The notes beneath the pieces were generated by a model that was given only the letters and a program-made list of their open reading frames with translations, was not told the DNA's origin and searched no databases. From a virus (lineage: Duplodnaviria > Heunggongvirae > Uroviricota > Caudoviricetes): DNA of 64,000 nt. The position numbers were made by a program, and so were the translations under genes. The stretch is taken from positions 55,799 through 119,798 of the IMG/VR virus record IMGVR_UViG_3300031994_000001. The stretch is one strand, 5' to 3'. Position 1 is the stretch's first letter. Each line of letters starts with the position of its first letter. This document shows positions 1 through 64,000 of this stretch, piece after piece.

Positions 1-190
1 CACATAGAAAAACTCAACCGTATTCTCTTTTTTTGAGGTTGATATTTGTTTGACAATAACGGCATCGCCCGTTTGGAGTTTGGTTTTCCAACCGAGTACA
101 TTCAGCCTGCCCTGCGAGGTTTTCAGTTCTTTCTGCGTTATGGGCTGTATTGCAAGTTTCTCGTATGTTTCTGTGCTGTATATTTCCATA

Positions 191-796
191 TTAATAGTTC
201 TTTACCAATCTTACCGTGAGAGCGTGTACCGATGTTGTCGGTGCAGTCACCTGCGCGTTTCTGTTGTAGTTGCTTCTTCCGCAGTTGAATGCGTGCGCTC
301 TTTCATATTCGCCGCTTCCGAATGATTTGTTTCCGAGCCAAAATGAGAATGTGTCTCCGTCTTCGTATGGGAATCCGCAGTAGTAGCATCCCCAAAGCAA
401 CCCGCTCAAACCGTATTTGTCAGAACCTCCGTTTTCCATTGAAATCCAAAGGTCTGAATCGCGACCATAAGTGTCCAACAACGAAGTTATTTCCTCAACT
501 GTTGGGAGATGCCATCCGTTTGGTATTATATCCAAAGCCGTGTCGAACTTGTAGAACATCCGTAAATCTTTGTCGGTGTGTTCCATAAAGTAATCCCTTC
601 TTTCTTTGTACTTTGAATTTGGCTGAATGCAAAGGTTTTCGGCAGTCCAATATAAACCACCTATTTTCACAATTTTTCCGAGAAGCCCGTTTTCATAGGT
701 TTCGATTTCCTGCTTTACACACTTTCCGAGCCTTTCTTTTGTGACGGGCTGTATGTTGAGTTTTTCGTTGAATTGCTGTGCGTTCAGTATCTCCAT
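191..796 (-). CDS. Leader-family protein with FISUMP (Fibrobacter succinogenes major paralogous)-like domain
   Basis: Starts MEILNAQQFNEKLNIQPVTKERL; then VKIGGLYWTAENL, IPNGWHLPTVEE, GGSDKYGLSGLLWG and FW motifs typical of FISUMP domains. Confidence 0.75.
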   Translation of the reverse strand: MEILNAQQFNEKLNIQPVTKERLGKCVKQEIETYENGLLGKIVKIGGLYWTAENLCIQPNSKYKERRDYFMEHTDKDLRMFYKFDTALDIIPNGWHLPTVEEITSLLDTYGRDSDLWISMENGGSDKYGLSGLLWGCYYCGFPYEDGDTFSFWLGNKSFGSGEYERAHAFNCGRSNYNRNAQVTAPTTSVHALTVRLVKNY

Positions 797-834
797 TTCG
801 TTGCTGTTTTCTATATTGTATATTTATCTTTCAG

Positions 835-1899
835 TTACCAAAACAGTGTTGTTTTATCAACGGGTTCAACACTGTCGGGTGTTTCATCCAATCTTTTATC
901 CAATCTTTTATCCAATGCTTTATATTTCGGTCTGACCCATATTTTGACAGAATCCTTGAACGGGGGATTTTTGAAGTAATCCTTTTTCAAAGGCTGCTTT
1001 ATGTTCGGGTTGCGAATAATCATATACAAGTCTAACGGTTTCAGCCATTTACTTTCAGCCCGTTTATCAGTCAGAGCATTGTCATAATGTTTCAGTCTGT
1101 TATAACTGAAAAGGTTGTTTCGTCTGCCCGTAATACGGGACGCTTCCTCTCGGTCTTTGTTGTATAGTATGAGTACACCGTCCTCAATCCAAGATTTGTC
1201 TTTTTTGTCATTTTCGTCAATTCCAACCAAAAGCATTTCCTCATAGTTGTACTTGAAATAATCTTCGGCTGTCACAAACACATAGCAAACGTGTCTCCTG
1301 CCGTCTCTTGTGCAACCAAACACAATGTCACCCGTCTGAAGCCTCTCTTTTGGAGGTACGGATTCGTTAAACAGTCGTTCCTTGCTGACGGGTTGTATGT
1401 TGAGTTTTTCTTCAACAGCATTGCCTTTATAATTAAAAACCATTTTCGCTTTCGAATTTGGAAATGTTTTGAAATATTCTACATCCAATGGTTTTTCTAA
1501 AAGTGGCACTCTGTAAACATACATAACCCTATTATTAAGATTGTTGTCATATTTAACAACAAAATGCCTTGTGAAAACGGGTTTTCCGCCGCGACCAGTA
1601 ACCCCAGACAAATAAAAAATGAATATTCCGTCACGCAACGCACTATCTTTTTCATTTGAAATGGGTTCGTCAAGCAATTCATCATACGCACCGCTTTTTA
1701 CGTCATCGTATGATACAAACACTCCATTTTCTTTTTCGTTTTCATCGCCAACAACAACAATATCACCCGTTATGAAATTATTTCTCATTTCAGATGGAGT
1801 TTTATACATTTTACATTTTGTAAAATCAGTAAGTCTGTCTTTTGTGATTGGCTGTATATTGAGTTTTTCGTTAAATTTCTTTGTATCAAGTATTTCCAT
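835..1899 (-). CDS. Leader-family protein with two tandem 'TGDI' domains separated by an internal leader copy
   Basis: Start moved to MEILDTKKFNEKLNIQPITKDRL (1899); internal AVEEKLNIQPVSKERL. Confidence 0.8.
   Translation of the reverse strand: MEILDTKKFNEKLNIQPITKDRLTDFTKCKMYKTPSEMRNNFITGDIVVVGDENEKENGVFVSYDDVKSGAYDELLDEPISNEKDSALRDGIFIFYLSGVTGRGGKPVFTRHFVVKYDNNLNNRVMYVYRVPLLEKPLDVEYFKTFPNSKAKMVFNYKGNAVEEKLNIQPVSKERLFNESVPPKERLQTGDIVFGCTRDGRRHVCYVFVTAEDYFKYNYEEMLLVGIDENDKKDKSWIEDGVLILYNKDREEASRITGRRNNLFSYNRLKHYDNALTDKRAESKWLKPLDLYMIIRNPNIKQPLKKDYFKNPPFKDSVKIWVRPKYKALDKRLDKRLDETPDSVEPVDKTTLFW
886..915. repeat. 12-bp in-frame tandem duplication (ATCCAATCTTTT x2.5) encoding LDKRLDKRLD
   Basis: Read directly from sequence. 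Confidence 0.85.
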
Positions 1900-1900
1900 A

Positions 1901-2359
1901 TTATATTTTTCTTTTCCAAATGATGTCTGACGAATCAAACGGTGGGTTGATGAAATAATCTTTGGTCATAGGCTGCGGCAGTTCTTTCGGTCTGTATATA
2001 ATGTCAATGCGCTGTTTGATAGTGTCCATTCTGTTGAGGTTGTCGTCATACCGTTCAAGCAAAAGGTAAATACATCTGCTGTAATAATGCGGGTCTTTGC
2101 GTATAAGCGCACCGTCTTCGCTTATCGGCAATCCGCCGCCTTCCAATCCGAGCAGTTTTGCACAGTCGTTTTCTCTGTATCCGTCTTCGGACATAAAGAC
2201 ATAATGTCGTGAAGAACCATCGTGCCTTGTGACAAGAACAATGTCCCAATCTCGCAACTGTTCCTTCAACGTGTAGGGCTTTGTATTGTGAAGCCTCTCC
2301 TTGCTGACTGGTTGTATGTTGAGTTTTTCGTTGAACTGCTTTGTGTCAAGTATTTTCAT
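1901..2359 (-). CDS. Leader-family protein, single TGDI-type domain
   Basis: MKILDTKQFNEKLNIQPVSKERL; DWDIVLV, DGALI, DNL, ends DYFINPP..IIWKRK like paralogues. Confidence 0.8.
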   Translation of the reverse strand: MKILDTKQFNEKLNIQPVSKERLHNTKPYTLKEQLRDWDIVLVTRHDGSSRHYVFMSEDGYRENDCAKLLGLEGGGLPISEDGALIRKDPHYYSRCIYLLLERYDDNLNRMDTIKQRIDIIYRPKELPQPMTKDYFINPPFDSSDIIWKRKI

Positions 2360-3288
2360 AATCCGTCTCTTTTCCAAATGATTTCCGCTTCTTCCGTTGG
2401 CGGGTCTAAAACATAATCCGCGTCAATTTTATCGGGTTTTTCTTTCGGACGGAGAATTTGTTTTACCGCAAATTGTTTACCCAAAGATGAACTGCCGCTG
2501 ATTTTGGTGTCAAGGTTGTCATTGTATCGGTATGCTTTTGTATATTTTGGCACGTTTCTGTTGATGCTTGCATCATATTCCATACGGATAAAAATGCCTT
2601 CGTTTTTGAAAAAAGATAAGTCTGATACAAGGTCGAACATTGTGATATATCTTTTCAATTCGTCAAACGGAATGTAAACATATTCAAGCCCGTTGTCAAT
2701 CAGCAATATGTCGCCGAACTTGAGCCTCCGTTTTGGAGGCAGTGTTGCGTTGTGCGCCTTTGCCAACATTTCCTTTGTGACGGGTTGTATGTCAAGTTTC
2801 TCGTCAATATGTTTTTCCTTGTAATTCCAAATTTGTTTCGCTTTCGGATTCGGGAATGTTTTAAGGTAATCTTCCGTCAACGGATTTTTCAAAAAAGGAA
2901 CTCTGTAAACATACATAACTTTGTGCGTACCAATGCCTTCGTATTCGAGTTCGTCATTGAAATCCTTTACATAACTTCTTGTAAAAAACGATTGTTCCCA
3001 ATACACAAACACGCCGTCAACACAATTGACGATTTCCGATTCACTTGTCAATTTTGGGAAGAAATGCGTGATTTCGTCATATACACCGCTTTTCACGTCT
3101 TTGTAAGATATGTATGTTCCGTGCAGGTTTTCTTTCTCGTTACCCACAACAACGATGTCACCCGTTTGAAAATTGGCACGCATTTCGCTTGCTGTCGGAT
3201 ACGGTACAACAAGTTTTTTCAGTCTGTCCGCTGTGACGGGTTGTATGTTAAGTTTTTCGTTGAACTGTTTTGTATCAAGTATTTCCAT
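2356..3288 (-). CDS. Leader-family protein, two TGDI-type domains with internal leader copy
   Basis: MEILDTKQFNEKLNIQPVTADRL; internal HIDEKLDIQPVTKEML. Confidence 0.8.
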   Translation of the reverse strand: MEILDTKQFNEKLNIQPVTADRLKKLVVPYPTASEMRANFQTGDIVVVGNEKENLHGTYISYKDVKSGVYDEITHFFPKLTSESEIVNCVDGVFVYWEQSFFTRSYVKDFNDELEYEGIGTHKVMYVYRVPFLKNPLTEDYLKTFPNPKAKQIWNYKEKHIDEKLDIQPVTKEMLAKAHNATLPPKRRLKFGDILLIDNGLEYVYIPFDELKRYITMFDLVSDLSFFKNEGIFIRMEYDASINRNVPKYTKAYRYNDNLDTKISGSSSLGKQFAVKQILRPKEKPDKIDADYVLDPPTEEAEIIWKRDGL

Positions 3289-3290
3289 AA

Positions 3291-3776
3291 TCAGTCTCTT
3301 TTCCAAATTGTTTTTGCCTTTCGTATCGAAGCGTCTTTGAAATAATCCTCGGTAAGAGGCAGGCTTACGTGCGGGTTACGCATAACCGCCCAAATGCCAT
3401 ATTTCTTGCCGCGCATTAGGTTTGAATCCAACTCCGCGAGGTTTGTGCGGGTGAAGTGGGGGTTGTCGTTGACAATGAACATAGGTTTCGCGTCATAGAA
3501 AATGAACATTCCCTCCTTGTAGAATTTCGTTTTCCAAAGAGGAATGTTAAATCCGAAATATTTGTCGTACAACTCCTTTTCGATGTCGCTTTTTGATATG
3601 AACACACCCAAATGCTTGTGGTCTATGTGACCCATAATGGCAATGTCTCCCGTAAGAAAATTGGCACGCATTTCACTTGCTGTTGCATACGGAATAACTC
3701 GGCTTTTCAGTCTGTCTTTTGTGACGGGCTGAATGTTCAGTTTCTCGTTTAATTGTTCTGTATTCAATATTTTCAT
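3291..3776 (-). CDS. Leader-family protein, single TGDI-type domain
   Basis: MKILNTEQLNEKLNIQPVTKDRL; SEMRANFLTGDI. Confidence 0.8.
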   Translation of the reverse strand: MKILNTEQLNEKLNIQPVTKDRLKSRVIPYATASEMRANFLTGDIAIMGHIDHKHLGVFISKSDIEKELYDKYFGFNIPLWKTKFYKEGMFIFYDAKPMFIVNDNPHFTRTNLAELDSNLMRGKKYGIWAVMRNPHVSLPLTEDYFKDASIRKAKTIWKRD

Positions 3777-4378
3777 AAGTCTCTGCAAAATCTTACTGTC
3801 ATCATTTCCTCTTTTTCGGCGTTCTCATCCCACATACTTCCGTGTTCATTGTTGCCACCGTGTGAAATTGGGGCAAGCAGGTGCATTTTGTGCGGTTTTG
3901 GAACTTTTGCGTTTGCTATACCGCCGATGAATGTCGTATATGTCTTGTAAACCATAAAGTCGGCATACCTGCCTTCGCCGAGTATGTGACCTTTGTAGTA
4001 TATGCCAACAAGTTTGGCGTTGAACCCCGATTCGTTTGTTCCGCCGTATTCAGTCGCTATAAGAGGCAGGAAGTTGTCATCTTCCATTGCTGCATAAAGG
4101 TCATCCGTGTCTTTGACTGACGGGACACGCCAACCTTTAGGCGCGATTTTGGTTGCGGCTCTCTGTGTGTAATAATACTCGCCGTCAACGACATTGTAGT
4201 CAACGCCATCCACCAATTCATATCCGTCTGCCGTAACAGTTGTGGCGGCGTTCCGTACAGTCCAATAACGGTTGCCGATTTTCACATAGTTTTGTCGTTT
4301 GATATTTGACAGACGTGATTTGGAAACGGGTTGTATGTTCAATTTCTCGGTGAACTGTTGTGCGTTGAGTATTTCCAT
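3773..4378 (-). CDS. Leader-family protein with FISUMP-like domain
   Basis: MEILNAQQFTEKLNIQPVSKSRL; VKIGNRYWTVRN, APKGWRVPS, GGTNESGFNAKLVG, VRFCRD. Confidence 0.75.
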   Translation of the reverse strand: MEILNAQQFTEKLNIQPVSKSRLSNIKRQNYVKIGNRYWTVRNAATTVTADGYELVDGVDYNVVDGEYYYTQRAATKIAPKGWRVPSVKDTDDLYAAMEDDNFLPLIATEYGGTNESGFNAKLVGIYYKGHILGEGRYADFMVYKTYTTFIGGIANAKVPKPHKMHLLAPISHGGNNEHGSMWDENAEKEEMMTVRFCRDL

Positions 4379-4382
4379 AGCA

Positions 4383-5042
4383 TTAAATTTTATCCCAAAC
4401 AAAAATGAACAGTTGCAGGAAACACACAACCTCCATAAAGAATATCCAAGCCTTGTTGTCAACGTCAACGGAGTAGTCGGGGTTGTACGCGCCTGGGGTG
4501 TTCACCCCTATCAATATGAACATAACATAGGACAGAACCATACTTGCAATGGCGACAACGCTTGTGATGCACAGATAGACCGTTACGAGTGTTATCGTAA
4601 CAAGTGAACTGATGTAGTGTATCGGTCTCGCCCAACCGTATTGCAGGAACACGCTCGGTTTGAATTTCTCCAACAGTTCCTTTATGAACTCCTTGAATGA
4701 CTTTTTGACAGCGGGTTTCTCGGTGTCGAATCGCACTTCGGGAACGTAGTTGTCGCCGCCGTCACGCTTCGGTCCAGACTTGTAGCGGCAACTAACACCA
4801 ATCATAACCATACACAAGACAACCACTATCGGAATCCAACAGAGGTTTTTTGGTGAGATTGTGAACCACCAAAAACCGAATGGTATAGCCGTCAGTGAAC
4901 ACCACGCACTGAAAAGCCAATCCCACTTGTTTGGCAGCAGGTAGTATGTCTCTGATATTGATACGGGAACTCCGTATTTGAAAAGAATGAAGATTATGTA
5001 TGCAAAGCACAGCACAATCGAAATAATAGGCAAACTAATCAT
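4383..5042 (-). CDS. Multi-pass membrane protein
   Basis: Several hydrophobic segments; SISETYYLL and HY motifs. Confidence 0.65.
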   Translation of the reverse strand: MISLPIISIVLCFAYIIFILFKYGVPVSISETYYLLPNKWDWLFSAWCSLTAIPFGFWWFTISPKNLCWIPIVVVLCMVMIGVSCRYKSGPKRDGGDNYVPEVRFDTEKPAVKKSFKEFIKELLEKFKPSVFLQYGWARPIHYISSLVTITLVTVYLCITSVVAIASMVLSYVMFILIGVNTPGAYNPDYSVDVDNKAWIFFMEVVCFLQLFIFVWDKI

Positions 5043-5070
5043 AATGCGTTTATTTTATATTGTTTATGGT

Positions 5071-5481
5071 CTATTCTTTTTTGATAATGAGCGTCATAGC
5101 CAAGTTCGGTGTTATCTTGTCGTCAAGTACGCCATCGAATATGTCAAGCATAGCGTTCCATACGGGCAGCATCATTTCATTCTCCCCGAATTGGAAAGGC
5201 AGGTGTGCCTTTATCATACCGCTCAATATATTGCTGAACCTGCCCGATTCCGATTCCGATTCGACAATTTCGTTGAGCAGATTGAGTTCATTTTCGGTCA
5301 GCCTTATCTTCAGACGAGTGTTTGTCATACTGCCGAAAAACGGGCTTTTCAGTTTTGACAGTTTTCTGTACAGTTTCTGTTTCACCATATCTCTTGTGCC
5401 GCCGACAGAACGCAGTCTGTCCGCGCTGACGGGTTGGATGTTCAGTTTTTCGTTGAATTGTTCTGTGTTCAGTATTTTCAT
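5071..5481 (-). CDS. Leader-family protein, unknown helical cargo
   Basis: MKILNTEQFNEKLNIQPVSADRL; cargo related to 5483-5908 (KL..SKL, IRL.LTE.EL..(L/F)N.I). Confidence 0.75.
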   Translation of the reverse strand: MKILNTEQFNEKLNIQPVSADRLRSVGGTRDMVKQKLYRKLSKLKSPFFGSMTNTRLKIRLTENELNLLNEIVESESESGRFSNILSGMIKAHLPFQFGENEMMLPVWNAMLDIFDGVLDDKITPNLAMTLIIKKE

Positions 5482-5482
5482 A

Positions 5483-5908
5483 TTATACTATATCTATTAA
5501 AAGTATTGTTTTAAGCGGGTTGCAGTTTTTTAAGAAATCATACCATACGCCGAATTGGAAATAAATTGCGGTTATTGTCACAGAATTTAGTTCGTTCAGC
5601 CCTTTTATGAACGGTATGGTGTCTTGCAGTTTTTGGTATGTTAGCGTGTCCGTCAGTGCGTTTTTCTTGACCTCATACATTATGTTGTTGAATGCGTCAA
5701 GTTCTTCCTCCGTCAGATACAGCCGTATGCAGTGTCTGTATTTACCGTTTTGGCTTTCGTGAAACTGTGTCGGTTCGAGTTTGGACGAAGCCAATTTCCG
5801 TTTCAGTGACCTTTCGGTAACATCCAAATTCTTCAACCTATCAGCCGTGACGGGTTGAATGTTCAGTTTTTCCTGCACAAGAAACTGCTCAATAGTTAAA
5901 ACTTCCAT
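5483..5908 (-). CDS. Leader-family protein, unknown helical cargo
   Basis: Start moved to MEVLTIEQFLVQEKLNIQPVTADRL; upstream part of the track ORF is intergenic. Confidence 0.7.
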   Translation of the reverse strand: MEVLTIEQFLVQEKLNIQPVTADRLKNLDVTERSLKRKLASSKLEPTQFHESQNGKYRHCIRLYLTEEELDAFNNIMYEVKKNALTDTLTYQKLQDTIPFIKGLNELNSVTITAIYFQFGVWYDFLKNCNPLKTILLIDIV

Positions 5909-6127
5909 CTTATAACATTGTGTTGCAATATTTATAATAAGTCCGCCGATACGGGGGTTGTTCGGTTTTTCGGCAATCTTTTCGAAATCCTGCGAAAAAC
6001 CGCCAAGCGGGTATAAAACAAAAAAACTTGCATAAAAACCAAAAATGCGCACAAACGCTTGTGTATCAACTGATTGGGCGCGTTTTTGAAAAACTGAAAA
6101 ATGTAGAAAACCCCGAAAAACCGCTGA

Positions 6128-6135
6128 TATAAATA
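6128..6135 (+). promoter_or_regulatory. T4-type late promoter TATAAATA upstream of major capsid gene
   Basis: Exact T4 late consensus. Confidence 0.7.
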
Positions 6136-6223
6136 TATTGAGCAAAAACACAAATAGTCTGTTAAGTTATAGAAGAAAAGAACTTTCACTGACTGTGCTT
6201 AATCAAAAATATTATTAAAAACA

Positions 6224-8020
6224 ATGTATTACAATTCTATTAATGAATCACAAGTCCTCGCTACTTGGGGACAGCACATTAAGGAGAGTTTGGGCATTAA
6301 CGATGAAAGCAAGTTGGCTTGGATGTCAAAATATGCTTATATGCACGATTTGCACGACAAGAAAATGCTTAACGAGTCTGTTGACGGTCACGCCCATTTG
6401 AATCCTAATATGACAATCGGCGGTATGGGTGCTATTCAGTTCCCAGGTGCTGCTACAAACAACACTTACGACCGTTCTCTCGCAGGCAGCGGTGATAATG
6501 TTTACAGCGTGCTTCCTCTTGCTCTGCAAGTAGCCGCTCAAACCATCGCTCTTGACCTCGTTCCCGTTGTTCCTATGCAGGGACCTCACGGACTGTTGCA
6601 ATACCTTGACTATGTTTACGAAGGTGGTCGTCTCCACAACCAAGGTGGTAGCATCTACACAAGCGTAAACAACGAGAACTACGCATCACCTTATATGATT
6701 AAGGCTATGCTGTTCAATGTCACCGAAGGCAACGGCAGCGATGCTGAAAAGCACATTTTCCGTCCAAACGCTAAATACGTTTTGACCGAAGACGGCGAAG
6801 TTATGGAAGACTTCGATTTGACTTACATCTATCCTAACCGTATTGACGGTAAGCCTCTCTTCCGCGTGATTGAGAAATCACACTACAACGGACAGAAGAT
6901 GGTTGGCGGAGAAAATGCAAGCACTCCTATCTACCGTATCTTCGAGAACTTGAAAACCACAGAGAACCCAAGCGGTATCTACGGTATCAAGTGCATCGGC
7001 AACGGTTCTGACGACATCGAACTTACTGTTGAGTCAAGTAAGGGAACTGAAGAAGTCCGTGCTTTTGAAGACCACATCACTTCATTCAGCGGCGAAGGCT
7101 TCTTGAAAGACACCGTTACTTCAAACAACCCTTACACAAGGGAAATGGGCGAAGCAACCCCAGGTCGTAAAATCGGTTTGAAATCTTACACTTTGGATGT
7201 TAAGGCTACAACCTTCCAAGTTGATTCTGCCATCACTCGTGAGCAAGTTCAAGACTTGAAGCAATTCGGTATTGACGCTGTGGCTCAAGCAGAGGCTGCA
7301 TTGGTGAACGAACTCACCCAATGTATCAACAAGGTCATCCTTGAAAAGATGTTCAACCTCGGCGCACTCAACGCTAAACAACTCGAAGAAGTTGAAGGCT
7401 TCAACCAAGTTTCCGCTTGGTTCACCAACGGCACTCCTACTGCAACTACCAAAGAAATTTGGTTGGGTGACAAGTATGACAAAGAAGGTGAATTGGTCGG
7501 CAAAATCACAACCAAAGTTCCTTACACTAACGTAACGGGCGGCGGCGAAGTGATGGGTACTGTCCAAAGACGTGTGATGACTAAAATCATCGCTGCTTCC
7601 AACATCATCGCAGTTCGTGGTCGTAGAGGTGCAGGTACTTTCGCTGTCGTAAGCGGAACTATCGGAACAGCACTCCAAGACTGCGCAGGATTCGTTCCTT
7701 ATCCATTGAGCAACACCATTTCCGCTAACGGAAACAGCCTTTACCCAATCGGTGCATTGGCAGGCATCAGCATCTATGTTGACCCCAATATGGCATTCAA
7801 CGACACCCGCGTTTGCGTTGGTCGTAAGGGTAAAGAAAACGAGCCAGGCATCGTGTTTATGCCTTACTTGATGGCTGACAAAGTTGAAACCACTTCAGAG
7901 TTCACAATGGCTCCAGTCATTTCTCTGAAATCTCGTTTCGCAGTTGTTGAGGCGGGTATCTACCCACAAACTCAATACTACACCTTCGGCATCAAACTCG
8001 ATGGTGTGAGCCTCGTGTAA
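6224..8020 (+). CDS. gp23: Major capsid protein, T4 gp23-like
   Basis: AAQTIALDLVPVVPMQGPHGLLQYL, QVQDLKQFGIDA, ELTQCINKVI, IVFMPY, PVISLKSRFA match the gp23 family. Confidence 0.93.
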   Translation: MYYNSINESQVLATWGQHIKESLGINDESKLAWMSKYAYMHDLHDKKMLNESVDGHAHLNPNMTIGGMGAIQFPGAATNNTYDRSLAGSGDNVYSVLPLALQVAAQTIALDLVPVVPMQGPHGLLQYLDYVYEGGRLHNQGGSIYTSVNNENYASPYMIKAMLFNVTEGNGSDAEKHIFRPNAKYVLTEDGEVMEDFDLTYIYPNRIDGKPLFRVIEKSHYNGQKMVGGENASTPIYRIFENLKTTENPSGIYGIKCIGNGSDDIELTVESSKGTEEVRAFEDHITSFSGEGFLKDTVTSNNPYTREMGEATPGRKIGLKSYTLDVKATTFQVDSAITREQVQDLKQFGIDAVAQAEAALVNELTQCINKVILEKMFNLGALNAKQLEEVEGFNQVSAWFTNGTPTATTKEIWLGDKYDKEGELVGKITTKVPYTNVTGGGEVMGTVQRRVMTKIIAASNIIAVRGRRGAGTFAVVSGTIGTALQDCAGFVPYPLSNTISANGNSLYPIGALAGISIYVDPNMAFNDTRVCVGRKGKENEPGIVFMPYLMADKVETTSEFTMAPVISLKSRFAVVEAGIYPQTQYYTFGIKLDGVSLV

Positions 8021-8039
8021 CCCTTAATTGGGATAACCC

Positions 8040-8071
8040 AAAAAGGAGTTGAGCAATCAACTCCTTTTTTT
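8040..8071 (+). terminator. Rho-independent terminator after capsid gene
   Basis: AAAAGGAGTTGA-GCAA-TCAACTCCTTTT hairpin plus T run. Confidence 0.9.
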
Positions 8072-8088
8072 GTTTATTGCAGTTAGGT

Positions 8089-8096
8089 TATAAATA
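8089..8096 (+). promoter_or_regulatory. Late promoter TATAAATA ahead of three leader-family genes
   Basis: Exact consensus 15 nt before ATG 8111. Confidence 0.7.
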
Positions 8097-8110
8097 TACA
8101 AAAAGGACAA

Positions 8111-8584
8111 ATGAATATACTCAAATCCGAGCAATATATAAGCGAGAAACTGAATATTCAGCCCGTCACAAAGGACAGACTTACGGGTTTTGCAAAATAC
8201 AAAATGTACAAAACACCGTCCGAAATGAGAAAGAATTTCAGAACGGGCGATATTGTCAATTTTACGTGTTATACAAAAGTCGAATTTGCGACATTTGTAT
8301 CGTATGATGATTATCTGTCTGACAGATATTCGTTCATTAGAGACGAGTTTCCGCAAAACGCCCCGTCATTTTCAGAGGGTATATTCGTACACAAGCACGG
8401 AGGGGATTTGTCATTATATTGCTGTCTTTCCGATTTTGACGATAATCTCGTTCATTATAACAAGAATTGTGAAGTAATGAGAGTTTACAGACGCAATACA
8501 GCAAAGCCGTCAAGGAAAAGCGATTTCACAAATCTTCGTTATGATAATACGACTTTGGTATATGAAATAGAATATGAAGAATAA
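8111..8584 (+). CDS. Leader-family protein, TGDI domain
   Basis: MNILKSEQYISEKLNIQPVTKDRL; KMYKTPSEMRKNFRTGDIV. Confidence 0.8.
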   Translation: MNILKSEQYISEKLNIQPVTKDRLTGFAKYKMYKTPSEMRKNFRTGDIVNFTCYTKVEFATFVSYDDYLSDRYSFIRDEFPQNAPSFSEGIFVHKHGGDLSLYCCLSDFDDNLVHYNKNCEVMRVYRRNTAKPSRKSDFTNLRYDNTTLVYEIEYEE

Positions 8585-8586
8585 TT

Positions 8587-9120
8587 ATGGAAATACTGAA
8601 ATCAGACAGATACGTGAATGAGAAACTGAATATTCAGCCCGTCACAAAGGATAGGTTGGCTAATGTTGTAAGACCAAATATGTATAAAACACCCGTTGAA
8701 ATGAAAGAGCATTTCAAGACTGGCGACATAGCACTGATGTCCTCCACTTCGGACAAAAAACTTTGTGTGTTTATTTCGTATGAAGATTTTTCATCAGACA
8801 AATACCCGTTTATCGCGAAAGAACTTTTGGGAAGCAATGAAAACGCAACGGTAAAGGACATTCTCAAAACGGCTTCGAAAAATTCGCTTCTTAAAAAAAT
8901 GATATGTGAAGGATGTTTCATAGCATCAACAAAAGACAATAAGATTTATATATTATGCGGACTTGCCGACCTTGACGAAAGGCTTATGGGTAATACCTAT
9001 GGCGTATGGAGTGTTTTCAGAAAGAACGCTGTCAAACCGTTTGAAAGACGCGATTTCGCGTCCCCGCTTATGAGCAAGGCTGTGAAAATATACGAATACA
9101 TACCGACAAACATATCGTAA
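8587..9120 (+). CDS. Leader-family protein, TGDI domain
   Basis: MEILKSDRYVNEKLNIQPVTKDRL; MYKTPVEMKEHFKTGDIA. Confidence 0.8.
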   Translation: MEILKSDRYVNEKLNIQPVTKDRLANVVRPNMYKTPVEMKEHFKTGDIALMSSTSDKKLCVFISYEDFSSDKYPFIAKELLGSNENATVKDILKTASKNSLLKKMICEGCFIASTKDNKIYILCGLADLDERLMGNTYGVWSVFRKNAVKPFERRDFASPLMSKAVKIYEYIPTNIS

Positions 9121-9121
9121 T

Positions 9122-9631
9122 ATGAAAATACTAAACCTGCGGCAATTCAATGAAAAACTTAACATAAAACCCATAACAAAGAATAGAATTGATATGGGGT
9201 TCGTCAAGCCGTGCCATACAGTGAAGGAAATGCGTGGAAATATGGTCACGGGGGACATCGCCGTCATAGACATTGTTTATGTGATTGACGGAAAAGAAGT
9301 GGTTTGGGAACACGACAGAAGGACAGAGACATATATATCATACGAGGATATTGACAATGAAACGTACAATGCAATGCTTGATATGGATTATTTGGTTTTG
9401 AGGTCGGAAGAAATGAAAGAGGGCGCGTTCATTTCATTTTGGCGTTCAGATTTGTCATTTGCCCATTCTTTTATGTCCAATTTTGATGATGAATTTGTTT
9501 ACACAACAGATACATTTAAATTCAAAATAATTGAAATACGCAGAATACCGAAATTGGAACTCCCCCTTACATTGGATTACTTCAAGAAACCCCCTATTGA
9601 GAAATCGGTTATCGTTTGGAAAAGAAAATAA
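9122..9631 (+). CDS. Leader-family protein, TGDI domain
   Basis: MKILNLRQFNEKLNIKPITKNRI; EMRGNMVTGDIA; ends DYFKKPP..VWKRK. Confidence 0.8.
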   Translation: MKILNLRQFNEKLNIKPITKNRIDMGFVKPCHTVKEMRGNMVTGDIAVIDIVYVIDGKEVVWEHDRRTETYISYEDIDNETYNAMLDMDYLVLRSEEMKEGAFISFWRSDLSFAHSFMSNFDDEFVYTTDTFKFKIIEIRRIPKLELPLTLDYFKKPPIEKSVIVWKRK

Positions 9632-9739
9632 TGATATGTAAATATTGAAATGTTTGGACTCCGCAAAAGCCATAGGCAAAGAAACGACTATTGAACTTGA
9701 AGTCTTATAAATATTACAAGACTAAAAGGGATAATTCCG

Positions 9740-9973
9740 ATGAATATAGACGATTTATGCAGGCAGATTGCCAAGACGCTCAAAATGCCGAGCGAGTATC
9801 ACATAGCGGCTGTCTTTTCGGACAACGACAGTGACGAGGTAATAGGTTGGTGCATTTTGGACAGCGAAAACAACATACTGTCCGAAATGATACAGACGGA
9901 AAACCTCCCGAATTGGGAATCCTACATATTGGAATTTAATGATATTGATTATGACACGCCTTTTGTTATATAG
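9740..9973 (+). CDS. Small acidic hypothetical protein
   Basis: ORF preceded by TATAAATA (9706-9713). Confidence 0.55.
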   Translation: MNIDDLCRQIAKTLKMPSEYHIAAVFSDNDSDEVIGWCILDSENNILSEMIQTENLPNWESYILEFNDIDYDTPFVI

Positions 9974-9982
9974 GGCGTTTGT

Positions 9983-10567
9983 TTAAAAAAGGTTGTGTAT
10001 TTTTACTTTACTGTTCAACATATCTTTGCGCATATCTTCTATATTTTTTAAAAGTTCATCATATCCTTGTATTTTTACACCTATGTATTTGTGGCAATAA
10101 CTCCATCTTGACAGTCTGTTTTTGTAGTTCGGGTCTCCAACTTCACGTGTTTTGTGATTGTATGGCGTGGCTTCCCAATACGGTGAATTGTCTCTATATA
10201 TTCCAAGCGCAGGGTTTGCTGTTTTCGTGTATATCACATATCCTGCGTTTGAAAAAATGCCTCCGATGAAGTTTGTCATTTTGACACCTATTCCAAGACC
10301 TTGAAAATCTGGTATGACTACTGTCCTGCTTATTGAGCAACTTTCGGGCAAGCCTTTTCTTGGCGCATTTAAAACACCACAGAATCCTACAATTTTGTTT
10401 TCCCAATAAAATATGAAGCATTTTGCCGACTTGTTCAGTTCAGAAGTCAGATAATGATGCTTGTCAAATCCTATTTCAGTCCAAGCGGAAGATTCCACCC
10501 TTTGCACATATAACTTAATGTCGGCTTTTCCGAATTTTTCTTTATCAACCAAATGCACGTATATCAT
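9983..10567 (-). CDS. GNAT-fold acetyltransferase (partner of ABC-type ATPase)
   Basis: FDKHHYL and RTVVIPDFQGLGIG acetyl-CoA binding motif; 4-nt overlap with ATPase gene. Confidence 0.75.
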   Translation of the reverse strand: MIYVHLVDKEKFGKADIKLYVQRVESSAWTEIGFDKHHYLTSELNKSAKCFIFYWENKIVGFCGVLNAPRKGLPESCSISRTVVIPDFQGLGIGVKMTNFIGGIFSNAGYVIYTKTANPALGIYRDNSPYWEATPYNHKTREVGDPNYKNRLSRWSYCHKYIGVKIQGYDELLKNIEDMRKDMLNSKVKIHNLF

Positions 10568-11637
10568 AACACAACCTTTATATCTGACAGTTCGCTTTTT
10601 GAATCAATGTTTTTGTATGTTGAGTAGTCTTTGTCGTCCAAATATATCTGCCATTCCATCCGAACATTTCCGTCAATCTGCTTGTTGAGGTTATAAATCC
10701 AATCGGGTTTCAACCATTCTATAATGTCATAGTGACAACTTGCGATAATTATCTGAAAATTCTGTTTGCGTATATTTTTCTGCAATGTGTATGACATAGC
10801 CTTTGCCACATCACGATTGACAACAGATGTAAATTCATCAACAAGTATTATACTGTTGTCTGTTGCGTTTGCGATTTGCCAAGCAATATCAAGTCGCGCC
10901 TTTTCACCGAATGACAATTCATTTGGTTTACGAAGCCATACGGGTACACTTGACAGACCCACGCTTGTGAACAATACGCAAACCTCATTCGGCTCTAATT
11001 TTGGGAATTGGCTTATTATTGATTTTTCAAAATCATATACGGGTTTTTTCACACCCCCAAATTTTTTCAAAATTGTTGACTTTCCGCTTCCGCTTGAACC
11101 TACGATAAGACCTATGTTCCATTCACGATAATCCAAATCATTGAAATTGAACGGTATATTGACACAAGTTTTTTGTTTGTCTTGTATGTCAAACGCCTCA
11201 TACACATATCTTGTATATTTGTCATTGTTTGTTGTACTTTCCAACAATATGTTTGAATTGACGTATTTTTTTGAAACATTGTTTTTGTTTTCAAATAATC
11301 CAAGGTCAACAAGCAACTCTTTCATTTTCGGAGAGGCGTATGCGTAGTAGTCGGCAATCTTCGCGTAATTGTAAACCGTGTGGCGTTGCGCCGCGTTGAG
11401 CAGGAACGCCTTTTCGTCATCGCGAATGTCGCTGTTCTTTATCTCCTTCACAAGTTCGTTTGTCTTGGTTTTGTCAATCAGTTCCGATATCTTCGGCTTG
11501 ACATTCTTCGGTTCGTAGATAGGCACGTCTATCTTCGCCGTGTATTTATCATTTTCAAGCGAATCTTGTATGAGTTCGTCTTTGCTTTTTTCGTCTTCGC
11601 CGAACAATGCGTGCGGCTTCTTTGTGTCTTTGCTCAT
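10564..11637 (-). CDS. ABC-type ATPase with unrelated N-terminal domain
   Basis: Walker A GSSGSGKST, LSFGEKAR signature, Walker B ILVDEF; start moved to MSKDTKK. Confidence 0.8.
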   Translation of the reverse strand: MSKDTKKPHALFGEDEKSKDELIQDSLENDKYTAKIDVPIYEPKNVKPKISELIDKTKTNELVKEIKNSDIRDDEKAFLLNAAQRHTVYNYAKIADYYAYASPKMKELLVDLGLFENKNNVSKKYVNSNILLESTTNNDKYTRYVYEAFDIQDKQKTCVNIPFNFNDLDYREWNIGLIVGSSGSGKSTILKKFGGVKKPVYDFEKSIISQFPKLEPNEVCVLFTSVGLSSVPVWLRKPNELSFGEKARLDIAWQIANATDNSIILVDEFTSVVNRDVAKAMSYTLQKNIRKQNFQIIIASCHYDIIEWLKPDWIYNLNKQIDGNVRMEWQIYLDDKDYSTYKNIDSKSELSDIKVVL

Positions 11638-11662
11638 ATTCTGACAATAATCGTTACATACT

Positions 11663-11684
11663 AATATAATAAAAAATTCGGATT
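11663..11684 (-). promoter_or_regulatory. Motif-2 element AATCCGAATTTTTTATTATATT
   Basis: Recurs at ~30305, ~44923, ~46549 and ~62789. Confidence 0.45.
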
Positions 11685-11727
11685 TTCGCCACACATTTAT
11701 ATAAGATATATATGTGCGGCAGTCGGC

Positions 11728-11800
11728 TGTTGATAACTTTGTTGATAACTTTTTTTAAAAAAGATGTCGTGCGTATAAAAAATTTTGTATTTTTGCAGCG
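11728..11800 (+). promoter_or_regulatory. Conserved early promoter copy 1 (TGTTGATAAC x2 ... TATTTTTGC)
   Basis: One of six near-identical copies; TAnnTTTG Bacteroidetes -7 element at 11788-11795. Confidence 0.8.
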
Positions 11801-11820
11801 TAATCAAAAACAGTAACGAT

Positions 11821-12390
11821 ATGAAAGAACAGTTGACAGCCGAACAGCAACAGAGAATCCAAGAGGTTGAATCTTGGTACAACAAGGAACTCAACCAAAT
11901 CAACGAGCGCAGACAGTACCGTATGCAGAACTACTACAACTGCGTTGACGACTATTCCTACGGCGGTCTGTGCGACAAAGCGGACGACCAATCTGAACGC
12001 AGAATCGAAACGACTCTCAAATTGCGGATTGAGGAAATCAAGAAAGGCAAGATTGTCCGTGAAATCTCCCATTGGGAACTTCAAGACCTTGCAGGCAACA
12101 CAGTGTCGGTTAGACCGATTCTCGGTCGCTTCGGTCACTATTTTCCCGTGAACGGCGGCTATGTGAACATTCCGAAGCGTATGTCAACCGTTGAACGCAA
12201 GGGTTACAAGATTGTCAAGCGCACGGTCACGTTTGAACTCTTGTTCGGCGGATTCCTCTCCAACGGCTGCGTGAAGTGGAAGTCAATCAACCGCACGGGC
12301 GAGACGGTAACGGAATCCTGCGACTACGACTACGGCGAGCAAATGCGCTATGAGGCTGTCAAATATCAAGAGGAATTTGTCAGAAAATAG
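11821..12390 (+). CDS. Hypothetical early protein
   Basis: ATG 11821 just downstream of promoter; strong coding-like codon usage. Confidence 0.75.
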   Translation: MKEQLTAEQQQRIQEVESWYNKELNQINERRQYRMQNYYNCVDDYSYGGLCDKADDQSERRIETTLKLRIEEIKKGKIVREISHWELQDLAGNTVSVRPILGRFGHYFPVNGGYVNIPKRMSTVERKGYKIVKRTVTFELLFGGFLSNGCVKWKSINRTGETVTESCDYDYGEQMRYEAVKYQEEFVRK

Positions 12391-12426
12391 TTTCTTTTTC
12401 ATACCCTTTAATTTTTTAGTTAAACG

Positions 12427-12458
12427 AGAAAAGCACCCGAATCGGGTGCTTTTCTTTT
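12427..12458. terminator. Bidirectional terminator between convergent genes
   Basis: AGAAAAGCACCCGA-A-TCGGGTGCTTTTCT inverted repeat with T run. Confidence 0.85.
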
Positions 12459-12784
12459 TAGAGTTTCGGTATGTTGAGTTTCGGCATACTCGGCATTTTC
12501 ATATTGCTTTGTGCCTGCCTCATCATACTGTTTCCCATCTTCATAGGGTCGCTCATATTTGAAGCCTCTTGCTGCTTGTCTTGTTCCTCTTTCCTTTCCT
12601 TCAGTATCTTTTCGTATTCCTCCAACGTTATCTCGTACTCCCAATACTGCATATTGTCAATTTCAGAGGGTTGGATATGCAACTGCTCCATAAGCAGAAC
12701 CCTACTCCTCAAGAAGTTCGTCAAATCTATCTGAAATAGTCGGAACAAATAGAGACTTGAATCCTCCTCTGACTTCTGTTCCAT
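12458..12784 (-). CDS. Baseplate hub assembly protein, T4 gp51-like (start uncertain)
   Basis: LTNFLRSRVLLMEQLHIQPSEIDNMQYWEYEI resembles gp51-family motif; follows gp26-like gene. Confidence 0.6.
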   Translation of the reverse strand: MEQKSEEDSSLYLFRLFQIDLTNFLRSRVLLMEQLHIQPSEIDNMQYWEYEITLEEYEKILKERKEEQDKQQEASNMSDPMKMGNSMMRQAQSNMKMPSMPKLNIPKL

Positions 12785-13778
12785 CGTCCGATACGCTTTG
12801 AAACATAACGGGGACTTCCATATCCCCTCCGCAAGATTCGCAAGTCACGTGAATGTTAGGACTCATACCGACCGTGGCGTTCATTTTTTCCACGAATCTG
12901 TAAATGAGCGTGTACTTCGTAGTGTCCCAATTCTCGAACTCGGTAGCCATATTGAAAATGTCCTTGTCTTTCAACTGTCTCCATTCGCGTCTGAAGAAAG
13001 GAATCATTTGGACGAGGGATTGTTCCCACTCCTTTTGGTTCTGCGTTCTTTTGATAGCCCAATCCCTCACGAATGTCGTGACACCGATTGTAGGCGGCGC
13101 GATTTGGATTGTGCCGTAGTGTTTCGTGCGGATGCTGTAACACTTGTTGTCGGGGTCGTAGTATTTCTCCAACTGCGGGTCGGGTTCGGGGCGTTCAAGC
13201 ATATCTGCGGTCAAACGCACCTCTTTCTGCGGGTGACAGCCTGGGGTCTTGCACGCGCCATCGGGAATCGGGATGTTGATGACCGTCTCGCCGTTCTTGA
13301 ATGTGAGTTCTTGGATTTTCTTGATGAGGTAGAAACGGTCGTGTTCGAGAATGTCCTTATAGGAGCCAGGCATATTGCCGAACATAACCTTCGTGCATTG
13401 TGACAGAATGTAGTTCATTTTGTCAATAATGTCGTTGGGGTTGCTCTCATCCATCTGCGAGTATTCGCGGATTTCACCGACACGGCAGGCGCGGATATGC
13501 ACTTCGAAGTCGTCACGGTAGAAACGACCTTGTGACGGGAATCCTGCGAGCGGCAGATGTATGAAGTTCACGAGTTGGTTCATTTTCGCAATCTGCGGGT
13601 CGTTGTTCAGTTCCTCGCGGCTCATAGGCTTGTTGATACCCATAGGGTTCTCAACCCTGCCCAAGTCTGTGACAACGGGTCTTTGTTCGGGGGCTTCGTT
13701 GGCAGGTTCTGCTGCGCCGCCCTCTCCAAACTCACGAAGCAAATTAGCCTCGTATTCTTTGTCTGTTTTATTGTCCAT
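12702..13778 (-). CDS. Baseplate hub subunit / tail assembly protein, T4 gp26-like
   Basis: LPSxG-like LAGFPSQGRFY, IRACRVGEIR, DRFYLI, C-terminal CESCG ... FKSLF. Confidence 0.6.
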   Translation of the reverse strand: MDNKTDKEYEANLLREFGEGGAAEPANEAPEQRPVVTDLGRVENPMGINKPMSREELNNDPQIAKMNQLVNFIHLPLAGFPSQGRFYRDDFEVHIRACRVGEIREYSQMDESNPNDIIDKMNYILSQCTKVMFGNMPGSYKDILEHDRFYLIKKIQELTFKNGETVINIPIPDGACKTPGCHPQKEVRLTADMLERPEPDPQLEKYYDPDNKCYSIRTKHYGTIQIAPPTIGVTTFVRDWAIKRTQNQKEWEQSLVQMIPFFRREWRQLKDKDIFNMATEFENWDTTKYTLIYRFVEKMNATVGMSPNIHVTCESCGGDMEVPVMFQSVSDDGTEVRGGFKSLFVPTISDRFDELLEE

Positions 13779-13798
13779 ATTATTTTTCGGTTAAATTG

Positions 13799-14008
13799 TT
13801 AAACTAATTCGAGTTTCTTGTAATTGGTTTCGAGGCTTTCCATCAGATACCCCGACACGTTCTTGCCGTTTTGGAGTATGCTTTCGTAAATCTCCTTCGG
13901 AACATTGAGGTACTTGTTGACCGAGCCGTCATTGTATTTTATGACGAGTTCCTTCAGCACTTCCGAATAGGTTATGCTCGTTACCGTTTTTGCGGAATCT
14001 ATTAACAT
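13799..14008 (-). CDS. KTSC-domain protein
   Basis: SITYSEVLKELVIKYNDGSVNKYLNVPKEIYESI matches KTSC pattern. Confidence 0.75.
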   Translation of the reverse strand: MLIDSAKTVTSITYSEVLKELVIKYNDGSVNKYLNVPKEIYESILQNGKNVSGYLMESLETNYKKLELV

Positions 14009-15144
14009 AGCGACAGTTTTATTTTCCTTGATTCAACGTCAATGAAGTTGATTTTCACCTTAACGTGGTCTCCGATTTTGATTGTGTTGTTCAGCGGCAG
14101 CGTGCCGATGACATTGTAGGTGAGTTGGACGAGCATAAAGTTCTTTGTCGTGCTGATTACGCAGCCGTCAAGGATTGTGTTCTGCTTGAACTCCTTGGCG
14201 ATTTTGGTATTCCAAAGTTCCTTGGTGTACCAATTCTGCGTAAGCATAAACTGACCGTTCTGCTCGAAGTCAACAAAGAATTTGACGGGGGTTTTCTCAA
14301 TCTCAATCTCGTTGTTGTTGAACATATTTCGGGTTTCCTCGTCCATATCGGAATAAAGCAGTTTGCCCGCGAGACTTCCGTTGAACACAACAAGCACGTA
14401 GTCGTGCTTCTTCATTGTGATTATGCCCTCGTACTCGGTGCTTCTGTCCTCGTCCATAACGGTCTTGATTGCTGCGGGTCGTATGATGTCAAGGAACGCC
14501 GTGTGTGACACGACAACCATATCCCTGCTTCTGTTGTACATTGTCGGGATAACCATACGCTCCTCTCCGAGTATGGAGGTGTAATCGTTGAGACGGTAGA
14601 ACGAAGCCGTAGAGCCTGGCAGGAAGCACCTAACGCCTTGTATGCTGACATAGTACCCGCCGTTGACACACTCTTCGATTTTAGCCGCGTATGCGTGCGA
14701 TGTGTCGTGGGATAATGCGGCGGCAATCAGTTCGGACTTTGCTGACAGTTTCAGCGAATCCTTGATTGAGATGTTGATGCCGTTCTTCATATTGGCTGCA
14801 ACTGAAATCTTGTACTTCACACCCTCGTCAAACGTGTTCACGACTTCCTCCGATTCTTCCTCAACGGACATTTGGTAGTCGTATTTCTTGTTCAACTGAA
14901 TGTTCAGTTTGCCGTCTTTCTTCTCAACGATTGTGTTGTCAATAAGTCGGCTCTGCTTTGAACGCTCAAAGTCGGAAATGCTTTCAATGTCAGACCCTCC
15001 GAGCGATGCACGGTAACGGTTGATACATTCCAATACGTAAGGTTCTTTTGAGATGATTTTTTCGCCGTTCTCGCACGGCACATTGATAATTTGTTCATCA
15101 AGCGGATTCTCCGCGTTGTGTACTTTAACTTTTTGAATAATCAT
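14002..15144 (-). CDS. S1/OB-fold repeat protein (ribosomal protein S1-like)
   Basis: AKIEECVNGGYYVSIQGVRCFLPGS ... MVVVSHTAFL; third repeat GDHVKVKINFIDVESRKIKLSL. Confidence 0.75.
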   Translation of the reverse strand: MIIQKVKVHNAENPLDEQIINVPCENGEKIISKEPYVLECINRYRASLGGSDIESISDFERSKQSRLIDNTIVEKKDGKLNIQLNKKYDYQMSVEEESEEVVNTFDEGVKYKISVAANMKNGINISIKDSLKLSAKSELIAAALSHDTSHAYAAKIEECVNGGYYVSIQGVRCFLPGSTASFYRLNDYTSILGEERMVIPTMYNRSRDMVVVSHTAFLDIIRPAAIKTVMDEDRSTEYEGIITMKKHDYVLVVFNGSLAGKLLYSDMDEETRNMFNNNEIEIEKTPVKFFVDFEQNGQFMLTQNWYTKELWNTKIAKEFKQNTILDGCVISTTKNFMLVQLTYNVIGTLPLNNTIKIGDHVKVKINFIDVESRKIKLSLC

Positions 15145-15188
15145 CAATTTAGGTTTTAGATGGTTAGTAATAGGTTTATTTTTCTTTT

Positions 15189-15318
15189 TATTTATACACG
15201 GGATTCCTCGGTTCGGTTTCGGGTTGCCGACCGCCGTTCCGACTGTTTCCGTAATTTATTTATAATCCTGCTTTTTCGACTTTTTTGCGCCAATCCGTTG
15301 GCGTTGGCGGTATAAATA
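15189..15318. promoter_or_regulatory. Divergent late promoters (TATAAATA minus at 15189-15196 and 15257-15264; plus at 15311-15318)
   Basis: Exact consensus boxes between divergent S1-like and LRR genes. Confidence 0.65.
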
Positions 15319-15334
15319 CTAAAATTGTTTTTAT

Positions 15335-16195
15335 ATGGAAATACTGAAATCCGAACAATATATAAACGAGAAACTGAACATACAGCCCGTATCAAAGAAT
15401 AGGCTTTCTGATTGGAACAATGACAGACTTGAGAGTTTGAAAGAACCGCAAGTTGATAAATTGGCTATGGATTTTATAAGAGACTATAATTTGAAATGGA
15501 ACACAGCCACGGGTGGATATGATTCTTTCGGTGATGTCAAAGTTGATACAAGAATTATAGAAAATGGTAAATTGACAATAAAATTCGGTCATATACAAGG
15601 CAACTTTGCTGTTGAGTATAAAAATATCATTTCACTTAAAGGTTCACCGATAAAAGTTGACGGAAATTTCTATTGTGTCAACAACAAAATCGAATCATTG
15701 GTGTATTCACCAAAGGAAGTCGGCGGAAATTTTATTTGCAATAATAACAAATTGAAAAACCTTAATTGTTTACCAAAAAAAATAGGAGGTGGCATTCAAG
15801 TTCTATATAATGAACTTGAATCACTTGAAGGCGCACCAAATAAAGTCAATGGAACTTTTAATTGTAACCATAATAAGCCATTGAAAACTCTTGCAGGCGC
15901 ACCGCAAAAGGTAGGAAAAGGTTTTGGCTGTGAAGACTGCAATCTCATCTCGCTTAAAGGCGCACCGCAGGAAGTCGGTGGTGATTTTGATTGCAGCGAC
16001 AATAAATTAACTTCATTGGACGGCGCACCGCTAAAAATAGGTGGGATGTTTAGATGCAATGGCAACATTTTGAAATCAATCGAATGTGAAACACAAGAGG
16101 TTCTTGGAAATTTTGTGTGTATAAACAATAAAGACAAAGACCTTGTTTTACCAAAACGAAAGCCAAGTTGGATAAAAGGAAGAATAATAGAATAA
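15335..16195 (+). CDS. Leader-family LRR-like solenoid protein (~8 repeats)
   Basis: MEILKSEQYINEKLNIQPVSKNRL; ~22-aa GAPxxVGGxFxCxxNxLxSL repeats; C-cap LVLPKRKPSWIKG. Confidence 0.85.
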   Translation: MEILKSEQYINEKLNIQPVSKNRLSDWNNDRLESLKEPQVDKLAMDFIRDYNLKWNTATGGYDSFGDVKVDTRIIENGKLTIKFGHIQGNFAVEYKNIISLKGSPIKVDGNFYCVNNKIESLVYSPKEVGGNFICNNNKLKNLNCLPKKIGGGIQVLYNELESLEGAPNKVNGTFNCNHNKPLKTLAGAPQKVGKGFGCEDCNLISLKGAPQEVGGDFDCSDNKLTSLDGAPLKIGGMFRCNGNILKSIECETQEVLGNFVCINNKDKDLVLPKRKPSWIKGRIIE

Positions 16196-16198
16196 ATT

Positions 16199-17626
16199 AT
16201 GGAAATACTGAAAGCAGACAAATACATATCGGAAAAATTGAACATTAAGCCCGTCACAACAGATAGACTTGTTGATTGGGTTAAAGTAAAGGATTTTATA
16301 AAGAAAAACAATCTCAAATGGAATCCTACAACAAAAAGGTATGATTGTGAGGGAAATGTTAAAGTGTATGGCAATCTGATAAAAGATGGAAAATTTATAA
16401 TTAAGTTTGGTCGTGTAAAAGGTGATTTCAATTGTAGTCACAATCAATTGTCATCACTTATTGGCGCACCCGAATATGTAAGTGGAGATTTCAATTGTTC
16501 GTTCAACAAACTCGAAACACTTGAAGGCGCACCGCAGGAAGTCGTTGATGATTTTTATTGTGATTGCAACGAACTTGTATCATTGATGGGCGCACCAAAG
16601 AGCATAGGGGGTGATTTTTGCTGTGAAAATAATCCAAAACTTACAACTCTTAATGGCGCACCGCAAACAGTTGGCGGTGGTTTTGATTGCAGCAACTGTG
16701 GACTTAAAAACCTCGTTGGTTCACCACAAACAGTTGACGCTGATTTTAATTGCAAAAAGAATAAACTTGAATCACTTGAAGGCGCACCGCAAACAATAGG
16801 TGGTAAATTTGATTGTACCGAAAACAACTTGGAATCTCTTGTCGGCGCACCACAAACAGTAGGTGGCGATTTTGATTGCAGCGACAATAAATTGACATCG
16901 CTTAATGGCGCACCGAAAATTGTAAAAAAAGTATTTGCTTGCTGCAATAACAATCTGACAACAATCAATGACGCACCGCCAAGCGCACTGAACTATTATT
17001 ATTACGGAAACCCGATAACCGAAAAATTGAACATTAAGCCCGTTTCAAAGGATAGGCTTGGCTCTTTTTCAAAAGAACCCGAAGTTGATGATAAAACAAA
17101 ACAATTTATAAAAGACAACAATCTCGTATGGAATCCAGTTACACGAAACTACGATTGTAACGGAAATGTAAAAGTTAATAGCGATATCGTTGAAGACGGA
17201 AGGCTTACTATCAGATTCGGTTATGTAAAAGGAAATTTTAATTGTGCCTACATAGGACTCGAAACACTTGACGGTGTACCGAATAAGGTCGGCGGATATT
17301 TCGCCTGCAATGGAAATCATCTTACTTCGTTGAATTATGCGCCGAAGGAAGTTGGCGGTTATTTCGATTGCAAAAACAACAAACTTGTGTCACTCGAAGG
17401 CTCACCGAAAACAGTTGGAGACCATTTCACTTGCAGCAGTAATTTCATAGAATCGCTCAAAGGCGCACCGCAAAAAGTTGGAAAGTATTTCGCCTGCGCA
17501 AGCAACTATTTGAAATCCCTTGATAACGCCCCGCAGGAAGTCGGCGGAGACTTTTATTGTTCCGACAATCCACAACTTGTACTGCCGAAAGAAAAGCCAA
17601 GTTGGATAAAGGGCGATTTGATTTAA
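16199..17626 (+). CDS. Leader-family LRR-like protein, two complete units (~9 + ~5 repeats) joined by internal leader
   Basis: MEILKADKYISEKLNIKPVTTDRL; internal PITEKLNIKPVSKDRL followed by a second N-cap. Confidence 0.85.
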   Translation: MEILKADKYISEKLNIKPVTTDRLVDWVKVKDFIKKNNLKWNPTTKRYDCEGNVKVYGNLIKDGKFIIKFGRVKGDFNCSHNQLSSLIGAPEYVSGDFNCSFNKLETLEGAPQEVVDDFYCDCNELVSLMGAPKSIGGDFCCENNPKLTTLNGAPQTVGGGFDCSNCGLKNLVGSPQTVDADFNCKKNKLESLEGAPQTIGGKFDCTENNLESLVGAPQTVGGDFDCSDNKLTSLNGAPKIVKKVFACCNNNLTTINDAPPSALNYYYYGNPITEKLNIKPVSKDRLGSFSKEPEVDDKTKQFIKDNNLVWNPVTRNYDCNGNVKVNSDIVEDGRLTIRFGYVKGNFNCAYIGLETLDGVPNKVGGYFACNGNHLTSLNYAPKEVGGYFDCKNNKLVSLEGSPKTVGDHFTCSSNFIESLKGAPQKVGKYFACASNYLKSLDNAPQEVGGDFYCSDNPQLVLPKEKPSWIKGDLI

Positions 17627-17665
17627 TCACCAACGTGATTTGCCAAAACTCTCAAAATCCTCTCA

Positions 17666-17673
17666 TATAAATA
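17666..17673 (+). promoter_or_regulatory. Late promoter TATAAATA upstream of tail tube gene
   Basis: Exact consensus. Confidence 0.7.
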
Positions 17674-17721
17674 ATATACGGTACAATGTATATTGTGCCT
17701 TTGAAAAATATTGAAAACATT

Positions 17722-18282
17722 ATGGCATTACCGCATTATAGTAATTCTATCGCAAGTACACAGCACTACGAACCCGTCTATAAGGCGTTGTTTGAAGTTA
17801 CTATATTCCCGCCTGCCGCTATAAACTTTGACCAAGCATTGTTGCTCCAACACGTTAAAAGTATCGGCGGTCTTGACGGATTGAACCCTGCCGTGACAAC
17901 GACAGAGCAGAAGTTCAAACAAGCGACCCGTTCATACGCGGGATTCCCAGAGAAGACGACATTGGATTTGGCTATGGTGTTCACTATGAACCTCAACCAC
18001 TCCAACGAGAACTACATCTACACGGCATTGAGAAGATGGTGCAACATCATTTGGAATCCGCTGAATGGTGCAAGTGGAATGAAAAAGGATTATGTCGGAA
18101 GTATGATTATCGTCCAATTCAACCGTGACGGTAGTATCTACCGTAAAATCATCTGCAAGGACGCTTTCCCGATGGGACAACTCCAAGTTGGTGACACTCT
18201 TGATTACAGCGATGCCGAGGCTGCTGAAGCGCAACTCTCTTTCCGTTGCGACTATTGGGACGAACAAATCGTTGGCATCTAA
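17722..18282 (+). CDS. gp19: Tail tube protein, T4 gp19-like
   Basis: LFEVTI, W...IWNPLNGASGMKKDY, DAFP, LDYSD, FRCDYW motifs; start likely MALPHY. Confidence 0.85.
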   Translation: MALPHYSNSIASTQHYEPVYKALFEVTIFPPAAINFDQALLLQHVKSIGGLDGLNPAVTTTEQKFKQATRSYAGFPEKTTLDLAMVFTMNLNHSNENYIYTALRRWCNIIWNPLNGASGMKKDYVGSMIIVQFNRDGSIYRKIICKDAFPMGQLQVGDTLDYSDAEAAEAQLSFRCDYWDEQIVGI

Positions 18283-18300
18283 TCCGAGAATCGGAAAAAC

Positions 18301-18339
18301 AAAAAACCCCGCACACAGAAGTATGCGGGGTTTTCTTTT
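18301..18339. terminator. Terminator after tail tube (bidirectional)
   Basis: AAAACCCCGCA...TGCGGGGTTTT hairpin plus T run. Confidence 0.85.
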
Positions 18340-18357
18340 ATATGGGTTATATATGAG

Positions 18358-19563
18358 TTACTGATTCTTCTTTTGTATTAAAACTCTTGGGTATATGGAC
18401 TTTAATTTTCCGTCAATCAATAATGTTGGTCCAGCATTTAAGTCGCTGTATTTTGGGCTGTCGCTTTTCGTATAGACTTTTGTGCGATATTTGTAGTCAC
18501 CAGGACCGCGTTTTGCTATACCAACAATTTCAAATTGATTTGGATTATGATTAAGTAAAAACGTAATAGGAACACCCATAACGCCGTTGTAATCAATTGG
18601 AATACTATTCAAGTCATCAACATTTATTGCATCATAATTGTCATATTTGGGAAATTCAATTGGGTCGTATGTTTTTTGTTCTTGTGCATAAAACATTTCT
18701 TTTCGTCTATTGTGTTCGACATTTGTGAACCAATAGCACAGTCCACTCAATTTTTGATACACAACACCATCTATCATATATTGACTGCTTTCGTCAATAA
18801 CTTTATTTAATGGGGTTATGAAATCTTTTGGAGTTGTATAGCCAAGCCAAACTTGATTATTTTGTATGTATTTAAAAAAATCTTTATACGTTATGGCGTT
18901 TTTGTTACCAATAATGATAAAATTTTTTTTCAATTTCATAATTTGATTAACAAACTGACGAAATAAACTGAATGGCGGGTTGGTAACAATAACATCACAC
19001 TCTTTCATTATATCAACACACTCTTTGCTTGAAAAAGAGCCGTCACCCTTTAATTGCGTTACAACAAACTTACTTTCATCAACAAACATTGAATCTTCGC
19101 ATTCTCCATTGTATTCAAAAGCCAATCCGTTTATACCCAATTCTTTTTTCACGCCATTGCCATTTTTTATATATTGGGTAATTATAAGTTTTTTAATGCC
19201 CCAATCTTTAAAGTGGTATGTGAAAAAATTGACAAATTCACTTCTGCCTTTATTAAAAACTTTGTCGCAAGGCATATATATAACTTTTCCATTGAAAAAA
19301 TTTTTATAATGACAGAGTTCTTTATCTATATCGTCAAAGGTTGTATAGAACTCATCATATTTTTCCTTTTTTGCTGCCCGCAAATTGCTGTTTTTTTGTT
19401 TTAATGGCTTTCCAAGAAATTCAGAAAAATCAGCATTTGGAACTTTTTTAGGTGCAATGCTTTTTCCTTCCAAATTGTTTTTGGAAAATCCCTCTTTTAA
19501 ATGATATACTTCTTGTCCAAGTATGGGATTATATACTTTTTCAAAATGTTCAGATTTTTCCAT
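18358..19563 (-). CDS. Adenine-specific DNA methyltransferase, EcoRI-methylase family
   Basis: NLRAAKKEKYDEFYT, VIYMPCD, GDGSFSS.EC, VIVTNPPFSLFR, YDNYDAINV, GVMGVPITFL. Confidence 0.9.
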   Translation of the reverse strand: MEKSEHFEKVYNPILGQEVYHLKEGFSKNNLEGKSIAPKKVPNADFSEFLGKPLKQKNSNLRAAKKEKYDEFYTTFDDIDKELCHYKNFFNGKVIYMPCDKVFNKGRSEFVNFFTYHFKDWGIKKLIITQYIKNGNGVKKELGINGLAFEYNGECEDSMFVDESKFVVTQLKGDGSFSSKECVDIMKECDVIVTNPPFSLFRQFVNQIMKLKKNFIIIGNKNAITYKDFFKYIQNNQVWLGYTTPKDFITPLNKVIDESSQYMIDGVVYQKLSGLCYWFTNVEHNRRKEMFYAQEQKTYDPIEFPKYDNYDAINVDDLNSIPIDYNGVMGVPITFLLNHNPNQFEIVGIAKRGPGDYKYRTKVYTKSDSPKYSDLNAGPTLLIDGKLKSIYPRVLIQKKNQ

Positions 19564-19595
19564 AAGTTTAGATTTATAGTTAGCAAATTTATCAA

Positions 19596-19631
19596 GTCAC
19601 AGATGACCTAACATATCAAGTCATCTGTGAC
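19596..19631. repeat. Perfect 12-bp inverted repeat GTCACAGATGAC-N12-GTCATCTGTGAC
   Basis: Read directly; intergenic between DUF262-HNH and MTase genes. Confidence 0.85.
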
Positions 19632-19643
19632 ATAACTTATTTA

Positions 19644-21173
19644 TTATTTACTCTTTTTAATGAGTGGCACATATTTTTCGGGAGTTCCCTTTTTAACGCA
19701 TTCAATTAAACGTTTTTTCGCTTTCTTAACTTCCGCATCGGTAAATTTGTTTCCGTGCAACAGTTTCTCGTGGTTTTCTTTTGTTGTAATCAAAAGATTT
19801 TCGGGTACTGTTTTTCCGCCCAACGACCACATTACAATATGATGACAACAAAAATCTTTCGGGTCATCGTGTTTTTTACCGTCAACGGGGTCAATACCAC
19901 CAAATTCTTTAAATAAAGCATCTCTTTGGCTGATTGTGAAGTTTCGTATGCTTAACATTTTTTCATCCTCTTTTTTCTCACCGCGCAATACATATTCAAC
20001 GATTCTTGATAATGCGACAACATCGGGGTCTTGCATAAGTCTGTCAACACTTTTATTGATTTCCTTTTTTTCTTTAATTGTTATTTTTTTACCGCCATAT
20101 AAAGCGTAAATTCTCCCCCAATCGGTCAGTCTCGTTATTTTTGAATTTATTGTACTTTCGTCAAAAACAGAACGTACCCAATCAATAACTGTTTTATATG
20201 ATTCAATCAAATGTTCGGCATTTGGAGACTTATGATATTCCTCCAAATAAAATAAGATTCGTTTAGCCTTTAGTTTTGGAGTTTCTTTTGAATATGTCTC
20301 CCCAACCAACTCACCTTCGCCGTGTTCTATGAACCATTTGTTTTCACCACTTTCGATAGCCCATATCGCACTTGCCCAATCCAATGCAGTTTCTAACACA
20401 AGTTGCCTTTCAGCAGCCCTATTAAACATAAATGTATCATAATAATACCTACCGCCATCGTGTTTTTTATTAAACACGAAACCATTTGTATAGTTTGGCT
20501 TTGAAGATTTTGATATTTTTGAGAAATGGCGTTTTGCGTCCTCACACCATTCCCCCGTATATGCACAATTTCGTAACTCTTGTTCATTAAGCAATGATGT
20601 ATCACTGTTGATGATTGTAAACCATTCCATCAATTTATGTTCAGTACCCTTACATTCATTGATTGTTGGCTTATATTGTAAAAACTTTTCTTGAACGTCC
20701 CTTGGCAATTGTCTAAATAACATAAGTTTTCCACTTTGGTCGTTGATGTATTTGCCATATTTTACTTTTATTTTTCCGTCAAGGAAGTTAAATAGTGTCA
20801 ATAATCTTTGTTGTCCATCAACAACACAGCAATCATTTGTCGCTGTGTTATATCCGAAATACATCTGTCCAATCGGATAACCTAAACTCACGCTATTCAA
20901 CAACTTTGATTGCCATTTTTTATTTTCTTTAACAACATACCCCCTTTGAAATTTTGGACGAATTATAAGTTTTCCGTCCAAAGCGACAACACTACCGTCA
21001 ACATCGTCAGACGTATCAGAAAATCCTCTGTAAAGTTGTCCCAATGTAGGTTCTTTACCATCAATTTCAAATTTATTGACGGTAAAATTTTGTTGAAATC
21101 CAACATTGTTAGTTGCATTTGTGTTTGACACTTGGTTGTTCTGTTTGCTGCTTACTTTTTTTGTCTCTTTCAT
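19644..21173 (-). CDS. DUF262 (GmrS-like) plus C-terminal HNH endonuclease
   Basis: IRPKFQRGYV, VVDGQQRL, F..IN...LNEQELRN, C-terminal HHIVMWSLGGKTVPENL...H. Confidence 0.85.
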   Translation of the reverse strand: MKETKKVSSKQNNQVSNTNATNNVGFQQNFTVNKFEIDGKEPTLGQLYRGFSDTSDDVDGSVVALDGKLIIRPKFQRGYVVKENKKWQSKLLNSVSLGYPIGQMYFGYNTATNDCCVVDGQQRLLTLFNFLDGKIKVKYGKYINDQSGKLMLFRQLPRDVQEKFLQYKPTINECKGTEHKLMEWFTIINSDTSLLNEQELRNCAYTGEWCEDAKRHFSKISKSSKPNYTNGFVFNKKHDGGRYYYDTFMFNRAAERQLVLETALDWASAIWAIESGENKWFIEHGEGELVGETYSKETPKLKAKRILFYLEEYHKSPNAEHLIESYKTVIDWVRSVFDESTINSKITRLTDWGRIYALYGGKKITIKEKKEINKSVDRLMQDPDVVALSRIVEYVLRGEKKEDEKMLSIRNFTISQRDALFKEFGGIDPVDGKKHDDPKDFCCHHIVMWSLGGKTVPENLLITTKENHEKLLHGNKFTDAEVKKAKKRLIECVKKGTPEKYVPLIKKSK

Positions 21174-21210
21174 TGCTTTAATTTTTAAAGGTTAATACTG
21201 AAATCATTTA

Positions 21211-21283
21211 CGCTGCAAAAATACAAAAATTTTTATACGCTCAACATTTTTTCTGAAAAAAGTTATCAACAAAGTTATCAACA
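21211..21283 (-). promoter_or_regulatory. Conserved early promoter copy 2, driving DUF262-HNH/MTase
   Basis: GTTATCAACA at 21262 and 21274; CAAAAATA at 21216-21223. Confidence 0.8.
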
Positions 21284-21334
21284 ATTACACGGGGTCGTTC
21301 CGAGCCGAACACGTTGTCGCACTTATATATGAGA

Positions 21335-21355
21335 TATAAATAATCTTTATAAATA
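21335..21355 (+). promoter_or_regulatory. Two late promoters TATAAATA upstream of portal
   Basis: Exact consensus at 21335 and 21348. Confidence 0.7.
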
Positions 21356-21380
21356 ATCTATAACTTCAAAATTTAGGACA

Positions 21381-23075
21381 ATGGCAGGCTTTATAACCAC
21401 AAGAAAAGACCCAAGGACATACGCCACGACCAACCGAGTGTCGAAGATGCTGCGTAAGATAAGCAACCTCGGTATGGACTTTGACGGCAAGGTGTTCAAA
21501 AACTCAAAGGCTATCGGTCTATACGATGTTGACCCGACAACTCCGAACACGCAGATATTCCAATACGAGGATTCGATATACGACATATTCCAAGGGTTCT
21601 CGTACACCGACCCGTCTATGCACAAGAACGTGTCAATCTATGACCAACGCTATGACGACAGAAAGAGAAACGAGTTGCGCAGACTTGCCGTGCAGGACGA
21701 GATTGAGGATATTCTTGACATTATCACCGATGACGCGATATGCTACAACAAGAACGGTGTGTTCTGTGAATTGCTGTACGACAAAACACTTTTGTCTGAC
21801 GAACTGAACGAGGAAATCAACGACATATTCAACAGCATATATTCTTATTTAGGATTTTGGGACCAGAATATGGCGTGGGGCTATTTCCGCAAGTTCCTCA
21901 TAGAAGGATTCCTTGCGTTTGAAATAATCTATGACGGCGAGCCTAACAAACCCGAAACGCAGCGCAATATCATCAACTTCAAGGAACTTGACATCCTCTC
22001 GTTGATACCCGCCGTTTCGCAGGAGACGGGTGAGAAGATTTGGATTCAGTATCCGAATGACCCTGCCCGCCAAAGGGTGCTTTTCGATTCGCAGGTCATC
22101 TACATAAGTTACGCGCAGTTCGACAGCGCGAGCCGTGTGTCATACGTTGAGCGTCTTTCAAGGGCGTTCAACCTGCTCCGTATTATGGAGGCTACCCGTA
22201 TTATGTGGGCTGTCACCAATTCAAGTTACAAGACATTGTTCACAATCCCCGTGGAGAGTTATCGTAACCGTGGTCAGCAGACCCTTGCGCAGATGATGCA
22301 CAACTACAAGGAGATTATTGACTTCAACGAGGAAAGCGGTGAATTGTTTGTCAATGGAAGACCTATGATGCCGTTCAGCAAGGAATATTGGTTTCCGAGT
22401 GTCGGCGGAGAAAGTCCGAGCATACAGACGATTGGAAATGACGGTCCAGACCTCTCGGATACGGAAGCCCTTAACTATTTCAAACAGAAACTTTGGCAGA
22501 CAAGCAAGATTCCGTTCACCCGTTTCGACAACACGCAGGGCAGGGGCAGTTACGCGCTCAACACGGAATCAATGATGCGTGAGGAAGTGAAGTTCAACAA
22601 CTTCGTAAACCGTCTCCGCAGCATATTCAAGGAAATGCTCGTCAAGCCTATCTACATACAACTTTGTCTGAAGCATAAGGAGTTTTCAACCGATGTTTCA
22701 TTCCGTAACTCACTCACCCTTGACTTCGTGTCGGATAACGTGTTTACCGAAATGCGTGAGATTGAGGTGTTGCAGAAGAAATCCGAGTTCATTTCCGCTA
22801 TGATGCAGAACCTTGTTACGCAGGACAGCGATGGCAATGACGTTCCTTACTTCGACCTTGACTTCCTTGTTATGAGATTCAGCGGACTGTCACAAGAGGA
22901 CATTGAATCCAACAAGAAATACAAAGAGCGCAAGAAACTTGAAAAAGAGGGTTATAAGGATGAGGATATTGAGGAAATACTGAACGGCGAGCCGAAGAGT
23001 AAGTTCAAAGCCGAGAAGAAAGAGGAAAAGAAAGACGAGGGCGAGGAAGAAGAAGGCGGAGGGTTCTCACTCTAA
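21381..23075 (+). CDS. gp20: Portal protein, T4 gp20-like
   Basis: LRRLAVQDEIEDILDIITDDAI, FRKFLIEG, SYVERL.RAFNLLRIME, EYWFP, REEVKFNNFVNRLRSIF. Confidence 0.9.
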   Translation: MAGFITTRKDPRTYATTNRVSKMLRKISNLGMDFDGKVFKNSKAIGLYDVDPTTPNTQIFQYEDSIYDIFQGFSYTDPSMHKNVSIYDQRYDDRKRNELRRLAVQDEIEDILDIITDDAICYNKNGVFCELLYDKTLLSDELNEEINDIFNSIYSYLGFWDQNMAWGYFRKFLIEGFLAFEIIYDGEPNKPETQRNIINFKELDILSLIPAVSQETGEKIWIQYPNDPARQRVLFDSQVIYISYAQFDSASRVSYVERLSRAFNLLRIMEATRIMWAVTNSSYKTLFTIPVESYRNRGQQTLAQMMHNYKEIIDFNEESGELFVNGRPMMPFSKEYWFPSVGGESPSIQTIGNDGPDLSDTEALNYFKQKLWQTSKIPFTRFDNTQGRGSYALNTESMMREEVKFNNFVNRLRSIFKEMLVKPIYIQLCLKHKEFSTDVSFRNSLTLDFVSDNVFTEMREIEVLQKKSEFISAMMQNLVTQDSDGNDVPYFDLDFLVMRFSGLSQEDIESNKKYKERKKLEKEGYKDEDIEEILNGEPKSKFKAEKKEEKKDEGEEEEGGGFSL

Positions 23076-23103
23076 CGACTTATATATAACACATAAATAA
23101 GCA

Positions 23104-23679
23104 ATGAAAATACTCAAGTCCGAGCAATATATAAACGAGAAACTGAACATTAAACCCGTTTCAAAGGATAGGCTTTCTGAATTGTGTAAAGAACCCGAAT
23201 TTGATGATAAAACAAAACAATTCATAGAAGACAACAATTTCGTATGGAATACATCAACAAGAAGTTATGATTGTGACGGAGACGTTGAAATTACAAACGA
23301 TATAGTGTCTGACGGTAAACTTAAAATAAGATTCGGGAAAGTAAACGGTGATTTCGTTTGCATAAATCGTCTGACAACTCTTGAAGGCGCACCGCAGGAA
23401 GTCGTTGGTGATTTTTATTGTATTAATAACAAATTGACAACTCTTGAAGGCGCACCGCAGAAAGTAAGCGGTGATTTTGTTTGTAGCGGAAATCATCTGA
23501 CAACTCTTGAAGGCGCACCGCAGAAAGTAGGCGGTGATTTTATTTGCAGTAGTAACAATTTGACAACGCTTGAAGGCGCACCAAATGAAGTCGGCGGAAA
23601 TTTTTATTGCAGGAATAACCAAAACCTTGTTCTACCGAAAAATAAACCAAGTTGGATTAAAGGAAAAATAATACAATAG
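23104..23679 (+). CDS. Leader-family LRR-like protein (4 repeats)
   Basis: MKILKSEQYINEKLNIKPVSKDRL; LTTLEGAP repeats; C-cap LVLPKNKPSWIKG; CATAAATA just upstream. Confidence 0.85.
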   Translation: MKILKSEQYINEKLNIKPVSKDRLSELCKEPEFDDKTKQFIEDNNFVWNTSTRSYDCDGDVEITNDIVSDGKLKIRFGKVNGDFVCINRLTTLEGAPQEVVGDFYCINNKLTTLEGAPQKVSGDFVCSGNHLTTLEGAPQKVGGDFICSSNNLTTLEGAPNEVGGNFYCRNNQNLVLPKNKPSWIKGKIIQ

Positions 23680-23682
23680 ATT

Positions 23683-24384
23683 ATGGAAATACTCAAGTCC
23701 GAACAATATATAAGCGAGAAACTGAACATAAAACCCGTTTCAAAGGATAGGCTTGATTCGTTTAAAGAATCAGAAGTTGACGATAAAACAAGGCAATTCA
23801 TAGAAGATAACAATCTCGTATGGAATCCATTAGCAAAATGTTATGATTGTGATGGTGACGTTAGGATTTCAAAAGACATAGTGCTTGACGGTAAACTTAA
23901 AATAAGATTCGGACACGTTAAAGGGAATTTTGGTTGCTTTGATATAAAACTGATAACTCTTGAGGGCGTACCGCAGAAAGTCGGCGGGAATTTTGATTGC
24001 AGTTCTAACGAACTCACAACACTTGAATACGCACCGCAGGAAATCGGTGGTGATTTTTATTGCAGTCATAACGAACTTACAACCCTTGAAGGCGCACCAA
24101 ATGAAGTCGGAAGCGGTTTTGATTGCAGTAGCAATAAACTTACAACCCTTGAAGGCGCACCGCAAGAAATCGGTGGTGATTTTTATTGTATTAATAACAA
24201 ATTGACAACTCTTGAAGGCGCACCACAGAAAGTAAGCGGTGATTTTGTTTGTACTTTCAACAAATTAACAAACCTAAAAGGCGCACCGCAGACAGTCGGC
24301 AGTGATTTATATTGCCGTAATAACCCAAACCTTGTTCTACCGAAAGAAAAACCAAGTTGGATTAAAGGAGAAATTAAAAAATAA
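23683..24384 (+). CDS. Leader-family LRR-like protein (6 repeats)
   Basis: MEILKSEQYISEKLNIKPVSKDRL; same N-cap and C-cap. Confidence 0.85.
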   Translation: MEILKSEQYISEKLNIKPVSKDRLDSFKESEVDDKTRQFIEDNNLVWNPLAKCYDCDGDVRISKDIVLDGKLKIRFGHVKGNFGCFDIKLITLEGVPQKVGGNFDCSSNELTTLEYAPQEIGGDFYCSHNELTTLEGAPNEVGSGFDCSSNKLTTLEGAPQEIGGDFYCINNKLTTLEGAPQKVSGDFVCTFNKLTNLKGAPQTVGSDLYCRNNPNLVLPKEKPSWIKGEIKK

Positions 24385-24407
24385 TATAAATATATCATAT
24401 ATAAGAA

Positions 24408-24914
24408 ATGGACAACCCATCATTGACAAAGAAGCCGAAGATTGAAACGCCCGATGGCGTGTTCTTGGATATTTCCGCCCCAACGGTGAACTACGAACTG
24501 TTGACGGAAATAACAGACAGCGTGCATTTTGTACAAAGCGGTGAGGAAATGAGGATTGACAAAATTGCAAACCGCTACTACGGCGATTGCTCAAAAATGG
24601 ACGCTATTATGTGGGCTAACAACATATACAACCCGTTTGCCATTGACGTGAGTGACTATATCTGCATACCGAGGGTTGGCGATGAATCCGTGACTTATGC
24701 AAAGACACCACAGAAACCGAAGAATCCCGACAGACCGCAGGCAACGACAAGCGAGAAAATTACTTCCGCTGCGGAGAAACTGAACGGAAGCACGGCATCC
24801 GCATTGAAAGAACGGGAAGAAAAACGCGGCAGGGTGAAACGCCCAACGAATATGCTCGGAACAAACGAGAAATCAAAACACGTTGAGGGCGGCTCTATCG
24901 TTCTCGGAAACTGA
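24408..24914 (+). CDS. Baseplate wedge protein (gp53-like / LysM-type)
   Basis: VQSGEEMRIDKIANRYYGD...IMWANNIYNPF...ICIP; TATAAATA at 24385-24392. Confidence 0.75.
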   Translation: MDNPSLTKKPKIETPDGVFLDISAPTVNYELLTEITDSVHFVQSGEEMRIDKIANRYYGDCSKMDAIMWANNIYNPFAIDVSDYICIPRVGDESVTYAKTPQKPKNPDRPQATTSEKITSAAEKLNGSTASALKEREEKRGRVKRPTNMLGTNEKSKHVEGGSIVLGN

Positions 24915-24920
24915 TAAGGA

Positions 24921-25127
24921 ATGAAAGAGTTTAAGGTTTGGATAGCAAAGGACGATGACGGCAGGGTTTTCCTGCACACGAAAAAACCGAAGCGGAACAA
25001 ACTCGGAGGCGGCTGTTATCTGTCGCTTCCCTACAAGGAAATGGTTGATGTCAGCGGAACAGTGTTCGAGCGTATGCTGAACGACAGCGGCAAGACCATA
25101 ATCAAACTCAACTTGATACAGAACTGA
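24921..25127 (+). CDS. Small hypothetical phage protein
   Basis: VWIAKDDDGRVFLHTKKP start; followed by terminator. Confidence 0.6.
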   Translation: MKEFKVWIAKDDDGRVFLHTKKPKRNKLGGGCYLSLPYKEMVDVSGTVFERMLNDSGKTIIKLNLIQN

Positions 25128-25156
25128 ACATTCAGATATACAGCAAATGCAAAACA

Positions 25157-25187
25157 GAAAAAGCCTTCCAAATCGGAAGGCTTTTTC
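25157..25187. terminator. Bidirectional terminator
   Basis: GAAAAAGCCTTCC-AAATC-GGAAGGCTTTTTC. Confidence 0.85.
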
Positions 25188-25240
25188 GTTGCACGTGAGT
25201 GCAGTTGCCAGGTCGGGGTTTTAGTATTTATAAGAGCAGA

Positions 25241-26278
25241 TTACAGATAAACAAGGTCAAACGAATCGTTTGAAAAATAGTTGTCAATCTCTGCAAAATC
25301 AAACTTTATTCTGTTTTTGACAAGATATATCACAAGGTCATTGAAGTCCTTTATATCGCCGTCAAAACCGTGTTCCTTGAGGAATTTCGCCCATAGGAAA
25401 ACATACTTGCCCTCCTTTGCCTTCTCTATCGTGCGCTTGTACGCTGCGGGGTCGTTGTCGAAGAAATACCTTGTGTTCGGCAACGATTCAACAAGTTCAA
25501 ACCGTCTGCCGACACCGCTTATGCCAATGCTGTTCGGCAGGAAGAAACTGTCAATGCCGCCCTCGAACACATACACCTTGCCCATAAGGTTGGTGTTGGT
25601 TATGTTGAACGTCATACTCGTTTGGTTGAGCGCATTTATCGCTTCCTCATTTTCTATCGGGAACGGTATATCCTTTTTTGCGTATATCTTCGCTATGTTG
25701 TATGTTCTGTATTTTGTGAAGTCGGGGTCGAATGACCTTATCTGAAAACCGCAGATACGACCGCTTTGCGTGAGGTTCAGAACATACAGTTCGTTGCGGT
25801 ACGAATTGTATAGGAATTTGTCAAGATGCTTGCCGAGACACCTGCCTTTCAGATAGTCGTACATCTTGCCGCCCGTTATCTCGTGCAGTTTATACATAGA
25901 CTTCAACTGCGAGCGGGTGAATGCGATTTCGTCAATCTTCTTGAACAGTTCGAGGTCGAATGTGTAGTTGCGCTCCTTTTTCTTCGTGCGGATTATATTG
26001 ACCGCCGTGTCCATAGTGCTTCCCGCACTAACTCCGAAATCGTGCAGGAAGCCCATATAGTCGGTGTGTCTGTCGCAGTTGAAGCAATGGAACGTGAGGT
26101 TGGATAGGAAAATATTGGCTCTTTTCTTGCGCAGGTTTTCGGAGTCGCCGCAATAAGGGCAGGCAAAGTTAAGTCTATCCTCGTATTCAAGAATATTCCG
26201 CTTTTCGCTTTCGTGAAAAGTATCGTCAAGAACCTCTTGAATCTTGTCCTTCAGATTCCGTATTTCCTCGCGTTCCAT
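25241..26278 (-). CDS. DNA primase, T4 gp61-like
   Basis: Zn finger FACPYCGDS...FHCFNCD; TOPRIM VYVFEGGIDSFFL, FFDND, KDFND. Confidence 0.9.
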   Translation of the reverse strand: MEREEIRNLKDKIQEVLDDTFHESEKRNILEYEDRLNFACPYCGDSENLRKKRANIFLSNLTFHCFNCDRHTDYMGFLHDFGVSAGSTMDTAVNIIRTKKKERNYTFDLELFKKIDEIAFTRSQLKSMYKLHEITGGKMYDYLKGRCLGKHLDKFLYNSYRNELYVLNLTQSGRICGFQIRSFDPDFTKYRTYNIAKIYAKKDIPFPIENEEAINALNQTSMTFNITNTNLMGKVYVFEGGIDSFFLPNSIGISGVGRRFELVESLPNTRYFFDNDPAAYKRTIEKAKEGKYVFLWAKFLKEHGFDGDIKDFNDLVIYLVKNRIKFDFAEIDNYFSNDSFDLVYL

Positions 26279-27216
26279 CAGTGAGCCTGCACGTCAGCCT
26301 CGTGCAGAAGCATAAGGTTTTCCTTGAATTGCTTTGGCGCGTTAGCCAAATCCTTTTCCATTTTCTTCTCATTGTTCTTCCAATTCAGCAACGGGTGCAT
26401 ATGGAAGTAGATGAGGTTGGCAAGGTAGGTCTTGCGCTCGTTGCCGTATTCGGTGGCGTAGAACACGCTGTCATACGCACCAACGCAGTGGTGCTGGTAG
26501 AAGTGGCATTCCTCGGTTATGTTGCCGTTGTGGTCTTTGAACGATGCCGTGAAAATCTTGCCGTTGTCGTGCAGCATAGCCGCAAGGCAGACAACCTCAT
26601 CGTCACAACGCTCTTTCACATAGTCAAACGCACTCATACAATGCGCACCGAGTGTCAGAGTGTGGTGCTTGTTGTGCTGCTCGAATGGCATAGCCTTCTC
26701 GAAGAATCTGTCAACGGTGTATTCCCGCATACAGTCCTCAACACGGTCGGGGGTGTTGATGAGAATGTCGTCAAACCCTTCCTCGTAGCCTGGGGGCGCG
26801 AAGTTCAGATACATTCGTCTGATGACGAACTCGCCGACTTTTCTGCTTCTGCCCTTGTCTCTGCGCAGGCACTCTTGGTACGGCACGGCAACCCAAAACG
26901 CGACAATCTCGAACTCGGTATTGACCTTTTGGCGCATTTCCTTGATAAACGGGATTCTGTATTTTTTGCGCAGGTTGGTCGCATCGAATATAACGGTGTC
27001 GTAGTTTCCGTTGAGTGCGTCAATCATACGGGTCTTTGCAATGCTGAACACCTTGTTCGGGTCGCCCTGCTCGCTTTCGCTGCCGTACAGTTCGCCGCGA
27101 ATCGCATCGGTTGACACGATAAGTGTTTTGTCGGTTGCATCGTTGGTTTTGATTTGCGAGGCAACGGTGCTTTTCCCGCTGCCTGGCAATCCAATCATCA
27201 CTAAAAGTCTTTTCAT
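26278..27216 (-). CDS. Polynucleotide kinase (P-loop) fused to HD domain
   Basis: IGLPGSGKST, FDATNL...R, HTLTLGAH...MLHDNGK; start moved to MKRLLV. Confidence 0.85.
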   Translation of the reverse strand: MKRLLVMIGLPGSGKSTVASQIKTNDATDKTLIVSTDAIRGELYGSESEQGDPNKVFSIAKTRMIDALNGNYDTVIFDATNLRKKYRIPFIKEMRQKVNTEFEIVAFWVAVPYQECLRRDKGRSRKVGEFVIRRMYLNFAPPGYEEGFDDILINTPDRVEDCMREYTVDRFFEKAMPFEQHNKHHTLTLGAHCMSAFDYVKERCDDEVVCLAAMLHDNGKIFTASFKDHNGNITEECHFYQHHCVGAYDSVFYATEYGNERKTYLANLIYFHMHPLLNWKNNEKKMEKDLANAPKQFKENLMLLHEADVQAH

Positions 27217-27217
27217 A

Positions 27218-28231
27218 TTAAACGTGTTTTCTGATGTCAATGATAATGTCGTTGATAAGGTTGCGGTCAACCTTTTCGGGAATCGTTGAGTTCTTTGTCG
27301 CAGTCTCCATTTCGGCGATTTTCTTTTCGAGCATTTCCATAAGTTCGTCATACTCGAATTTGTGCGCACGGATGTCAAGCAGGAACTTGTCGTCAATACC
27401 CTTACGGTTCACAATATAGTCGCCACCGTTGGCGATTTCAATGCAGGTATGGATGAGTCTGAAGCACTCGCTCATATTCTTCGCGTCATAGTTCTTGTTG
27501 AGGTTGGACTGATAACGCACGGGGTTTCTGTTTTTCTCCCACTCCTTGTAACGCTTGTAGTCTGTGCAATGTTTCGAATAGGCATCCTTGTTGAAAAACA
27601 AAGTTGAGATTGCTTTCAGACCTTTCGGCAGGTTGTTGACGTGGACATCGTTTGCATTGGGTTTGCAGAACCCGCCTGGGTACAAGAACACGGCGTATGC
27701 GTCTCTTGCGTGGTTCATTTTCGCCAACGAAATGTCGTTTTCGGTAAACCCGTGTTTCTTCAGCCATTCATCAACGCTGATGGTGTCGTTGCCGTCAACC
27801 ATATAGCAGAAGTCTCTCGGAATCTTGCGTTCCACAATGGGCTGCACAATCATTTTGTTGAGACCGCGAGCCTTCTTGATTTGGTTGATTGCATAACCGC
27901 CGAATGGCATAAAGCACTCTTTCGTCAGAAATTCCTGCTTGTTTTCGATGAACGGGGCAAACAGAGGACTTTGTTCAAGGACAAACTCCTCGTCAACGAA
28001 AAGGCTTTCAAGGACTGTCGGGTTAGATGTGGAAAGCAGTCTGCCGAACTTGTTTAGTTCGTAATAAACGACATCGTGTTTCTCGTCACTGACTTCCTCT
28101 TGATAATCAAGTCCGAGACCGAGCAGGTCGTTGTTGTCGCACACGAACACGCCGCCCATATCCGTATCGGACTGCGGCGTTGAGATTCCGTGAGCCTTGC
28201 TCCCTCTGATGTATTTGTAAAGCGTGTTCAT
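27218..28231 (-). CDS. Pol-beta-like nucleotidyltransferase (T4 NrdC.11-like family)
   Basis: RGSKAHGISTPQSDTDMGGVF, YELNKF..LL..SNPTVLESL, YDAKNM. Confidence 0.85.
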   Translation of the reverse strand: MNTLYKYIRGSKAHGISTPQSDTDMGGVFVCDNNDLLGLGLDYQEEVSDEKHDVVYYELNKFGRLLSTSNPTVLESLFVDEEFVLEQSPLFAPFIENKQEFLTKECFMPFGGYAINQIKKARGLNKMIVQPIVERKIPRDFCYMVDGNDTISVDEWLKKHGFTENDISLAKMNHARDAYAVFLYPGGFCKPNANDVHVNNLPKGLKAISTLFFNKDAYSKHCTDYKRYKEWEKNRNPVRYQSNLNKNYDAKNMSECFRLIHTCIEIANGGDYIVNRKGIDDKFLLDIRAHKFEYDELMEMLEKKIAEMETATKNSTIPEKVDRNLINDIIIDIRKHV

Positions 28232-28232
28232 T

Positions 28233-28706
28233 TTATATGATTTTTAATATGTTTTTGAGATAATAGTTGATTGCTTCCTCGCAACAGCCGTAATACGACT
28301 TGTGTTTGTCGGCGCATTCATAGGATATAGAACCCACATTCGAGTCTTTATAGACGATTGAGCGCGTGTTCTCTTGGATTCCGCGTTTCTCGCCGTTGTC
28401 GGTTTGTATGATACGCCAAAAGTAAAGGCGTTTCTTCGGGTCGGGGCATCGTGTGATTTCAACGAACAGCCCCTTGCGCTCACGCATCCAATCAACAACC
28501 TCGCTTATCCTCGGTGCTGCCACCGAATATTTGTTGCCCTTGACGGGTTTGAATCCGAGCAGTTCGCCGTATTCGAGATTGACGCATCGTTTTCCTCTGA
28601 AATAACTTTTCTCGGTCTCGTACTGCGGATACTTGGCTTTGCGCAGCGCAATGGCAGTCTCGAATGACACAAGGCAGTTCTCGTTGTTTCTCTTATTCGT
28701 ACTCAT
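28233..28706 (-). CDS. Hypothetical phage protein
   Basis: VSFETAIALRKAKY, APRISEVVDWMRE pattern. Confidence 0.65.
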   Translation of the reverse strand: MSTNKRNNENCLVSFETAIALRKAKYPQYETEKSYFRGKRCVNLEYGELLGFKPVKGNKYSVAAPRISEVVDWMRERKGLFVEITRCPDPKKRLYFWRIIQTDNGEKRGIQENTRSIVYKDSNVGSISYECADKHKSYYGCCEEAINYYLKNILKII

Positions 28707-28831
28707 ACTTTCTGTGTTTTTTGTGGCGTTTGTAACGTTTCTTGCTCTCCCGTATATTCAGCAGGCATATAGGCTTCCCGTGCAGGGCGATTTCCTCCGC
28801 TCTGTTCTGCGCCTTGACCGCTTTCAATAGG

Positions 28832-29221
28832 TCAATGACCTGCCGATTTTTGTTTTTCTTCTTTCCCATATTTTCTGTCGTGTGCGCTCTGCAAAGCCTT
28901 GAAGCAGATATTGCCTACCTTGACCTCCTTACCCTCGGCGTTGTCGTTGAAGAACCACGCGCTCTGTCCGTTGATTACTCTGTAACGGAGGGTCTTGTAG
29001 TTCTTTTTAAGTTCCCTGCTGCACAAGTGGCACAAGCATTCTTCCTTGATACCATTTTTCTTCGCAACAGCCTCATTCATCATAACGAAGTCGTAACCGA
29101 AGTTGCAGAAATATTGATACTCGTCCCAATTGACATATTCGTCAACGCCCCATTGCTTTTGGGTTTTCTTGACGGTCTTGCCGCCGACATTCTTGGTCTC
29201 CATACTGACTGACTTTTCCAT
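28832..29221 (-). CDS. Hypothetical early protein with CxxC
   Basis: ATG directly downstream of promoter copy 3. Confidence 0.7.
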   Translation of the reverse strand: MEKSVSMETKNVGGKTVKKTQKQWGVDEYVNWDEYQYFCNFGYDFVMMNEAVAKKNGIKEECLCHLCSRELKKNYKTLRYRVINGQSAWFFNDNAEGKEVKVGNICFKALQSAHDRKYGKEEKQKSAGH

Positions 29222-29241
29222 AACGCTGTCCGTTTTGAATA

Positions 29242-29313
29242 CGCTGCAAAAATACAACTTTTTTTATACACACAGCACTTTTTCTGAAAAAGTTATCAAC
29301 AGAGTTATCAACA
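29242..29313 (-). promoter_or_regulatory. Conserved early promoter copy 3
   Basis: GTTATCAACA at 29292 and 29304; CAAAAATA at 29247-29254. Confidence 0.8.
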
Positions 29314-29541
29314 TCACATACTGCGGAGCGTGCATACCAATATCGTAATCCACGAACCGAAGCAGGCAAGGAACAGTCGGAATACGTACCGAGCCTTGTT
29401 GCCGCATCGTTTGTATCCGTAAAAGAACTGCGGCTTGCCGTGTGCGCCCTGCACCCATCTGTGGTCGTATGCGTCAATGACGGGAACAGCCACGAACCCG
29501 ATTATGTAGAACGCCAACAATATCCAAAACCAAACACCCAT
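29314..29541 (-). CDS. Small membrane protein
   Basis: MGVWFWILLAFYIIGF hydrophobic start. Confidence 0.5.
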   Translation of the reverse strand: MGVWFWILLAFYIIGFVAVPVIDAYDHRWVQGAHGKPQFFYGYKRCGNKARYVFRLFLACFGSWITILVCTLRSM

Positions 29542-29546
29542 TAGTC

Positions 29547-29828
29547 CTACTTTTTGGTACATTGACAGTCGGGGTCGTGTACGATACCGCAATTACCACC
29601 ATACGTTCCTACGTGGAATTGGATATAGTCGTGTCCCTTATATGTGAAGTGTCGGATTGACGAAATCTGACCGTAGGTATAACTCTCGGATTCAAGCATA
29701 ATCTGTTCTGTATATACATACGGCACATTTTTCGTTATGGTTTCGTCCGAATCATCTTTGTGCGTTTTGCTGTCGTAGCAGGACACGCAAGTCAATGCCA
29801 CAATGATAAATGCTAATAGTTTTTTCAT
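29547..29828 (-). CDS. Predicted lipoprotein
   Basis: MKKLLAFIIVALTCVSC lipoprotein-like signal. Confidence 0.65.
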   Translation of the reverse strand: MKKLLAFIIVALTCVSCYDSKTHKDDSDETITKNVPYVYTEQIMLESESYTYGQISSIRHFTYKGHDYIQFHVGTYGGNCGIVHDPDCQCTKK

Positions 29829-29835
29829 TTTTCTG

Positions 29836-30282
29836 TTATTTGTATGGGTTAAAAAATTCATTGACCTCAACGGCGAGACTCTTTGCTATCAATCCGTTGT
29901 GGTCGAAGTGGCGGGCGTTCAGCCATTCAAGTATTCTTGACATAAAGTCGTAGTGTATCTTGTCCCCGAAATGGCTCATAGGAACTACAAGACCTTCCTC
30001 GTCAAACGAACCCGTACCCGTAGGGCAGAGCATTTTCTTCATTTCGTTCCGCTCATCCTCGGTCATAGATGACATAGGGCGTAGGCAGGGTTTCCAATCC
30101 AACACGCTGCCCAACTCATATCCGCTGTCGGGTTCTGCTTCGAGTTCAAACATACCAAACGATGCGTTGAGTGTGCGAAGCACTGCGGTCACGCCGTACT
30201 TGTTTCGCATAACAACTCCAAACGGAATCCTGCCGCACAAGTCTCTGACAATAAGTTTTTTCGTTTCTTTTTCCATATTCAT
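29836..30282 (-). CDS. Family-B paralogue (DLCxRLPY / KPYLRP / HFDYRGLI)
   Basis: DLCGRIPFG, KPCLRPMSSMT, WLNARHFDHNGLI. Confidence 0.8.
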   Translation of the reverse strand: MNMEKETKKLIVRDLCGRIPFGVVMRNKYGVTAVLRTLNASFGMFELEAEPDSGYELGSVLDWKPCLRPMSSMTEDERNEMKKMLCPTGTGSFDEEGLVVPMSHFGDKIHYDFMSRILEWLNARHFDHNGLIAKSLAVEVNEFFNPYK

Positions 30283-30304
30283 TCGTTTATATAAGTTATA
30301 TATG

Positions 30305-30348
30305 AATATAATAAAAAAATCCGAAAACTACATTTCGGATTCTTTTTT
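30305..30348 (-). promoter_or_regulatory. Motif-2 element overlapping a terminator-like hairpin
   Basis: TTCGGATTTTTTTATTATATT; TCCGAAA...TTTCGGA inverted repeat. Confidence 0.5.
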
Positions 30349-31080
30349 AATGTACGGATTGTTGTTGTCAGTCACCTTTATCGCAAGACCGCGTTTGATT
30401 AGACCACGGTAGTCGAAGTGGTGTTTGTGCAGCCAATCAATTGGCACTGTGCAGTATTGCGCCCAAATGCCCCAACTTTTTCTGAAATCCTCGCACGATG
30501 AGGGGTCATCGAAGTTCGGATATTTTGTTCTGTCCGCCGCTGTGAGTTCTTTCGCTTCCTCATCGGTCATAGAATCCATACTGCGCAAATACGGTTTTAT
30601 GTCACAAAATCCTTTTCTGAATGCCTCAATCTCAATGCCCTTAATCGGAATCACCATACGCTCATTGTCGTTATCGTACACTTCGGCGATTACACCAAAC
30701 GGGATTCTGCCCGACAAATCGGTAATGAGCAAATCTTTGTCGTTGGTTGTTTCAACACCTTCGATTTTGATTTCCTTATTAACGCCGCATATCAGAAGAG
30801 CCTGCTGCAACTCGTGGACATAGTGTATGATGTTGAAGTCAACCTCGCAGCATACGCCGCTTACCGTTATTTGGAACAGACCGCCTGCCCCCAATTTAGC
30901 CTTGAATCCGTTGTACTCCAATATCTCTTTTGTGAGCGGAAGCGGGCTGATTTCTTTGGCGAGGACGTTGTTCGCTATGTTCGTCATTACACCGTTTGTG
31001 TAAACCTCTCTAATTATGGCGGGCTTTCCTATTTTGTCAACGAAAACCCAATTGCCAATCATAAGTTCTTTCGTGTTCAT
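30328..31080 (-). CDS. Family-B paralogue with extra N-terminal domain
   Basis: MNTKELMIGNWV...HYVHELQQ domain, then DLSGRIPFG, KPYLRSM, HHFDYRGLI. Confidence 0.8.
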   Translation of the reverse strand: MNTKELMIGNWVFVDKIGKPAIIREVYTNGVMTNIANNVLAKEISPLPLTKEILEYNGFKAKLGAGGLFQITVSGVCCEVDFNIIHYVHELQQALLICGVNKEIKIEGVETTNDKDLLITDLSGRIPFGVIAEVYDNDNERMVIPIKGIEIEAFRKGFCDIKPYLRSMDSMTDEEAKELTAADRTKYPNFDDPSSCEDFRKSWGIWAQYCTVPIDWLHKHHFDYRGLIKRGLAIKVTDNNNPYIKKESEM

Positions 31081-31143
31081 ATCCTATTGTTTATGTGTGT
31101 TGCTGTCTTTTGTTACCGCTATGGAGAGACCGTACAACAAAAT

Positions 31144-31443
31144 CTAATAAAATTTTGAATATGAATCTAATTTTTCCCATAATTTTGAGCGTCTGCATAA
31201 TTCTTGGGTCTTTATGTCATACCACGGGCATATCTTGTCCATCGGTTCAAAAACGGTCACAATCATACCAAAAAAATTCATTACTGGCACAAACGAATGT
31301 AAAAGTCTGAAAACAATCCAAATTCTTGAATATACCCTTTGATTTTTTGTTTCGTACTTTGTCAAGTAATTGTATAAGGTAACAAACAAAGATAAAACAG
31401 TGATAATCACATAAATTAAAAAAAGTATTTCCAAATTTGTCAT
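31144..31443 (-). CDS. Small membrane protein
   Basis: Two hydrophobic segments. Confidence 0.55.
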   Translation of the reverse strand: MTNLEILFLIYVIITVLSLFVTLYNYLTKYETKNQRVYSRIWIVFRLLHSFVPVMNFFGMIVTVFEPMDKICPWYDIKTQELCRRSKLWEKLDSYSKFY

Positions 31444-31465
31444 AATATTTATAATTTTAAGTTAT

Positions 31466-31720
31466 TTAATAATCATAATCTGCCATCACGATGCTTCTAT
31501 TATAATGCTTATGCTTCTCGTGAACTTTATTCAATACATCTTTTCCACGTTGCTCAAGCAATGCTTCATTCTCGTCTGTTGATTTAAGGTTTTTTCTGCA
31601 AATCTTATACAAGTTTTTGTAGTACTTCATATCGTTTCCCCACAGAACCCATCCAAGAAGCACACCCAATCCGATGCAACCGAGCATCACTAAAATTATT
31701 ATAAGGAATCCGTCTATCAT
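31466..31720 (-). CDS. Small membrane-anchored protein
   Basis: N-terminal TM helix then coiled coil. Confidence 0.6.
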   Translation of the reverse strand: MIDGFLIIILVMLGCIGLGVLLGWVLWGNDMKYYKNLYKICRKNLKSTDENEALLEQRGKDVLNKVHEKHKHYNRSIVMADYDY

Positions 31721-31795
31721 AATTGTTATGTTTTAGTTATTTTCTTCATTTATTCTTTTTTCTTCTCTCGGCACTTCGTTTACCCTTCGGTCTTG

Positions 31796-32221
31796 CTAAA
31801 ACATATCATCAAGTGAATTTATATATGAACTTTCACCGTATTTTTTGATAAGTTCCTTTTCGTCCTTGCCGTGATAATACGATTTCTCGTTATATATGTG
31901 GAGACGCTTGTTTTTCAATTCAACATATCTAAAGACAAATTCTTCAACAAGCACATTGTCATAGACAATATCCCCGTCATCGTCCTCAAAATAAGTACGT
32001 GTTGGTTTCCCAACAAAATCTTTGTAAAAAATCAACGCAATTTCCTTACCCTTGTATGATATTTTTTTAACAAGAACACCTTCAGAGTCAAAACTATCAA
32101 ACTCTCTACAATATGTAATCCTAATGTTTATCATAAATTTAACGTTTACAAGACCAAATGGGATAATTCCGATTAAATTTTCATAAGTTTCATTTGCTGC
32201 AAGAATTTGTATGCGAGACAT
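31796..32221 (-). CDS. Hypothetical protein (AT-rich)
   Basis: ORF in operon orientation. Confidence 0.5.
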   Translation of the reverse strand: MSRIQILAANETYENLIGIIPFGLVNVKFMINIRITYCREFDSFDSEGVLVKKISYKGKEIALIFYKDFVGKPTRTYFEDDDGDIVYDNVLVEEFVFRYVELKNKRLHIYNEKSYYHGKDEKELIKKYGESSYINSLDDMF

Positions 32222-32364
32222 TTCACGCTGCTGAAATCCCTAAATTCAAGGTATTTTTCGCACATCAGTTTGCCTGCGATTTCCTTAATGTGCTCGCAGT
32301 TTCCACAGCACGGGTACTTCGTGCCGTAGGTTTCCAAATTATATTTTTCTTGTTGTACTGTCAT
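32173..32364 (-). CDS. Small Cys-rich protein
   Basis: CCGNCEH...C...C. Confidence 0.55.
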   Translation of the reverse strand: MTVQQEKYNLETYGTKYPCCGNCEHIKEIAGKLMCEKYLEFRDFSSVKCLAYKFLQQMKLMKI

Positions 32365-32366
32365 AA

Positions 32367-32615
32367 TTATTCCTCTATATTTTCTTTTTTAGCCCAACTA
32401 AAATCAAGGTTGATTGTGTTCCACACATATTTCATAAACCAATCTGGGAATCTTCCGTATATTATAAGGTCAAATCTAAAAATCCACCAAATGAATGTGA
32501 TTGTCGGTTGTGAATATGTCACACTGACATAAAGAGATGGGAGGATATGCAAGTCGCCCCAATGACTCATATTGATGAATCTGAACTTAATCTTTGGAAA
32601 AAGTTTTCTTTTCAT
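32367..32615 (-). CDS. Hypothetical aromatic-rich protein
   Basis: ORF in operon orientation. Confidence 0.5.
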   Translation of the reverse strand: MKRKLFPKIKFRFINMSHWGDLHILPSLYVSVTYSQPTITFIWWIFRFDLIIYGRFPDWFMKYVWNTINLDFSWAKKENIEE

Positions 32616-32815
32616 ACCGCATTCTTCCTCTATATGTTGCTTGGCTTATACAGTCCTATGAACTTGTGCGGTTTGTCCTTTGTGTTGCCGAACAGTTTGC
32701 CGATGTCCTCACACCAACAAGTCGTTTCAAATCTGAATTTCCGCCAATTGAACCAAATAAATTGGCAATGTCCTTTTTCGTTGAATCTGATTATTTTCAT
32801 ATTATCTTATGTTAT

Positions 32816-33157
32816 TTAATGTTCATAATAGTATTCCCCGTTTGGCAGCATACGTTCCTCAACGGGTTCGGTTCCGCGTTCAGCGGTTATGCTGCCGCAC
32901 ATAACAAGGTCGAACACTTTGTTGTCATCCTCCGCTGTCTTGATGAGGTTGCCGAGTTCAGATTCCCCGTCAAGAAACGATTGCCTTTCTTCCGCCGAAA
33001 CCTGTGAACCTATTGCAAGCAAATCGCCTTCCTCGGTAATGTCGTACACAAGGCAGACATAATCGTTGCCATCCGTGTCTGTGACGGTGAACAGTTGCGG
33101 CGCGTCATACCAAACGAGCATTTTGCTGACTGAAAGTTGCATCTTTTCCATAGCCAA
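32816..33157 (-). CDS. Hypothetical protein
   Basis: LVWYDAPQLF...YVCL pattern. Confidence 0.65.
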   Translation of the reverse strand: MAMEKMQLSVSKMLVWYDAPQLFTVTDTDGNDYVCLVYDITEEGDLLAIGSQVSAEERQSFLDGESELGNLIKTAEDDNKVFDLVMCGSITAERGTEPVEERMLPNGEYYYEH

Positions 33158-33161
33158 AGTG

Positions 33162-33371
33162 TTATAATTTAAGACCCGAAAACTTGTCGAACTTTATTGT
33201 TATTATGTCGAAACATTCGATTTTAGTCACTTTGCCGAACTCCTCCATAGTCTCGAATGAAATCTGCTCGCCTTTGTCAATCAACGGTTTCCATCTTTGC
33301 CAAAAGAAGTTTCTGACATAGACATAGTACCTGCCGTTTGGCTTTCTTTCAAGTTTCGCTTTTCCTTTCAT
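33162..33371 (-). CDS. Hypothetical protein
   Basis: Translationally coupled ORF. Confidence 0.55.
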   Translation of the reverse strand: MKGKAKLERKPNGRYYVYVRNFFWQRWKPLIDKGEQISFETMEEFGKVTKIECFDIITIKFDKFSGLKL

Positions 33372-33763
33372 ATCCCTTTTATATTTGTGTACATATCATC
33401 GGGGGCTTCCAAGGCGAGACCCTTTTCTATCAGTCCACGGTAGTCAATGTGGATTGAGTTCAGATAGTCAAGTTTCTTTGCCATAATGTTGCCAACGGTG
33501 TCGTTGTTGAAACTGTTGTATTTTTCCGTTTCTTCTTTTGTCGCCGATGTCAGCGGTCGCAGATACAGCCGTATGTCTTCTATGTCCAGGTCATCATTGT
33601 TCTCACCGCAGACCAAGTTGTCGCAGGTGTTCACAATACACAAATAGTCGTCAAAAGGTTCATACTCTCCATCGGAAAACGGTGATTCCCAATGGAATGT
33701 CGGGTTGTACGGCAACCTCGCGCAGAGGTCTTCAATCATAAGTTTCAAATGGTCGCTTCTCAT
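33368..33763 (-). CDS. Family-B paralogue
   Basis: DLCARLPY, LYLRPL, DYLNSIHIDYRGLIEKGLALEAP. Confidence 0.8.
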   Translation of the reverse strand: MRSDHLKLMIEDLCARLPYNPTFHWESPFSDGEYEPFDDYLCIVNTCDNLVCGENNDDLDIEDIRLYLRPLTSATKEETEKYNSFNNDTVGNIMAKKLDYLNSIHIDYRGLIEKGLALEAPDDMYTNIKGI

Positions 33764-34287
33764 TGTTGTTGGTTTTTTGTTACATACATATCGTAATAGC
33801 ATTTTGACATTTTCAGACCGATGTTGGTCGTGGATTGAATATACTTCACGGCGTGAGGCCAGTCCATTGCGCTAACTTCCTTGAACTGTTCCTCCGTCAG
33901 CAATTCTTTCGGCAGTTCCTCCTTCAGCATTTCATCCAATTCCTCCATTGTCATATCATACATACCTTCGGGGGCTTCAATTGCCAATCCTCTTTCAATG
34001 AGGTGGTTTATGTCATAATGGTTTTCAATGAGGTATCGCATATTGTCAGATACCGTCTTGAAAGTTTCCCATCGGTAACATTCCATACCGTTCTCGTTGA
34101 ACTTGCGCAGGTACGGCTTGATGTGGTATATGTCCATACCGACAAGCAGTTTGTGGGCGTTATAAACGTTCAGCACAATATCCACGTCATCACCGTTCTT
34201 GTGGTAATGCGCGTACTTCACTTTCGGGTTGTACGGCAACCTCGCACAGAGGTCTTTAACCAATAATTGTTTTTCTTCCCGTGTCAT
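33760..34287 (-). CDS. Family-B paralogue with C-terminal extension
   Basis: KQLLVKDLCARLPY, KPYLRK, GLAIEAPEGMY, then ~60-aa extra domain. Confidence 0.8.
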   Translation of the reverse strand: MTREEKQLLVKDLCARLPYNPKVKYAHYHKNGDDVDIVLNVYNAHKLLVGMDIYHIKPYLRKFNENGMECYRWETFKTVSDNMRYLIENHYDINHLIERGLAIEAPEGMYDMTMEELDEMLKEELPKELLTEEQFKEVSAMDWPHAVKYIQSTTNIGLKMSKCYYDMYVTKNQQQ

Positions 34288-34290
34288 ATC

Positions 34291-34647
34291 TTATACAATT
34301 CCTTTTTGTTGTAAATACTCGGTTAGTTTAAGGCACGATGCAACCGATGGTCCCATTTCATCATCGTCATAACAGTAGGCTTCGTCACACAATGTACTCC
34401 AACCAATATCGCCCTTTATATAATTGTTCATTGCTTCGGTAATTGCGGTATAGTATTCCTTTTTTTCCTCGGCATCACTCTCGTTAAGCGATAGGTCAAT
34501 GTTAAAAAGGAAAATGTTGCGGTAGATGTGGCAGGCTTCTTTTACTGTTAAATCACGCTTCATCTGTAACCCATACATATACGGATTTTTCTCCGACCTA
34601 CGAAACGCAACGACTGGGTTAAGTTTTATTCTTCTTTTAAGTTCCAT
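34291..34647 (-). CDS. Hypothetical protein
   Basis: ORF in operon. Confidence 0.6.
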   Translation of the reverse strand: MELKRRIKLNPVVAFRRSEKNPYMYGLQMKRDLTVKEACHIYRNIFLFNIDLSLNESDAEEKKEYYTAITEAMNNYIKGDIGWSTLCDEAYCYDDDEMGPSVASCLKLTEYLQQKGIV

Positions 34648-34650
34648 AAC

Positions 34651-35451
34651 TTAATCATTTTTATACATTCCTTCGGGGGCTTCCACGGCGAGACCTTTTT
34701 CTATAAGACCCGCTGTGTCAAAATGTTTCTTGGCAAACCAATCCTGCACCTTTTTCATATCCGCTATTTTTATCATACAGTCGTAATGGCTCGGTGTGAC
34801 TTGTTGGTAGTTTACTATTGAGATGGATTCCGAGATATTGTCAAACTCTTTGGCTTCATCGTCTGTCATAGTTGTAAGAGGGCGCAGATAAGGTCTGACT
34901 TCATCAAGGTCAAGGTGGGCGACAGTGACTGTGTTGCATTTCATTACGCCGTTCTTTGTGAATACAAGTTCAAGTTTGGAATCGAAATTCGGGTGTTTTA
35001 CGATATTCATCATCAGACCGTATGGAAGACTGGCGCACATTTCAGAAAACATAAGTTGTTTCTCGCTGTCGGAAAGACCGCATTCTATGTTGTACAATTC
35101 ATCGGAAGCCTCTTGCGCCAACCCCATTTCAATCAGACCGTTGTAGTCGAAATGATGGGAAAGCAGCCAATGCGACAGTTCCATAAGATAATCCATAGAT
35201 TTGCCTTCAGTCCAAAGGTTGTTGTACTTTCCGCGCAGAGCGTCATATTCCTCACGCTCTTTATTTGTCATTTTTGACATACTGCGCAGCATCGGCTTGC
35301 AGGCTTCAATCGGGTGGCTTCCGTTGATAGTCATATCGTTTCCCTCAACAGAAAACACCTCGCAAATGTCCGCCCCGCAGTTCACCATAACGTGATACGG
35401 CATACGGGCGCACAGAACATTGTATAGCAGTTTCAAGTATTTTGTTTCCAT
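34651..35451 (-). CDS. Family-B paralogue with two tandem domains
   Basis: LCARMPY..KPMLRS..HHFDYNGLI, then MCASLPY..RPYLRPL..HFDTAGLIEKGLAVEAPEGMY. Confidence 0.8.
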   Translation of the reverse strand: METKYLKLLYNVLCARMPYHVMVNCGADICEVFSVEGNDMTINGSHPIEACKPMLRSMSKMTNKEREEYDALRGKYNNLWTEGKSMDYLMELSHWLLSHHFDYNGLIEMGLAQEASDELYNIECGLSDSEKQLMFSEMCASLPYGLMMNIVKHPNFDSKLELVFTKNGVMKCNTVTVAHLDLDEVRPYLRPLTTMTDDEAKEFDNISESISIVNYQQVTPSHYDCMIKIADMKKVQDWFAKKHFDTAGLIEKGLAVEAPEGMYKND

Positions 35452-35455
35452 ATTC

Positions 35456-35779
35456 TTAACGGGGGTTTTGTGATTTGTGATAAATTTCGTTGCCGTTTTG
35501 CTTCCATAGATTGACAACTATGATTGGGTTTCTGTCAATCTGCGATGACATAAGATATGTGCCTTCAACATAGGAATCGTCCGATTCAACGATACATTTA
35601 TCACCCTCTTTGAACGCCTTTTGAAACATCGCTGTGCGTCCGTTAAATTTTTGGTCGAACATAGCAAGCACATATTTCTGCCCGTTGTTTGTCGGGACTT
35701 CCCTTATTTTACCGTGTGCGGAATAGGATAGGGTTGCCAAGGCGTTGTCCTTTTCGCCATAAATGACTGTCGTTTTCAT
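35456..35779 (-). CDS. Hypothetical protein
   Basis: ORF in operon. Confidence 0.55.
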   Translation of the reverse strand: MKTTVIYGEKDNALATLSYSAHGKIREVPTNNGQKYVLAMFDQKFNGRTAMFQKAFKEGDKCIVESDDSYVEGTYLMSSQIDRNPIIVVNLWKQNGNEIYHKSQNPR

Positions 35780-36252
35780 ATTGCTCTATTTTTTGTTTGA
35801 TACATTTCTTCGGGTGCTTCGATTGCCAACCCTTTCCCGATGAGACCACGGTAGTCGAAGTGGTGTGCGTTGAAAAAATCCTGCATTTTGCTCGGCAGTT
35901 TTTCTTCCAACTGTATGGGTTCAAGCAGTTCATCGTTTCTGAACGAAAAATCGTGGATTTCTTGCAGGCAACCGTTCAGTTCGCGTTCTTCTTCCTCGGT
36001 TATTGAACGGATAGAACGCAGGTACGGGCGGACATTCTGCATAGAGTGAACCGTGGTCAAACCAGCCCCGTCAAAGTACAGTTCAAAGTCGGTCATTTCA
36101 TCATTGAGGAAAACAGCCCCGCTGAACACGGCATCGCGCCAACCGAAACAAACATCGTCCACTCGGTATATGGAACATTTCACACCGTGGCGCAACCGCC
36201 CGCAAAGGTCGTCAAAAAGCAACCGCTTTTCTTCCAATAGCATTGTCTCCAT
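35776..36252 (-). CDS. Family-B paralogue
   Basis: DLCGRLRHG, RPYLRS, HHFDYRGLIGKGLAIEAPEEMY. Confidence 0.8.
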   Translation of the reverse strand: METMLLEEKRLLFDDLCGRLRHGVKCSIYRVDDVCFGWRDAVFSGAVFLNDEMTDFELYFDGAGLTTVHSMQNVRPYLRSIRSITEEEERELNGCLQEIHDFSFRNDELLEPIQLEEKLPSKMQDFFNAHHFDYRGLIGKGLAIEAPEEMYQTKNRAI

Positions 36253-36255
36253 TTG

Positions 36256-36915
36256 TCAAAATTTTTCAAAGTTATACATCCCTTCCTCCGCTTCGAGAGC
36301 CAAGCCATTTTCGATAAGCCCGCTGTAATCGAAGTGGTGCTTGTTCAAAAAATCCACGTTCTTTATTCCGTAGTAGCCTTTGGAAAAATAATCAAAGTCC
36401 AAGTCCTGCCCAATCTCACCAAGGAACGGGTCGTGCGATATCGTGTACCAACTGCCGTCAGCCTTTTTGTATGGAACGCCGCCCAACATTATGGCGGCTG
36501 CATCGTACAGTTCGCTGTCGGTAATGCTTGACAGCGGGCGCAGGTACGGTTTGACAACATCGTTTGTCCATTCGTCTGTTGCGACATTTCTGTGATAGGC
36601 TATGAGCGGGTAAACAAAGTCATTGGTTGAACATATAACTTTGCCGAACTCTCGGCTGTTGTCAACCCCACTGTAAACGATTCCGAATGCATCAGTGATA
36701 CTCAAGTTGTAATCGTTCTCGTAACGCAGGTATTCCCGTTTACGCTCATTCTCCTTTATGGAAACACCGAACAATGTCACGGTCAGTTGGGTTTCACCGC
36801 CGAGGTTAGCCTTTATTCCGTATGGAATCCCTGCATATATGCGTTTTATATATTCGTGCAGGAGTTCGTCCGAAATCATACCATCGTATGTGGTCTTTGA
36901 TTCTTTCTTTTCCAT
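36256..36915 (-). CDS. Family-B paralogue (long central insert)
   Basis: AGIPYG, KPYLRPLSSIT, HHFDYSGLIENGLALEAEEGMY. Confidence 0.8.
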   Translation of the reverse strand: MEKKESKTTYDGMISDELLHEYIKRIYAGIPYGIKANLGGETQLTVTLFGVSIKENERKREYLRYENDYNLSITDAFGIVYSGVDNSREFGKVICSTNDFVYPLIAYHRNVATDEWTNDVVKPYLRPLSSITDSELYDAAAIMLGGVPYKKADGSWYTISHDPFLGEIGQDLDFDYFSKGYYGIKNVDFLNKHHFDYSGLIENGLALEAEEGMYNFEKF

Positions 36916-36920
36916 AGTCG

Positions 36921-37151
36921 TCAGATTGTAAATTCTTCGACAAACACGCCGTACTCTTTCTCCATTTCAGCCTTGTGTTCGGCTGCACGCTGCTTGGCTT
37001 CCTCAATGGTGTCGGTGAAATTGAAATCTTGGAAACGGCAGTATGCCTCCTTTTCCCAAATCACACGCTCCCATTTGATTCCGCTGTTGTCGTAATCATT
37101 CTTGAACCAAACCGAATATCCTTTGTCTGTTTTTAAGATTCTGTATGTCAT
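36921..37151 (-). CDS. Small hypothetical protein
   Basis: ORF in operon. Confidence 0.6.
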   Translation of the reverse strand: MTYRILKTDKGYSVWFKNDYDNSGIKWERVIWEKEAYCRFQDFNFTDTIEEAKQRAAEHKAEMEKEYGVFVEEFTI

Positions 37152-37161
37152 TGCTTTCGAT

Positions 37162-37677
37162 TTATAGGATTGTCACATATTTCGGGTCAACATACTCGGT
37201 GAGCCACACACCGTTGTTGCTGAAGTAGAACTTTATTCCGTCAGCAGACATACGACCCGTGTCAACTGACAGCACAACGGGTTTACCGTGTCGCTTGCCG
37301 ACCTCAACGGCGGTAGCCTCCGTGTCTGACAGATGCACATAAAGACGAGAGCCTTTCAGTATGCCCTGCTCCATAATGGAATCAACGAATCTATCGGCTG
37401 TTCCGTGGTACAGCGTCTTGGGAGGGATTTTCTCGGTGAGACCCACATCAACCTTGACACTGTGACCCTGCCGTGCGCGGATATGGAGTCCGTCCTCCGA
37501 GAACTCGTACCGTTTCTTGTTGTTGGTTTCCACTATTTCTTTGAGTTCCTGCATAGTGTAGCCGTGGTTCACGATGAGGTCTTCAATCGTGCGCCAACCG
37601 CCTTCCTCGAACTTGTATGACGTGTCGTGCCGCAGCAGATACGCCAACTCTTTTCCTCTTTCTACAATGTCTTTCAT
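37162..37677 (-). CDS. kptA: RNA 2'-phosphotransferase (Tpt1/KptA)
   Basis: LAYLLRH, GGW, KKRY, IRARQGHS, TLYHGT, RLYVHLS catalytic motifs. Confidence 0.93.
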   Translation of the reverse strand: MKDIVERGKELAYLLRHDTSYKFEEGGWRTIEDLIVNHGYTMQELKEIVETNNKKRYEFSEDGLHIRARQGHSVKVDVGLTEKIPPKTLYHGTADRFVDSIMEQGILKGSRLYVHLSDTEATAVEVGKRHGKPVVLSVDTGRMSADGIKFYFSNNGVWLTEYVDPKYVTIL

Positions 37678-37683
37678 TTTTCT

Positions 37684-37779
37684 TTATTTTTTCGTTTGTT
37701 TCTCATTCCGTTGTAATACAGAACAACCATTAATGTTCAGTTTTTCACCTATATATTGGTTTGTGTCAAGTATTTTCAT
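37684..37779 (-). CDS. 31-aa leader-only mini-ORF (MKILDTNQYIGEKLNINGCSVLQRNEKQTKK), possibly a remnant
   Basis: Manually translated; below ORF-track cutoff. Confidence 0.6.
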   Translation of the reverse strand: MKILDTNQYIGEKLNINGCSVLQRNEKQTKK

Positions 37780-37785
37780 AGTTTG

Positions 37786-38424
37786 TCAATGTCTGAAATC
37801 TGGTTGAAGCTCTTCCTCATATTGCATTGGGCAGTTTTTGAATATGTCGTGGCGATGCCACACATTCCCAACCGACCATCGGGATAGGTCGCCTTTAAAT
37901 CTTGAATCGCAAAACATATACGACATTTTCGTAACGCAAGACACATTCCAGTTGGAAATGTCGCCGTTGAAATCCGAATTTTGGAACATATTCTCCATAT
38001 TTAAAACTTTCCCGACATTCCATTTTGATATGTCGCCATCAAAGTATGAATTGTAAAACATATATGACATATTTGTAACATTGCCCACATTCCAGTTGGA
38101 AATGTCGCCGTTGAATTTTGAGCTTTGGAACATACCAGTCATATTTTTCGCATTTCTGACATTCCATTCAGATATGTTTCCATCAAAATCCTTTAATGTG
38201 GAAATGAAAAACAAATATGAGAAGTTCGTTATGCAAGAAACATCAATGTCGTTCAAGTTGCAAAAAAAGCCATATTCTTCAATGTGGTTTTCTATGCAAA
38301 TAATCAGTTCGCCTTTTGTTTTTGGCTTGTATTTGTATGGGGACAGCGCAGCAAGCCTCGTTTTTGTAACTGGCTTGATGTTGAGCTTCTCGTTTATATA
38401 TCGGTCGGCATTAAGTATAAGCAT
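37786..38424 (-). CDS. Leader-family protein with DUF285/BspA-like repeats
   Basis: MLILNADRYINEKLNIKPVTKTRL; FxGDISxWNVxxVxNMxxMF repeats. Confidence 0.85.
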   Translation of the reverse strand: MLILNADRYINEKLNIKPVTKTRLAALSPYKYKPKTKGELIICIENHIEEYGFFCNLNDIDVSCITNFSYLFFISTLKDFDGNISEWNVRNAKNMTGMFQSSKFNGDISNWNVGNVTNMSYMFYNSYFDGDISKWNVGKVLNMENMFQNSDFNGDISNWNVSCVTKMSYMFCDSRFKGDLSRWSVGNVWHRHDIFKNCPMQYEEELQPDFRH

Positions 38425-38433
38425 AATTCAATT

Positions 38434-39510
38434 TTATTTTAAGAACTTACCTTTTATCCAACTTGGTTTTTCTTTTGGCAAAACAAGGTTTGGATTGTAT
38501 AAGCAGCAAAAAGTTCCGTCAACTTCTTGTGGTGCGCCGTCAAGTGATACCATTTTTTTATTGTTTTCACAATAAAAGCTGCCATAAACTTTTGTTGGTG
38601 AGCCTTCGAGAGTGGTCAAATTATTATCATAACAATAAAAATCCCCACGGATTTCTTGAGGTGCGCCTTTTAATGTTGTTAATTTATTTCTTTTACAATC
38701 AAAATCCCCACCGACTTTTTGCGGTGCGCCTTCAAGTGTGGTCAATACATTACTGCTGCAATCAAAATTCCCACCGACTTCATTTGGTGCTCCTTCAAGT
38801 GAAGTCAGTCTATTGATACGGCAATTAAAATCTCCTCCAACTTTTTGCGGTGCGCCTATAAGAGATGTCAAATCGTTAAAACTGCAATTAAATTTTCCTC
38901 CGACTTTTTGCGGTGCGCCTTCAAGCGAAGCTATGTTGTTGTCGCCGCAACCAAAATTTCTACCAACCACCTTCGGTGCGCCTTCAAGCGAAGCCAATTT
39001 GTTTTGATAGCAATAAAAATTCCCACCGACTTTTTGTGGTGCTCCTTCAAGGGTGGTCAAATTATTGCCACTGCAATCAAAATCTCTTCCGACTTCTTGC
39101 GGTGCTCCTTCAAGCGAGGTCAGTTTATTTTTCACACAATAAAACCCACCACCGATTTTCTTTGGTGCACCTTTAAGTGTTATTAATGAATTGTTTGTAC
39201 AATCAAAATCTCCACCCACTTCATATGGCGCACCGTCAAGTGTGGTAAGTTCATTGTCCATACAGTAAAAACAGCCGCTAACTTTTCCGAATTTTATTTT
39301 TAATTTTCCGTTGGCAACTATGTCTTTTGGCACATATACATTGCCATTGCAGTCATAGCATTTTGTGGTTTTATCTAATACCAACTTATTGTATTCTATA
39401 AATTGATTTATTGTAACAGCAGATAATTTTTTATCACCACGTGCAGATTTTGTTATTTGCTTGATATTATAATTATTGTTTTTGAAATCGTTGAATTTAA
39501 GTATTTTCAT
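38434..39510 (-). CDS. LRR-like protein (~12 repeats) with degenerate leader
   Basis: MKILKFNDFKNNNYNIKQITK; same N-cap and LVLPKEKPSWIKG C-cap; TATAAATA at 39536-39543 (minus). Confidence 0.85.
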   Translation of the reverse strand: MKILKFNDFKNNNYNIKQITKSARGDKKLSAVTINQFIEYNKLVLDKTTKCYDCNGNVYVPKDIVANGKLKIKFGKVSGCFYCMDNELTTLDGAPYEVGGDFDCTNNSLITLKGAPKKIGGGFYCVKNKLTSLEGAPQEVGRDFDCSGNNLTTLEGAPQKVGGNFYCYQNKLASLEGAPKVVGRNFGCGDNNIASLEGAPQKVGGKFNCSFNDLTSLIGAPQKVGGDFNCRINRLTSLEGAPNEVGGNFDCSSNVLTTLEGAPQKVGGDFDCKRNKLTTLKGAPQEIRGDFYCYDNNLTTLEGSPTKVYGSFYCENNKKMVSLDGAPQEVDGTFCCLYNPNLVLPKEKPSWIKGKFLK

Positions 39511-39761
39511 ATATTAATGTAATGTTTTTCCATTATATTTATAAATATAGAAATTATTTTGTATGGAATCTGATTGAACAGTCTCCAAACATCCTGCGTT
39601 GTCATACCGTCCATTCCGCTTCTGCCGCAGCCGTTAGCCACATTCCGAATTTCGGTCGCCCGCCAATCGTCATATATGGATTCCAAGACGGACATCACCT
39701 CTTTCTTGTCGTAATCATCTTTGATTTCGAGTTCATTCAGATTCTTTATAAGTATTCCCAT
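39507..39761 (-). CDS. Hypothetical protein
   Basis: ORF in operon. Confidence 0.5.
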   Translation of the reverse strand: MGILIKNLNELEIKDDYDKKEVMSVLESIYDDWRATEIRNVANGCGRSGMDGMTTQDVWRLFNQIPYKIISIFINIMEKHYINI

Positions 39762-39762
39762 A

Positions 39763-40146
39763 TCACTCTCCTTTGTTTTTGTTCTTCATTGCGTTCTTGA
39801 AATCCTTGATAAAACGGGTTGTATTGACACTGCCGTCATATTCGCAACAGTGGTGGAACTCGTTGTACTCGTAGTTCAGATAGTTCGATGCGTTCTTTTC
39901 AATCCACTCGCAAGCGAACTCAATGTCAAAGTCCGTTGTGTCTCTCCGCGCCAATGTCGGCATCACAGCCTTTGTCTTGAACTCTGCAAGCGATTCGTAG
40001 TTGGTTAGTCTGTCATATATGAAGTCCTCAATCACGGGCATAACGGTATCAACCAATTTGTCAATGGCTATTTTGCTTATAGCCTGCTTTATGGCATCCC
40101 GCGTGTTTACATAAAGCGGGGTCTTGTCTATTTCTTCCCTATTCAT
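39763..40146 (-). CDS. Hypothetical protein
   Basis: ORF in operon. Confidence 0.6.
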   Translation of the reverse strand: MNREEIDKTPLYVNTRDAIKQAISKIAIDKLVDTVMPVIEDFIYDRLTNYESLAEFKTKAVMPTLARRDTTDFDIEFACEWIEKNASNYLNYEYNEFHHCCEYDGSVNTTRFIKDFKNAMKNKNKGE

Positions 40147-40633
40147 TGTTTTCTTGTTTTATGTCGTACATATCTTTGGTCGCCTTGTAAGCCATTTCCT
40201 TTTCGATAAGTCCGCGATAGTCGAAATGATTGGCATTGAGCCATTCGACAAACGAGTAAGCATCACAGACCTCAACGAAGCCGCGATTCACCATATCCAT
40301 TATGTCGTTCTCGTCACGGCATTTCTCGGTGAACACCCAACGCTGTTTGATATAGGCGAACTCTTCCGCTGTCATATCGGACAGCGGGCGCAGATAAGGC
40401 TTGAACTCGTATTTGTCAAGAAATGTTTCTTCACCTCCGCAAATGTGGATTATCGCAAGACCGTTGTCAATGATTGATTGGATAGCCTCCAAGTCGTTAG
40501 CGTCCATCACTGTAACAGTATCTTCGGGTGATTTCGTCATCGGGGCAATCCATTTGCAGCGACCTTTCACTTTGTAAGGCAGTCTCCCGCATAGGTCTTT
40601 GAGCAGGAGTTTCATTTTTTCTTTATTATCCAT
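40139..40633 (-). CDS. Family-B paralogue
   Basis: KDLCGRLPY, KPYLRPLSDMT, WLNANHFDYRGLIEK. Confidence 0.8.
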   Translation of the reverse strand: MDNKEKMKLLLKDLCGRLPYKVKGRCKWIAPMTKSPEDTVTVMDANDLEAIQSIIDNGLAIIHICGGEETFLDKYEFKPYLRPLSDMTAEEFAYIKQRWVFTEKCRDENDIMDMVNRGFVEVCDAYSFVEWLNANHFDYRGLIEKEMAYKATKDMYDIKQENNE

Positions 40634-40640
40634 TGTATTG

Positions 40641-41120
40641 CTATTTTTCGTCATACAATCCTTCGGGTGCAACCAACGCGAGACCATTTTCAATCATATT
40701 GCGGTAGTCAACGTGTATAGAATTGAGATAGTCAAATGACTCGCACGTGTTGAAATAAAGAATTTCACCAGTGAAATCGCCGTCATCGGTCTCACATAAT
40801 TGATGATATTTTTCCGTTTCCTCTTTTGTCATACTTGACATTTGGCGAAGATACGGAACGAAATCTTCAAGAATGTCGGGACATTCGGTGAACTGCTCAT
40901 TCAGATAATTTGCAGTTTCTTCGTCCTCGTGATAAATGAGAATATCGGTCGGGTCGCCGTCTATGTTGATTGCGTATAGCGTGGCATCGAAGTCGCAATG
41001 CTGTTCCACAGAGTCGTAACTCGTGTCATAAGATAAGTCCAAGGTTACTTTCATTTTCACCCCATAGGGCAACCTTGCACTCAAATCTTTGAATACCAAT
41101 AATTTTTCTTCTTCTGTCAT
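40641..41120 (-). CDS. Family-B paralogue
   Basis: KDLSARLPYG, PYLRQMSSMT, DYLNSIHVDYRNMIENGLALVAPEGLY. Confidence 0.8.
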   Translation of the reverse strand: MTEEEKLLVFKDLSARLPYGVKMKVTLDLSYDTSYDSVEQHCDFDATLYAINIDGDPTDILIYHEDEETANYLNEQFTECPDILEDFVPYLRQMSSMTKEETEKYHQLCETDDGDFTGEILYFNTCESFDYLNSIHVDYRNMIENGLALVAPEGLYDEK

Positions 41121-41611
41121 AATGTCATTTTGTGTTCGAGGTTATACATATTGTCGGGTGCTTCCAAGGCGAGACCTTTTTCAATAAGCCCGCGATAGTC
41201 AAATTGCCGCTCATTGAGGTAGTCGAAAATGCCAAGGGAACGGACAATCTCGTTATGAAAAACATAATTTTTCTCAAAACTTGCAACACCGTCATCAACA
41301 TACGCTTCGATTCCGTCTTCGGTTACATTTACCATATATACCTTTTGGTCGCCGAGAATGAATTTCAATATGAACCTTGCTTCGTCCTCGGTCATAGAAT
41401 AAAGCGGGCGCAGATACGGTCTTACGTCTTCCGCACGGTTAATCCAATTGCCTTCAATGCTCGGTTCACCCTCGGAAAAATAGTCATTCGTAATGGTTGA
41501 CAAAACACCGTCACTCCACCCGTATTCGTCATTGTACTCTCTTATACGAACACCGTAAGACAGCCTTGCCGAAAGGTCTTTAATCAAAAGTTGTCTATCT
41601 TTTTTTTCCAT
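41117..41611 (-). CDS. Family-B paralogue
   Basis: KDLSARLSYG, RPYLRPL, FDYRGLIEKGLALEAPDNMY. Confidence 0.8.
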   Translation of the reverse strand: MEKKDRQLLIKDLSARLSYGVRIREYNDEYGWSDGVLSTITNDYFSEGEPSIEGNWINRAEDVRPYLRPLYSMTEDEARFILKFILGDQKVYMVNVTEDGIEAYVDDGVASFEKNYVFHNEIVRSLGIFDYLNERQFDYRGLIEKGLALEAPDNMYNLEHKMTL

Positions 41612-41722
41612 AACAAAAATGTGCTAATTTATAATAAACAAATTCAGCAATCGGTAATCTTAACGATGTGCTGTTTATGTATTGTCCAAGTATTCTAACA
41701 ATTTCTTTCATAACACAACATC

Positions 41723-42106
41723 TTAATACATTCCTTCGGGTGCTTCCAAGGCGAGACCCTTTTCAATCAGTCCATTGTAGTCAAAATGATGTTCGTTCAG
41801 CCAACGTATCCAATCAGCCGCGTTTTTGTATTCGAAGATTGAGTTGGAGTTGACGAATTTGTCATATTCATAACGCTCGTCCATAGTCATATTAGACAAA
41901 GAGACAGACCGTAGGTAAGGTTTTACTTCCTCCCATTCCAAGTCAAAATACCCGTCACCCACATCATACACGGGTGAATCCAAGTGAACTTCATACCCGT
42001 CAATGCCCAATAATTTATAGTCACCGACAGATGATTTACAGACCACGCCATACGGCAGTCTTGCACACAATTCAATACGAACCGATTGTATTTCCTGCGC
42101 TGTCAT
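41723..42106 (-). CDS. Family-B paralogue
   Basis: ELCARLPYG, KPYLRS, HHFDYNGLIEKGLALEAPEGMY. Confidence 0.8.
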   Translation of the reverse strand: MTAQEIQSVRIELCARLPYGVVCKSSVGDYKLLGIDGYEVHLDSPVYDVGDGYFDLEWEEVKPYLRSVSLSNMTMDERYEYDKFVNSNSIFEYKNAADWIRWLNEHHFDYNGLIEKGLALEAPEGMY

Positions 42107-42110
42107 AACT

Positions 42111-42506
42111 TTATATTTTTGTGTCATACATACCTTCGGGGGCTTCATAAGCCAACCCCATTTCGATTAGCCCGCGATAGTCGAAATGATGCTCGTTGAG
42201 CCAATCAATAAATTCACTAATTTCGTCAACACGAGAAATCCTCCCATAATCACTACCACTTATTCCAACAATCCATCCAGGGTCATTGGTTTTATTAATT
42301 GTTGAGTGGGGGCATATACTACGAAGTTCTTGAAATTCGCCATCAGTCATACTTGACAAATGGCGCAGGTAAGGTTTCGGCAGGTTTTCCGCGACAACAT
42401 CCATAGGAAACAACGCCCTCGGACAAACATTCGCCTCAATCTTCACGTTGTAGGGCAACCGACCGCAAAGGTCTTTCTTCAATAATGCTCTTTCTTTATC
42501 GTTCAT
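42111..42506 (-). CDS. Family-B paralogue
   Basis: KDLCGRLPY, KPYLRHLSSMT, HHFDYRGLIEMGLAYEAPEGMY. Confidence 0.8.
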   Translation of the reverse strand: MNDKERALLKKDLCGRLPYNVKIEANVCPRALFPMDVVAENLPKPYLRHLSSMTDGEFQELRSICPHSTINKTNDPGWIVGISGSDYGRISRVDEISEFIDWLNEHHFDYRGLIEMGLAYEAPEGMYDTKI

Positions 42507-42516
42507 AATTGTTGAT

Positions 42517-42927
42517 TTATCTGTACATATCTTCGGGGGCTTCGACAGCCAATCCCATTTCAATAAGCCCGCGATGGTCGAAATGATGTTCATTAAGCCA
42601 TTCAATCGCCCTTGAAACCTCATTGTAGTTCAACCGATATATGCCGTCACCGACATATATGTAATCTTCGTAACACCACTTGCCGTCACCGAGATATTCT
42701 GTGTCATCGTATGAAAACACATACAATGTCAATTCCTTGGATTCATCCCTTGTCATACTTGACATTGGACGGAGGTAAGGTCTGCACAGTTCCAAACTGA
42801 CTGAACGACATTGTTCGGTCAAGTCCACTATGCTGCCGCGATAATCAACTTTCGTGTGATACGGCAGCATAGAACCGAGTTGTGAAACCAACAACTGTTT
42901 GTTTGAGTATTTCTTGTTGTTTTTCAT
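42517..42927 (-). CDS. Family-B paralogue
   Basis: LGSMLPY, RPYLRPMSSMT, HHFDHRGLIEMGLAVEAPEDMY. Confidence 0.8.
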   Translation of the reverse strand: MKNNKKYSNKQLLVSQLGSMLPYHTKVDYRGSIVDLTEQCRSVSLELCRPYLRPMSSMTRDESKELTLYVFSYDDTEYLGDGKWCYEDYIYVGDGIYRLNYNEVSRAIEWLNEHHFDHRGLIEMGLAVEAPEDMYR

Positions 42928-43313
42928 AACTCCACGTTTTGTTGGTAAACCTCACCCGTTATTTTGACTTTTTTCTCGAACACCTTGACCTTGGCTTGCG
43001 CTTGGATTGCGCGTATCATAAGCGTAACCAATTCAACAACCATTTCATAGCACTCGTCATCGCTGAATCCGTTTTTAACGTGTGCCTTGAAAAACGCCGT
43101 GTCGAACCTGCCGCAGTCGTTTTTAGTGAACATAACCTTCTGCTCGGCTTTGTCATTGCAGTACACGGTGGCGACAGCAACGTCATCGTTCATAAACTTC
43201 GTGTTGATTGTGATATTCTCTTTACGGAGAATGTCGTTGTCGGAAAGCCTTGCGACACCCAAAGTGAGTTCGTTGTTCACCGCTTCTTTGTTTGATGCAA
43301 ATGTATTTTCCAT
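42924..43313 (-). CDS. Hypothetical protein
   Basis: ORF in operon. Confidence 0.6.
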   Translation of the reverse strand: MENTFASNKEAVNNELTLGVARLSDNDILRKENITINTKFMNDDVAVATVYCNDKAEQKVMFTKNDCGRFDTAFFKAHVKNGFSDDECYEMVVELVTLMIRAIQAQAKVKVFEKKVKITGEVYQQNVEL

Positions 43314-43323
43314 AATTGTAGGT

Positions 43324-43761
43324 TTATTGTTCGTACATTTCATTCGTTGCGGGCAGGGCTAAACCCATTCCGATAAGACCACGGAAATCGAAGTTGCGGG
43401 CGATGAGCCAATCCAAGTAATCGTATGCAATATGGGAGAAAGTCCATTCATCCCTCTGCGGGTCTCTCGTGAATCGGATTATCTCGTCACGCTCCTCATC
43501 AGTCATAGAATCCATAGGGCGCAGGTACGGGGTTATCGTCAGATTCCTGCTGTTGCCCCTTTGGTTGACAAACACGTCCAACAGATTGCTCGGCTTTCCG
43601 ATTTTCAGTTCCGTGTCATACTGTTCAAGTTCGTCATAGAACCAATCGCCGCTGACACGAACTTTTACACCGTGCGGCAGTCTGCTGCACAAGTCGGTAA
43701 CAAGGATTTTATATTCCTCGTCACTCATAAGGGTTTTGTCCAATTTCCGTCTTTTGTCCAT
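43324..43761 (-). CDS. Family-B paralogue
   Basis: DLCSRLPHG, PYLRPMDSMT, NFDFRGLIGMGLAL. Confidence 0.8.
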   Translation of the reverse strand: MDKRRKLDKTLMSDEEYKILVTDLCSRLPHGVKVRVSGDWFYDELEQYDTELKIGKPSNLLDVFVNQRGNSRNLTITPYLRPMDSMTDEERDEIIRFTRDPQRDEWTFSHIAYDYLDWLIARNFDFRGLIGMGLALPATNEMYEQ

Positions 43762-43772
43762 TGTTGTTGTTT

Positions 43773-44615
43773 TTATTCTTCGCCTTTCCAACCGAGAATG
43801 ATTTTCACAATCTCCCAAAGTTCATCGGGCATTGTGTATGAATAGCGGTCTTTATCTTCTATAGAACCGAATCTCTTGTCAAGGTCATCCTCACTGTAAC
43901 TGCTTTCGTTTATGCCTTCGTACAAGGCGTATTCCACCATATATCTCGGCGCGGTGCGATATGCTTTTAGAATAGATATTTTGCTTGTGCCTGCGACAAA
44001 ATCGTCAAGTTTCTCTTGCAGTGAGTTGAACTTTTCGGTGACATCGTATGGGTCGTACTTCATATCAAGATACTCCTCGACCCTGCGGAAAAGGTAGCCT
44101 GGCGCGATGGAATCATAACGCGAGAAATCGTCATTGTTGTAGTCGGACACTTTTTCTTTCTCCGCGATTGCCCACTCGTTGCCGCAGTCTTTGCATTTGT
44201 TCACGGGGAATGTGTCCAATTCGCCGTCAATCTTTGAACTACCGTATGAGCCGTGGCTGTAACTTCCGCCGAACAAAATGTGCGAAGCGGATGAGTATGA
44301 ACGGTTAGAACCGCTGCCGTGAACCTCTCCCTTTACTCTCTTGATGTGGTTGATGACATTGTGACTGCCGCACTTCGGGCAAACGCTGTTCTCTTTGCAA
44401 ATCTTCGCGTTTTCCTTATCCACATACTCTTTTGCAATATCGTATTGCTTGCTGTGGTATTCTTTGAGGTATTTTTCGATTTGAGCCTTGCGGGATTGAT
44501 ACGCTTCTTTGTTGCGTCTCGCTTGTTCGAGGCGTTCCGCTTCGGCTTTTTCTCTTTCTGCTTTTTTGCGTGCAAGCCTTGCCTGCTTTCTCGCTTTGAA
44601 TCCAAATAAGTCCAT
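43773..44615 (-). CDS. Hypothetical protein with coiled coil and split Zn ribbon
   Basis: CPKCGS and CKDCGNEW. Confidence 0.7.
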   Translation of the reverse strand: MDLFGFKARKQARLARKKAEREKAEAERLEQARRNKEAYQSRKAQIEKYLKEYHSKQYDIAKEYVDKENAKICKENSVCPKCGSHNVINHIKRVKGEVHGSGSNRSYSSASHILFGGSYSHGSYGSSKIDGELDTFPVNKCKDCGNEWAIAEKEKVSDYNNDDFSRYDSIAPGYLFRRVEEYLDMKYDPYDVTEKFNSLQEKLDDFVAGTSKISILKAYRTAPRYMVEYALYEGINESSYSEDDLDKRFGSIEDKDRYSYTMPDELWEIVKIILGWKGEE

Positions 44616-44617
44616 AG

Positions 44618-44899
44618 TTATTCCTTTACCATATTAGTGTATTTCTCCAAAATGTCGTTGTACGCTTCCTCACGGTTCTTTCCCATAGCGCACAAGTAGT
44701 ACCAATATTCTTTGTCGTGGACATTGGCGGGTCTGTCCGTTTCGTCCACATATCCGAAGAACCACCAACCTCCGAAATTCTCATCGCTGCACTCGTGCGC
44801 CTTCAGAGTGTATTTCTTGCCGCCGTAGTCTATTGATTCGGGCAGTTTGCCTTCAGCCACTTCGGGTATCTCGCTGCCAATGTATTCTTTTCTTTCCAT
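44618..44899 (-). CDS. Hypothetical protein
   Basis: Downstream of motif-2 copy at 44923-44943. Confidence 0.6.
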   Translation of the reverse strand: MERKEYIGSEIPEVAEGKLPESIDYGGKKYTLKAHECSDENFGGWWFFGYVDETDRPANVHDKEYWYYLCAMGKNREEAYNDILEKYTNMVKE

Positions 44900-44984
44900 T
44901 TATATATGCGTTTACATAAGAATATAATAAAAAAATCCGAATTGTGCAACCATTAAATTTTTGAATATGGTTTGTTGTTTTTAA

Positions 44985-45356
44985 TTACCAAGTTTTCAAA
45001 AATTTGGTTGTCCGTATTCTGCGTCCTACGCCAACGGCGATTTCTTTATGAGACCAAGACCAAAGGTCAATACGCACACTGTGTACTCTTTCCATTTTGC
45101 ACACATAGACATCACCGACCAAAGTCGGTTCTCCGAAACGATACACATATCGGTTGTTCATCAGTGAATACTTGATGTATGGAAACAATTTGTAAAAATT
45201 GTTCCAAATCTTTTTACTGCGTTTCAACGAAGGCACTCTTATTGTGTAACCAGTTTCACAAGGTCTGCTGTTTGCATTGTAGTAATCCTTGTTGTCCCTG
45301 CCTTTCTTTTCATTATAAAAGTCAGTTGGATATTTCGCTCTGATTTTCTTTTTCAT
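44985..45356 (-). CDS. Basic hypothetical protein
   Basis: ORF in operon. Confidence 0.55.
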   Translation of the reverse strand: MKKKIRAKYPTDFYNEKKGRDNKDYYNANSRPCETGYTIRVPSLKRSKKIWNNFYKLFPYIKYSLMNNRYVYRFGEPTLVGDVYVCKMERVHSVRIDLWSWSHKEIAVGVGRRIRTTKFLKTW

Positions 45357-45425
45357 TATACCGAAGTTTTTATTATTTGTATTTTATTTCTTTATATTAA
45401 ATGCAAGACCAAAAAGATGATTACG

Positions 45426-45980
45426 TTAAATTTTTCCAACCTCGGAAGCGGCTGACGCTATGTAGTTGTAGTGCAGGAACTCCGAGTACATTCTGTCAAG
45501 TTCCGCATAGTCACCGTCAGCGGCGTTGCCGAGTATGAACGTCTTGTAAGTGCCGTCAGTGACCTTTCTGATTTCACACACATAATACAGTTTGCCGTTT
45601 CTTGACTTCTTTATGGCAAACTCCATAGCGGCAACCTCATCGTCTGTGAGGTAGCAACTGTCAAGCGAAGATTCGACAACACAGTATTTGTAGTTCGGGT
45701 TCACCGATTCCTCGGCTTTCTTCTTTTCAGTGTAGATAATATCCTCCACCTTCGAACCCTCTTTGTAACCCAATATTGTTTTCGGTTCTTCGGGCTTGCT
45801 TTTCCCAACCTCCTTGTTGTCGAAAATGGACTTCAAGGTCGGCAGTTGTTTGGACAGAATTTGAGCATCAGTCGGCTCATCGTCAGCCAACTTGACATCT
45901 ATATTATATTCAACGTATGCGTCAAGGAACTCAATGACCTCACGCAGCACGCCTAACTGTTTTTCCGTTATAACTTTCAT
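45426..45980 (-). CDS. Hypothetical protein
   Basis: ORF in operon. Confidence 0.65.
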   Translation of the reverse strand: MKVITEKQLGVLREVIEFLDAYVEYNIDVKLADDEPTDAQILSKQLPTLKSIFDNKEVGKSKPEEPKTILGYKEGSKVEDIIYTEKKKAEESVNPNYKYCVVESSLDSCYLTDDEVAAMEFAIKKSRNGKLYYVCEIRKVTDGTYKTFILGNAADGDYAELDRMYSEFLHYNYIASAASEVGKI

Positions 45981-45984
45981 AGCC

Positions 45985-46395
45985 TTACAATTTTTCGATT
46001 ATGTTCTTGATGAGTTCAGCGTCAACGGCGTTCTTGTAGCCGCCCTCATATTTCGGTTTGTTTGACGCGACAATGTAAACCACAGAGCCGTCACTTTTGT
46101 CAAGCAGTTCTTTGAGTTTGCCCTTGCACTCCTCTACACCGCATTTATTGATGAAGTCGGCGATTAAATCGGAAGCCTTGGCGTTGTCGTAATAGGTCGG
46201 AGACCAAGTTCCGCTGATGAGGTCGCTTGACTTCACGACAAATGTGTTCGGCGCAATCCGTCTTTCAATGCGCGGGGATTCCTTGCCCGCTTCTTTGACA
46301 ACGCAAAGTATAGCGTCCATAAGTTTGGATTCAACCTCGCTCTTGCGCTTGGCGATTTCTTCAAGTTCCTTGTAAATGTTTTTAATGTCTGTCAT
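45985..46395 (-). CDS. Hypothetical early protein
   Basis: Directly downstream of promoter copy 4. Confidence 0.7.
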   Translation of the reverse strand: MTDIKNIYKELEEIAKRKSEVESKLMDAILCVVKEAGKESPRIERRIAPNTFVVKSSDLISGTWSPTYYDNAKASDLIADFINKCGVEECKGKLKELLDKSDGSVVYIVASNKPKYEGGYKNAVDAELIKNIIEKL

Positions 46396-46413
46396 AACAA
46401 CCGTTTTTGATTA

Positions 46414-46486
46414 CGCCGCAAAAATACAAAATTTTTTATACACTCAACATTTTTTCTGAAAAAAGTTATCAACAAAGTTATGAACA
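46414..46486 (-). promoter_or_regulatory. Conserved early promoter copy 4
   Basis: GTTATCAACA 46465, GTTATGAACA 46477, CAAAAATA 46419-46426. Confidence 0.8.
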
Positions 46487-46588
46487 GTCCAAAGCATACA
46501 CATATATACTATAATACATTCCGACAAAAATAATTTTTGTGCAGTTTTGATTTTTTTATTATATTACTCTGTCGGGCTTGGAATCGGG

Positions 46589-46660
46589 TGTTGACAACTA
46601 TGTTGATAACTTTATGAAAAAAATTGACCGAGTATAAAAAAATTTTGTATTTTTGCGGCG
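46589..46660 (+). promoter_or_regulatory. Conserved early promoter copy 5 (divergent from copy 4)
   Basis: TGTTGACAAC 46589, TGTTGATAAC 46601, TATTTTTG 46648-46655. Confidence 0.8.
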
Positions 46661-46682
46661 TTAAACAATAAAAGTAAAAGTT

Positions 46683-46958
46683 ATGAGTAAATACTATTTC
46701 ACATTCGGCTGCGGCATTGACGACCCGCACAGAAACTGTTACACAGTCATTGAGGCTTCCTCTTGGTCGGAGGCGAGGGAAATTATGTTTTCCCGCTTCG
46801 GTACGCATTGGGCGTTCCAATATGAGGAAAAGGATTGGGTGATTGACCCAAAGACCAGCGAGAACTTCCAAGCGGTCGCCCGTATCTATGGCATTGACCC
46901 GAACAGAGAAACGCCGATTACGCAGGCGGAACTCTACAACTTAACCGAAATCAAATAG
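46683..46958 (+). CDS. Hypothetical early protein
   Basis: YYFTFGCG...WAFQY; downstream of promoter 5. Confidence 0.7.
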   Translation: MSKYYFTFGCGIDDPHRNCYTVIEASSWSEAREIMFSRFGTHWAFQYEEKDWVIDPKTSENFQAVARIYGIDPNRETPITQAELYNLTEIK

Positions 46959-46976
46959 CACCAAACACCAAAAAAT

Positions 46977-47384
46977 ATGTTACACGTCATCAGTTATATC
47001 ATAGCGATTTCAATTGCAGCCGTTTGCGGCATTTACGTGGATAAAAAGCAAAAGTATTGGTTGCTTGTGCCGACAATCATTTTCGGCATATACGGCGCGG
47101 TCGGTATGCTCGCATACACGGGTTGTGACAGTGCCGAAACGGAGAAAAAAATGTATGTCAAAGCGAAATCGGAATCCGAAATCCTCAAATCAAACGCAAG
47201 CATCGCGATTGAGACGGCATACACTTACACAAAAGACATTGAGGAGATGAACTCTCTCATCGACCGTTCAAGGGAAAAGTGCAACCATTGGTTTTGGAGC
47301 GGATACTATCACAAGGAAACAGCCGCATTGGAAAAAATCAACTGCGACTCAATCAATGTTACTCTGATTACAGAGTTCAAATAA
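46977..47384 (+). CDS. Two-TM membrane protein (paralogue of 49817-50224)
   Basis: Two N-terminal TM helices; GYYHKETAAL. Confidence 0.7.
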   Translation: MLHVISYIIAISIAAVCGIYVDKKQKYWLLVPTIIFGIYGAVGMLAYTGCDSAETEKKMYVKAKSESEILKSNASIAIETAYTYTKDIEEMNSLIDRSREKCNHWFWSGYYHKETAALEKINCDSINVTLITEFK

Positions 47385-47393
47385 GCATCTGTT

Positions 47394-47720
47394 ATGAAAA
47401 GGAACAAGCGTGTGAAAAGCGAGTACGAGGTTCAACTTGCCAAGAAAATCAAAAGTGTCAACCTGCATTGCAAGGAAATGAACAAAATCTTTGCCCGCAG
47501 GAACGACAACTTCATTGACGAACTAAACGCCGTTATGGACAAGGTGTTCGCCCTCGGAGGTGACTTGTATTGGGACAGAGAACTCTACATTGATTGCAAC
47601 TGCAACAACGAGGAGGCGCAGAAACTCGTCAGAACGTCAGAGAACATTATGTTCAAACCAAATGATGACCCGACTGAACATCTCGGAATCGTTGTGTGTT
47701 ACAAGAATAAAAAGAGATAA
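47394..47720 (+). CDS. Hypothetical protein
   Basis: ORF in operon. Confidence 0.6.
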   Translation: MKRNKRVKSEYEVQLAKKIKSVNLHCKEMNKIFARRNDNFIDELNAVMDKVFALGGDLYWDRELYIDCNCNNEEAQKLVRTSENIMFKPNDDPTEHLGIVVCYKNKKR

Positions 47721-47721
47721 T

Positions 47722-48165
47722 ATGTATGTAAAGAATTTCAAAGTCGGCGATTGGATATTCGACAACGAGGGTGAGTTGAAGCAGATTATATCCACAAAGA
47801 ACGGCAGCATCACCTACACGGACGGCACAATCAACACCACCGTGTCGGCGAGCGGCGAAACCAAATGCTGGCCTCTCTCCGTCCGCAATCTCGTGCTGTC
47901 CCGCTATCTGCAAGGTCAGCGTGACATACTCAAAAAAATCAACGCATTTTCCCAACGGCTCGTGCGGGAAAAGTTCTACGACTTTACCGAGCGTCTGTTC
48001 GAACTGCCATACGGAAAGGAAAACATCAGCAAAAAGGAAATCAGAAAATGCGAGAATCTGTATAAGGAGATTGAGGACTATGTTGCGTATATCCTCAAGC
48101 AGAACGAAATGATAGAACACATAAAGAGTTACGGATACTACAAAAAAGATACAAGCGGCTGTTGA
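47722..48165 (+). CDS. Hypothetical protein
   Basis: Start moved to MYVKNFKVGDW. Confidence 0.65.
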   Translation: MYVKNFKVGDWIFDNEGELKQIISTKNGSITYTDGTINTTVSASGETKCWPLSVRNLVLSRYLQGQRDILKKINAFSQRLVREKFYDFTERLFELPYGKENISKKEIRKCENLYKEIEDYVAYILKQNEMIEHIKSYGYYKKDTSGC

Positions 48166-48230
48166 TAACTTGTTGATAACTTTTTTCAGAAAAAATGTTG
48201 AGTGTATAAAAATTTTTGTATTTTTGCGGC
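48160..48230 (+). promoter_or_regulatory. Conserved early promoter copy 6
   Basis: TGTTGATAAC 48160 and 48171; TATTTTTG 48219-48226. Confidence 0.8.
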
Positions 48231-48248
48231 GTATATAAAACTGTTATT

Positions 48249-48872
48249 ATGAAAACCTATAAGTTTGTCAGAGTACACAAGAAAGGAACATCGGATTACG
48301 GCACTTGGTATTTCAAGCCGCAGTCCATTGAGGATGTCAATCTGCATTGGAAAGAGATTTGCGGTGCTGAAATAAAATCGCACGTGAACGAGCGGTTTGA
48401 GAAATCCGTTCTTATTGAACGCGAAGGCAAAGAACCGTATATCAAAACGCCTCATCCGACAACGCAGTTCGGTATGGCTGTTGAGGCTTATATGCAGGTA
48501 TGTAACGGAATCTACGCATTGGGTATGCTTGAAGTTGAGAACATTGCATACCAAACCCGAATCAACTCGTTCAACAGAGGTGATGACATTTACCTTGCAA
48601 ACGGTATGCCCGTCTATATGATTGACGACAGATTCTTCGAGATTGCGGAGACTGTCGAATCCGAAAAGTTCGCATATCCGACCAAGAAGAATTGGTGTCT
48701 TGATGATGTCCGTTATATGCAGTGGAATATGCTCGGCAACCGTGGCACGCATTGGTACGCTAAAATCGAAAAACGTGACATTTATGACGAGCAGGGCAGA
48801 ATGAAGTGGGATACCAAGGACGAGGCGGTCAAGGCTGCTGAATGGTTCATCAAAAACAAACTGACGAAATAA
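48249..48872 (+). CDS. Hypothetical early protein
   Basis: ATG downstream of promoter 6. Confidence 0.75.
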   Translation: MKTYKFVRVHKKGTSDYGTWYFKPQSIEDVNLHWKEICGAEIKSHVNERFEKSVLIEREGKEPYIKTPHPTTQFGMAVEAYMQVCNGIYALGMLEVENIAYQTRINSFNRGDDIYLANGMPVYMIDDRFFEIAETVESEKFAYPTKKNWCLDDVRYMQWNMLGNRGTHWYAKIEKRDIYDEQGRMKWDTKDEAVKAAEWFIKNKLTK

Positions 48873-48910
48873 ATGAGGAAATAAATGAGGAAATAAATGA
48901 GGAAATAAAT
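48866..48910 (+). repeat. 12-bp tandem repeat GAAATAAATGAG x3.75
   Basis: Read directly; in the upstream gene's frame it reads (TAA ATG AGG AAA)x3 TAA. Confidence 0.9.
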
Positions 48911-48919
48911 TTCAGCAAT

Positions 48920-49162
48920 ATGGATTACAATACCCTTATCACATTCACTGCAAAATTCATCTCCATTGTGTGCCTGCTGCTTGTTGTCATCACAAACGGG
49001 TTCGCAACGCATTTCATTATTGATATGGTGAAACAAAAAGACAAGAAGAAATTTGGCGACTACTTTATTATGATAATCATTCCGATGTTGCTCATTCTGC
49101 TTGACTTTATGACAGTTCTCGGTGTGTGTATATACATTGCAGACGGCTGCACGTTCAAATAA
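48920..49162 (+). CDS. Small two-TM membrane protein
   Basis: MDYNTLITF hydrophobic. Confidence 0.6.
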   Translation: MDYNTLITFTAKFISIVCLLLVVITNGFATHFIIDMVKQKDKKKFGDYFIMIIIPMLLILLDFMTVLGVCIYIADGCTFK

Positions 49163-49179
49163 CCTTAAACATTACCATT

Positions 49180-49812
49180 ATGAAAATAGAAGACGAAAGA
49201 TACGATTTGGTCGGGGTAGGCAGAGACTTGCTGTTGTCCGTAACAGTTTCCGACCTGCGGAAGTTTCTGAAAGAACGGTTTGTCGAAATCGTGTTTGCCA
49301 CTTCCGAAAACGGCAGGGGCGTGGTTTACGACAACAGAGAAACGGATGTGAAATTGGGTGATTTCGGTGAATACCCTATGTATATCATAGGCGGTTGTCC
49401 GAATGGTGCTACAGACATTACAAACTGCTACACTTGGGTTAGTGGCAATGACAGCATTCTCGGAAAGACATTCCTAATCAACAGTATGACTGACGAGGAA
49501 ATCGTGTCATTCGCCAGGTACGACAAGACCGTTATGCTCACCCATATTGTTGAAAAGTTCGGCAAGTACATAGCATTTGAGTCATACGAAAGTCTGTCCA
49601 CCCCGTACAACATACTAATCACGCTGAAGGGTTTGGCTTCGGATAAATGCGTGGCTACAGACTACTCACTTAAAATGGCGAAGTTGAACGCCGAGTATCT
49701 GAAGGTATGCAAGGAGTTCGACAAACTTGCCGAAAAGAAACAGCGTCTGTATTCTGAATTGAAAAATGCGGAACGGCAGGAAAAGGAAAGTAAAAGAATC
49801 TTCAAAAAATAA
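49180..49812 (+). CDS. Hypothetical protein with C-terminal coiled coil
   Basis: ORF in operon. Confidence 0.65.
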   Translation: MKIEDERYDLVGVGRDLLLSVTVSDLRKFLKERFVEIVFATSENGRGVVYDNRETDVKLGDFGEYPMYIIGGCPNGATDITNCYTWVSGNDSILGKTFLINSMTDEEIVSFARYDKTVMLTHIVEKFGKYIAFESYESLSTPYNILITLKGLASDKCVATDYSLKMAKLNAEYLKVCKEFDKLAEKKQRLYSELKNAERQEKESKRIFKK

Positions 49813-49816
49813 AGTT

Positions 49817-50224
49817 ATGGGATATATTATCAGTTTTGTATTGGCTCTCCTTGTCGGGTTTTATATGGTGTATCTGTCTGTAAAGGCAAATCCTTTCGGC
49901 ATTCTGTTCACATTCATAGGCATATTGTGTTTCGCCTATGCCATCTTTGTCGGGTGTGTGTACGGCGCGAAACCTTCTGCGGAGGACGAATACGCGGAGT
50001 ATATGAAAGCGAAATGCGAATGTGAAATGCTGTCGTCAGAAACGGTGCTTACAATCCAAACGGTTGAAAGTTTCAAGTCTGACATTGACCACATCAACAA
50101 GAGAATTGCCAAATCGAAAAAATACAAAGACACTTTCTATATCCAAGGTTTCTACAATAAGGAAACTGCGGAGTTGACACCTATTTCATACGACACGATA
50201 AAGATTACAATAACAATTCAATAA
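49817..50224 (+). CDS. Two-TM membrane protein (paralogue of 46977-47384)
   Basis: Two TM helices; GFYNKETAEL. Confidence 0.7.
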   Translation: MGYIISFVLALLVGFYMVYLSVKANPFGILFTFIGILCFAYAIFVGCVYGAKPSAEDEYAEYMKAKCECEMLSSETVLTIQTVESFKSDIDHINKRIAKSKKYKDTFYIQGFYNKETAELTPISYDTIKITITIQ

Positions 50225-50226
50225 AA

Positions 50227-50589
50227 ATGGAAAATATGGAAAGTACAAGATTAGAAGATTTTTGCGCGGCATTTTCCTCAATGCTTATTGTCGCGTGTAT
50301 TCTGCTGTTTTTCTGTGTCGCCTGCAACAGAGCGAACACGACCTACACAGTCAATGACGTACCGAACATCGAAGTCAAGTCGGGCGAATCGTCCATACAG
50401 ACAAAAACAATCATAAAGTCGTTCAAACAAACGATGGATTGTGACGATGCTGCGGAGTTCGTTGACGAGTGTTATGCGAAGTACGGCAACAATGTGCTGA
50501 ATGTTACTGTTGGTTCAAACGACTTTTATCACCATAATATCATTATGGTAACGGTCAGAACGGACACGGCTGTCCCGAAAAGTTCATAG
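50227..50589 (+). CDS. Predicted membrane-anchored or lipoprotein
   Basis: Hydrophobic stretch ending CVAC. Confidence 0.6.
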   Translation: MENMESTRLEDFCAAFSSMLIVACILLFFCVACNRANTTYTVNDVPNIEVKSGESSIQTKTIIKSFKQTMDCDDAAEFVDECYAKYGNNVLNVTVGSNDFYHHNIIMVTVRTDTAVPKSS

Positions 50590-50632
50590 AAACACGTGTA
50601 AAAATATTGTTAAACTTATAAATAATGAAGAA

Positions 50633-51292
50633 ATGATTGTACTATTGGAAAATCTGAAACAACTGTCAAAGTCTGAACGCCAATTCATTGTGGATTATGG
50701 CGCGTTCAACTGCGTAGGTGTCAGATTGAAACGAAATTTCAAGAATACGCTGTTCAATCTGTTCGGTCGTGATACCTACAATGCCGAGGAAATCGCCTTT
50801 ATTGACAGTCTGAAGCACGACCGCTACTATCTCTCCCATAAAAACGGTGACTCATATTTCATTTGCAATGACGATAACATTGCGTTCAAGGAGGAATGCT
50901 TTGAGGACATCGTTGACAATCCGAACCCGTCTCTGTTCAAGGAGCGCACGAAACACGACAGAAAGACGGAGGCTTGCCTGCGGTGCGCTGAACGCAGGGA
51001 CGTGTTCAACAAACTCTATATCGAAGGGGACAACGCTGACGCTATGATGGAAAAAATGCGGACAAACGGCTATCCCAATATCTCCGTGCAGGTTGTTTAC
51101 AAGGTAGCCTGCGAGTGCGGTGTCAAGATGGAAAAACCGAAACGCGGGTATGACTACGGCAACAAGTACCGTGGAAGATACAAGACCGCCTATGACATCT
51201 ATGGCAACCGAACTATGGTTAGGGTTGACAAAATTGACAACATCAATTGGTTCGCGTCAAAAAAGGCATACAACGATTTCAAAAGCAACTGA
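50633..51292 (+). CDS. Hypothetical protein
   Basis: TATAAATA at 50617-50624. Confidence 0.7.
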   Translation: MIVLLENLKQLSKSERQFIVDYGAFNCVGVRLKRNFKNTLFNLFGRDTYNAEEIAFIDSLKHDRYYLSHKNGDSYFICNDDNIAFKEECFEDIVDNPNPSLFKERTKHDRKTEACLRCAERRDVFNKLYIEGDNADAMMEKMRTNGYPNISVQVVYKVACECGVKMEKPKRGYDYGNKYRGRYKTAYDIYGNRTMVRVDKIDNINWFASKKAYNDFKSN

Positions 51293-51293
51293 T

Positions 51294-51620
51294 ATGGAAA
51301 AGCCAAAATTAAGTTTCACCGAAGCGGACTTTGACAATATGGTTGACATAATGCTCGAATCAAAGGACAGTATGTTCAAGACCGTTGTTAAAATGTTGGA
51401 CAAAGGTTACAAGGAGAATGTCATTTCGGCGTTTTTCAGAACAATCAATGCCATTTCAGACCATCTCGAAAAGGCGGACAGCAGGGAGCGGCTGATGGGA
51501 ATCAAGGCATATTCCATTTTGAGAATCAACTTCGAGGTTATGGATGATACTCCCAAACTTGACAAAGTGGGAAAGCAGATTCACGCCATAAAAGAGGTTG
51601 TGGAAGGAAAATTCGATTAA
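51294..51620 (+). CDS. Hypothetical protein
   Basis: Start moved to MEKPKL. Confidence 0.65.
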   Translation: MEKPKLSFTEADFDNMVDIMLESKDSMFKTVVKMLDKGYKENVISAFFRTINAISDHLEKADSRERLMGIKAYSILRINFEVMDDTPKLDKVGKQIHAIKEVVEGKFD

Positions 51621-51638
51621 CCAATAAAAATTACCACT

Positions 51639-51878
51639 ATGGCAAGAAAGAAAAAAGTAATTTACGAAAAGCACCCCGTCACGGACTATGCCTATGAAGT
51701 CAGAGAAAAAGTGATTGAGGTTGACGTACCCGAAGCGGAACGCTTTGAGGAAAACGAGGACAAATGCAAACCCTCGCCAAAAGTCAAAAAGCCCAAATCG
51801 GCATTCGCCACAGACAGCGATTGGAACAATCTGTCGAAAAACACGGACTTGAACGCCGCGCTGAACAAGGGAAATTGA
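51639..51878 (+). CDS. Small charged protein
   Basis: ORF in operon. Confidence 0.6.
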   Translation: MARKKKVIYEKHPVTDYAYEVREKVIEVDVPEAERFEENEDKCKPSPKVKKPKSAFATDSDWNNLSKNTDLNAALNKGN

Positions 51879-51916
51879 GAGTTCGGGCAGACTATTAAAA
51901 ACTAAATAACAGAACG

Positions 51917-52342
51917 ATGAAAAGAATCAAACGGAAAATCAGAATGTGGCTGCGGCGTATGTTCGACCCGAAGCATTCCACCAAAATCACAACGGAGGAA
52001 CGCTACCTTATGATTATCATATCACAACTTATGAAGCGTAAGGATTCCGAGTTGCTGACAATCCCCTATGTCACGAAATGCTACATCAAAAACGACAACG
52101 CCAAAATATTCATTACCGTTGACTTTGTGCAGAATGAGGCGTTTGTAAGAAACCACGTTTTCGGTTACGACATCAAACTGTCGCCGAGGGTAACGGTTTA
52201 CATCTACGATAAATTCATCAAAGAGGTTGAGATTAGGCGAAACGAAATGGAAAACGAGTACCGAAGCAATGTGCAGAACTCGCTCCATTCGGTAGTTGAC
52301 AGATACTTAAAAGAATTTCCCGATGAAGGCATACAAGGTTAG
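51917..52342 (+). CDS. Hypothetical protein
   Basis: ORF in operon. Confidence 0.65.
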   Translation: MKRIKRKIRMWLRRMFDPKHSTKITTEERYLMIIISQLMKRKDSELLTIPYVTKCYIKNDNAKIFITVDFVQNEAFVRNHVFGYDIKLSPRVTVYIYDKFIKEVEIRRNEMENEYRSNVQNSLHSVVDRYLKEFPDEGIQG

Positions 52343-52607
52343 ACACAAGGACAGCGGGCTGTACTACAAGCCAGGCAAAACGAACTTGGACGAAAAGGGC
52401 AAATTATACCCGAACAAGAACACTGTGTTGGCGCAATGCCAAAGCAGTGGAACGGTCGCTGTGACGATTGCCAAAAGCAGCCGCATATACAAGAAACGCC
52501 CCGATGTGTTCAGCGGTTGGGGCGAAGACAGATACAACAAGACTTACATTGTAGCCTATCTGCCCGTGGATTCTTTTGAACTGATTGAATTGGACTTAAA
52601 CCTATAA
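52323..52607 (+). CDS. Hypothetical phage protein
   Basis: YKVRHKDSGLYYKP...KGKLY pattern. Confidence 0.65.
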   Translation: MKAYKVRHKDSGLYYKPGKTNLDEKGKLYPNKNTVLAQCQSSGTVAVTIAKSSRIYKKRPDVFSGWGEDRYNKTYIVAYLPVDSFELIELDLNL

Positions 52608-52610
52608 ATT

Positions 52611-53312
52611 ATGGAAGTAAGAATTAAACTGTTTGAAGGCGGCACAATGCCTATCAAAATGCACGAGACCGATGCAGGTTTCGACTGTTACGCCCGCTCG
52701 AAGAAAACACGGCGTAACGACCAAATCATATACGAACTCGGATTCGCAATCGAAGTGCCGAGATGGTATGTGGCACTTATGTTCCCCCGTTCAAGCGTCT
52801 GTGACTATGACGTGATATTGTCGAACTGCGTTGGCGTGGTTGACAGCGGCTATCGCGGTGAGGTCAAGGCGGTGTTCAACGCAAGGAACTTCCCAGAGTG
52901 CAAGGCGTATGAGGTCGGCGACAGAGTTTGCCAAATGATTATCATCCCCTATCCCGAAATCCAACTGCTCCAAGTGAAAGACTTGTCTGTCGGCGAGCGT
53001 GGCGACAACGGGTTCGGCAGCACAAGCAGAAAGACCGAAGAAAAAGTCGCATTCAATCTGAATGTGGGATATTCTGATTGGAAAACCAACATCATCAATT
53101 TCGCCGAGAATACAAAGCCGCAGGAATGGCGAAAGGGGCAGGCGGTGTTCAACGCAGCCGAATCACTCTACAAGGATGCAGTCCGAAAGGTTCAGACCGA
53201 CTATCACATAGACTGCTTCTATGACGATTCAAAGATTGACGATTTTCTGTCGGTGGTGTACACGATTATCGCACCAAGTCAACCGAATGAAACAAAAAAG
53301 TCTCTGTTTTAA
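52611..53312 (+). CDS. dut: Trimeric dUTPase with C-terminal extra domain
   Basis: DAGFDC, PRSS, GVVDSGYRGEV, DRVCQMII, RGDNGFGST. Confidence 0.93.
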   Translation: MEVRIKLFEGGTMPIKMHETDAGFDCYARSKKTRRNDQIIYELGFAIEVPRWYVALMFPRSSVCDYDVILSNCVGVVDSGYRGEVKAVFNARNFPECKAYEVGDRVCQMIIIPYPEIQLLQVKDLSVGERGDNGFGSTSRKTEEKVAFNLNVGYSDWKTNIINFAENTKPQEWRKGQAVFNAAESLYKDAVRKVQTDYHIDCFYDDSKIDDFLSVVYTIIAPSQPNETKKSLF

Positions 53313-53325
53313 CAGAGACTTTTTT
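53295..53325. terminator. Bidirectional terminator
   Basis: AAAAAGTCTCTG-TTTTAA-CAGAGACTTTTT. Confidence 0.85.
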
Positions 53326-53327
53326 GT

Positions 53328-54104
53328 TTAGAATTGCAGGAATCTCGGATTCCAATTCAGACTGACACCGACACCGACATAAGGCGTAAGTTTGACGGGT
53401 CTTGACAACGCAGCCCCGTAACCGACCTGCAAACCGATTCCCAACCCGAACTGTTTTCTGTTCTTGTAGTCGTATGATTTGTCGGCGACAAGTATTCCCG
53501 CCCCGTTATTGAATGTGCAGGCAGGATAGTCTGTCTTCAGTTTGATGTAAGTGTAGCCTTTCTTGTCACGGTAGAGCATACTTTCGACCCAAATGTTCTG
53601 CGATAAGTCAACATCAGCATTGCCGTTGCTTTCAAGAATACCCGTCTCGCAGTTCACCTTGTACGGTATTCTGACATATATGCTTCTGTTCGAATTGCCG
53701 AACTCTGCGATTTCGCTTGCATCCAAGAATCCCATATCGCTCCAAGCCTTGTCAATATAAACAGTGTCGTGCAGTACGGTGACGGGCAGGCTTATCGAAT
53801 CGGACAATGATGCCACGTATTTGATTATGGTGATTGGTGACTTTCCCCTTTCGAGTTTGAGGGAATCCGCCAACTCGTCAATACGCAACTGCATAGCACG
53901 CATCTCGGCAATGTTGTACTTGCCTTCCTTGTAGTTTTTCAGCGTGTCGTTTACCGCAAGCAGGTTGTTTTCGAGACGAGCCTTTTCGCTCTTGTACTTG
54001 TTTATGCTGTCGCATTGCTTTATTGTTATGGCAGCGAGTACAGTCACGGCAAGAATGACTACCCATTTGCCATATTTGTTTATAAAGTTCTTTACGTTTT
54101 CCAT
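53328..54104 (-). CDS. Envelope-associated protein (candidate lysis/spanin-like)
   Basis: N-terminal TM, coiled coil, C-terminal amphipathic beta strands FGLGIGLQVGYG...YVGVGVSLNW. Confidence 0.5.
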   Translation of the reverse strand: MENVKNFINKYGKWVVILAVTVLAAITIKQCDSINKYKSEKARLENNLLAVNDTLKNYKEGKYNIAEMRAMQLRIDELADSLKLERGKSPITIIKYVASLSDSISLPVTVLHDTVYIDKAWSDMGFLDASEIAEFGNSNRSIYVRIPYKVNCETGILESNGNADVDLSQNIWVESMLYRDKKGYTYIKLKTDYPACTFNNGAGILVADKSYDYKNRKQFGLGIGLQVGYGAALSRPVKLTPYVGVGVSLNWNPRFLQF

Positions 54105-54107
54105 AGT

Positions 54108-54338
54108 CTATAAGTATGATACCAAGTCAAGCAAGGTGACGCGACCGTATTTTTCATTGAGGGTTTTCAAAAATGTCTTTTCGTGTTCCTCAATGCCCTT
54201 TATTTCCGCAGCGAGATTGTCGTGCTTTTCCTTCAGCAAAAGGAGTTCGGTCTTGACTGCATTGATTTCGTTGTCACAACGGCTGTATTCCGATGTGATT
54301 TCTTTCAATTCTCTTATTTCTTCCTCGGTAAGTGTCAT
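54108..54338 (-). CDS. Small coiled-coil protein
   Basis: Heptad pattern. Confidence 0.6.
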   Translation of the reverse strand: MTLTEEEIRELKEITSEYSRCDNEINAVKTELLLLKEKHDNLAAEIKGIEEHEKTFLKTLNEKYGRVTLLDLVSYL

Positions 54339-54346
54339 AATTCCGT

Positions 54347-57300
54347 TTATTTATCTCCATTGGTGAAACCGCCCACTTCGCGTTCTTCGAATGATACATC
54401 CTTTCCATACACCCCTGGAACCTTGTATCCCATAGTTCCGATTTCATTACCGTCACTTTGGTATTTTCTGAATGAGACGAATGGCGTGCTGTTCAGTTTC
54501 GGGCCCAATACATAGGAGTAGTTGAAGTTCATTGCCGTATAAAGTCCGACAACGGGTCTCAACATTTCATTTATGTTGTCAGTTATATTGCCGTTTCTGT
54601 TGAACCAACTGCAAAGCATTGTAGGTATAACGTAAGTGTATGCGTCACCGTTTATCATCATTTTCGGGAAATATCCTTCTCCCAAAGGATTTGAAGTCAC
54701 ATTAAACCTTGAAGATGATGTGTTAAATGTTTTTCCGTCAAATTTTTCACCCGATGTGTTTTCTGAAATTTTGCTGCCTTTTATCTTACCGTATTGTGAA
54801 TGGTAAGCCGAATCATACAGAGAATTGTTAGAGTATGAATTGAAAGGCGGTTCGTTTCCGATAAAGACATTGTGGTTAAGCAGTGACTTCTTTGAAATAT
54901 TTTCGCTGTCATAAATTTCAGTGATTATACTTCCTCCGCCATTGCAGAACATATTTCTGCTTGATATAACAGAATACGGCGTGCGTATCATAGACATAGG
55001 CTGCTTATGGAAAATATTAGTATCGGTGAACATACTGTCATCGGGTAAATCAAAGTAACCCGTTTGACCTTTATATGTTTTATATATGCCCATCACGTTA
55101 CATAATGTTTCATTATGGGCAGTTGCACCGTTACACCAATATTTGACATTTGTTTGGGCAAATTGTGAACCTGGCGAAAGCATTCTCAACATACCGTTAA
55201 ATATGCGATGCAGCCCCCTACGGTCATCACTGCTGCCATTCGTATAGTTGTTGTATGCAAACCATTCACACCTTGCTGACACATTGACAACGTTGCCGAC
55301 TTTTTGCCAAGTCTGCTGAACTTGCAAAAGCAATGAGTTTTTGATTTTGCTTGAAACGCTGTTCGTGTTGGTACTTTTGATGAGTTTGAAAAATTTGTCA
55401 TTATCCACCAAGAACACCTCTGGTGCATCACTTCCATTATAGTAGAATCCCATAACATAATTCATAGTACCGCAAAGGAACTGATGGTAGTAAATGTCGT
55501 CTATGCTTACAACAATAGGTTCTTCGTGATAAATGGTGTTCAATGCGCTGACTTGGAGTGTTGAATCGTTCAATGTCTCAATATACGGTGTACCGTCAAT
55601 AGCCCTCGGTTTCGTTACTGCGGAACTTCCGCCACCGCTCATACCTTTTGACGAGCCGCTTCCCGTTCCGCCGCTGCCTCCCGTTGGCATTGTTCTCTGA
55701 TTTACGATAGCCTGCTCCAACTTGCGTTGGTTTGCGTGAGAGTCAATCACAATTCTGTTGCCGTGGATTGCAACATCGGCTACATCGAAGAAATCAATGT
55801 CTTTCGGGTCGGTTGCGCTTATTTCCTCATCAGTCTTGGCTGAACCGTAAACCGTTGATTGTATGGTTTTGTGATTGTTCGGGTTTATACCGATAATCAC
55901 ATTACCGAGATTACGCATATCACCCATAATGGCGGTTGAAGGCAAATGACCACCGCTAATATTGGCATTCTTTCTTATAGCACCGCCGCCGCTAACAAAC
56001 ACGTTACCACCGACATATTTGTGTTGGTTTGCGTTGTCACCGAATCCGCCGCTTGAAACGCTGTCGCCGCCCTGCACAAGTATATCTTCACCGCAAAGAC
56101 CATTGCGACCTTTAAGTTTCAGCATACGTTTAAGCATACGGTCTCCGCTGTTTTTTTGCACATCGTCAAAGACCGTGAGTATTGGTGAAATCAAATCTTT
56201 TTCGTATGCAGCGCAGTTGAGTTGCGAAGAGAATGAAATGGCATACCCGACATCCGTTGTGGTTGTGTTGATGTAACCTATCATAGTCTGCAACACCAAG
56301 TCGGTGTTACCGCTGTCTATACTTGTGTTTGCTGGTTTCATTGCAATATACGGGGCATATCCCTTCGGATTCTGCGAAGCAAGTCTGTCGCTTCCGACAT
56401 ACAATCCGAATGTGTCGGAGTTGATGAAGTTGTTGAAAAATGACGCGCTCTCTATTCCAAGAGAAACACCGTTCTGTGACCAACCCATAACGGTCTTCGG
56501 TACATTGTCGGGGTCTTTCGTCTTGAATTTCGGGAACTTGTTGTCCGAATCTATCACATTGCCGCAATAGACAACGCTGTCGGGTCTGATGTAGATGTCC
56601 TTTATTCTGTTGTTAGGTTCTTTCAGACCGAGATTGTAATTTGCTTCGGGGAACAAAGAACCCGCAAAGTTGCCCTCGTGTTCAATAAACCACTGTGGAG
56701 TGTCAAACCCCACAATGCCGTCTTGGTTGTTGACTGCGACAAGTGCGCGTTTTCCGTTATGCGAGGTGTCGGCATATCCGCTGATTTTGAGTTTGCCTGC
56801 CAAATCAACACATATCGAATCGTTTATTGAGTTTCCTATATGAATGTTGCCTTGGTTCAGTATATTGAAATCAATGCCGTTGCTTGCGCCCATAGTGACA
56901 GCAACATTCTGTGCGCCGCCGCCGAATATCGTTATTGCATTTCCGCTGCTTGTGATGTTCAGCGCACCCTTATCTGACGACTGTGCTATGTTACCGATAA
57001 GACCCGCATTGTCAGTTCCTATGATGACGGGAATGTTGACACGCTGTCTTATGGCGATTTTGTCTTGTATTGAAGTGTGGTATGTGAACGGGCTTTCGGC
57101 AGTGTCTGTTGGATTATATATACAAACCCAATTGCCGCCTTGGTTTTCGTAAATGCTGCCGTCCTCGCTGTTTATATAAACATCACCGTCATCGCCGATG
57201 CCTTGCGGAACGCCTTGACCGTTTATCAATCCGTTTCCCTTTACACCTTGCACGCCTTGGATACCTTGTATTCCGACAGAACCTCTTACACCCTGCACAC

Positions 57301-57418
57301 CTTGAACGCCCTGCACACCGCCGCCTTTCAAAGCCAACAAGTCGAAGTTGAAATTGATTTTGTCAACCATTGAGGAAATGGTGTCACCAGCGTTTATGTC
57401 TTTTATTGGAATGCTCAT
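54347..57418 (-). CDS. Large virion structural protein, tail-fibre-like with collagen-like GXY repeat
   Basis: KINFNFDLL N-terminus, GVQGVQGVQGVRG.. repeat, Gly-rich linkers; TATAAATA at 57435-57442 (minus). Confidence 0.7.
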   Translation of the reverse strand: MSIPIKDINAGDTISSMVDKINFNFDLLALKGGGVQGVQGVQGVRGSVGIQGIQGVQGVKGNGLINGQGVPQGIGDDGDVYINSEDGSIYENQGGNWVCIYNPTDTAESPFTYHTSIQDKIAIRQRVNIPVIIGTDNAGLIGNIAQSSDKGALNITSSGNAITIFGGGAQNVAVTMGASNGIDFNILNQGNIHIGNSINDSICVDLAGKLKISGYADTSHNGKRALVAVNNQDGIVGFDTPQWFIEHEGNFAGSLFPEANYNLGLKEPNNRIKDIYIRPDSVVYCGNVIDSDNKFPKFKTKDPDNVPKTVMGWSQNGVSLGIESASFFNNFINSDTFGLYVGSDRLASQNPKGYAPYIAMKPANTSIDSGNTDLVLQTMIGYINTTTTDVGYAISFSSQLNCAAYEKDLISPILTVFDDVQKNSGDRMLKRMLKLKGRNGLCGEDILVQGGDSVSSGGFGDNANQHKYVGGNVFVSGGGAIRKNANISGGHLPSTAIMGDMRNLGNVIIGINPNNHKTIQSTVYGSAKTDEEISATDPKDIDFFDVADVAIHGNRIVIDSHANQRKLEQAIVNQRTMPTGGSGGTGSGSSKGMSGGGSSAVTKPRAIDGTPYIETLNDSTLQVSALNTIYHEEPIVVSIDDIYYHQFLCGTMNYVMGFYYNGSDAPEVFLVDNDKFFKLIKSTNTNSVSSKIKNSLLLQVQQTWQKVGNVVNVSARCEWFAYNNYTNGSSDDRRGLHRIFNGMLRMLSPGSQFAQTNVKYWCNGATAHNETLCNVMGIYKTYKGQTGYFDLPDDSMFTDTNIFHKQPMSMIRTPYSVISSRNMFCNGGGSIITEIYDSENISKKSLLNHNVFIGNEPPFNSYSNNSLYDSAYHSQYGKIKGSKISENTSGEKFDGKTFNTSSSRFNVTSNPLGEGYFPKMMINGDAYTYVIPTMLCSWFNRNGNITDNINEMLRPVVGLYTAMNFNYSYVLGPKLNSTPFVSFRKYQSDGNEIGTMGYKVPGVYGKDVSFEEREVGGFTNGDK

Positions 57419-57452
57419 TGAAATAGATTTTTAATATTTATAACGTAACAAA

Positions 57453-57481
57453 AAACAACCCGTATTGGTTACGGGTTGTTT
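57453..57481 (-). terminator. Terminator hairpin
   Basis: AAACAACCCGTA-TTGGT-TACGGGTTGTTT. Confidence 0.8.
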
Positions 57482-57648
57482 GTCGGTGCATTTGGGTTGC
57501 TTGAAACAAACACGGGCGGCTTTTCAGACCAACCGTGAAAGTTCTTGTGCCAACCGTGAAAGTTATTGTAAGCCCGAATCCATTTCATTTTCTCTATCTT
57601 GTCTGGCAATCGTTTCAACTGCTCCTTTGTAATGGGTTTTATGTTCAT
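57469..57648 (-). CDS. 59-aa mini-ORF beginning with only the second half of the leader (MNIKPITKEQL)
   Basis: Manually translated; ATGA overlap with upstream stop; contains NFHGW x2. Confidence 0.55.
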   Translation of the reverse strand: MNIKPITKEQLKRLPDKIEKMKWIRAYNNFHGWHKNFHGWSEKPPVFVSSNPNAPTNNP

Positions 57649-58703
57649 TGCAATATGCTTTTGTAGTCGTACAGAATCTTGTGCATTTTGTGCAGGTATT
57701 TGTCAAGCACGTCAATCAGATACTCGCACATTTTTTTATATGAATGGTCAACTCCAAGAGGCTTTTTGAGTTTTTGGAACATTGTCGTAAAGTCGCTTAC
57801 GAACTTTTCGTCAAGCAGTTTTTCGGCAGTCGCCTCGTCTATGTTTGTTTGCAGTATCCGCTTTATGCTTATGTATCGCTTATATATATCGCAATCATAT
57901 TCACTGACCGTGCTTGATACGGAAAGTTGGTTCGAGAATGTCTGCAAGTATGCGTTCATTTCGGTTTTGGCGAAATAGTAGGGGAGCATATATAAAAAAT
58001 CCCGAAGGTGGTTCTCGGACAAAAGGTAGTCTTTGTCAACATTGTAAGTCTTGCCGCTCCACGACCCGAATGCCACAAGGGTCACTGTTTTCTTGTCTAT
58101 GCCGTTTGCCTTGCGGTACGCCTTGTATATCTTTTTCATACGGTTTATCTGCATACGCTCGAATCCCTTTATGAAATATGTATCGTATGCGTGCATAAAC
58201 TCGTGCTTGACTGTGCCTGCGAGTTCTTGGTCGAAAAAGGTCGAAGCGATGAACTCACCCACACTCATACGACACTCATAGGCAAGGCGGTATGTGTTGA
58301 TATAGATTATGTGTTCACGGGAATCCCCGCCGAGTCTGACGGTCTTATGGCTTCCGTGTTCGTTGCCCATCGTTGACAGAATGCGGGCTTGGTCGTGCAT
58401 AAGCCGCCTGCTTCTGATGTCCCTTCCGACTGAAATTTTCACGCCTATTGTTGATTGGACATCAATGAGGAACACGGGGTAATGAAACTCCCGTTTCTGT
58501 TCCTTGAACCAAGCGGTTATGTCGTTATAGTCCCAATAGTAGTAGTTGATGAATTTCTTTTTGTCGTATTGGAGTTTTTTCTTGGTTGAATGCGTAACCT
58601 GCCACTTGACAAAATCGCCTATGTCAACTGCGAGAGCGTCAAGCGAATTGTCACCTCCGAGCAGGTGATGCGCCTCAACCAAAAATTCAAGTCTGTCATT
58701 CAT
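57645..58703 (-). CDS. Hypothetical protein with HExxH zinc-binding motif
   Basis: TVKHEFMHAYD ... EMNAY. Confidence 0.65.
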   Translation of the reverse strand: MNDRLEFLVEAHHLLGGDNSLDALAVDIGDFVKWQVTHSTKKKLQYDKKKFINYYYWDYNDITAWFKEQKREFHYPVFLIDVQSTIGVKISVGRDIRSRRLMHDQARILSTMGNEHGSHKTVRLGGDSREHIIYINTYRLAYECRMSVGEFIASTFFDQELAGTVKHEFMHAYDTYFIKGFERMQINRMKKIYKAYRKANGIDKKTVTLVAFGSWSGKTYNVDKDYLLSENHLRDFLYMLPYYFAKTEMNAYLQTFSNQLSVSSTVSEYDCDIYKRYISIKRILQTNIDEATAEKLLDEKFVSDFTTMFQKLKKPLGVDHSYKKMCEYLIDVLDKYLHKMHKILYDYKSILQ

Positions 58704-59698
58704 TATTTCGGGTTCACTTTGTCACAGAATACGTTTTCGTCATAGTATTTCTCTATGGCGTTCTTGTAGAAGAGCATTTTCTCCTCGCTTATCGGCGTGT
58801 AGTCGTGAGCGTCAACACCAACATTCAATCCGTTGCGTTTAACCATACCCTTTTCGTGTATGTGTCCAAAAAGGTAGAACGCCTTTTCTTCGGGCAGTTC
58901 AGTCAAAGGTTCGTGTACGCAGCAGATGTCTTTGAATCGCATAATGTCGCCAACGGAATCCTTAACGAGAACACGCGGGTTGTTCACGGCAAAGTTGGGG
59001 TCGTCACGCTCATAATTCCCTTTAAGGTAAATCATAGAACCGAAGTTCAGTTTGTCAAGAACAGACAGTTCGCCGAAGTCTCCGAGGTGAAAAACGAAAT
59101 CGTCTGCATAGACGGTTTTGTTCCAATTCGATATGAGGGTCAAATCCATCTCGTTCACGTTCAAGAACGGTCTTTGGCTTAACTCCAAGTGTCTGTCAGA
59201 ACCGAAGTGTGTGTCGGAAGTGAAGAAAAGTTTTGCAACCCTCTTGTATTTGTTGACAACTGCGGTTGCGACATCAGCCATAGTTGTATAGACGGGTATG
59301 CCCTTTTTCTCGCACACCCATTTGATGTATTCGCATTTCTCACTGCCTTCGGGTATGCCGACAATCAGAGCCTGCGGTGCTTTTCCGCTCCAAATCCCGA
59401 ACTCTATGTTTGTTGTGAAAGCGGGGTGTTTGTCGCTTCTGTCAATCCAAAAAACTATTGTTGACGCTATGTGCAATCCCTCGGTCTCCCAAGAACACTG
59501 CTTGTCATAATAAGTTTCGTCTGACGTGTCGTAGTTCGGGTTTGTCGGGTTTATGATATCGCCCGTGAACCCCGCCGCTTCGAGTTCTGAAATCATTTCT
59601 TCGCGCCAATCAACCTCATTCTTTTTGCGCGGGCAAGCCCCTGCAAGGAATATGGCGTTTTTAAGATTTTTCAATTCTTCCAATGGTTTGTATATCAT
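58703..59698 (-). CDS. Nucleoside 2-deoxyribosyltransferase-like domain fused to calcineurin-like phosphoesterase
   Basis: IFLAG...DWR...INP...WE...IEFG; FTSDTHFG, HLGDF, GNYE, GHIH. Confidence 0.85.
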   Translation of the reverse strand: MIYKPLEELKNLKNAIFLAGACPRKKNEVDWREEMISELEAAGFTGDIINPTNPNYDTSDETYYDKQCSWETEGLHIASTIVFWIDRSDKHPAFTTNIEFGIWSGKAPQALIVGIPEGSEKCEYIKWVCEKKGIPVYTTMADVATAVVNKYKRVAKLFFTSDTHFGSDRHLELSQRPFLNVNEMDLTLISNWNKTVYADDFVFHLGDFGELSVLDKLNFGSMIYLKGNYERDDPNFAVNNPRVLVKDSVGDIMRFKDICCVHEPLTELPEEKAFYLFGHIHEKGMVKRNGLNVGVDAHDYTPISEEKMLFYKNAIEKYYDENVFCDKVNPK

Positions 59699-59706
59699 AT
59701 TGTTTT

Positions 59707-60714
59707 TTATATTTCATAGGTATTCTGTTTAATGGGTTCTAAACCGAATTTATCGTATCGTTCCTTGAACAGTTTTCCCATCATATTTATAAAAACGGGG
59801 TTCTCTCCTATCTCCACATACTCCTTGGTACACAGAGTGTTGACCTTTTCTCTGTTCTCGTTTATGACGGTTGTTATAGCCAAATACGGGTACGGAACAT
59901 ACACGTTCTTGAACTCTGTCGCGCTTTGGTAGAGCAGCGGCAAATCCTCACAAGCAAGCGTGTCAACATAGCCGCCCAACTTTTTCAACACACGCTTTCT
60001 GCCGACAAAACGCTCGCACCCGTAATTGAACAAAGTCCACGGGTCTCCCGTCTTGCGTATGTTGGCATATTCATATTTGAAAGCACCTTGGTATTCGAGG
60101 TAGTATTTTCCATATTGGAGATAGCCGTTTTTCTGAACGTGCGAATCCGCGTATTCTCTGAACGCGCTGTCATTCTCGTAAAGCGACTTGTATTCTTCCG
60201 TGCGCTCGAACAGCCAAAACCCGTCAATGCCGCACCATATTGTGTTGGTCGTGTGAGTGTACATATCGCCGTTCACGCAGGACATAGCCATAGAATCGAT
60301 GATGTCGAAGTTGATTATGTCGGCATCGGTGTCGTTGACAGCCATTGCCATATATTCAAGTGACCTTGTGTTGATAAAATCGTCATAGTCAAGCGTTACG
60401 ATTATATCGTCATCGCCGCAGGTGGTGAGTTCCACACATTTGTTTTTGAGTTTTCCGACCCTGCCGTTTTCAAGAAGCCTATCATCGTTCATAGGGTCGT
60501 GATAGACCTTTATCTTGCCCCTGCATTCAGCGGCATAGTCGCTTCCCATTCCGTCATCGAAAAAACGATTCACATATTCCTCGGCGAATCCTTCCTCCGA
60601 GTTGTCAAGTATGATGTATTCCCAATTCTTGTATGTCTGTTGGCATACACCGAGCAGTCGGAGATTCCACCAAGGAAGCAGTTTGTGGGCAGGTGTTATC
60701 AGACTAATCATCAA
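59707..60714 (-). CDS. Glycosyltransferase family 2
   Basis: ISLITP, QQTYKNWEYIILDNS, LDYDD, CEDL. Confidence 0.85.
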   Translation of the reverse strand: MMISLITPAHKLLPWWNLRLLGVCQQTYKNWEYIILDNSEEGFAEEYVNRFFDDGMGSDYAAECRGKIKVYHDPMNDDRLLENGRVGKLKNKCVELTTCGDDDIIVTLDYDDFINTRSLEYMAMAVNDTDADIINFDIIDSMAMSCVNGDMYTHTTNTIWCGIDGFWLFERTEEYKSLYENDSAFREYADSHVQKNGYLQYGKYYLEYQGAFKYEYANIRKTGDPWTLFNYGCERFVGRKRVLKKLGGYVDTLACEDLPLLYQSATEFKNVYVPYPYLAITTVINENREKVNTLCTKEYVEIGENPVFINMMGKLFKERYDKFGLEPIKQNTYEI

Positions 60715-61502
60715 AACGGGAGGTTGTAGAGGTTTTCGGAATCATCCCTCTTTTCAAGGAGGTAATCGTATTTCTCGTGATAATTCTTTACAAGGCGGAG
60801 GAATTGGCGAAGCCAACTTTTCAATTCGTCCTTTGTCACGATAACCAACTGCGGTATATCGTTCTCAACGGCAATCCACAGTTCAGCGTGGTCAAGCACG
60901 ACACCGTGCATTTGGTAGTAGGCGAGGAAATATGCCGACAGTTGCAGATAGTAGTTGGTAAGATACTCTTGTGTTTTTTTCCTGCGGGCGGTCTTGAAGT
61001 CAAGCAGCACGTTCTGCCCGTTTTTGTTTCGGTAAACACAGTCAACACGACCCGCGTAGCCGCCCTGCTCGAATGAGTAAAGAGTGTTTTCCATTTCGAT
61101 AATGGAATCCACGCGCTCGAAGAATCCGCATAAGTAAAGGCTGTCGAAAAGTTTGTCGCCGCAGGCAAGTTCCTCCGCAGTATAACCCTCGTTCTTGGCG
61201 AACTCAATCATCTTCCTGCTGACATCATCGAACCTGCGCTTTCTGTCCTCAATATCGGAAGTGAACCAATATTCGAGTTTTTGGTGCATACAAGTCCCTC
61301 TGTTGGCGGAGAATGTTGATATTCTGTCAGCCTCTTCCTCCCCGATTCTCCTGCGCCAAGCGTCAAGGCTCGAATGGTCGGTCATAGCACCCAATATGGT
61401 GGTGACTGAAGGCAGTTTCGACAGTTTCCCGTCAAGTTGTATGTTGTAATACCGCTTGTTGTCTATTGTCTCGGTAAGTGACAGACTTTCCGCTGTTGCC
61501 AT
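60711..61502 (-). CDS. PD-(D/E)XK exonuclease (Cas4/RecB-like phage family)
   Basis: LPSVTTIL, RGTCMH, AGRVDC, LLDFKT, YYLQLSAY. Confidence 0.9.
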   Translation of the reverse strand: MATAESLSLTETIDNKRYYNIQLDGKLSKLPSVTTILGAMTDHSSLDAWRRRIGEEEADRISTFSANRGTCMHQKLEYWFTSDIEDRKRRFDDVSRKMIEFAKNEGYTAEELACGDKLFDSLYLCGFFERVDSIIEMENTLYSFEQGGYAGRVDCVYRNKNGQNVLLDFKTARRKKTQEYLTNYYLQLSAYFLAYYQMHGVVLDHAELWIAVENDIPQLVIVTKDELKSWLRQFLRLVKNYHEKYDYLLEKRDDSENLYNLPF

Positions 61503-61508
61503 TTTGTA

Positions 61509-61955
61509 TTAAATTAAGGTGAGTAAATATTTCGTGAGATAAACCAATCCCGTGATGATGCCTCCCAAGCCGACAAAGTATGCGCCGACAACTGCGGGCT
61601 TGCTCCATTTTCTTGCGGCAGAAAGCACGATAAGGAGCGAGTTCGTGTTCTCGAACATTTCGTATTTGTCGGGATATACAATCAAGTCGGCGAGACGGAG
61701 TTTCGTCAGAAGTTCGGAAGCGGGAATGAGTTGCTGCTTGATATACGTGTCAATCATCATATTGCGGATTTCGTAGTCCTTTCTTGAATTGATTGGCATT
61801 TGCATTATTTCTTCGGGTATGTTGATGACTGTGTATATCCTGCCAATCCAATCACAGAAGAAACCGACTTCCTCAAGTTCCTTCGCGTGTTCCTTGACAG
61901 TTGTGCGCACGACTTTCCAAATCTGCCACTCCTTTATCATTTTCTTTATAATCAT
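61509..61955 (-). CDS. Hypothetical protein with C-terminal TM
   Basis: DWIGRIYTVIN; hydrophobic C-terminus. Confidence 0.65.
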   Translation of the reverse strand: MIIKKMIKEWQIWKVVRTTVKEHAKELEEVGFFCDWIGRIYTVINIPEEIMQMPINSRKDYEIRNMMIDTYIKQQLIPASELLTKLRLADLIVYPDKYEMFENTNSLLIVLSAARKWSKPAVVGAYFVGLGGIITGLVYLTKYLLTLI

Positions 61956-62641
61956 CTCTTTCCGCTTTTTAACTGTTTGACAACTTTTTTGACCATATTC
62001 ATTTCTATCGGAGCGAACTCCCAAAAGTCCGTTCTGACATTGACGCGACCTTCGGCGATATTGGTTTCGGCTTTTCCGCCGTGGAAGTTCAACACACCGT
62101 TTTCCTTACCCTCCCATTCGACCAAAGGAACTGTTGACAGCACTACGCCATATTCGGGCATCTCGAAAATCTGCGTTTTCAGAATAGTCAAATCCTGCAT
62201 CAAGTCGGATTTGATAATCAGCGTGTTCAACGCTTGCTCTGGCGAACTAACCCCGAAGTTGTCGCAGGCGATGTCGAACAGTATGTTGTCGCTCTTGACA
62301 TTGAAGTCTTTGAGAATGTTAGCCGCGCTCTTTGTATCCTCCATCATAAGGTTGTCAAGCAGGCTTCTGTCTGAACGGATGGAGTATTTGTCGTTGGCTG
62401 TCGGAATAAGTATCTTCATTCCGCGCAGCGTTTCGAGGGTGTTCCTCATTATGAACGGGTTATACACGAAATTTCCAAGGATGAACACTATGTCGAAATC
62501 GCCGACCGTGGTGTTCCACTTTTCGATTATCGCGTTGTTCATTTGATAAGTGCCGTCAAACGGTCTTGAAAACTCCGTGATGGCATTCGGTCTGTCAAGC
62601 CAAAGGTCTGACGTGAAAAAAATCTTCGTTTTCTTTTTCAT
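61952..62641 (-). CDS. Degenerate calcineurin-like phosphoesterase
   Basis: FFTSDLWL, WNTTVGDFDIVFILGNF, FHGG; metal ligands altered. Confidence 0.7.
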   Translation of the reverse strand: MKKKTKIFFTSDLWLDRPNAITEFSRPFDGTYQMNNAIIEKWNTTVGDFDIVFILGNFVYNPFIMRNTLETLRGMKILIPTANDKYSIRSDRSLLDNLMMEDTKSAANILKDFNVKSDNILFDIACDNFGVSSPEQALNTLIIKSDLMQDLTILKTQIFEMPEYGVVLSTVPLVEWEGKENGVLNFHGGKAETNIAEGRVNVRTDFWEFAPIEMNMVKKVVKQLKSGKR

Positions 62642-62643
62642 TA

Positions 62644-63114
62644 TTAGAAATCGTCATTAGTTATCAATAAATCATATCCCTTGAATCCATCGAACTGCGC
62701 CTTGTCTGCCGCGAGCCGTCTGTCAACGGTGTCCGCGTCACATCTTTCTGCAAGACGCTTGCGCCGAGTTTCCTCATCGGGACACAATAATATAATAAAA
62801 AATTCCGATTTCCGCTTACCGAGCATTGAAATATATTCGGGTGTCATAACAAACAAGTCGCAGGAAGCCAAGTCATCGTTGAGTATCCCGTACTTCCAAC
62901 CGTTGTATGTATGGTGAACGCCGAAGCCACCGTGTTCGAGTATGAAGTCGAAATCGTCCTCGGAGACGAATGTGTAGTCGCTGTCTGTCTCACCTATTCT
63001 CATAGGTCTTGTCGTGTACGGTTTGCCGTAAACCATACCTTTTTTTTCAAGCCGTCTGCGCAGGGTGTCCTTACCCGATGCGCCTGGACCCGCAATTATA
63101 ATTTTCAAGTTCAT
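62644..63114 (-). CDS. Guanylate-kinase-like NMP kinase
   Basis: GPGASGKD, YTTRPMRIGE, Y.F, YNGWKYG. Confidence 0.85.
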   Translation of the reverse strand: MNLKIIIAGPGASGKDTLRRRLEKKGMVYGKPYTTRPMRIGETDSDYTFVSEDDFDFILEHGGFGVHHTYNGWKYGILNDDLASCDLFVMTPEYISMLGKRKSEFFIILLCPDEETRRKRLAERCDADTVDRRLAADKAQFDGFKGYDLLITNDDF

Positions 63115-63160
63115 TTCTTTTCGGATTTAGATGGATGAATTATTTATGCTTTTCTAAATG

Positions 63161-63586
63161 TCAAAACAATGGATGAATTTTGGACAGTATGCAATCAAAC
63201 CGTGCATATCTGTTACTCTTTTTTTCACCAAGATGTTTCAGAGACAACGGATTGTTGCAATTTTCTTTCTGTGTTACCCATCGCAAGTTGCTTACAAGTG
63301 TCCCGTCAACATCAACGACATTGTTTTGCCGATTGGTATCAATATGGTCTATGCAAGGTTTGTTTTCTGGATTCGGTAAAAACGCTTCCGCGACAAGTCT
63401 ATGCACTGTGTATAATTTACCATCAATGCCAACAATCAAATATCCGTGACCGTTGTCGGTCAATTTACAGAGTTTTGCATAACCCTTGTTGCGCCAATTC
63501 AAGCATTTTACCCGTCCAAAATTACTTACTTGATAGCGAGAATTTTCGATGCCGTTGATTATCACAGTTTTCCAATATTCACCCAT
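63161..63586 (-). CDS. NUMOD4-HNH homing endonuclease
   Basis: YQVSNFGRVK, VHRLVAEAFLPNPENKPCIDHID, NLRWVT.KEN. Confidence 0.85.
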   Translation of the reverse strand: MGEYWKTVIINGIENSRYQVSNFGRVKCLNWRNKGYAKLCKLTDNGHGYLIVGIDGKLYTVHRLVAEAFLPNPENKPCIDHIDTNRQNNVVDVDGTLVSNLRWVTQKENCNNPLSLKHLGEKKSNRYARFDCILSKIHPLF

Positions 63587-63593
63587 ATTTAAT

Positions 63594-64000
63594 TTAATTG
63601 GTTGAGTTATTTATGCTGTTTTTAATTTTTGCCGTTTCCCTAACTTGAACGGTCTCGCCTATGACGCATTTGTCGCATTTGCCCGTTGCAATCGAATCGC
63701 CGAATATCCTGCACTCCGTTGAAACGCTTTCGTCAGAAAGGAACGTGCTGTATATGTTGGAACGGTGAAGTTTGGTGTCGCTCATAACGGAGCAGGAGTT
63801 CAGTATCGAATCCTCAACAACGCAACTGTAAAGGTCGCAGGATTCCAACTTACCCGACACCTTGCATTCAACGATATCCATATTCGACAGATACACATAT
63901 CCGTTGAACTCGGTCTCCCTTATTTGGTATGCGCCCGAATCGCTGTCGTAGTTGAAACTGACGCGGGTGTCAGCGTCAATGCCGCCGCAAAGGAATATGT
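63594..64000 (-). CDS. Partial gene (5' end outside window) with beta-helix-like C-terminus
   Basis: Frame stays open to the window edge (IFLCGGIDADTRVSFNYDS...YVYLSNMDIVECK). Confidence 0.65.
   Translation of the reverse strand, partial: IFLCGGIDADTRVSFNYDSDSGAYQIRETEFNGYVYLSNMDIVECKVSGKLESCDLYSCVVEDSILNSCSVMSDTKLHRSNIYSTFLSDESVSTECRIFGDSIATGKCDKCVIGETVQVRETAKIKNSINNSTN

Follow-up and report, generated by a model that had tools for sequence, protein, structure and literature searches.

In the 413-kb genome of an uncultured phage found in ruminant guts, a peptide tag of about 25 residues occurs in about 68 copies on about 58 genes, which make up 9.7% of that genome. Two parts can be distinguished in it. 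The first, part A, M-(K/E)-I-L-x4-(Y/F)-(I/V)-x-E, is similar to the capsid-targeting sequence (CTS) of T4 and ends in aliphatic-x-Glu, a T4-protease-type motif; part B, K-L-N-I-(Q/K)-P-V-(S/T)-K-(D/E)-R-L, is an almost invariant, clade-specific segment of 12 residues. The reading that we favor, and consider reasonably probable from the sequence evidence, is that this T4-related jumbo phage uses the tag as a two-part, T4-like cassette for capsid loading and processing and has expanded it to about 70 cargo modules. Given a part A like the T4 loading signal and a new conserved part B, the head of this phage is probably loaded with an unusually large and varied collection of proteins.

A modular combination of leader and cargo is already established for T4, in which the CTS loads unrelated proteins (PMC9026906). 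The sequence MKTYQEFIAE (PMC8442874) is found on the internal proteins IPI, IPII, IPIII, and Alt and is removed by gp21 at L/I-x-E (Mullaney & Black 1996, reviewed in PMC9026906). What is new here is thus not this principle but its scale, the two-part build of the tag, and the existence of multi-module proteins. As in T4, small proteins that are otherwise unrelated share a short N-terminal leader ending in aliphatic-x-Glu, which in some cases here finishes F-I-A-E, TATAAATA boxes lie upstream, and the phage has an S77 protease, scaffold, capsid protein, and portal of T4 type. However, there are about 70 modules in this genome and about four in T4, internal copies create multi-module precursors, and the cargo, judged from sequence alone, is dominated by repeat or binder domains, whereas that of T4 consists of small basic proteins.

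Within the window, the 64,000-nucleotide stretch analyzed here, a six-frame scan for E-K-L-N-I-(Q/K)-P-(V/I)-(S/T) found 19 intact matches, 16 at N termini and 3 internal (at about 1407, 2799, and 17024). Together with one degenerate tag, the N-terminal copies account for the 17 tagged genes listed in an earlier note made from the DNA sequence alone; no intact copy lacks the hydrophobic-x-E that it saw ahead of KLN. The first cluster is on the minus strand and begins with 5483..5908 (141 amino acids [aa]), preceded by TATAAATA at 5929-5936(-), and its paralogue 5071..5481 (136 aa, small cargo without assigned family), both of which had been described as helical. The cluster continues with two FISUMP genes of 201 aa (3773..4378 and 191..796), two genes with a single "TGDI" module (3291..3776, 161 aa; 1901..2359, 152 aa), and two that join TGDI to TGDI, 2356..3288 (310 aa) and 835..1899 (354 aa). 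The internal copies in the latter two read HIDE/KLDIQPVTKEML (about 2760-2810) and AVEE/KLNIQPVSKERL (about 1370-1420), respectively, the slash marking the putative cut. Three TGDI genes follow on the plus strand, 8111..8584 (157 aa; TATAAATA at 8089), 8587..9120 (177 aa), and 9122..9631 (169 aa). LRR-like cargo is found, also on the plus strand, in 15335..16195 (286 aa, a solenoid of 22-residue repeats; TATAAATA at 15311), in the two-module gene 16199..17626 (475 aa, LRR-like plus LRR-like, with internal copy PITE/KLNIKPVSKDRL at about 17012-17060), in 23104..23679 (191 aa; CATAAATA at 23092), and in 23683..24384 (233 aa). The last cluster, on the minus strand, consists of 37786..38424 (212 aa, DUF285 cargo) and the LRR-like gene 38434..39510 (358 aa; TATAAATA at 39536-39543(-)); the tag of the latter, MKILKFNDFKNNNYNIKQITKSARG, is degenerate, as noted earlier, and lacks Glu at P1 and Pro at P6′.

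The clusters flank genes that we identify, in agreement with the earlier note, as those for the T4-type major capsid protein (6224..8020, plus strand), tail tube (17686-18282), and portal (21381-23075). A separate TATAAATA at 6128 precedes the capsid gene, and a terminator hairpin follows it at 8043-8072. TATAAATA occurs 111 times in the genome, against about 37 expected, and 62 copies sit 0 to 60 nucleotides upstream of a start codon; the genes behind them include those for the tail tube, portal, protease-scaffold, and a sheath-like protein. The window holds 21 box matches (5.6 expected), and every tag cluster in it is headed by a box; the four boxes that had been pointed out before are confirmed. 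By sequence these boxes are late-promoter-like, and their position at the head of every cluster strengthens the case for a T4-like leader. Both the boxes, common to tag and structural genes, and the interleaving with head and tail genes speak against a role inside the cell and not in the virion, in which the tag would be a handle for a chaperone, modifying enzyme, export route, or timed degradation of a family of accessory proteins. Such a role would suit a clade-specific part B and cargo that mostly lacks a recognizable family, and RNA-library contigs are thin over the tag genes compared with the capsid gene, although such coverage does not rank expression. However, the tag is hydrophilic, without signal-peptide character, and an in-cell role would not account for the likeness of part A to the T4 CTS or for the recurrence of the protease-type motif in head proteins; we consider it improbable.

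In public data from relatives, 188 tag copies were compared, 145 N-terminal and 43 internal. P1 is Glu in all 188. P3 is aliphatic or aromatic in 142 of the 145 N-terminal copies and aliphatic in 37 of the 43 internal ones, whereas Tyr or Phe at P4 is found in 103/145 and 3/43, respectively (Fisher p 1.5e-14). Internal copies, which are situated in flexible linkers of multi-module proteins, retain aliphatic-x-E and part B alone. In T4, targeting depends on CTS residues 4 and 7 (P7 and P4), and processing on residues 8 and 10 (P3 and P1) (PMC9026906). The arrangement here is alike, with targeting positions upstream, including an aromatic P4, and processing positions at P3 and P1; that the differences between N-terminal and internal copies mirror T4 CTS genetics further supports the T4-like leader.

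Could the shared 5′ ends instead be a DNA-level recombination cassette, serving gene conversion or the shuffling of cargo, while the peptide has no function? Shuffling has indeed put different cargo behind a common 5′ sequence, and some multi-module genes mix cargo types. However, conserved residues are written with many synonymous codons (six for Leu at P2′, five for Arg at P11′, and four for Val at P7′), which argues for selection on the peptide rather than DNA homogenization and largely refutes the idea. Conservation of the amino acids also holds across 207 protein clusters from many samples, and one relative has a coordinated variant, E-R-M-K-I-R-P-V-T-N-A-E. We regard a recombination cassette as highly improbable. 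As a control, the reversed tag pattern had no matches in five related records, compared with 14 to 74 matches for the real pattern in each of the three records having the tag.

The phage has one S77 T4-type prohead protease (PF03420, E 7e-14; phrog_207). Protease and scaffold-like region are fused, an arrangement also seen in the open reading frame of Tenacibaculum phage PTm1 annotated "prohead core scaffolding protein and protease." The scaffold region contains 12 tandem 14-residue repeats, D-Y-L-A-E-(Q/K)-L, and its [LIV]-x-E sites number 5.4 per 100 residues, compared with 1.64 in the genome as a whole (Poisson p 3e-9). In 120 homologues the repeat reads Y-L-A-E-(N/Q/K)-(L/V/M), and each position agrees in residue class with the tag junction Y-(I/V)-(N/S)-E-K-L; the similarity of scaffold repeat and tag alone is not statistically significant (best E 0.18). 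The protease N terminus keeps LLIIE11/R, whose T4 gp21 counterpart is LIE-9 (PMC9026906), and a site after the protease domain, RVNE followed by (S/A/N/Q)(Y/F), is kept in 111/120 homologues. In the capsid protein, candidate sites are SINE/S (residue 8), HIKE/S (residue 21), and MLNE/S (residue 51), the first and last of which had been noted before; [LIM]-x-E followed by S at about residue 51 is kept in relatives down to 31% identity. A protease fused with a scaffold in which this site abounds and the conserved aliphatic-x-E sites in protease and capsid protein both strengthen the T4-like leader reading.

The tag is predicted to be, over its whole length, a flexible appendage outside the cargo fold, again favoring a leader. 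Pfam domains of the cargo begin downstream of it. In AF2 models, tag residues 1 to 30 of gene 8587-9120 have a pLDDT of 51 to 63 and the cargo one of 89 to 97, and gene 2356-3288 forms two folded domains with the internal tag in a low-confidence linker (pTM 0.46). The cargo assignments of the earlier note held for FISUMP (PF09603), DUF285 (PF03382, E 7e-42), and the LRR-like family, a solenoid of 22-residue repeats. The TGDI family has a confident alpha/beta fold prediction with no clear match in comparisons, and most cargo lacks a recognizable family. The earlier proposal of a T4-like leader with a prohead-protease site on unrelated cargo fits all of the evidence tested. Its suggestion of "day-zero anti-defence effectors" found no support, since what can be identified among the cargo are binder- or adhesin-like repeat domains and small folds of unknown kind; no recognizable enzymes or inhibitors are among it.

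LRR-like, DUF285, and FISUMP domains are of kinds usual on cell or virion surfaces, which counts against loading into the head and favors the main rival. Here, part B and the preceding Glu would be a short strand plugging adhesin-like modules (LRR, DUF285, and lectin-like FISUMP) onto a repeated outer site of capsid or tail, giving the virion a coat of varied binding domains, with multi-module proteins as uncut multivalent strings. There is a precedent in some Klebsiella phages, in which short conserved N-terminal anchor peptides attach variable secondary receptor-binding proteins to the virion structure; those proteins are trimeric tail spikes of the tail module, one or two per genome, without a protease-type motif. 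Also consistent with display, one part-B-like N terminus adjoins a collagen-like fiber gene (57469-57648), and fibers decorate the capsids of PTm1 and PTm5, two distantly related cultured phages (PMC13282480). On four genes, part B stands by itself, with neither part A nor a cleavage motif, which favors display, counts again against head loading, and implies that some role of part B is independent of loading by part A. However, display would leave unexplained the T4-CTS-like part A and its presence once per polypeptide, the invariant Glu and aliphatic P3 at every junction, and the recurrence of the motif in the scaffold, protease ends, and capsid N terminus; moreover, the modules are small and lack coiled coils, collagen repeats, and similar fiber features. 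We therefore think that surface display is unlikely, if less so than an in-cell role.

Returning to head loading, we imagine that tagged proteins are produced late and that part A would dock each protein or module string onto the prohead protease-scaffold core, as the T4 CTS does. The S77 protease would then cut behind the invariant Glu of both the N-terminal tag and each internal junction, taking off part A and dividing multi-module proteins into single modules of about 15 to 30 kDa. Each module would then begin KLNIQPV, remain in the head with the DNA, and be small or slender enough to exit through the tail at infection. Every module would require a part B, but every polypeptide only one part A, so part B may provide prime-side recognition and a spacer for the protease or may act in a post-cleavage step (retention, docking, or ejection); a novel signal acting after cleavage is a reasonable hypothesis for KLNIQPVTKDRL. 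Two further features count against head loading. The most conserved portion of the tag falls after the putative cut, unlike in T4, which has no counterpart of this segment, and P1′ is Lys, another difference from T4, whereas Ser, Ala, or Gly follows capsid sites and leaders consisting of part A only. That part A does occur on its own supports the T4-like reading; examples are MEIYKFEQFIAE/SAK and MKILSLDQFIAE/GAG, near T4 MKTYQEFIAE. By its distribution, part B is separable from the T4-like part A and restricted to a narrow clade. The tag was not found in any cultured phage, and it is absent from the close relatives G003 and G004, which have the same protease repeats; these repeats are therefore not a receptor specific to part B.

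Loading of accessory proteins into heads has parallels elsewhere. Phage P1, of an unrelated lineage, loads its Dar (defense against restriction) proteins during capsid assembly and delivers them with the DNA, but by protein-protein hierarchies (DarA and Hdf) and not by a common cleavable peptide (PMC9024508, PMC12810830). The jumbo phages phiKZ, 201phi2-1, and SPN3US pack many proteins into the head, and a gp21-related protease cuts these after Glu, sometimes into several fragments (PMC5694885, PMC10052503, PMC9026906). Giant phages also have large families of head-protein paralogues, with up to 20 members, as in SPN3US (PMC9026906, PMC5694885). Those phages, however, use propeptides of more than 100 residues with an S/A/G-x-E motif and have no common short tag, whereas here one short, near-identical tag is common to unrelated cargo, so that membership can be read from sequence.

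A six-frame scan of the window recovered 19 intact copies of the tag's motif core, 16 of them at gene N termini and 3 internal (at ~1407, ~2799, and ~17024), together with a degenerate copy on gene 38434-39510. On this re-scan, the gene coordinates, hydrophobic-x-E triplets, promoter-like boxes, and capsid protein sites described in the earlier note all proved correct. Genome-wide, we count ~68 tag copies in ~58 genes, which together make up 40 kb, or 9.7%, of the 413,021-bp IMG/VR phage record to which the window belongs; 52 of these copies are intact and N-terminal, the 16 in the window among them. The pattern read backwards gave 0 matches in the related records.

The tag divides into two halves, each of which can occur without the other. 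Part A, M-(K/E)-I-L-x4-(Y/F)-(I/V)-x-E, ends in a Glu (P1), and part B, K-L-N-I-(Q/K)-P-V-(S/T)-K-(D/E)-R-L, begins with the following Lys (P1′). Other genes in the genome carry part A without part B, with small residues next (e.g., MEIYKFEQFIAE followed by SAK and MKILSLDQFIAE followed by GAG), and four N termini carry part B without part A. Part B also occurs inside genes, in 13 copies; an aliphatic-x-E precedes 12 of these 13, and the rest of part A precedes 0 of 13. These internal copies mark the boundaries between cargo modules, of which a single protein may have up to four. One could ask whether the conserved segment is purely a DNA cassette, carried from gene to gene. However, the genome's tag copies use 6 codons for the Leu at P2′, 5 for the Arg at P11′, and 4 for the Val at P7′; so many synonymous codons at conserved residues imply selection on the peptide and largely exclude this explanation, to which we give hardly any weight.

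The same anatomy was seen in public data, where 145 of 188 tag copies start at residue 1. P1 is Glu in all 188. P3 is aliphatic or aromatic in 142 of the 145 N-terminal copies and aliphatic in 37 of the 43 internal copies, while P4 is aromatic in 103/145 N-terminal versus 3/43 internal copies (P = 1.5e-14). Targeting by the T4 capsid-targeting sequence (CTS) depends on its residues 4 and 7 (P7 and P4) and processing on its residues 8 and 10 (P3 and P1) (PMC9026906), and the tag shows this same split between targeting and processing positions. As in T4, a short N-terminal leader is common to otherwise unrelated proteins, and it ends in a motif of the (L/I)-x-E type, the T4 protease motif (PMC9026906). 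The T4 CTS, MKTYQEFIAE, and the tag have M-(K/E)-x-(hydrophobic)...(F/Y)-(I/V)-x-E in common, a segment too short for a significance test; Q-F-I-A-E ends two leaders in this genome. An AAA_5/MoxR-like ATPase of 476 aa (genome 5645-7075, plus strand; locus L063) starts with a leader that resembles part A, MKILNTKDYESELLEG, and has no part B.

As in T4, a prohead protease of the gp21 (S77) type and a scaffold-like core are encoded in the genome. There is one such protease (genome 292434-292781; PF03420 above cut-off, phrog_207 at E = 9e-34), which forms a single gene (genome 290916-292859, minus strand; locus L076) with a scaffold-like region rich in repeats. Tenacibaculum phage PTm1 shares this architecture, annotated there as "prohead core scaffolding protein and protease." The scaffold region contains 12 tandem 14-residue repeats, H-x-D-Y-L-A-E-(Q/K)-L-x-x-x-x-x, and its density of [LIV]-x-E is 5.4 per 100 residues, compared to 1.64 for the proteome (P = 3e-9). 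Among the 120 homologues listed, out of 5,353 found in all, the repeat reads Y-L-A-E-(N/Q/K)-(L/V/M), and a site after the protease domain, RVNE followed by (S/A/N/Q)(Y/F), is present in 111. The scaffold repeat agrees at every position with the junction of the tag, Y-(I/V)-(N/S)-E-K-L. When a repeat HMM was run against the proteome, tag N termini were among the top nonself matches and in register, at E values of 0.18 to 3, which amounts to a resemblance only.

Similar motifs are found in the protease and capsid protein themselves. The protease has a conserved L-L-I-I-E11 followed by R near its N terminus; in T4, gp21 carries LIE-9, and its ends are processed (PMC9026906). The capsid protein has an [LIM]-x-E followed by S at about residue 51, kept down to PTm1 (IINE followed by S); in T4, the N-terminal propeptide of gp23 is removed by gp21 (PMC5694885). 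We infer from these motifs that the scaffold, the protease ends, and the capsid protein may all be cleaved by the prohead protease. There was no signal of covariation of part B with the protease or scaffold in two related IMG/VR records, since G001, with a variant part B, and G004, with none, keep the same DYLAE repeats.

Taken with the T4 parallel, these sequence features suggest that the tag is probably a T4-like capsid-loading and processing leader, cut by the prohead protease after the Glu. A role for the tag unrelated to the virion seems to us improbable. By inference from T4 (PMC9026906, PMC5694885), we imagine that tagged proteins would be made late, that part A would dock the polypeptide onto the protease-scaffold core, and that cleavage by the protease behind the invariant Glu would then take off part A and divide multimodule precursors. 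The freed modules, of ~15 to 30 kDa, would start KLNIQPV and remain in the head with the DNA. More speculatively, modules this small and solenoids this slender might pass out via portal and tail without unfolding, as proposed for T4 IPI with a channel of ~30 Å (PMC9026906); such folded exit would give a reason to cut precursors into single modules.

If so, each polypeptide would need a single part A and each module a part B of its own, which makes part B either a prime-side recognition element or spacer or a signal that acts after cleavage. One can tentatively envision a system of two addresses, in which part A loads the prohead and is discarded and the invariant dodecapeptide KLNIQPVTKDRL, as the new N terminus of each module, is a second, hitherto undescribed signal; we consider this possible rather than probable. 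In such a system, KLNIQPVTKDRL might guide ordered threading or ejection by way of the tail, attachment to a DNA end or to the inside of the capsid, or turnover at a set time in the host. It would also make a phage "delivery tag" readable from sequence, such that the full injected proteome of an uncultured clade could be listed.

The cargo behind the tag is diverse. The large families in the genome are TGDI (22 modules), LRR-like (17), and FISUMP (PF09603; 8), and there are ~20 further clusters, mostly singletons; in all, at least 26 unrelated clusters follow the tag in the genome and at least 35 do so among public representatives. TGDI and FISUMP cargo are mixed within some multimodule proteins. 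Pfam FISUMP and DUF285 (PF03382) domains start downstream of the tag. For one TGDI protein, AlphaFold gives residues 1 to 30 a pLDDT of 51 to 63 and the domain one of 89 to 97. A two-module protein is modeled, with a pTM of 0.46, as two confident domains with the internal tag between them as a low-confidence linker (residues 156-180). The tag is thus predicted to lie outside the cargo folds. The mature modules have a median pI of 8.0 versus 6.0 for the proteome, a difference that is weakly T4-IP-like and indecisive.

The TGDI fold had no convincing match by Foldseek against the PDB and AlphaFold clusters or by VIA-align wide, where the best Z was 4.6 among scattered NlpC/P60-like rows; an active peptidase is unlikely, given that the family lacks a conserved Cys or His. 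The sole match in an ESM Atlas feature search, at 0.76, was an unnamed viral cluster, a word-based homologue search with a TGDI protein returned only itself, and phmmer searches of PDB sequences with a TGDI protein and the capsid protein gave nothing useful. Among 122 tagged representatives, Pfam gave one match to a MafB19-like deaminase, whose motif was not found by a pattern search, and one to a pentapeptide repeat; both single matches were set aside. The LRR-like cargo (15335-17626, 23104-24384, and 38434-39510) is built of 22-residue units, L-(T/E)-(T/S)-L-E-G-A-P-x-x-V-G-G-x-F-x-C-x-x-N-x, in variable number, flanked by caps that stay constant at both the N and the C terminus; the C-terminal one ends in NPNLVLPKEKPSWIKG.

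The cargo that can be recognized (DUF285, FISUMP, and LRR-like) is of the binding or adhesin type, and it brings in the strongest rival to a loading leader, namely, that the tag is a docking peptide for surface display. This would fit the occurrence of part B without part A, and fiber-like capsid appendages are known on the distant cultured relatives PTm1 and PTm5 (PMC13282480). However, display would leave unexplained why part A resembles a CTS, why every junction has an invariant Glu and an aliphatic P3, and why the motif recurs in internal head proteins, and we regard it as unlikely. Binder-type cargo behind an internal-protein tag would mean either that repeat-protein binders are injected into hosts or that a T4-like leader has been reused for surface display.

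A tag profile run against 1.84 billion representative proteins found 207 clusters at E ≤ 0.001, 51 of them at E ≤ 1e-10, and ten representatives that we looked up were all metagenomic "hypothetical proteins." Of the related records, G002 (192 kb) has 74 copies and G005 (106 kb) has 14; G001 (122 kb) has 14 pattern matches and 20 profile matches at E ≤ 0.001, with a coordinated variant, E-R-M-K-I-R-P-V-T-N-A-E. G003 (75 kb) and G004 (124 kb), each with a capsid protein 80% identical to the one here, have no tag, and G004 is also without all three large cargo families. Nor did the profile match the nearest GenBank records, LR756500.1 and PTm1 (capsid proteins 44% and 31% identical), and a tblastn search of GenBank phages with a tagged protein gave no match; by these searches, no cultured phage carries the tag. 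From its absence in G003, G004, LR756500.1, and PTm1, part B appears to be a recent, clade-restricted addition that has expanded explosively, with part-A-like leaders being older. The phage itself was found in sheep, goat, and bovine gut metagenomes from about ten studies. Its capsid protein resembles that of Lak phages, a tentative pointer to Prevotella, among the ruminal Bacteroidota, as a host. Tag-less G004 has a tandem paralogue family of its own, with at least 20 small genes (loci L049 to L055, e.g., 105408-124105) that start with a different common N terminus, M-R-(I/L)-T-(D/E)-S. An untagged predicted membrane protein (MISLPIISIVLCFAYIIFILFKYG...; 4383-5042, minus strand) interrupts the first tag cluster of the window and is kept in a tag-less relative (L004:908-1573).

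It is already established that T4-type heads can be loaded with unrelated proteins by means of a short cleavable leader (PMC9026906), and giant phages have large families of head paralogues and extensive post-Glu cleavage (PMC5694885). The tag sequence was not found in the literature, nor was any account of CTS-like leaders having expanded in huge phages. What is new here is the scale, with ~70 modules per genome and 207 clusters in public data; the two-part architecture, in which an invariant dodecapeptide follows the Glu; the multimodule precursors, whose junctions are of a processing-only type; and the binder-type cargo. If the loading reading is true, nearly 10% of a 413-kb genome would be head-packaged cargo recognizable by sequence alone, so that candidate virion-delivered proteins could readily be listed for a clade of ruminant-gut phages that is widespread and has no cultured member. 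The T4 capsid-loading principle would then extend to cargo of dozens of types as well as to precursors cut into modules, and part B would be a new conserved peptide whose function can be tested by simple reporter fusions.

The tag clusters flank the genes for the T4-type major capsid protein (6224-8020), the tail tube protein (17686-18282), and the portal (21381-23075). The box TATAAATA is present in 111 copies in the genome versus ~37 expected, a three-fold excess, and 62 boxes lie 0 to 60 nt before a start codon, including those of the tail tube, portal, protease-scaffold, and sheath-like genes. A box of this type heads all five tag clusters of the window (CATAAATA at 23092 for the fourth), 13 to 26 nt upstream of the first gene, and structural genes are preceded by one too; by analogy with T4, these boxes are candidate late promoters. 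The capsid gene has its own TATAAATA at 6128, and an intrinsic-terminator hairpin follows it at 8043-8072; it thus appears to form a transcription unit of its own (6128-8072), after which the box at 8089 opens the next tag cluster. Contigs from RNA libraries of three ruminant metatranscriptome studies span ~6157-8071 at high depth. In four metatranscriptome runs, the capsid gene was covered deeply and the tag genes thinly, a contig depth that gives neither gene ranking nor timing.

The window also holds a second expanded family of small paralogous genes (29836-43761), with a DLC(A/G)RLPYGV motif near the N terminus; in one relative (L023:9779-11143), an N terminus of this type is joined directly to a V-T-E junction followed by KLNISPVTKERL. 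A 59-aa ORF (57469-57648, minus strand) starts MNIKPITKEQLKRL, which is part-B-like, without part A and without the Glu. The ORF and the stop of gene 57645-58703 overlap, and the gene immediately downstream of the ORF (54347-57418; 1023 aa) is collagen-like (GVQ repeats) and tail-fiber-like.

Follow-up and report, generated by a model that had tools for sequence, protein, structure and literature searches.

The second half of a two-part N-terminal tag recurs with a putative cut site at the unit borders of fused phage proteins, suggesting head cargo that is resolved by protease

The stretch of DNA analysed here, in the following called the window, comprises 64,000 nucleotides (positions 55,799 to 119,798 of IMG/VR record IMGVR_UViG_3300031994_000001) of the 413-kb genome of an uncultured T4-type phage, in which about 50–60 proteins carry a two-part peptide tag at the N-terminus. 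Two genes on the minus strand each encode a protein with two TGDI-type units, one of 354 amino acids (835–1899) and one of 310 amino acids (2356–3288). The units of the 354-aa protein align end to end with single-unit paralogues and were modelled by AlphaFold2 as two domains (residues 30–159 and 179–334); its architecture is repeated in independent assemblies (P0001, 96% identity, 8 contigs). The division of the 310-aa protein follows from paralogue alignment, and the same architecture is found in its homologue P0004. Part 1 of the N-terminal tag of the 354-aa protein (MEILDTKKFNE, 1867–1899, minus strand) resembles the capsid-targeting sequence of T4 and ends in Phe-Asn-Glu; it is followed by part 2 (KLNIQPITKDRL, 1831–1866, minus strand). 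The 310-aa protein starts with MEILDTKQFNE/KLNIQPVTADRL (3220–3288, minus strand), where the slash, here and below, marks the border between the two parts.

The original prediction had stated that the second half of the tag reappears within both proteins at domain junctions while the first half is missing there. Both copies are real: they lie in frame on the minus strand without Met-x-Ile-Leu before either of them, and end-to-end alignment with paralogues places them at unit borders. AVEE-KLNIQPVSKERL corresponds to residues 161–176 of the 354-aa protein (VEE/KLNIQPVSKERL, residues 162–176, at 1372–1416, minus strand, 51.4 bits) and is located between unit 1 and unit 2 in a segment with pLDDT below 50. 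HIDE-KLDIQPVTKEML corresponds to residues 160–175 of the 310-aa protein (IDE/KLDIQPVTKEML, residues 161–175, at 2764–2808, minus strand, 44.7 bits). The third internal copy in the window, ITE-KLNIKPVSKDRL at 17015–17059 on the plus strand, had been missed; it lies in a gene at 16199–17626 (plus strand) for a 475-aa protein with two DUF285/LRR-like units, both halves of which match single-unit paralogues with 50–57% identity. A 356-aa protein combining a TGDI and a Fib_succ_major unit, as judged from domain and paralogue comparison, reaches into the window with its N-terminal part (1–189, minus strand), and its internal copy, VME/KLNIQPVSKERL, is found just beyond the window at genome position 55465.

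Single-unit genes with a full tag, also on the minus strand, are interspersed with the fused ones. The 161-aa paralogue at 3291–3776 shares 35–36% identity with the first units, end to end, and the 152-aa paralogue at 1901–2359, which is among the single-unit proteins nearest to the second units, shares 32% identity over 141 residues with unit 2 of the 354-aa protein. The occurrence of the halves as separate genes, which had been named as a point for comparison, is thereby seen in these paralogues, as it is in a fused and split pair of a close relative described below. A Foldseek search of the AlphaFold2 model of the TGDI domain against the PDB gave no match at E ≤ 0.001, an ESM Atlas feature search returned no named family, and no Pfam family was assigned. 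The weak Foldseek matches were small beta-barrel proteins only.

To count the tag, the whole 413-kb genome was scanned with a profile of Glu plus the following 12-mer at a threshold of 26 bits. Of 73 copies with at least this score, 54 have a Met 10–14 residues upstream, 13 are internal and 6 are unclear. Long open frames contain approximately 149,000 further positions, none of which scored between 0 and −23 bits; this excludes a chance origin of the copies. Part 1, carried by the 54 N-terminal copies, has the consensus M-[KE]-I-L-x4-[YF]-[IFV]-x-E, and part 2 consists of the 12 residues K-L-N-I-[QK]-P-V-[ST]-K-[DE]-R-L. Glu is present at −1 in 47 of the 48 N-terminal copies of the strict set. 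The 12 residues after Glu are the best-conserved portion of the tag, with K at 0 and L at +1 each in at least 96% and I at +3 and P at +5 in 100% of the copies, and part 2 is thus better conserved than part 1. The cargo domains behind the tag are mutually unrelated, and the tagged genes lie near capsid, portal and tail genes. The tag contains neither a hydrophobic core nor a lipobox or Cys and was therefore rejected as a Sec or lipoprotein signal.

That the tag consists of two modules which can occur apart is reported here as a new observation. Part 1 stands alone in three proteins (MEIYKFEQFIAE/S, MKILSLDQFIAE/G and MTKILKSTEYIKE/A), one of which has part 2 apart from it at residue 117. In some relatives part 1 is strongly shortened (MNE/KLNIQPI, MNTEQLKE/KLN), a state that would fit part 2, and not part 1, as the loading signal. 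One N-terminal copy has Lys at −1 (MQANPNEQKK/KLNIQPV, genome position 334895), so part 2 can persist without the cut site.

Internal and N-terminal copies differ sharply in their upstream half and hardly at all in part 2. The second half scores 45.6 bits in internal and 45.1 bits in N-terminal copies (Mann-Whitney p = 0.84), whereas for the far part of the first half the score is +10.7 at the N-terminus and, in internal copies, −15.8, close to the −16.8 of the background. M-x-I-L is found in 0 of 13 internal copies; Glu occupies −1 in all 13, and Val, Ile or Leu occupies −3 in 12 of them, the exceptional copy having Thr. When the proteins are divided at the internal motif, the segments align over their full length with single-unit paralogues, and the fusions are heterogeneous (TGDI+TGDI, TGDI+Fib_succ_major, pairs of DUF285-like units, and chains of three and four units). 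In the AlphaFold2 model of the 354-aa protein, residues 1–29 and 160–178 have pLDDT values below 50 and the domains adjoining them reach 70–88, so that the internal motif is predicted to lie in a flexible, accessible linker. Several folding units per ORF are therefore found together with a repeated protease-type site in linkers modelled as accessible.

Two-unit homologues that share 27–41% identity (32% mean column identity), come from separate metagenomes and have flanks saturated with changes all retain the internal motif unchanged. In ten homologues of the 354-aa protein, E164, K165, L166, I168, Q169, P170, K173, E174 and L176 do not vary, and the farther contigs L003 and L019 encode multi-unit proteins with high-scoring internal copies as well. 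An assembly error or two separate genes were rejected as the source of the joints, since these contain neither stop nor Met and the architectures recur in independent assemblies. In the 354-aa protein an in-frame Met precedes the internal motif by 12 residues; since it aligns with Gln or Thr in paralogues, we regard it as a coincidence. Ribosome skipping of the 2A type, a mechanism of eukaryotes, was rejected for lack of the NPGP motif. Neutral decay, which had been put forward as an observation that would speak against the original prediction, is thus not seen, the upstream half is at background level beside a retained hydrophobic-x-Glu, and the halves exist as separate genes. What did not hold is the confinement of the pattern to the TGDI family, since it also occurs in TGDI+Fib_succ_major, in pairs of DUF285-like units and in other combinations.

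Among close relatives, the same genes occur either fused or split, and the crossover lies within tag-coding DNA. In the relative L017, units 2–4 form their own gene with a full tag (93.6% identity), while in the genome studied here they are fused to unit 1; the DNA of the junction is chimeric, and the crossover falls within the 18-nt stretch AACGAGAAACTTGACATA. In another relative, L018, the unit between the N-terminal and the internal copy has apparently been deleted. Because a crossover inside the tag-coding repeat produces such joints mechanically, the loss of M-x-I-L is partly a by-product of recombination; the predicted loss of the first half with retention of hydrophobic-x-Glu is confirmed, but it is not wholly an outcome of selection. 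The tag codons vary synonymously at Leu, Val, Ser, Thr, Gln and Arg, which indicates that selection acts on the peptide. A DNA- or RNA-level element as the sole explanation was rejected, as synonymous codons differ at most tag positions. Codon usage is unusually uniform at Lys, Asn, Ile and Pro (AAA 59/62, CCC 52/62 and AAC 39/43, compared with 57%, 24% and 63% genome-wide), and DNA-level exchange therefore contributes to the uniformity of the tag. The codon CCG for Pro is wholly absent from the tag, which is explained by the absence of CCGG sites from the whole genome, because Pro-Val would read CCG-GTN.

The E-K-L-x-I-[QK]-P-[VI] coding pattern was found neither in LR756500.1, whose capsid protein is 44% identical, nor in a 75-kb phage fragment with an 80% identical capsid protein. 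A scan of IMG/VR detected true tag copies on only two further contigs, and part 2 appears, from these sequence searches, to be restricted to a narrow group of phages.

The genome encodes an S77/gp21-type protease in a gene at genome positions 290916–292859, with the PF03420 match (49.5 bits, over the curated cut-off) at 292434–292781; the protease domain takes up roughly residues 1–200. S77-type head proteases cut after Glu, and the targeting propeptides of T4 comprise 10–20 residues (PMC5694885). The protease is fused to a scaffold-like region of 12 tandem DYLAE repeats, each of which is a hydrophobic-x-Glu site. A scaffold repeat weakly resembles the tag in register (E-K-L-N...D-x-L, 4–6 of 13 positions), a likeness that would tie part 2 to packaging. 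The gp23-type major capsid protein is encoded in the window at 6224–8020 on the plus strand (Pfam Gp23, PF07068, 6.2e-30) and has a putative maturation site at L49-N50-E51/S52 (nt 6368–6379); among 45 capsid homologues of 50–96% identity, E51 is invariant and S52 nearly so. By sequence, the capsid protein matched no solved structure, and the site is for this reason not alignable to the T4 gp23 residue by residue. A complex prediction of the mature capsid protein (A2, residues 52–598) with a mature TGDI unit (A3, residues 12–161) gave a score of 0.00 and no verdict, and so speaks on neither side of a comparison with encapsulin cargo-loading peptides, short sequences docking on the inside of an HK97-fold shell.

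We propose, at a probability of roughly 0.6, that the fused tagged proteins are loaded into the head once via part 1 and are then cut into units at the joints. Part 1 would be a T4-type capsid-targeting propeptide that ends in a hydrophobic-x-Glu site of the gp21-type head protease, and part 2 is a separate module that would be retained on the protein as its new N-terminus. The tagged genes are cassettes in tandem arrays, which are fused, split and swapped by recombination at the tag repeat. A single part 1 would be enough to load a fused product into the prohead, which may be why part 1 is absent at the internal joints. Every joint retains part 2 and the likely cut site before it within a flexible linker, and because of this retention the head protease most likely divides the precursor into single units that all begin with KLNIQPV. 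The anatomy of the tag, its conservation, the linker position, the presence of the protease and the origin of the joints by recombination are shown here, while head loading, cutting at the joints and any role of part 2 are inferred. For part 2 we favour, as a guess, a role in each unit once it has been cleaved, or one in extending the site that the protease recognises. The original prediction had regarded selection on this half as independent of packaging; part 2 could also help to package or retain each unit, or belong to the protease recognition site. More speculatively, the tag may be a two-part address in which a removable T4-type loading peptide is combined with a retained KLNIQPV[ST]K[DE]RL that acts after maturation on every released unit. 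We consider this version doubtful; in it the retained 12-mer could signal exit through portal and tail, placement in the host cell or timed turnover via the N-terminal Lys, and recombination at the tag repeat would build and re-sort polyprotein payloads in which each unit is correctly tagged.

Instead of marking a cut site, the hydrophobic-x-Glu could form part of a longer docking motif. It is conceivable, though in our view unlikely, that the fused proteins stay full length and that the internal motif acts as a repeated peptide for docking or packaging, in which Glu-Lys-Leu takes part in binding, or simply as a conserved linker, so that each unit would contact the scaffold core or the capsid on its own. 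The in-register likeness of tag and scaffold repeat, the persistence of part 2 behind Lys, the near absence of part 1 in some relatives and the stronger conservation of part 2 would all suit such a role. Yet the residues of the internal copies (Glu at −1 in 13/13; V/I/L at −3 in 12/13) match the S77 site class, the 12 scaffold repeats and the capsid site, the motif is modelled in a flexible and accessible linker, and the three proteins with part 1 alone suggest that part 1 suffices for loading, as in T4. The crossover inside tag-coding DNA, the apparent unit deletion in L018 and the unusual codon uniformity at Lys, Asn, Ile and Pro would fit if the internal copies were functionless by-products of tag-repeat recombination, kept uniform by gene conversion from the N-terminal copies. 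This is improbable, since conversion tracts would often import M-x-I-L, which no internal copy has, since the codons for Leu, Val, Ser and Thr vary freely, and since the motif is invariant at 27–41% identity across separate metagenomes with saturated flanks.

It is similarly improbable that the tag serves no head loading at all but addresses proteins to the virion exterior, a cell compartment or export, with the internal copies serving that pathway. In length and form, part 1 corresponds to a T4 propeptide, its last residues belong to the site class of the head protease, and the tagged genes cluster by capsid, portal and tail genes; on the other side, Fib_succ_major and DUF285/LRR-like cargo is typical of surface proteins of Bacteroidota and Fibrobacter, and the head location of the tagged proteins is inferred from the motif, the scaffold repeats and the capsid site.

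The T4 capsid-targeting sequence is the model for the loading of proteins into the head for delivery together with DNA, and it has found use as a means of packaging foreign proteins. The system described here departs from it in three respects, namely a payload of about 50–60 proteins, an address of two separable parts, and cassettes that occur both singly and in fused, probably protease-resolved chains. If the fused chains are indeed cut, one loading signal would carry several cargo units in fixed proportion, and the peptide conserved after the cut would suggest a further step of sorting or recognition without a counterpart in T4. The crossover in the tag-coding DNA also illustrates that a short coding repeat can serve as a joint for shuffling protein modules, whereby all products remain correctly tagged.

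In T4, the capsid-targeting sequence of IPI, IPII, IPIII and Alt is removed by gp21 (Mullaney & Black 1996, as summarised in PMC5694885 and PMC3012670). The T4 internal proteins and the proteins tagged here have in common an N-terminal peptide of 10–20 residues that ends in hydrophobic-x-Glu and is borne by otherwise unrelated proteins; a gp21/S77 protease is encoded alongside, the gp23-type capsid protein likewise has a Glu site, and diverse, non-essential-looking cargo genes form variable arrays. In contrast to the handful of T4, about 50–60 proteins are tagged, the protease is fused to the scaffold, and the putative cut site with part 2 appears again within multi-unit proteins, giving them what would be a polyprotein-like character. 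The main departure is the strongly conserved 12-residue module after the cut site; in T4, to our knowledge, nothing is conserved after the capsid-targeting cut site.

Head and ejection proteins of phiKZ, 201phi2-1 and SPN3US are processed at several A/S/G-x-Glu sites (PMC5694885, PMC10052503). These phages, like the one studied here, have an S77-type protease, and many of their head proteins are cut after Glu; substrates with several sites are documented, and packaged proteins form paralogue families, as the tagged proteins here would too. In the giant phages, however, the extra sites lie in long discarded propeptides, whereas the products predicted here are whole folded units with the same N-terminal peptide, and the site class is V/I/L/F-x-E instead of A/S/G-x-E. 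The hyperplastic internal-protein loci of T-even phages are shuffled by recombination at flanking repeats (Repoila et al. 1994, as described in PMC2839356 and PMC12373910). Cargo genes with a common leader are, there as here, gained, lost and exchanged between close relatives via short repeats, but the T-even exchanges occur between intergenic promoter/stem-loop cassettes, while the crossover here falls inside the coding sequence of the tag and makes or resolves in-frame fusions. With viral polyproteins cut by a viral protease, such as those of picornaviruses and retroviruses, the fused proteins share one ORF, several independently folding units and a repeated protease-type site in flexible linkers; unlike these, they come from a dsDNA phage whose genes are otherwise ordinary and separate, fusion is facultative in that the units also exist as single genes, and processing would occur inside the prohead.

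Both internal tag copies that the original prediction had read from the sequence are present, in ORFs 835–1899 and 2356–3288 on the (−) strand. The first ORF encodes 354 aa, starts with MEILDTKKFNE-KLNIQPITKDRL and carries AVEE-KLNIQPVSKERL at residues 161–176; the second (310 aa) starts with MEILDTKQFNE-KLNIQPVTADRL and carries HIDE-KLDIQPVTKEML at residues 160–175. The window has one more internal copy that had been overlooked, ITE-KLNIKPVSKDRL in ORF 16199–17626(+). A scan of the whole genome with a profile of the Glu and the next 12 residues (threshold at least 26 bits) detected 73 tag copies: 54 have a Met 10–14 residues upstream, 13 are internal and 6 are unclear. None of the ~149,000 other positions scored between 0 and −23 bits. 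Chains of three units (genome 345480–346916) and four units (genome 52040–53953, motifs at residues 11, 177, 322 and 489) are also encoded.

What the internal copies retain is the hydrophobic-x-Glu and the second half of the tag, with Glu at position −1 in 13/13 and Val, Ile or Leu at −3 in 12/13. The M-x-I-L first half is missing, as had been claimed: positions −12 to −5 score −15.8 on average, close to random protein segments (−16.8), compared with +10.7 (leave-one-out) for N-terminal copies. Judged by their sequences, the internal copies are not decaying. Their mean second-half score equals that of N-terminal copies (45.6 vs 45.1 bits, Mann-Whitney p = 0.84), and E164, K165, L166, I168, Q169, P170, K173, E174 and L176 do not vary among ten aligned two-unit homologues that come from different metagenomes (32% mean column identity), nor do their N-terminal counterparts. 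More distant contigs, L003 and L019, likewise encode series of proteins with two to four units whose internal copies score highly. Separately, a 358-aa protein (38434–39510(−)) opens with the degenerate tag MKILKFNDFKNNNYNIKQITKSARG, which may be a decaying copy; an intact copy adjoins at 37786–38424.

The internal copies sit at unit borders. The pieces obtained by splitting the proteins at this motif align over their full length with single-unit paralogues; unit 2 of 835–1899 resembles the 152-aa protein 1901–2359, and first units resemble 3291–3776. An AlphaFold2 model of 835–1899, computed from 10 homologues, shows two domains (30–159 and 179–334, pLDDT 70–88), and pLDDT falls below 50 only at the tag (residues 1–29), the internal copy (160–178) and the C-terminal tail. 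The polyprotein pattern was originally ascribed to the TGDI family, where it is indeed found. However, TGDI+TGDI, TGDI+Fib_succ_major, two DUF285/LRR-like units and other combinations show the same joints, and therefore the pattern is not peculiar to one family. In the relative L003 (capsid protein 88% identical), the region 13475–15900 has a TGDI unit, then an internal tag copy with only 34 residues after it. The next ORF is TnpB/Cas12f-like (14263–15900), so a transposon insertion seems to have cut the second unit short.

A relative also carries the parts as separate genes, a check proposed with the original prediction. On contig L017, from another sample, units 2–4 of the four-unit protein are encoded separately, in a fully tagged gene (P0006, 93.6% identical), and in the gene before it unit 1 is joined to a different unit. 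In our genome, the DNA at the junction matches the L017 internal junction on its left side and the L017 N-terminal tag on its right, with the switch within 18 shared bases, AACGAGAAACTTGACATA. From this comparison, the fused form here arose by a tag-to-tag crossover, which deleted one unit together with a stop codon and M-x-I-L at one stroke. The low-coverage contig L018 carries the reverse kind of event, an 835–1899 orthologue lacking unit 1 between the N-terminal and internal copies. Joints of this form thus arise in part mechanically, from recombination at the repeat. Across all copies, Leu, Val, Ser, Thr, Gln and Arg are written with varying synonymous codons, so that selection acts on the peptide. 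CCG is absent from the tag because the genome lacks any CCGG site. The uniformity that is left (AAA 59/62 vs 57% genome-wide, AAC 39/43 vs 63%, CCC 52/62 vs 24%) suggests some DNA-level exchange between copies; the uniform Lys, Asn, Ile (ATA 39/62) and Pro codons are consistent with such exchange or with a nucleotide-level constraint.

The window is part of a single virus contig of 413,021 bases (positions 55799–119798) and encodes a gp23-type major capsid protein (6224–8020; Pfam Gp23, 6.2e-30), a T4-type portal (21381–23075), and tail tube and baseplate proteins. By capsid protein, the closest records are uncultured huge phages and Lak phages of Prevotella (32–44% identity). Restriction sites are strongly avoided throughout the 413-kb genome (GATC 0, expected ~1551; CCGG 0, ~887; GGCC 27, ~887). 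A second large paralogue family on the (−) strand (29836–30282, 30328–31080, 33368–36252 and 40139–43761) shares the conserved N-terminal stretch ...LL[VI]KDLC[AG]RLPYGV..., for which a simple pattern finds 16 copies genome-wide, 9 of them in the window. In related phages the capsid gene is flanked by large paralogous proteins (L004 7043–9025 and 11973–15682; L003 7833–9812) with repeated ...EKYGV... modules and a nuclease-like, homing-endonuclease-like C-terminal part; here this position is held by tagged cargo genes.

The gp21/S77 prohead protease gene lies outside the window (locus L001, genome 290916–292859(−)) and encodes a 647-aa protease-scaffold fusion with the S77 domain first. Its scaffold-like middle part contains 12 tandem 14-residue repeats, [HY][SN]DYLAE[QK]L..., each with one Leu-x-Glu. 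A 411-kb relative (capsid protein 49% identical; L020 6386–8365) has the same fused protein with its repeats, and LR756500.1 (L016 18043–19941) probably shares the design. In the capsid protein, the putative site L49-N50-E51/S52 precedes the conserved core, and all 45 homologues (50–96% identity) keep E51. The T4 head protease prefers Leu/Ile-x-Glu. Head proteases of this family (T4, phiKZ, 201phi2-1, SPN3US) all cleave after Glu, and T4 targeting propeptides are 10–20 residues long (PMC5694885). Due to these parallels, hydrophobic-x-Glu is likely the cut site in this phage as well, and the first half would be a T4-type capsid-targeting propeptide.

The tag consists of two modules. Three proteins outside the window begin with just the first half and continue with a small residue, as in T4: MEIYKFEQFIAE/S (genome 178758(−)), MKILSLDQFIAE/G (192643(−)) and MTKILKSTEYIKE/A (344945(−)); the second has a separate VNE/KLNIQPITADRL at residue 117, 105 residues past its first half. 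In the 13 internal copies the situation is the opposite, a second half that lacks the first. First-half-like N-termini occur in the 411-kb relative, and the second half was absent from LR756500.1 and a 75-kb fragment of a close relative when both were searched; among the genomes compared, it is restricted to a narrow phage group. The second half is probably dispensable for cutting as such, because neither the capsid protein nor the part-1-only proteins have it. K-L-N after the putative cut is common to tag and scaffold repeats; aligned in register over the whole tag, 4–6 of 13 positions are alike, and the repeats fall in the top 0.1–1% of non-member scores.

We propose that a multi-unit protein is a precursor that would be loaded once through its N-terminal propeptide and then cut at every hydrophobic-x-Glu joint, releasing units that all start with KLNIQPV. 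The original prediction is partly supported: its observation of fusion joints keeping hydrophobic-x-Glu and the second half is confirmed and extended. The data establish how the proteins are laid out, that the joints are conserved and that they originate by recombination, and from the findings as a whole we infer loading and cutting. Alternatively, the second half may serve each unit as a docking or retention peptide, with no cutting at all; in favour of this are one N-terminal copy that lacks the Glu, and relatives whose first half is much shortened.

Our literature search found no paper mentioning KLNIQPV and none joining capsid-targeting sequences with phage polyproteins in this sense. Compared with T4 capsid targeting and gp21 processing, the system is of the same kind, with, in addition, a conserved, predicted post-cleavage module and polyprotein-like fusions that arise and are split again at the tag-coding repeat. 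Recombination at repeats is already known from the hyperplastic internal-protein loci of T-even phages; there the recombining repeats lie between genes (PMC2839356), whereas in this phage the repeat lies within the tag-coding DNA.
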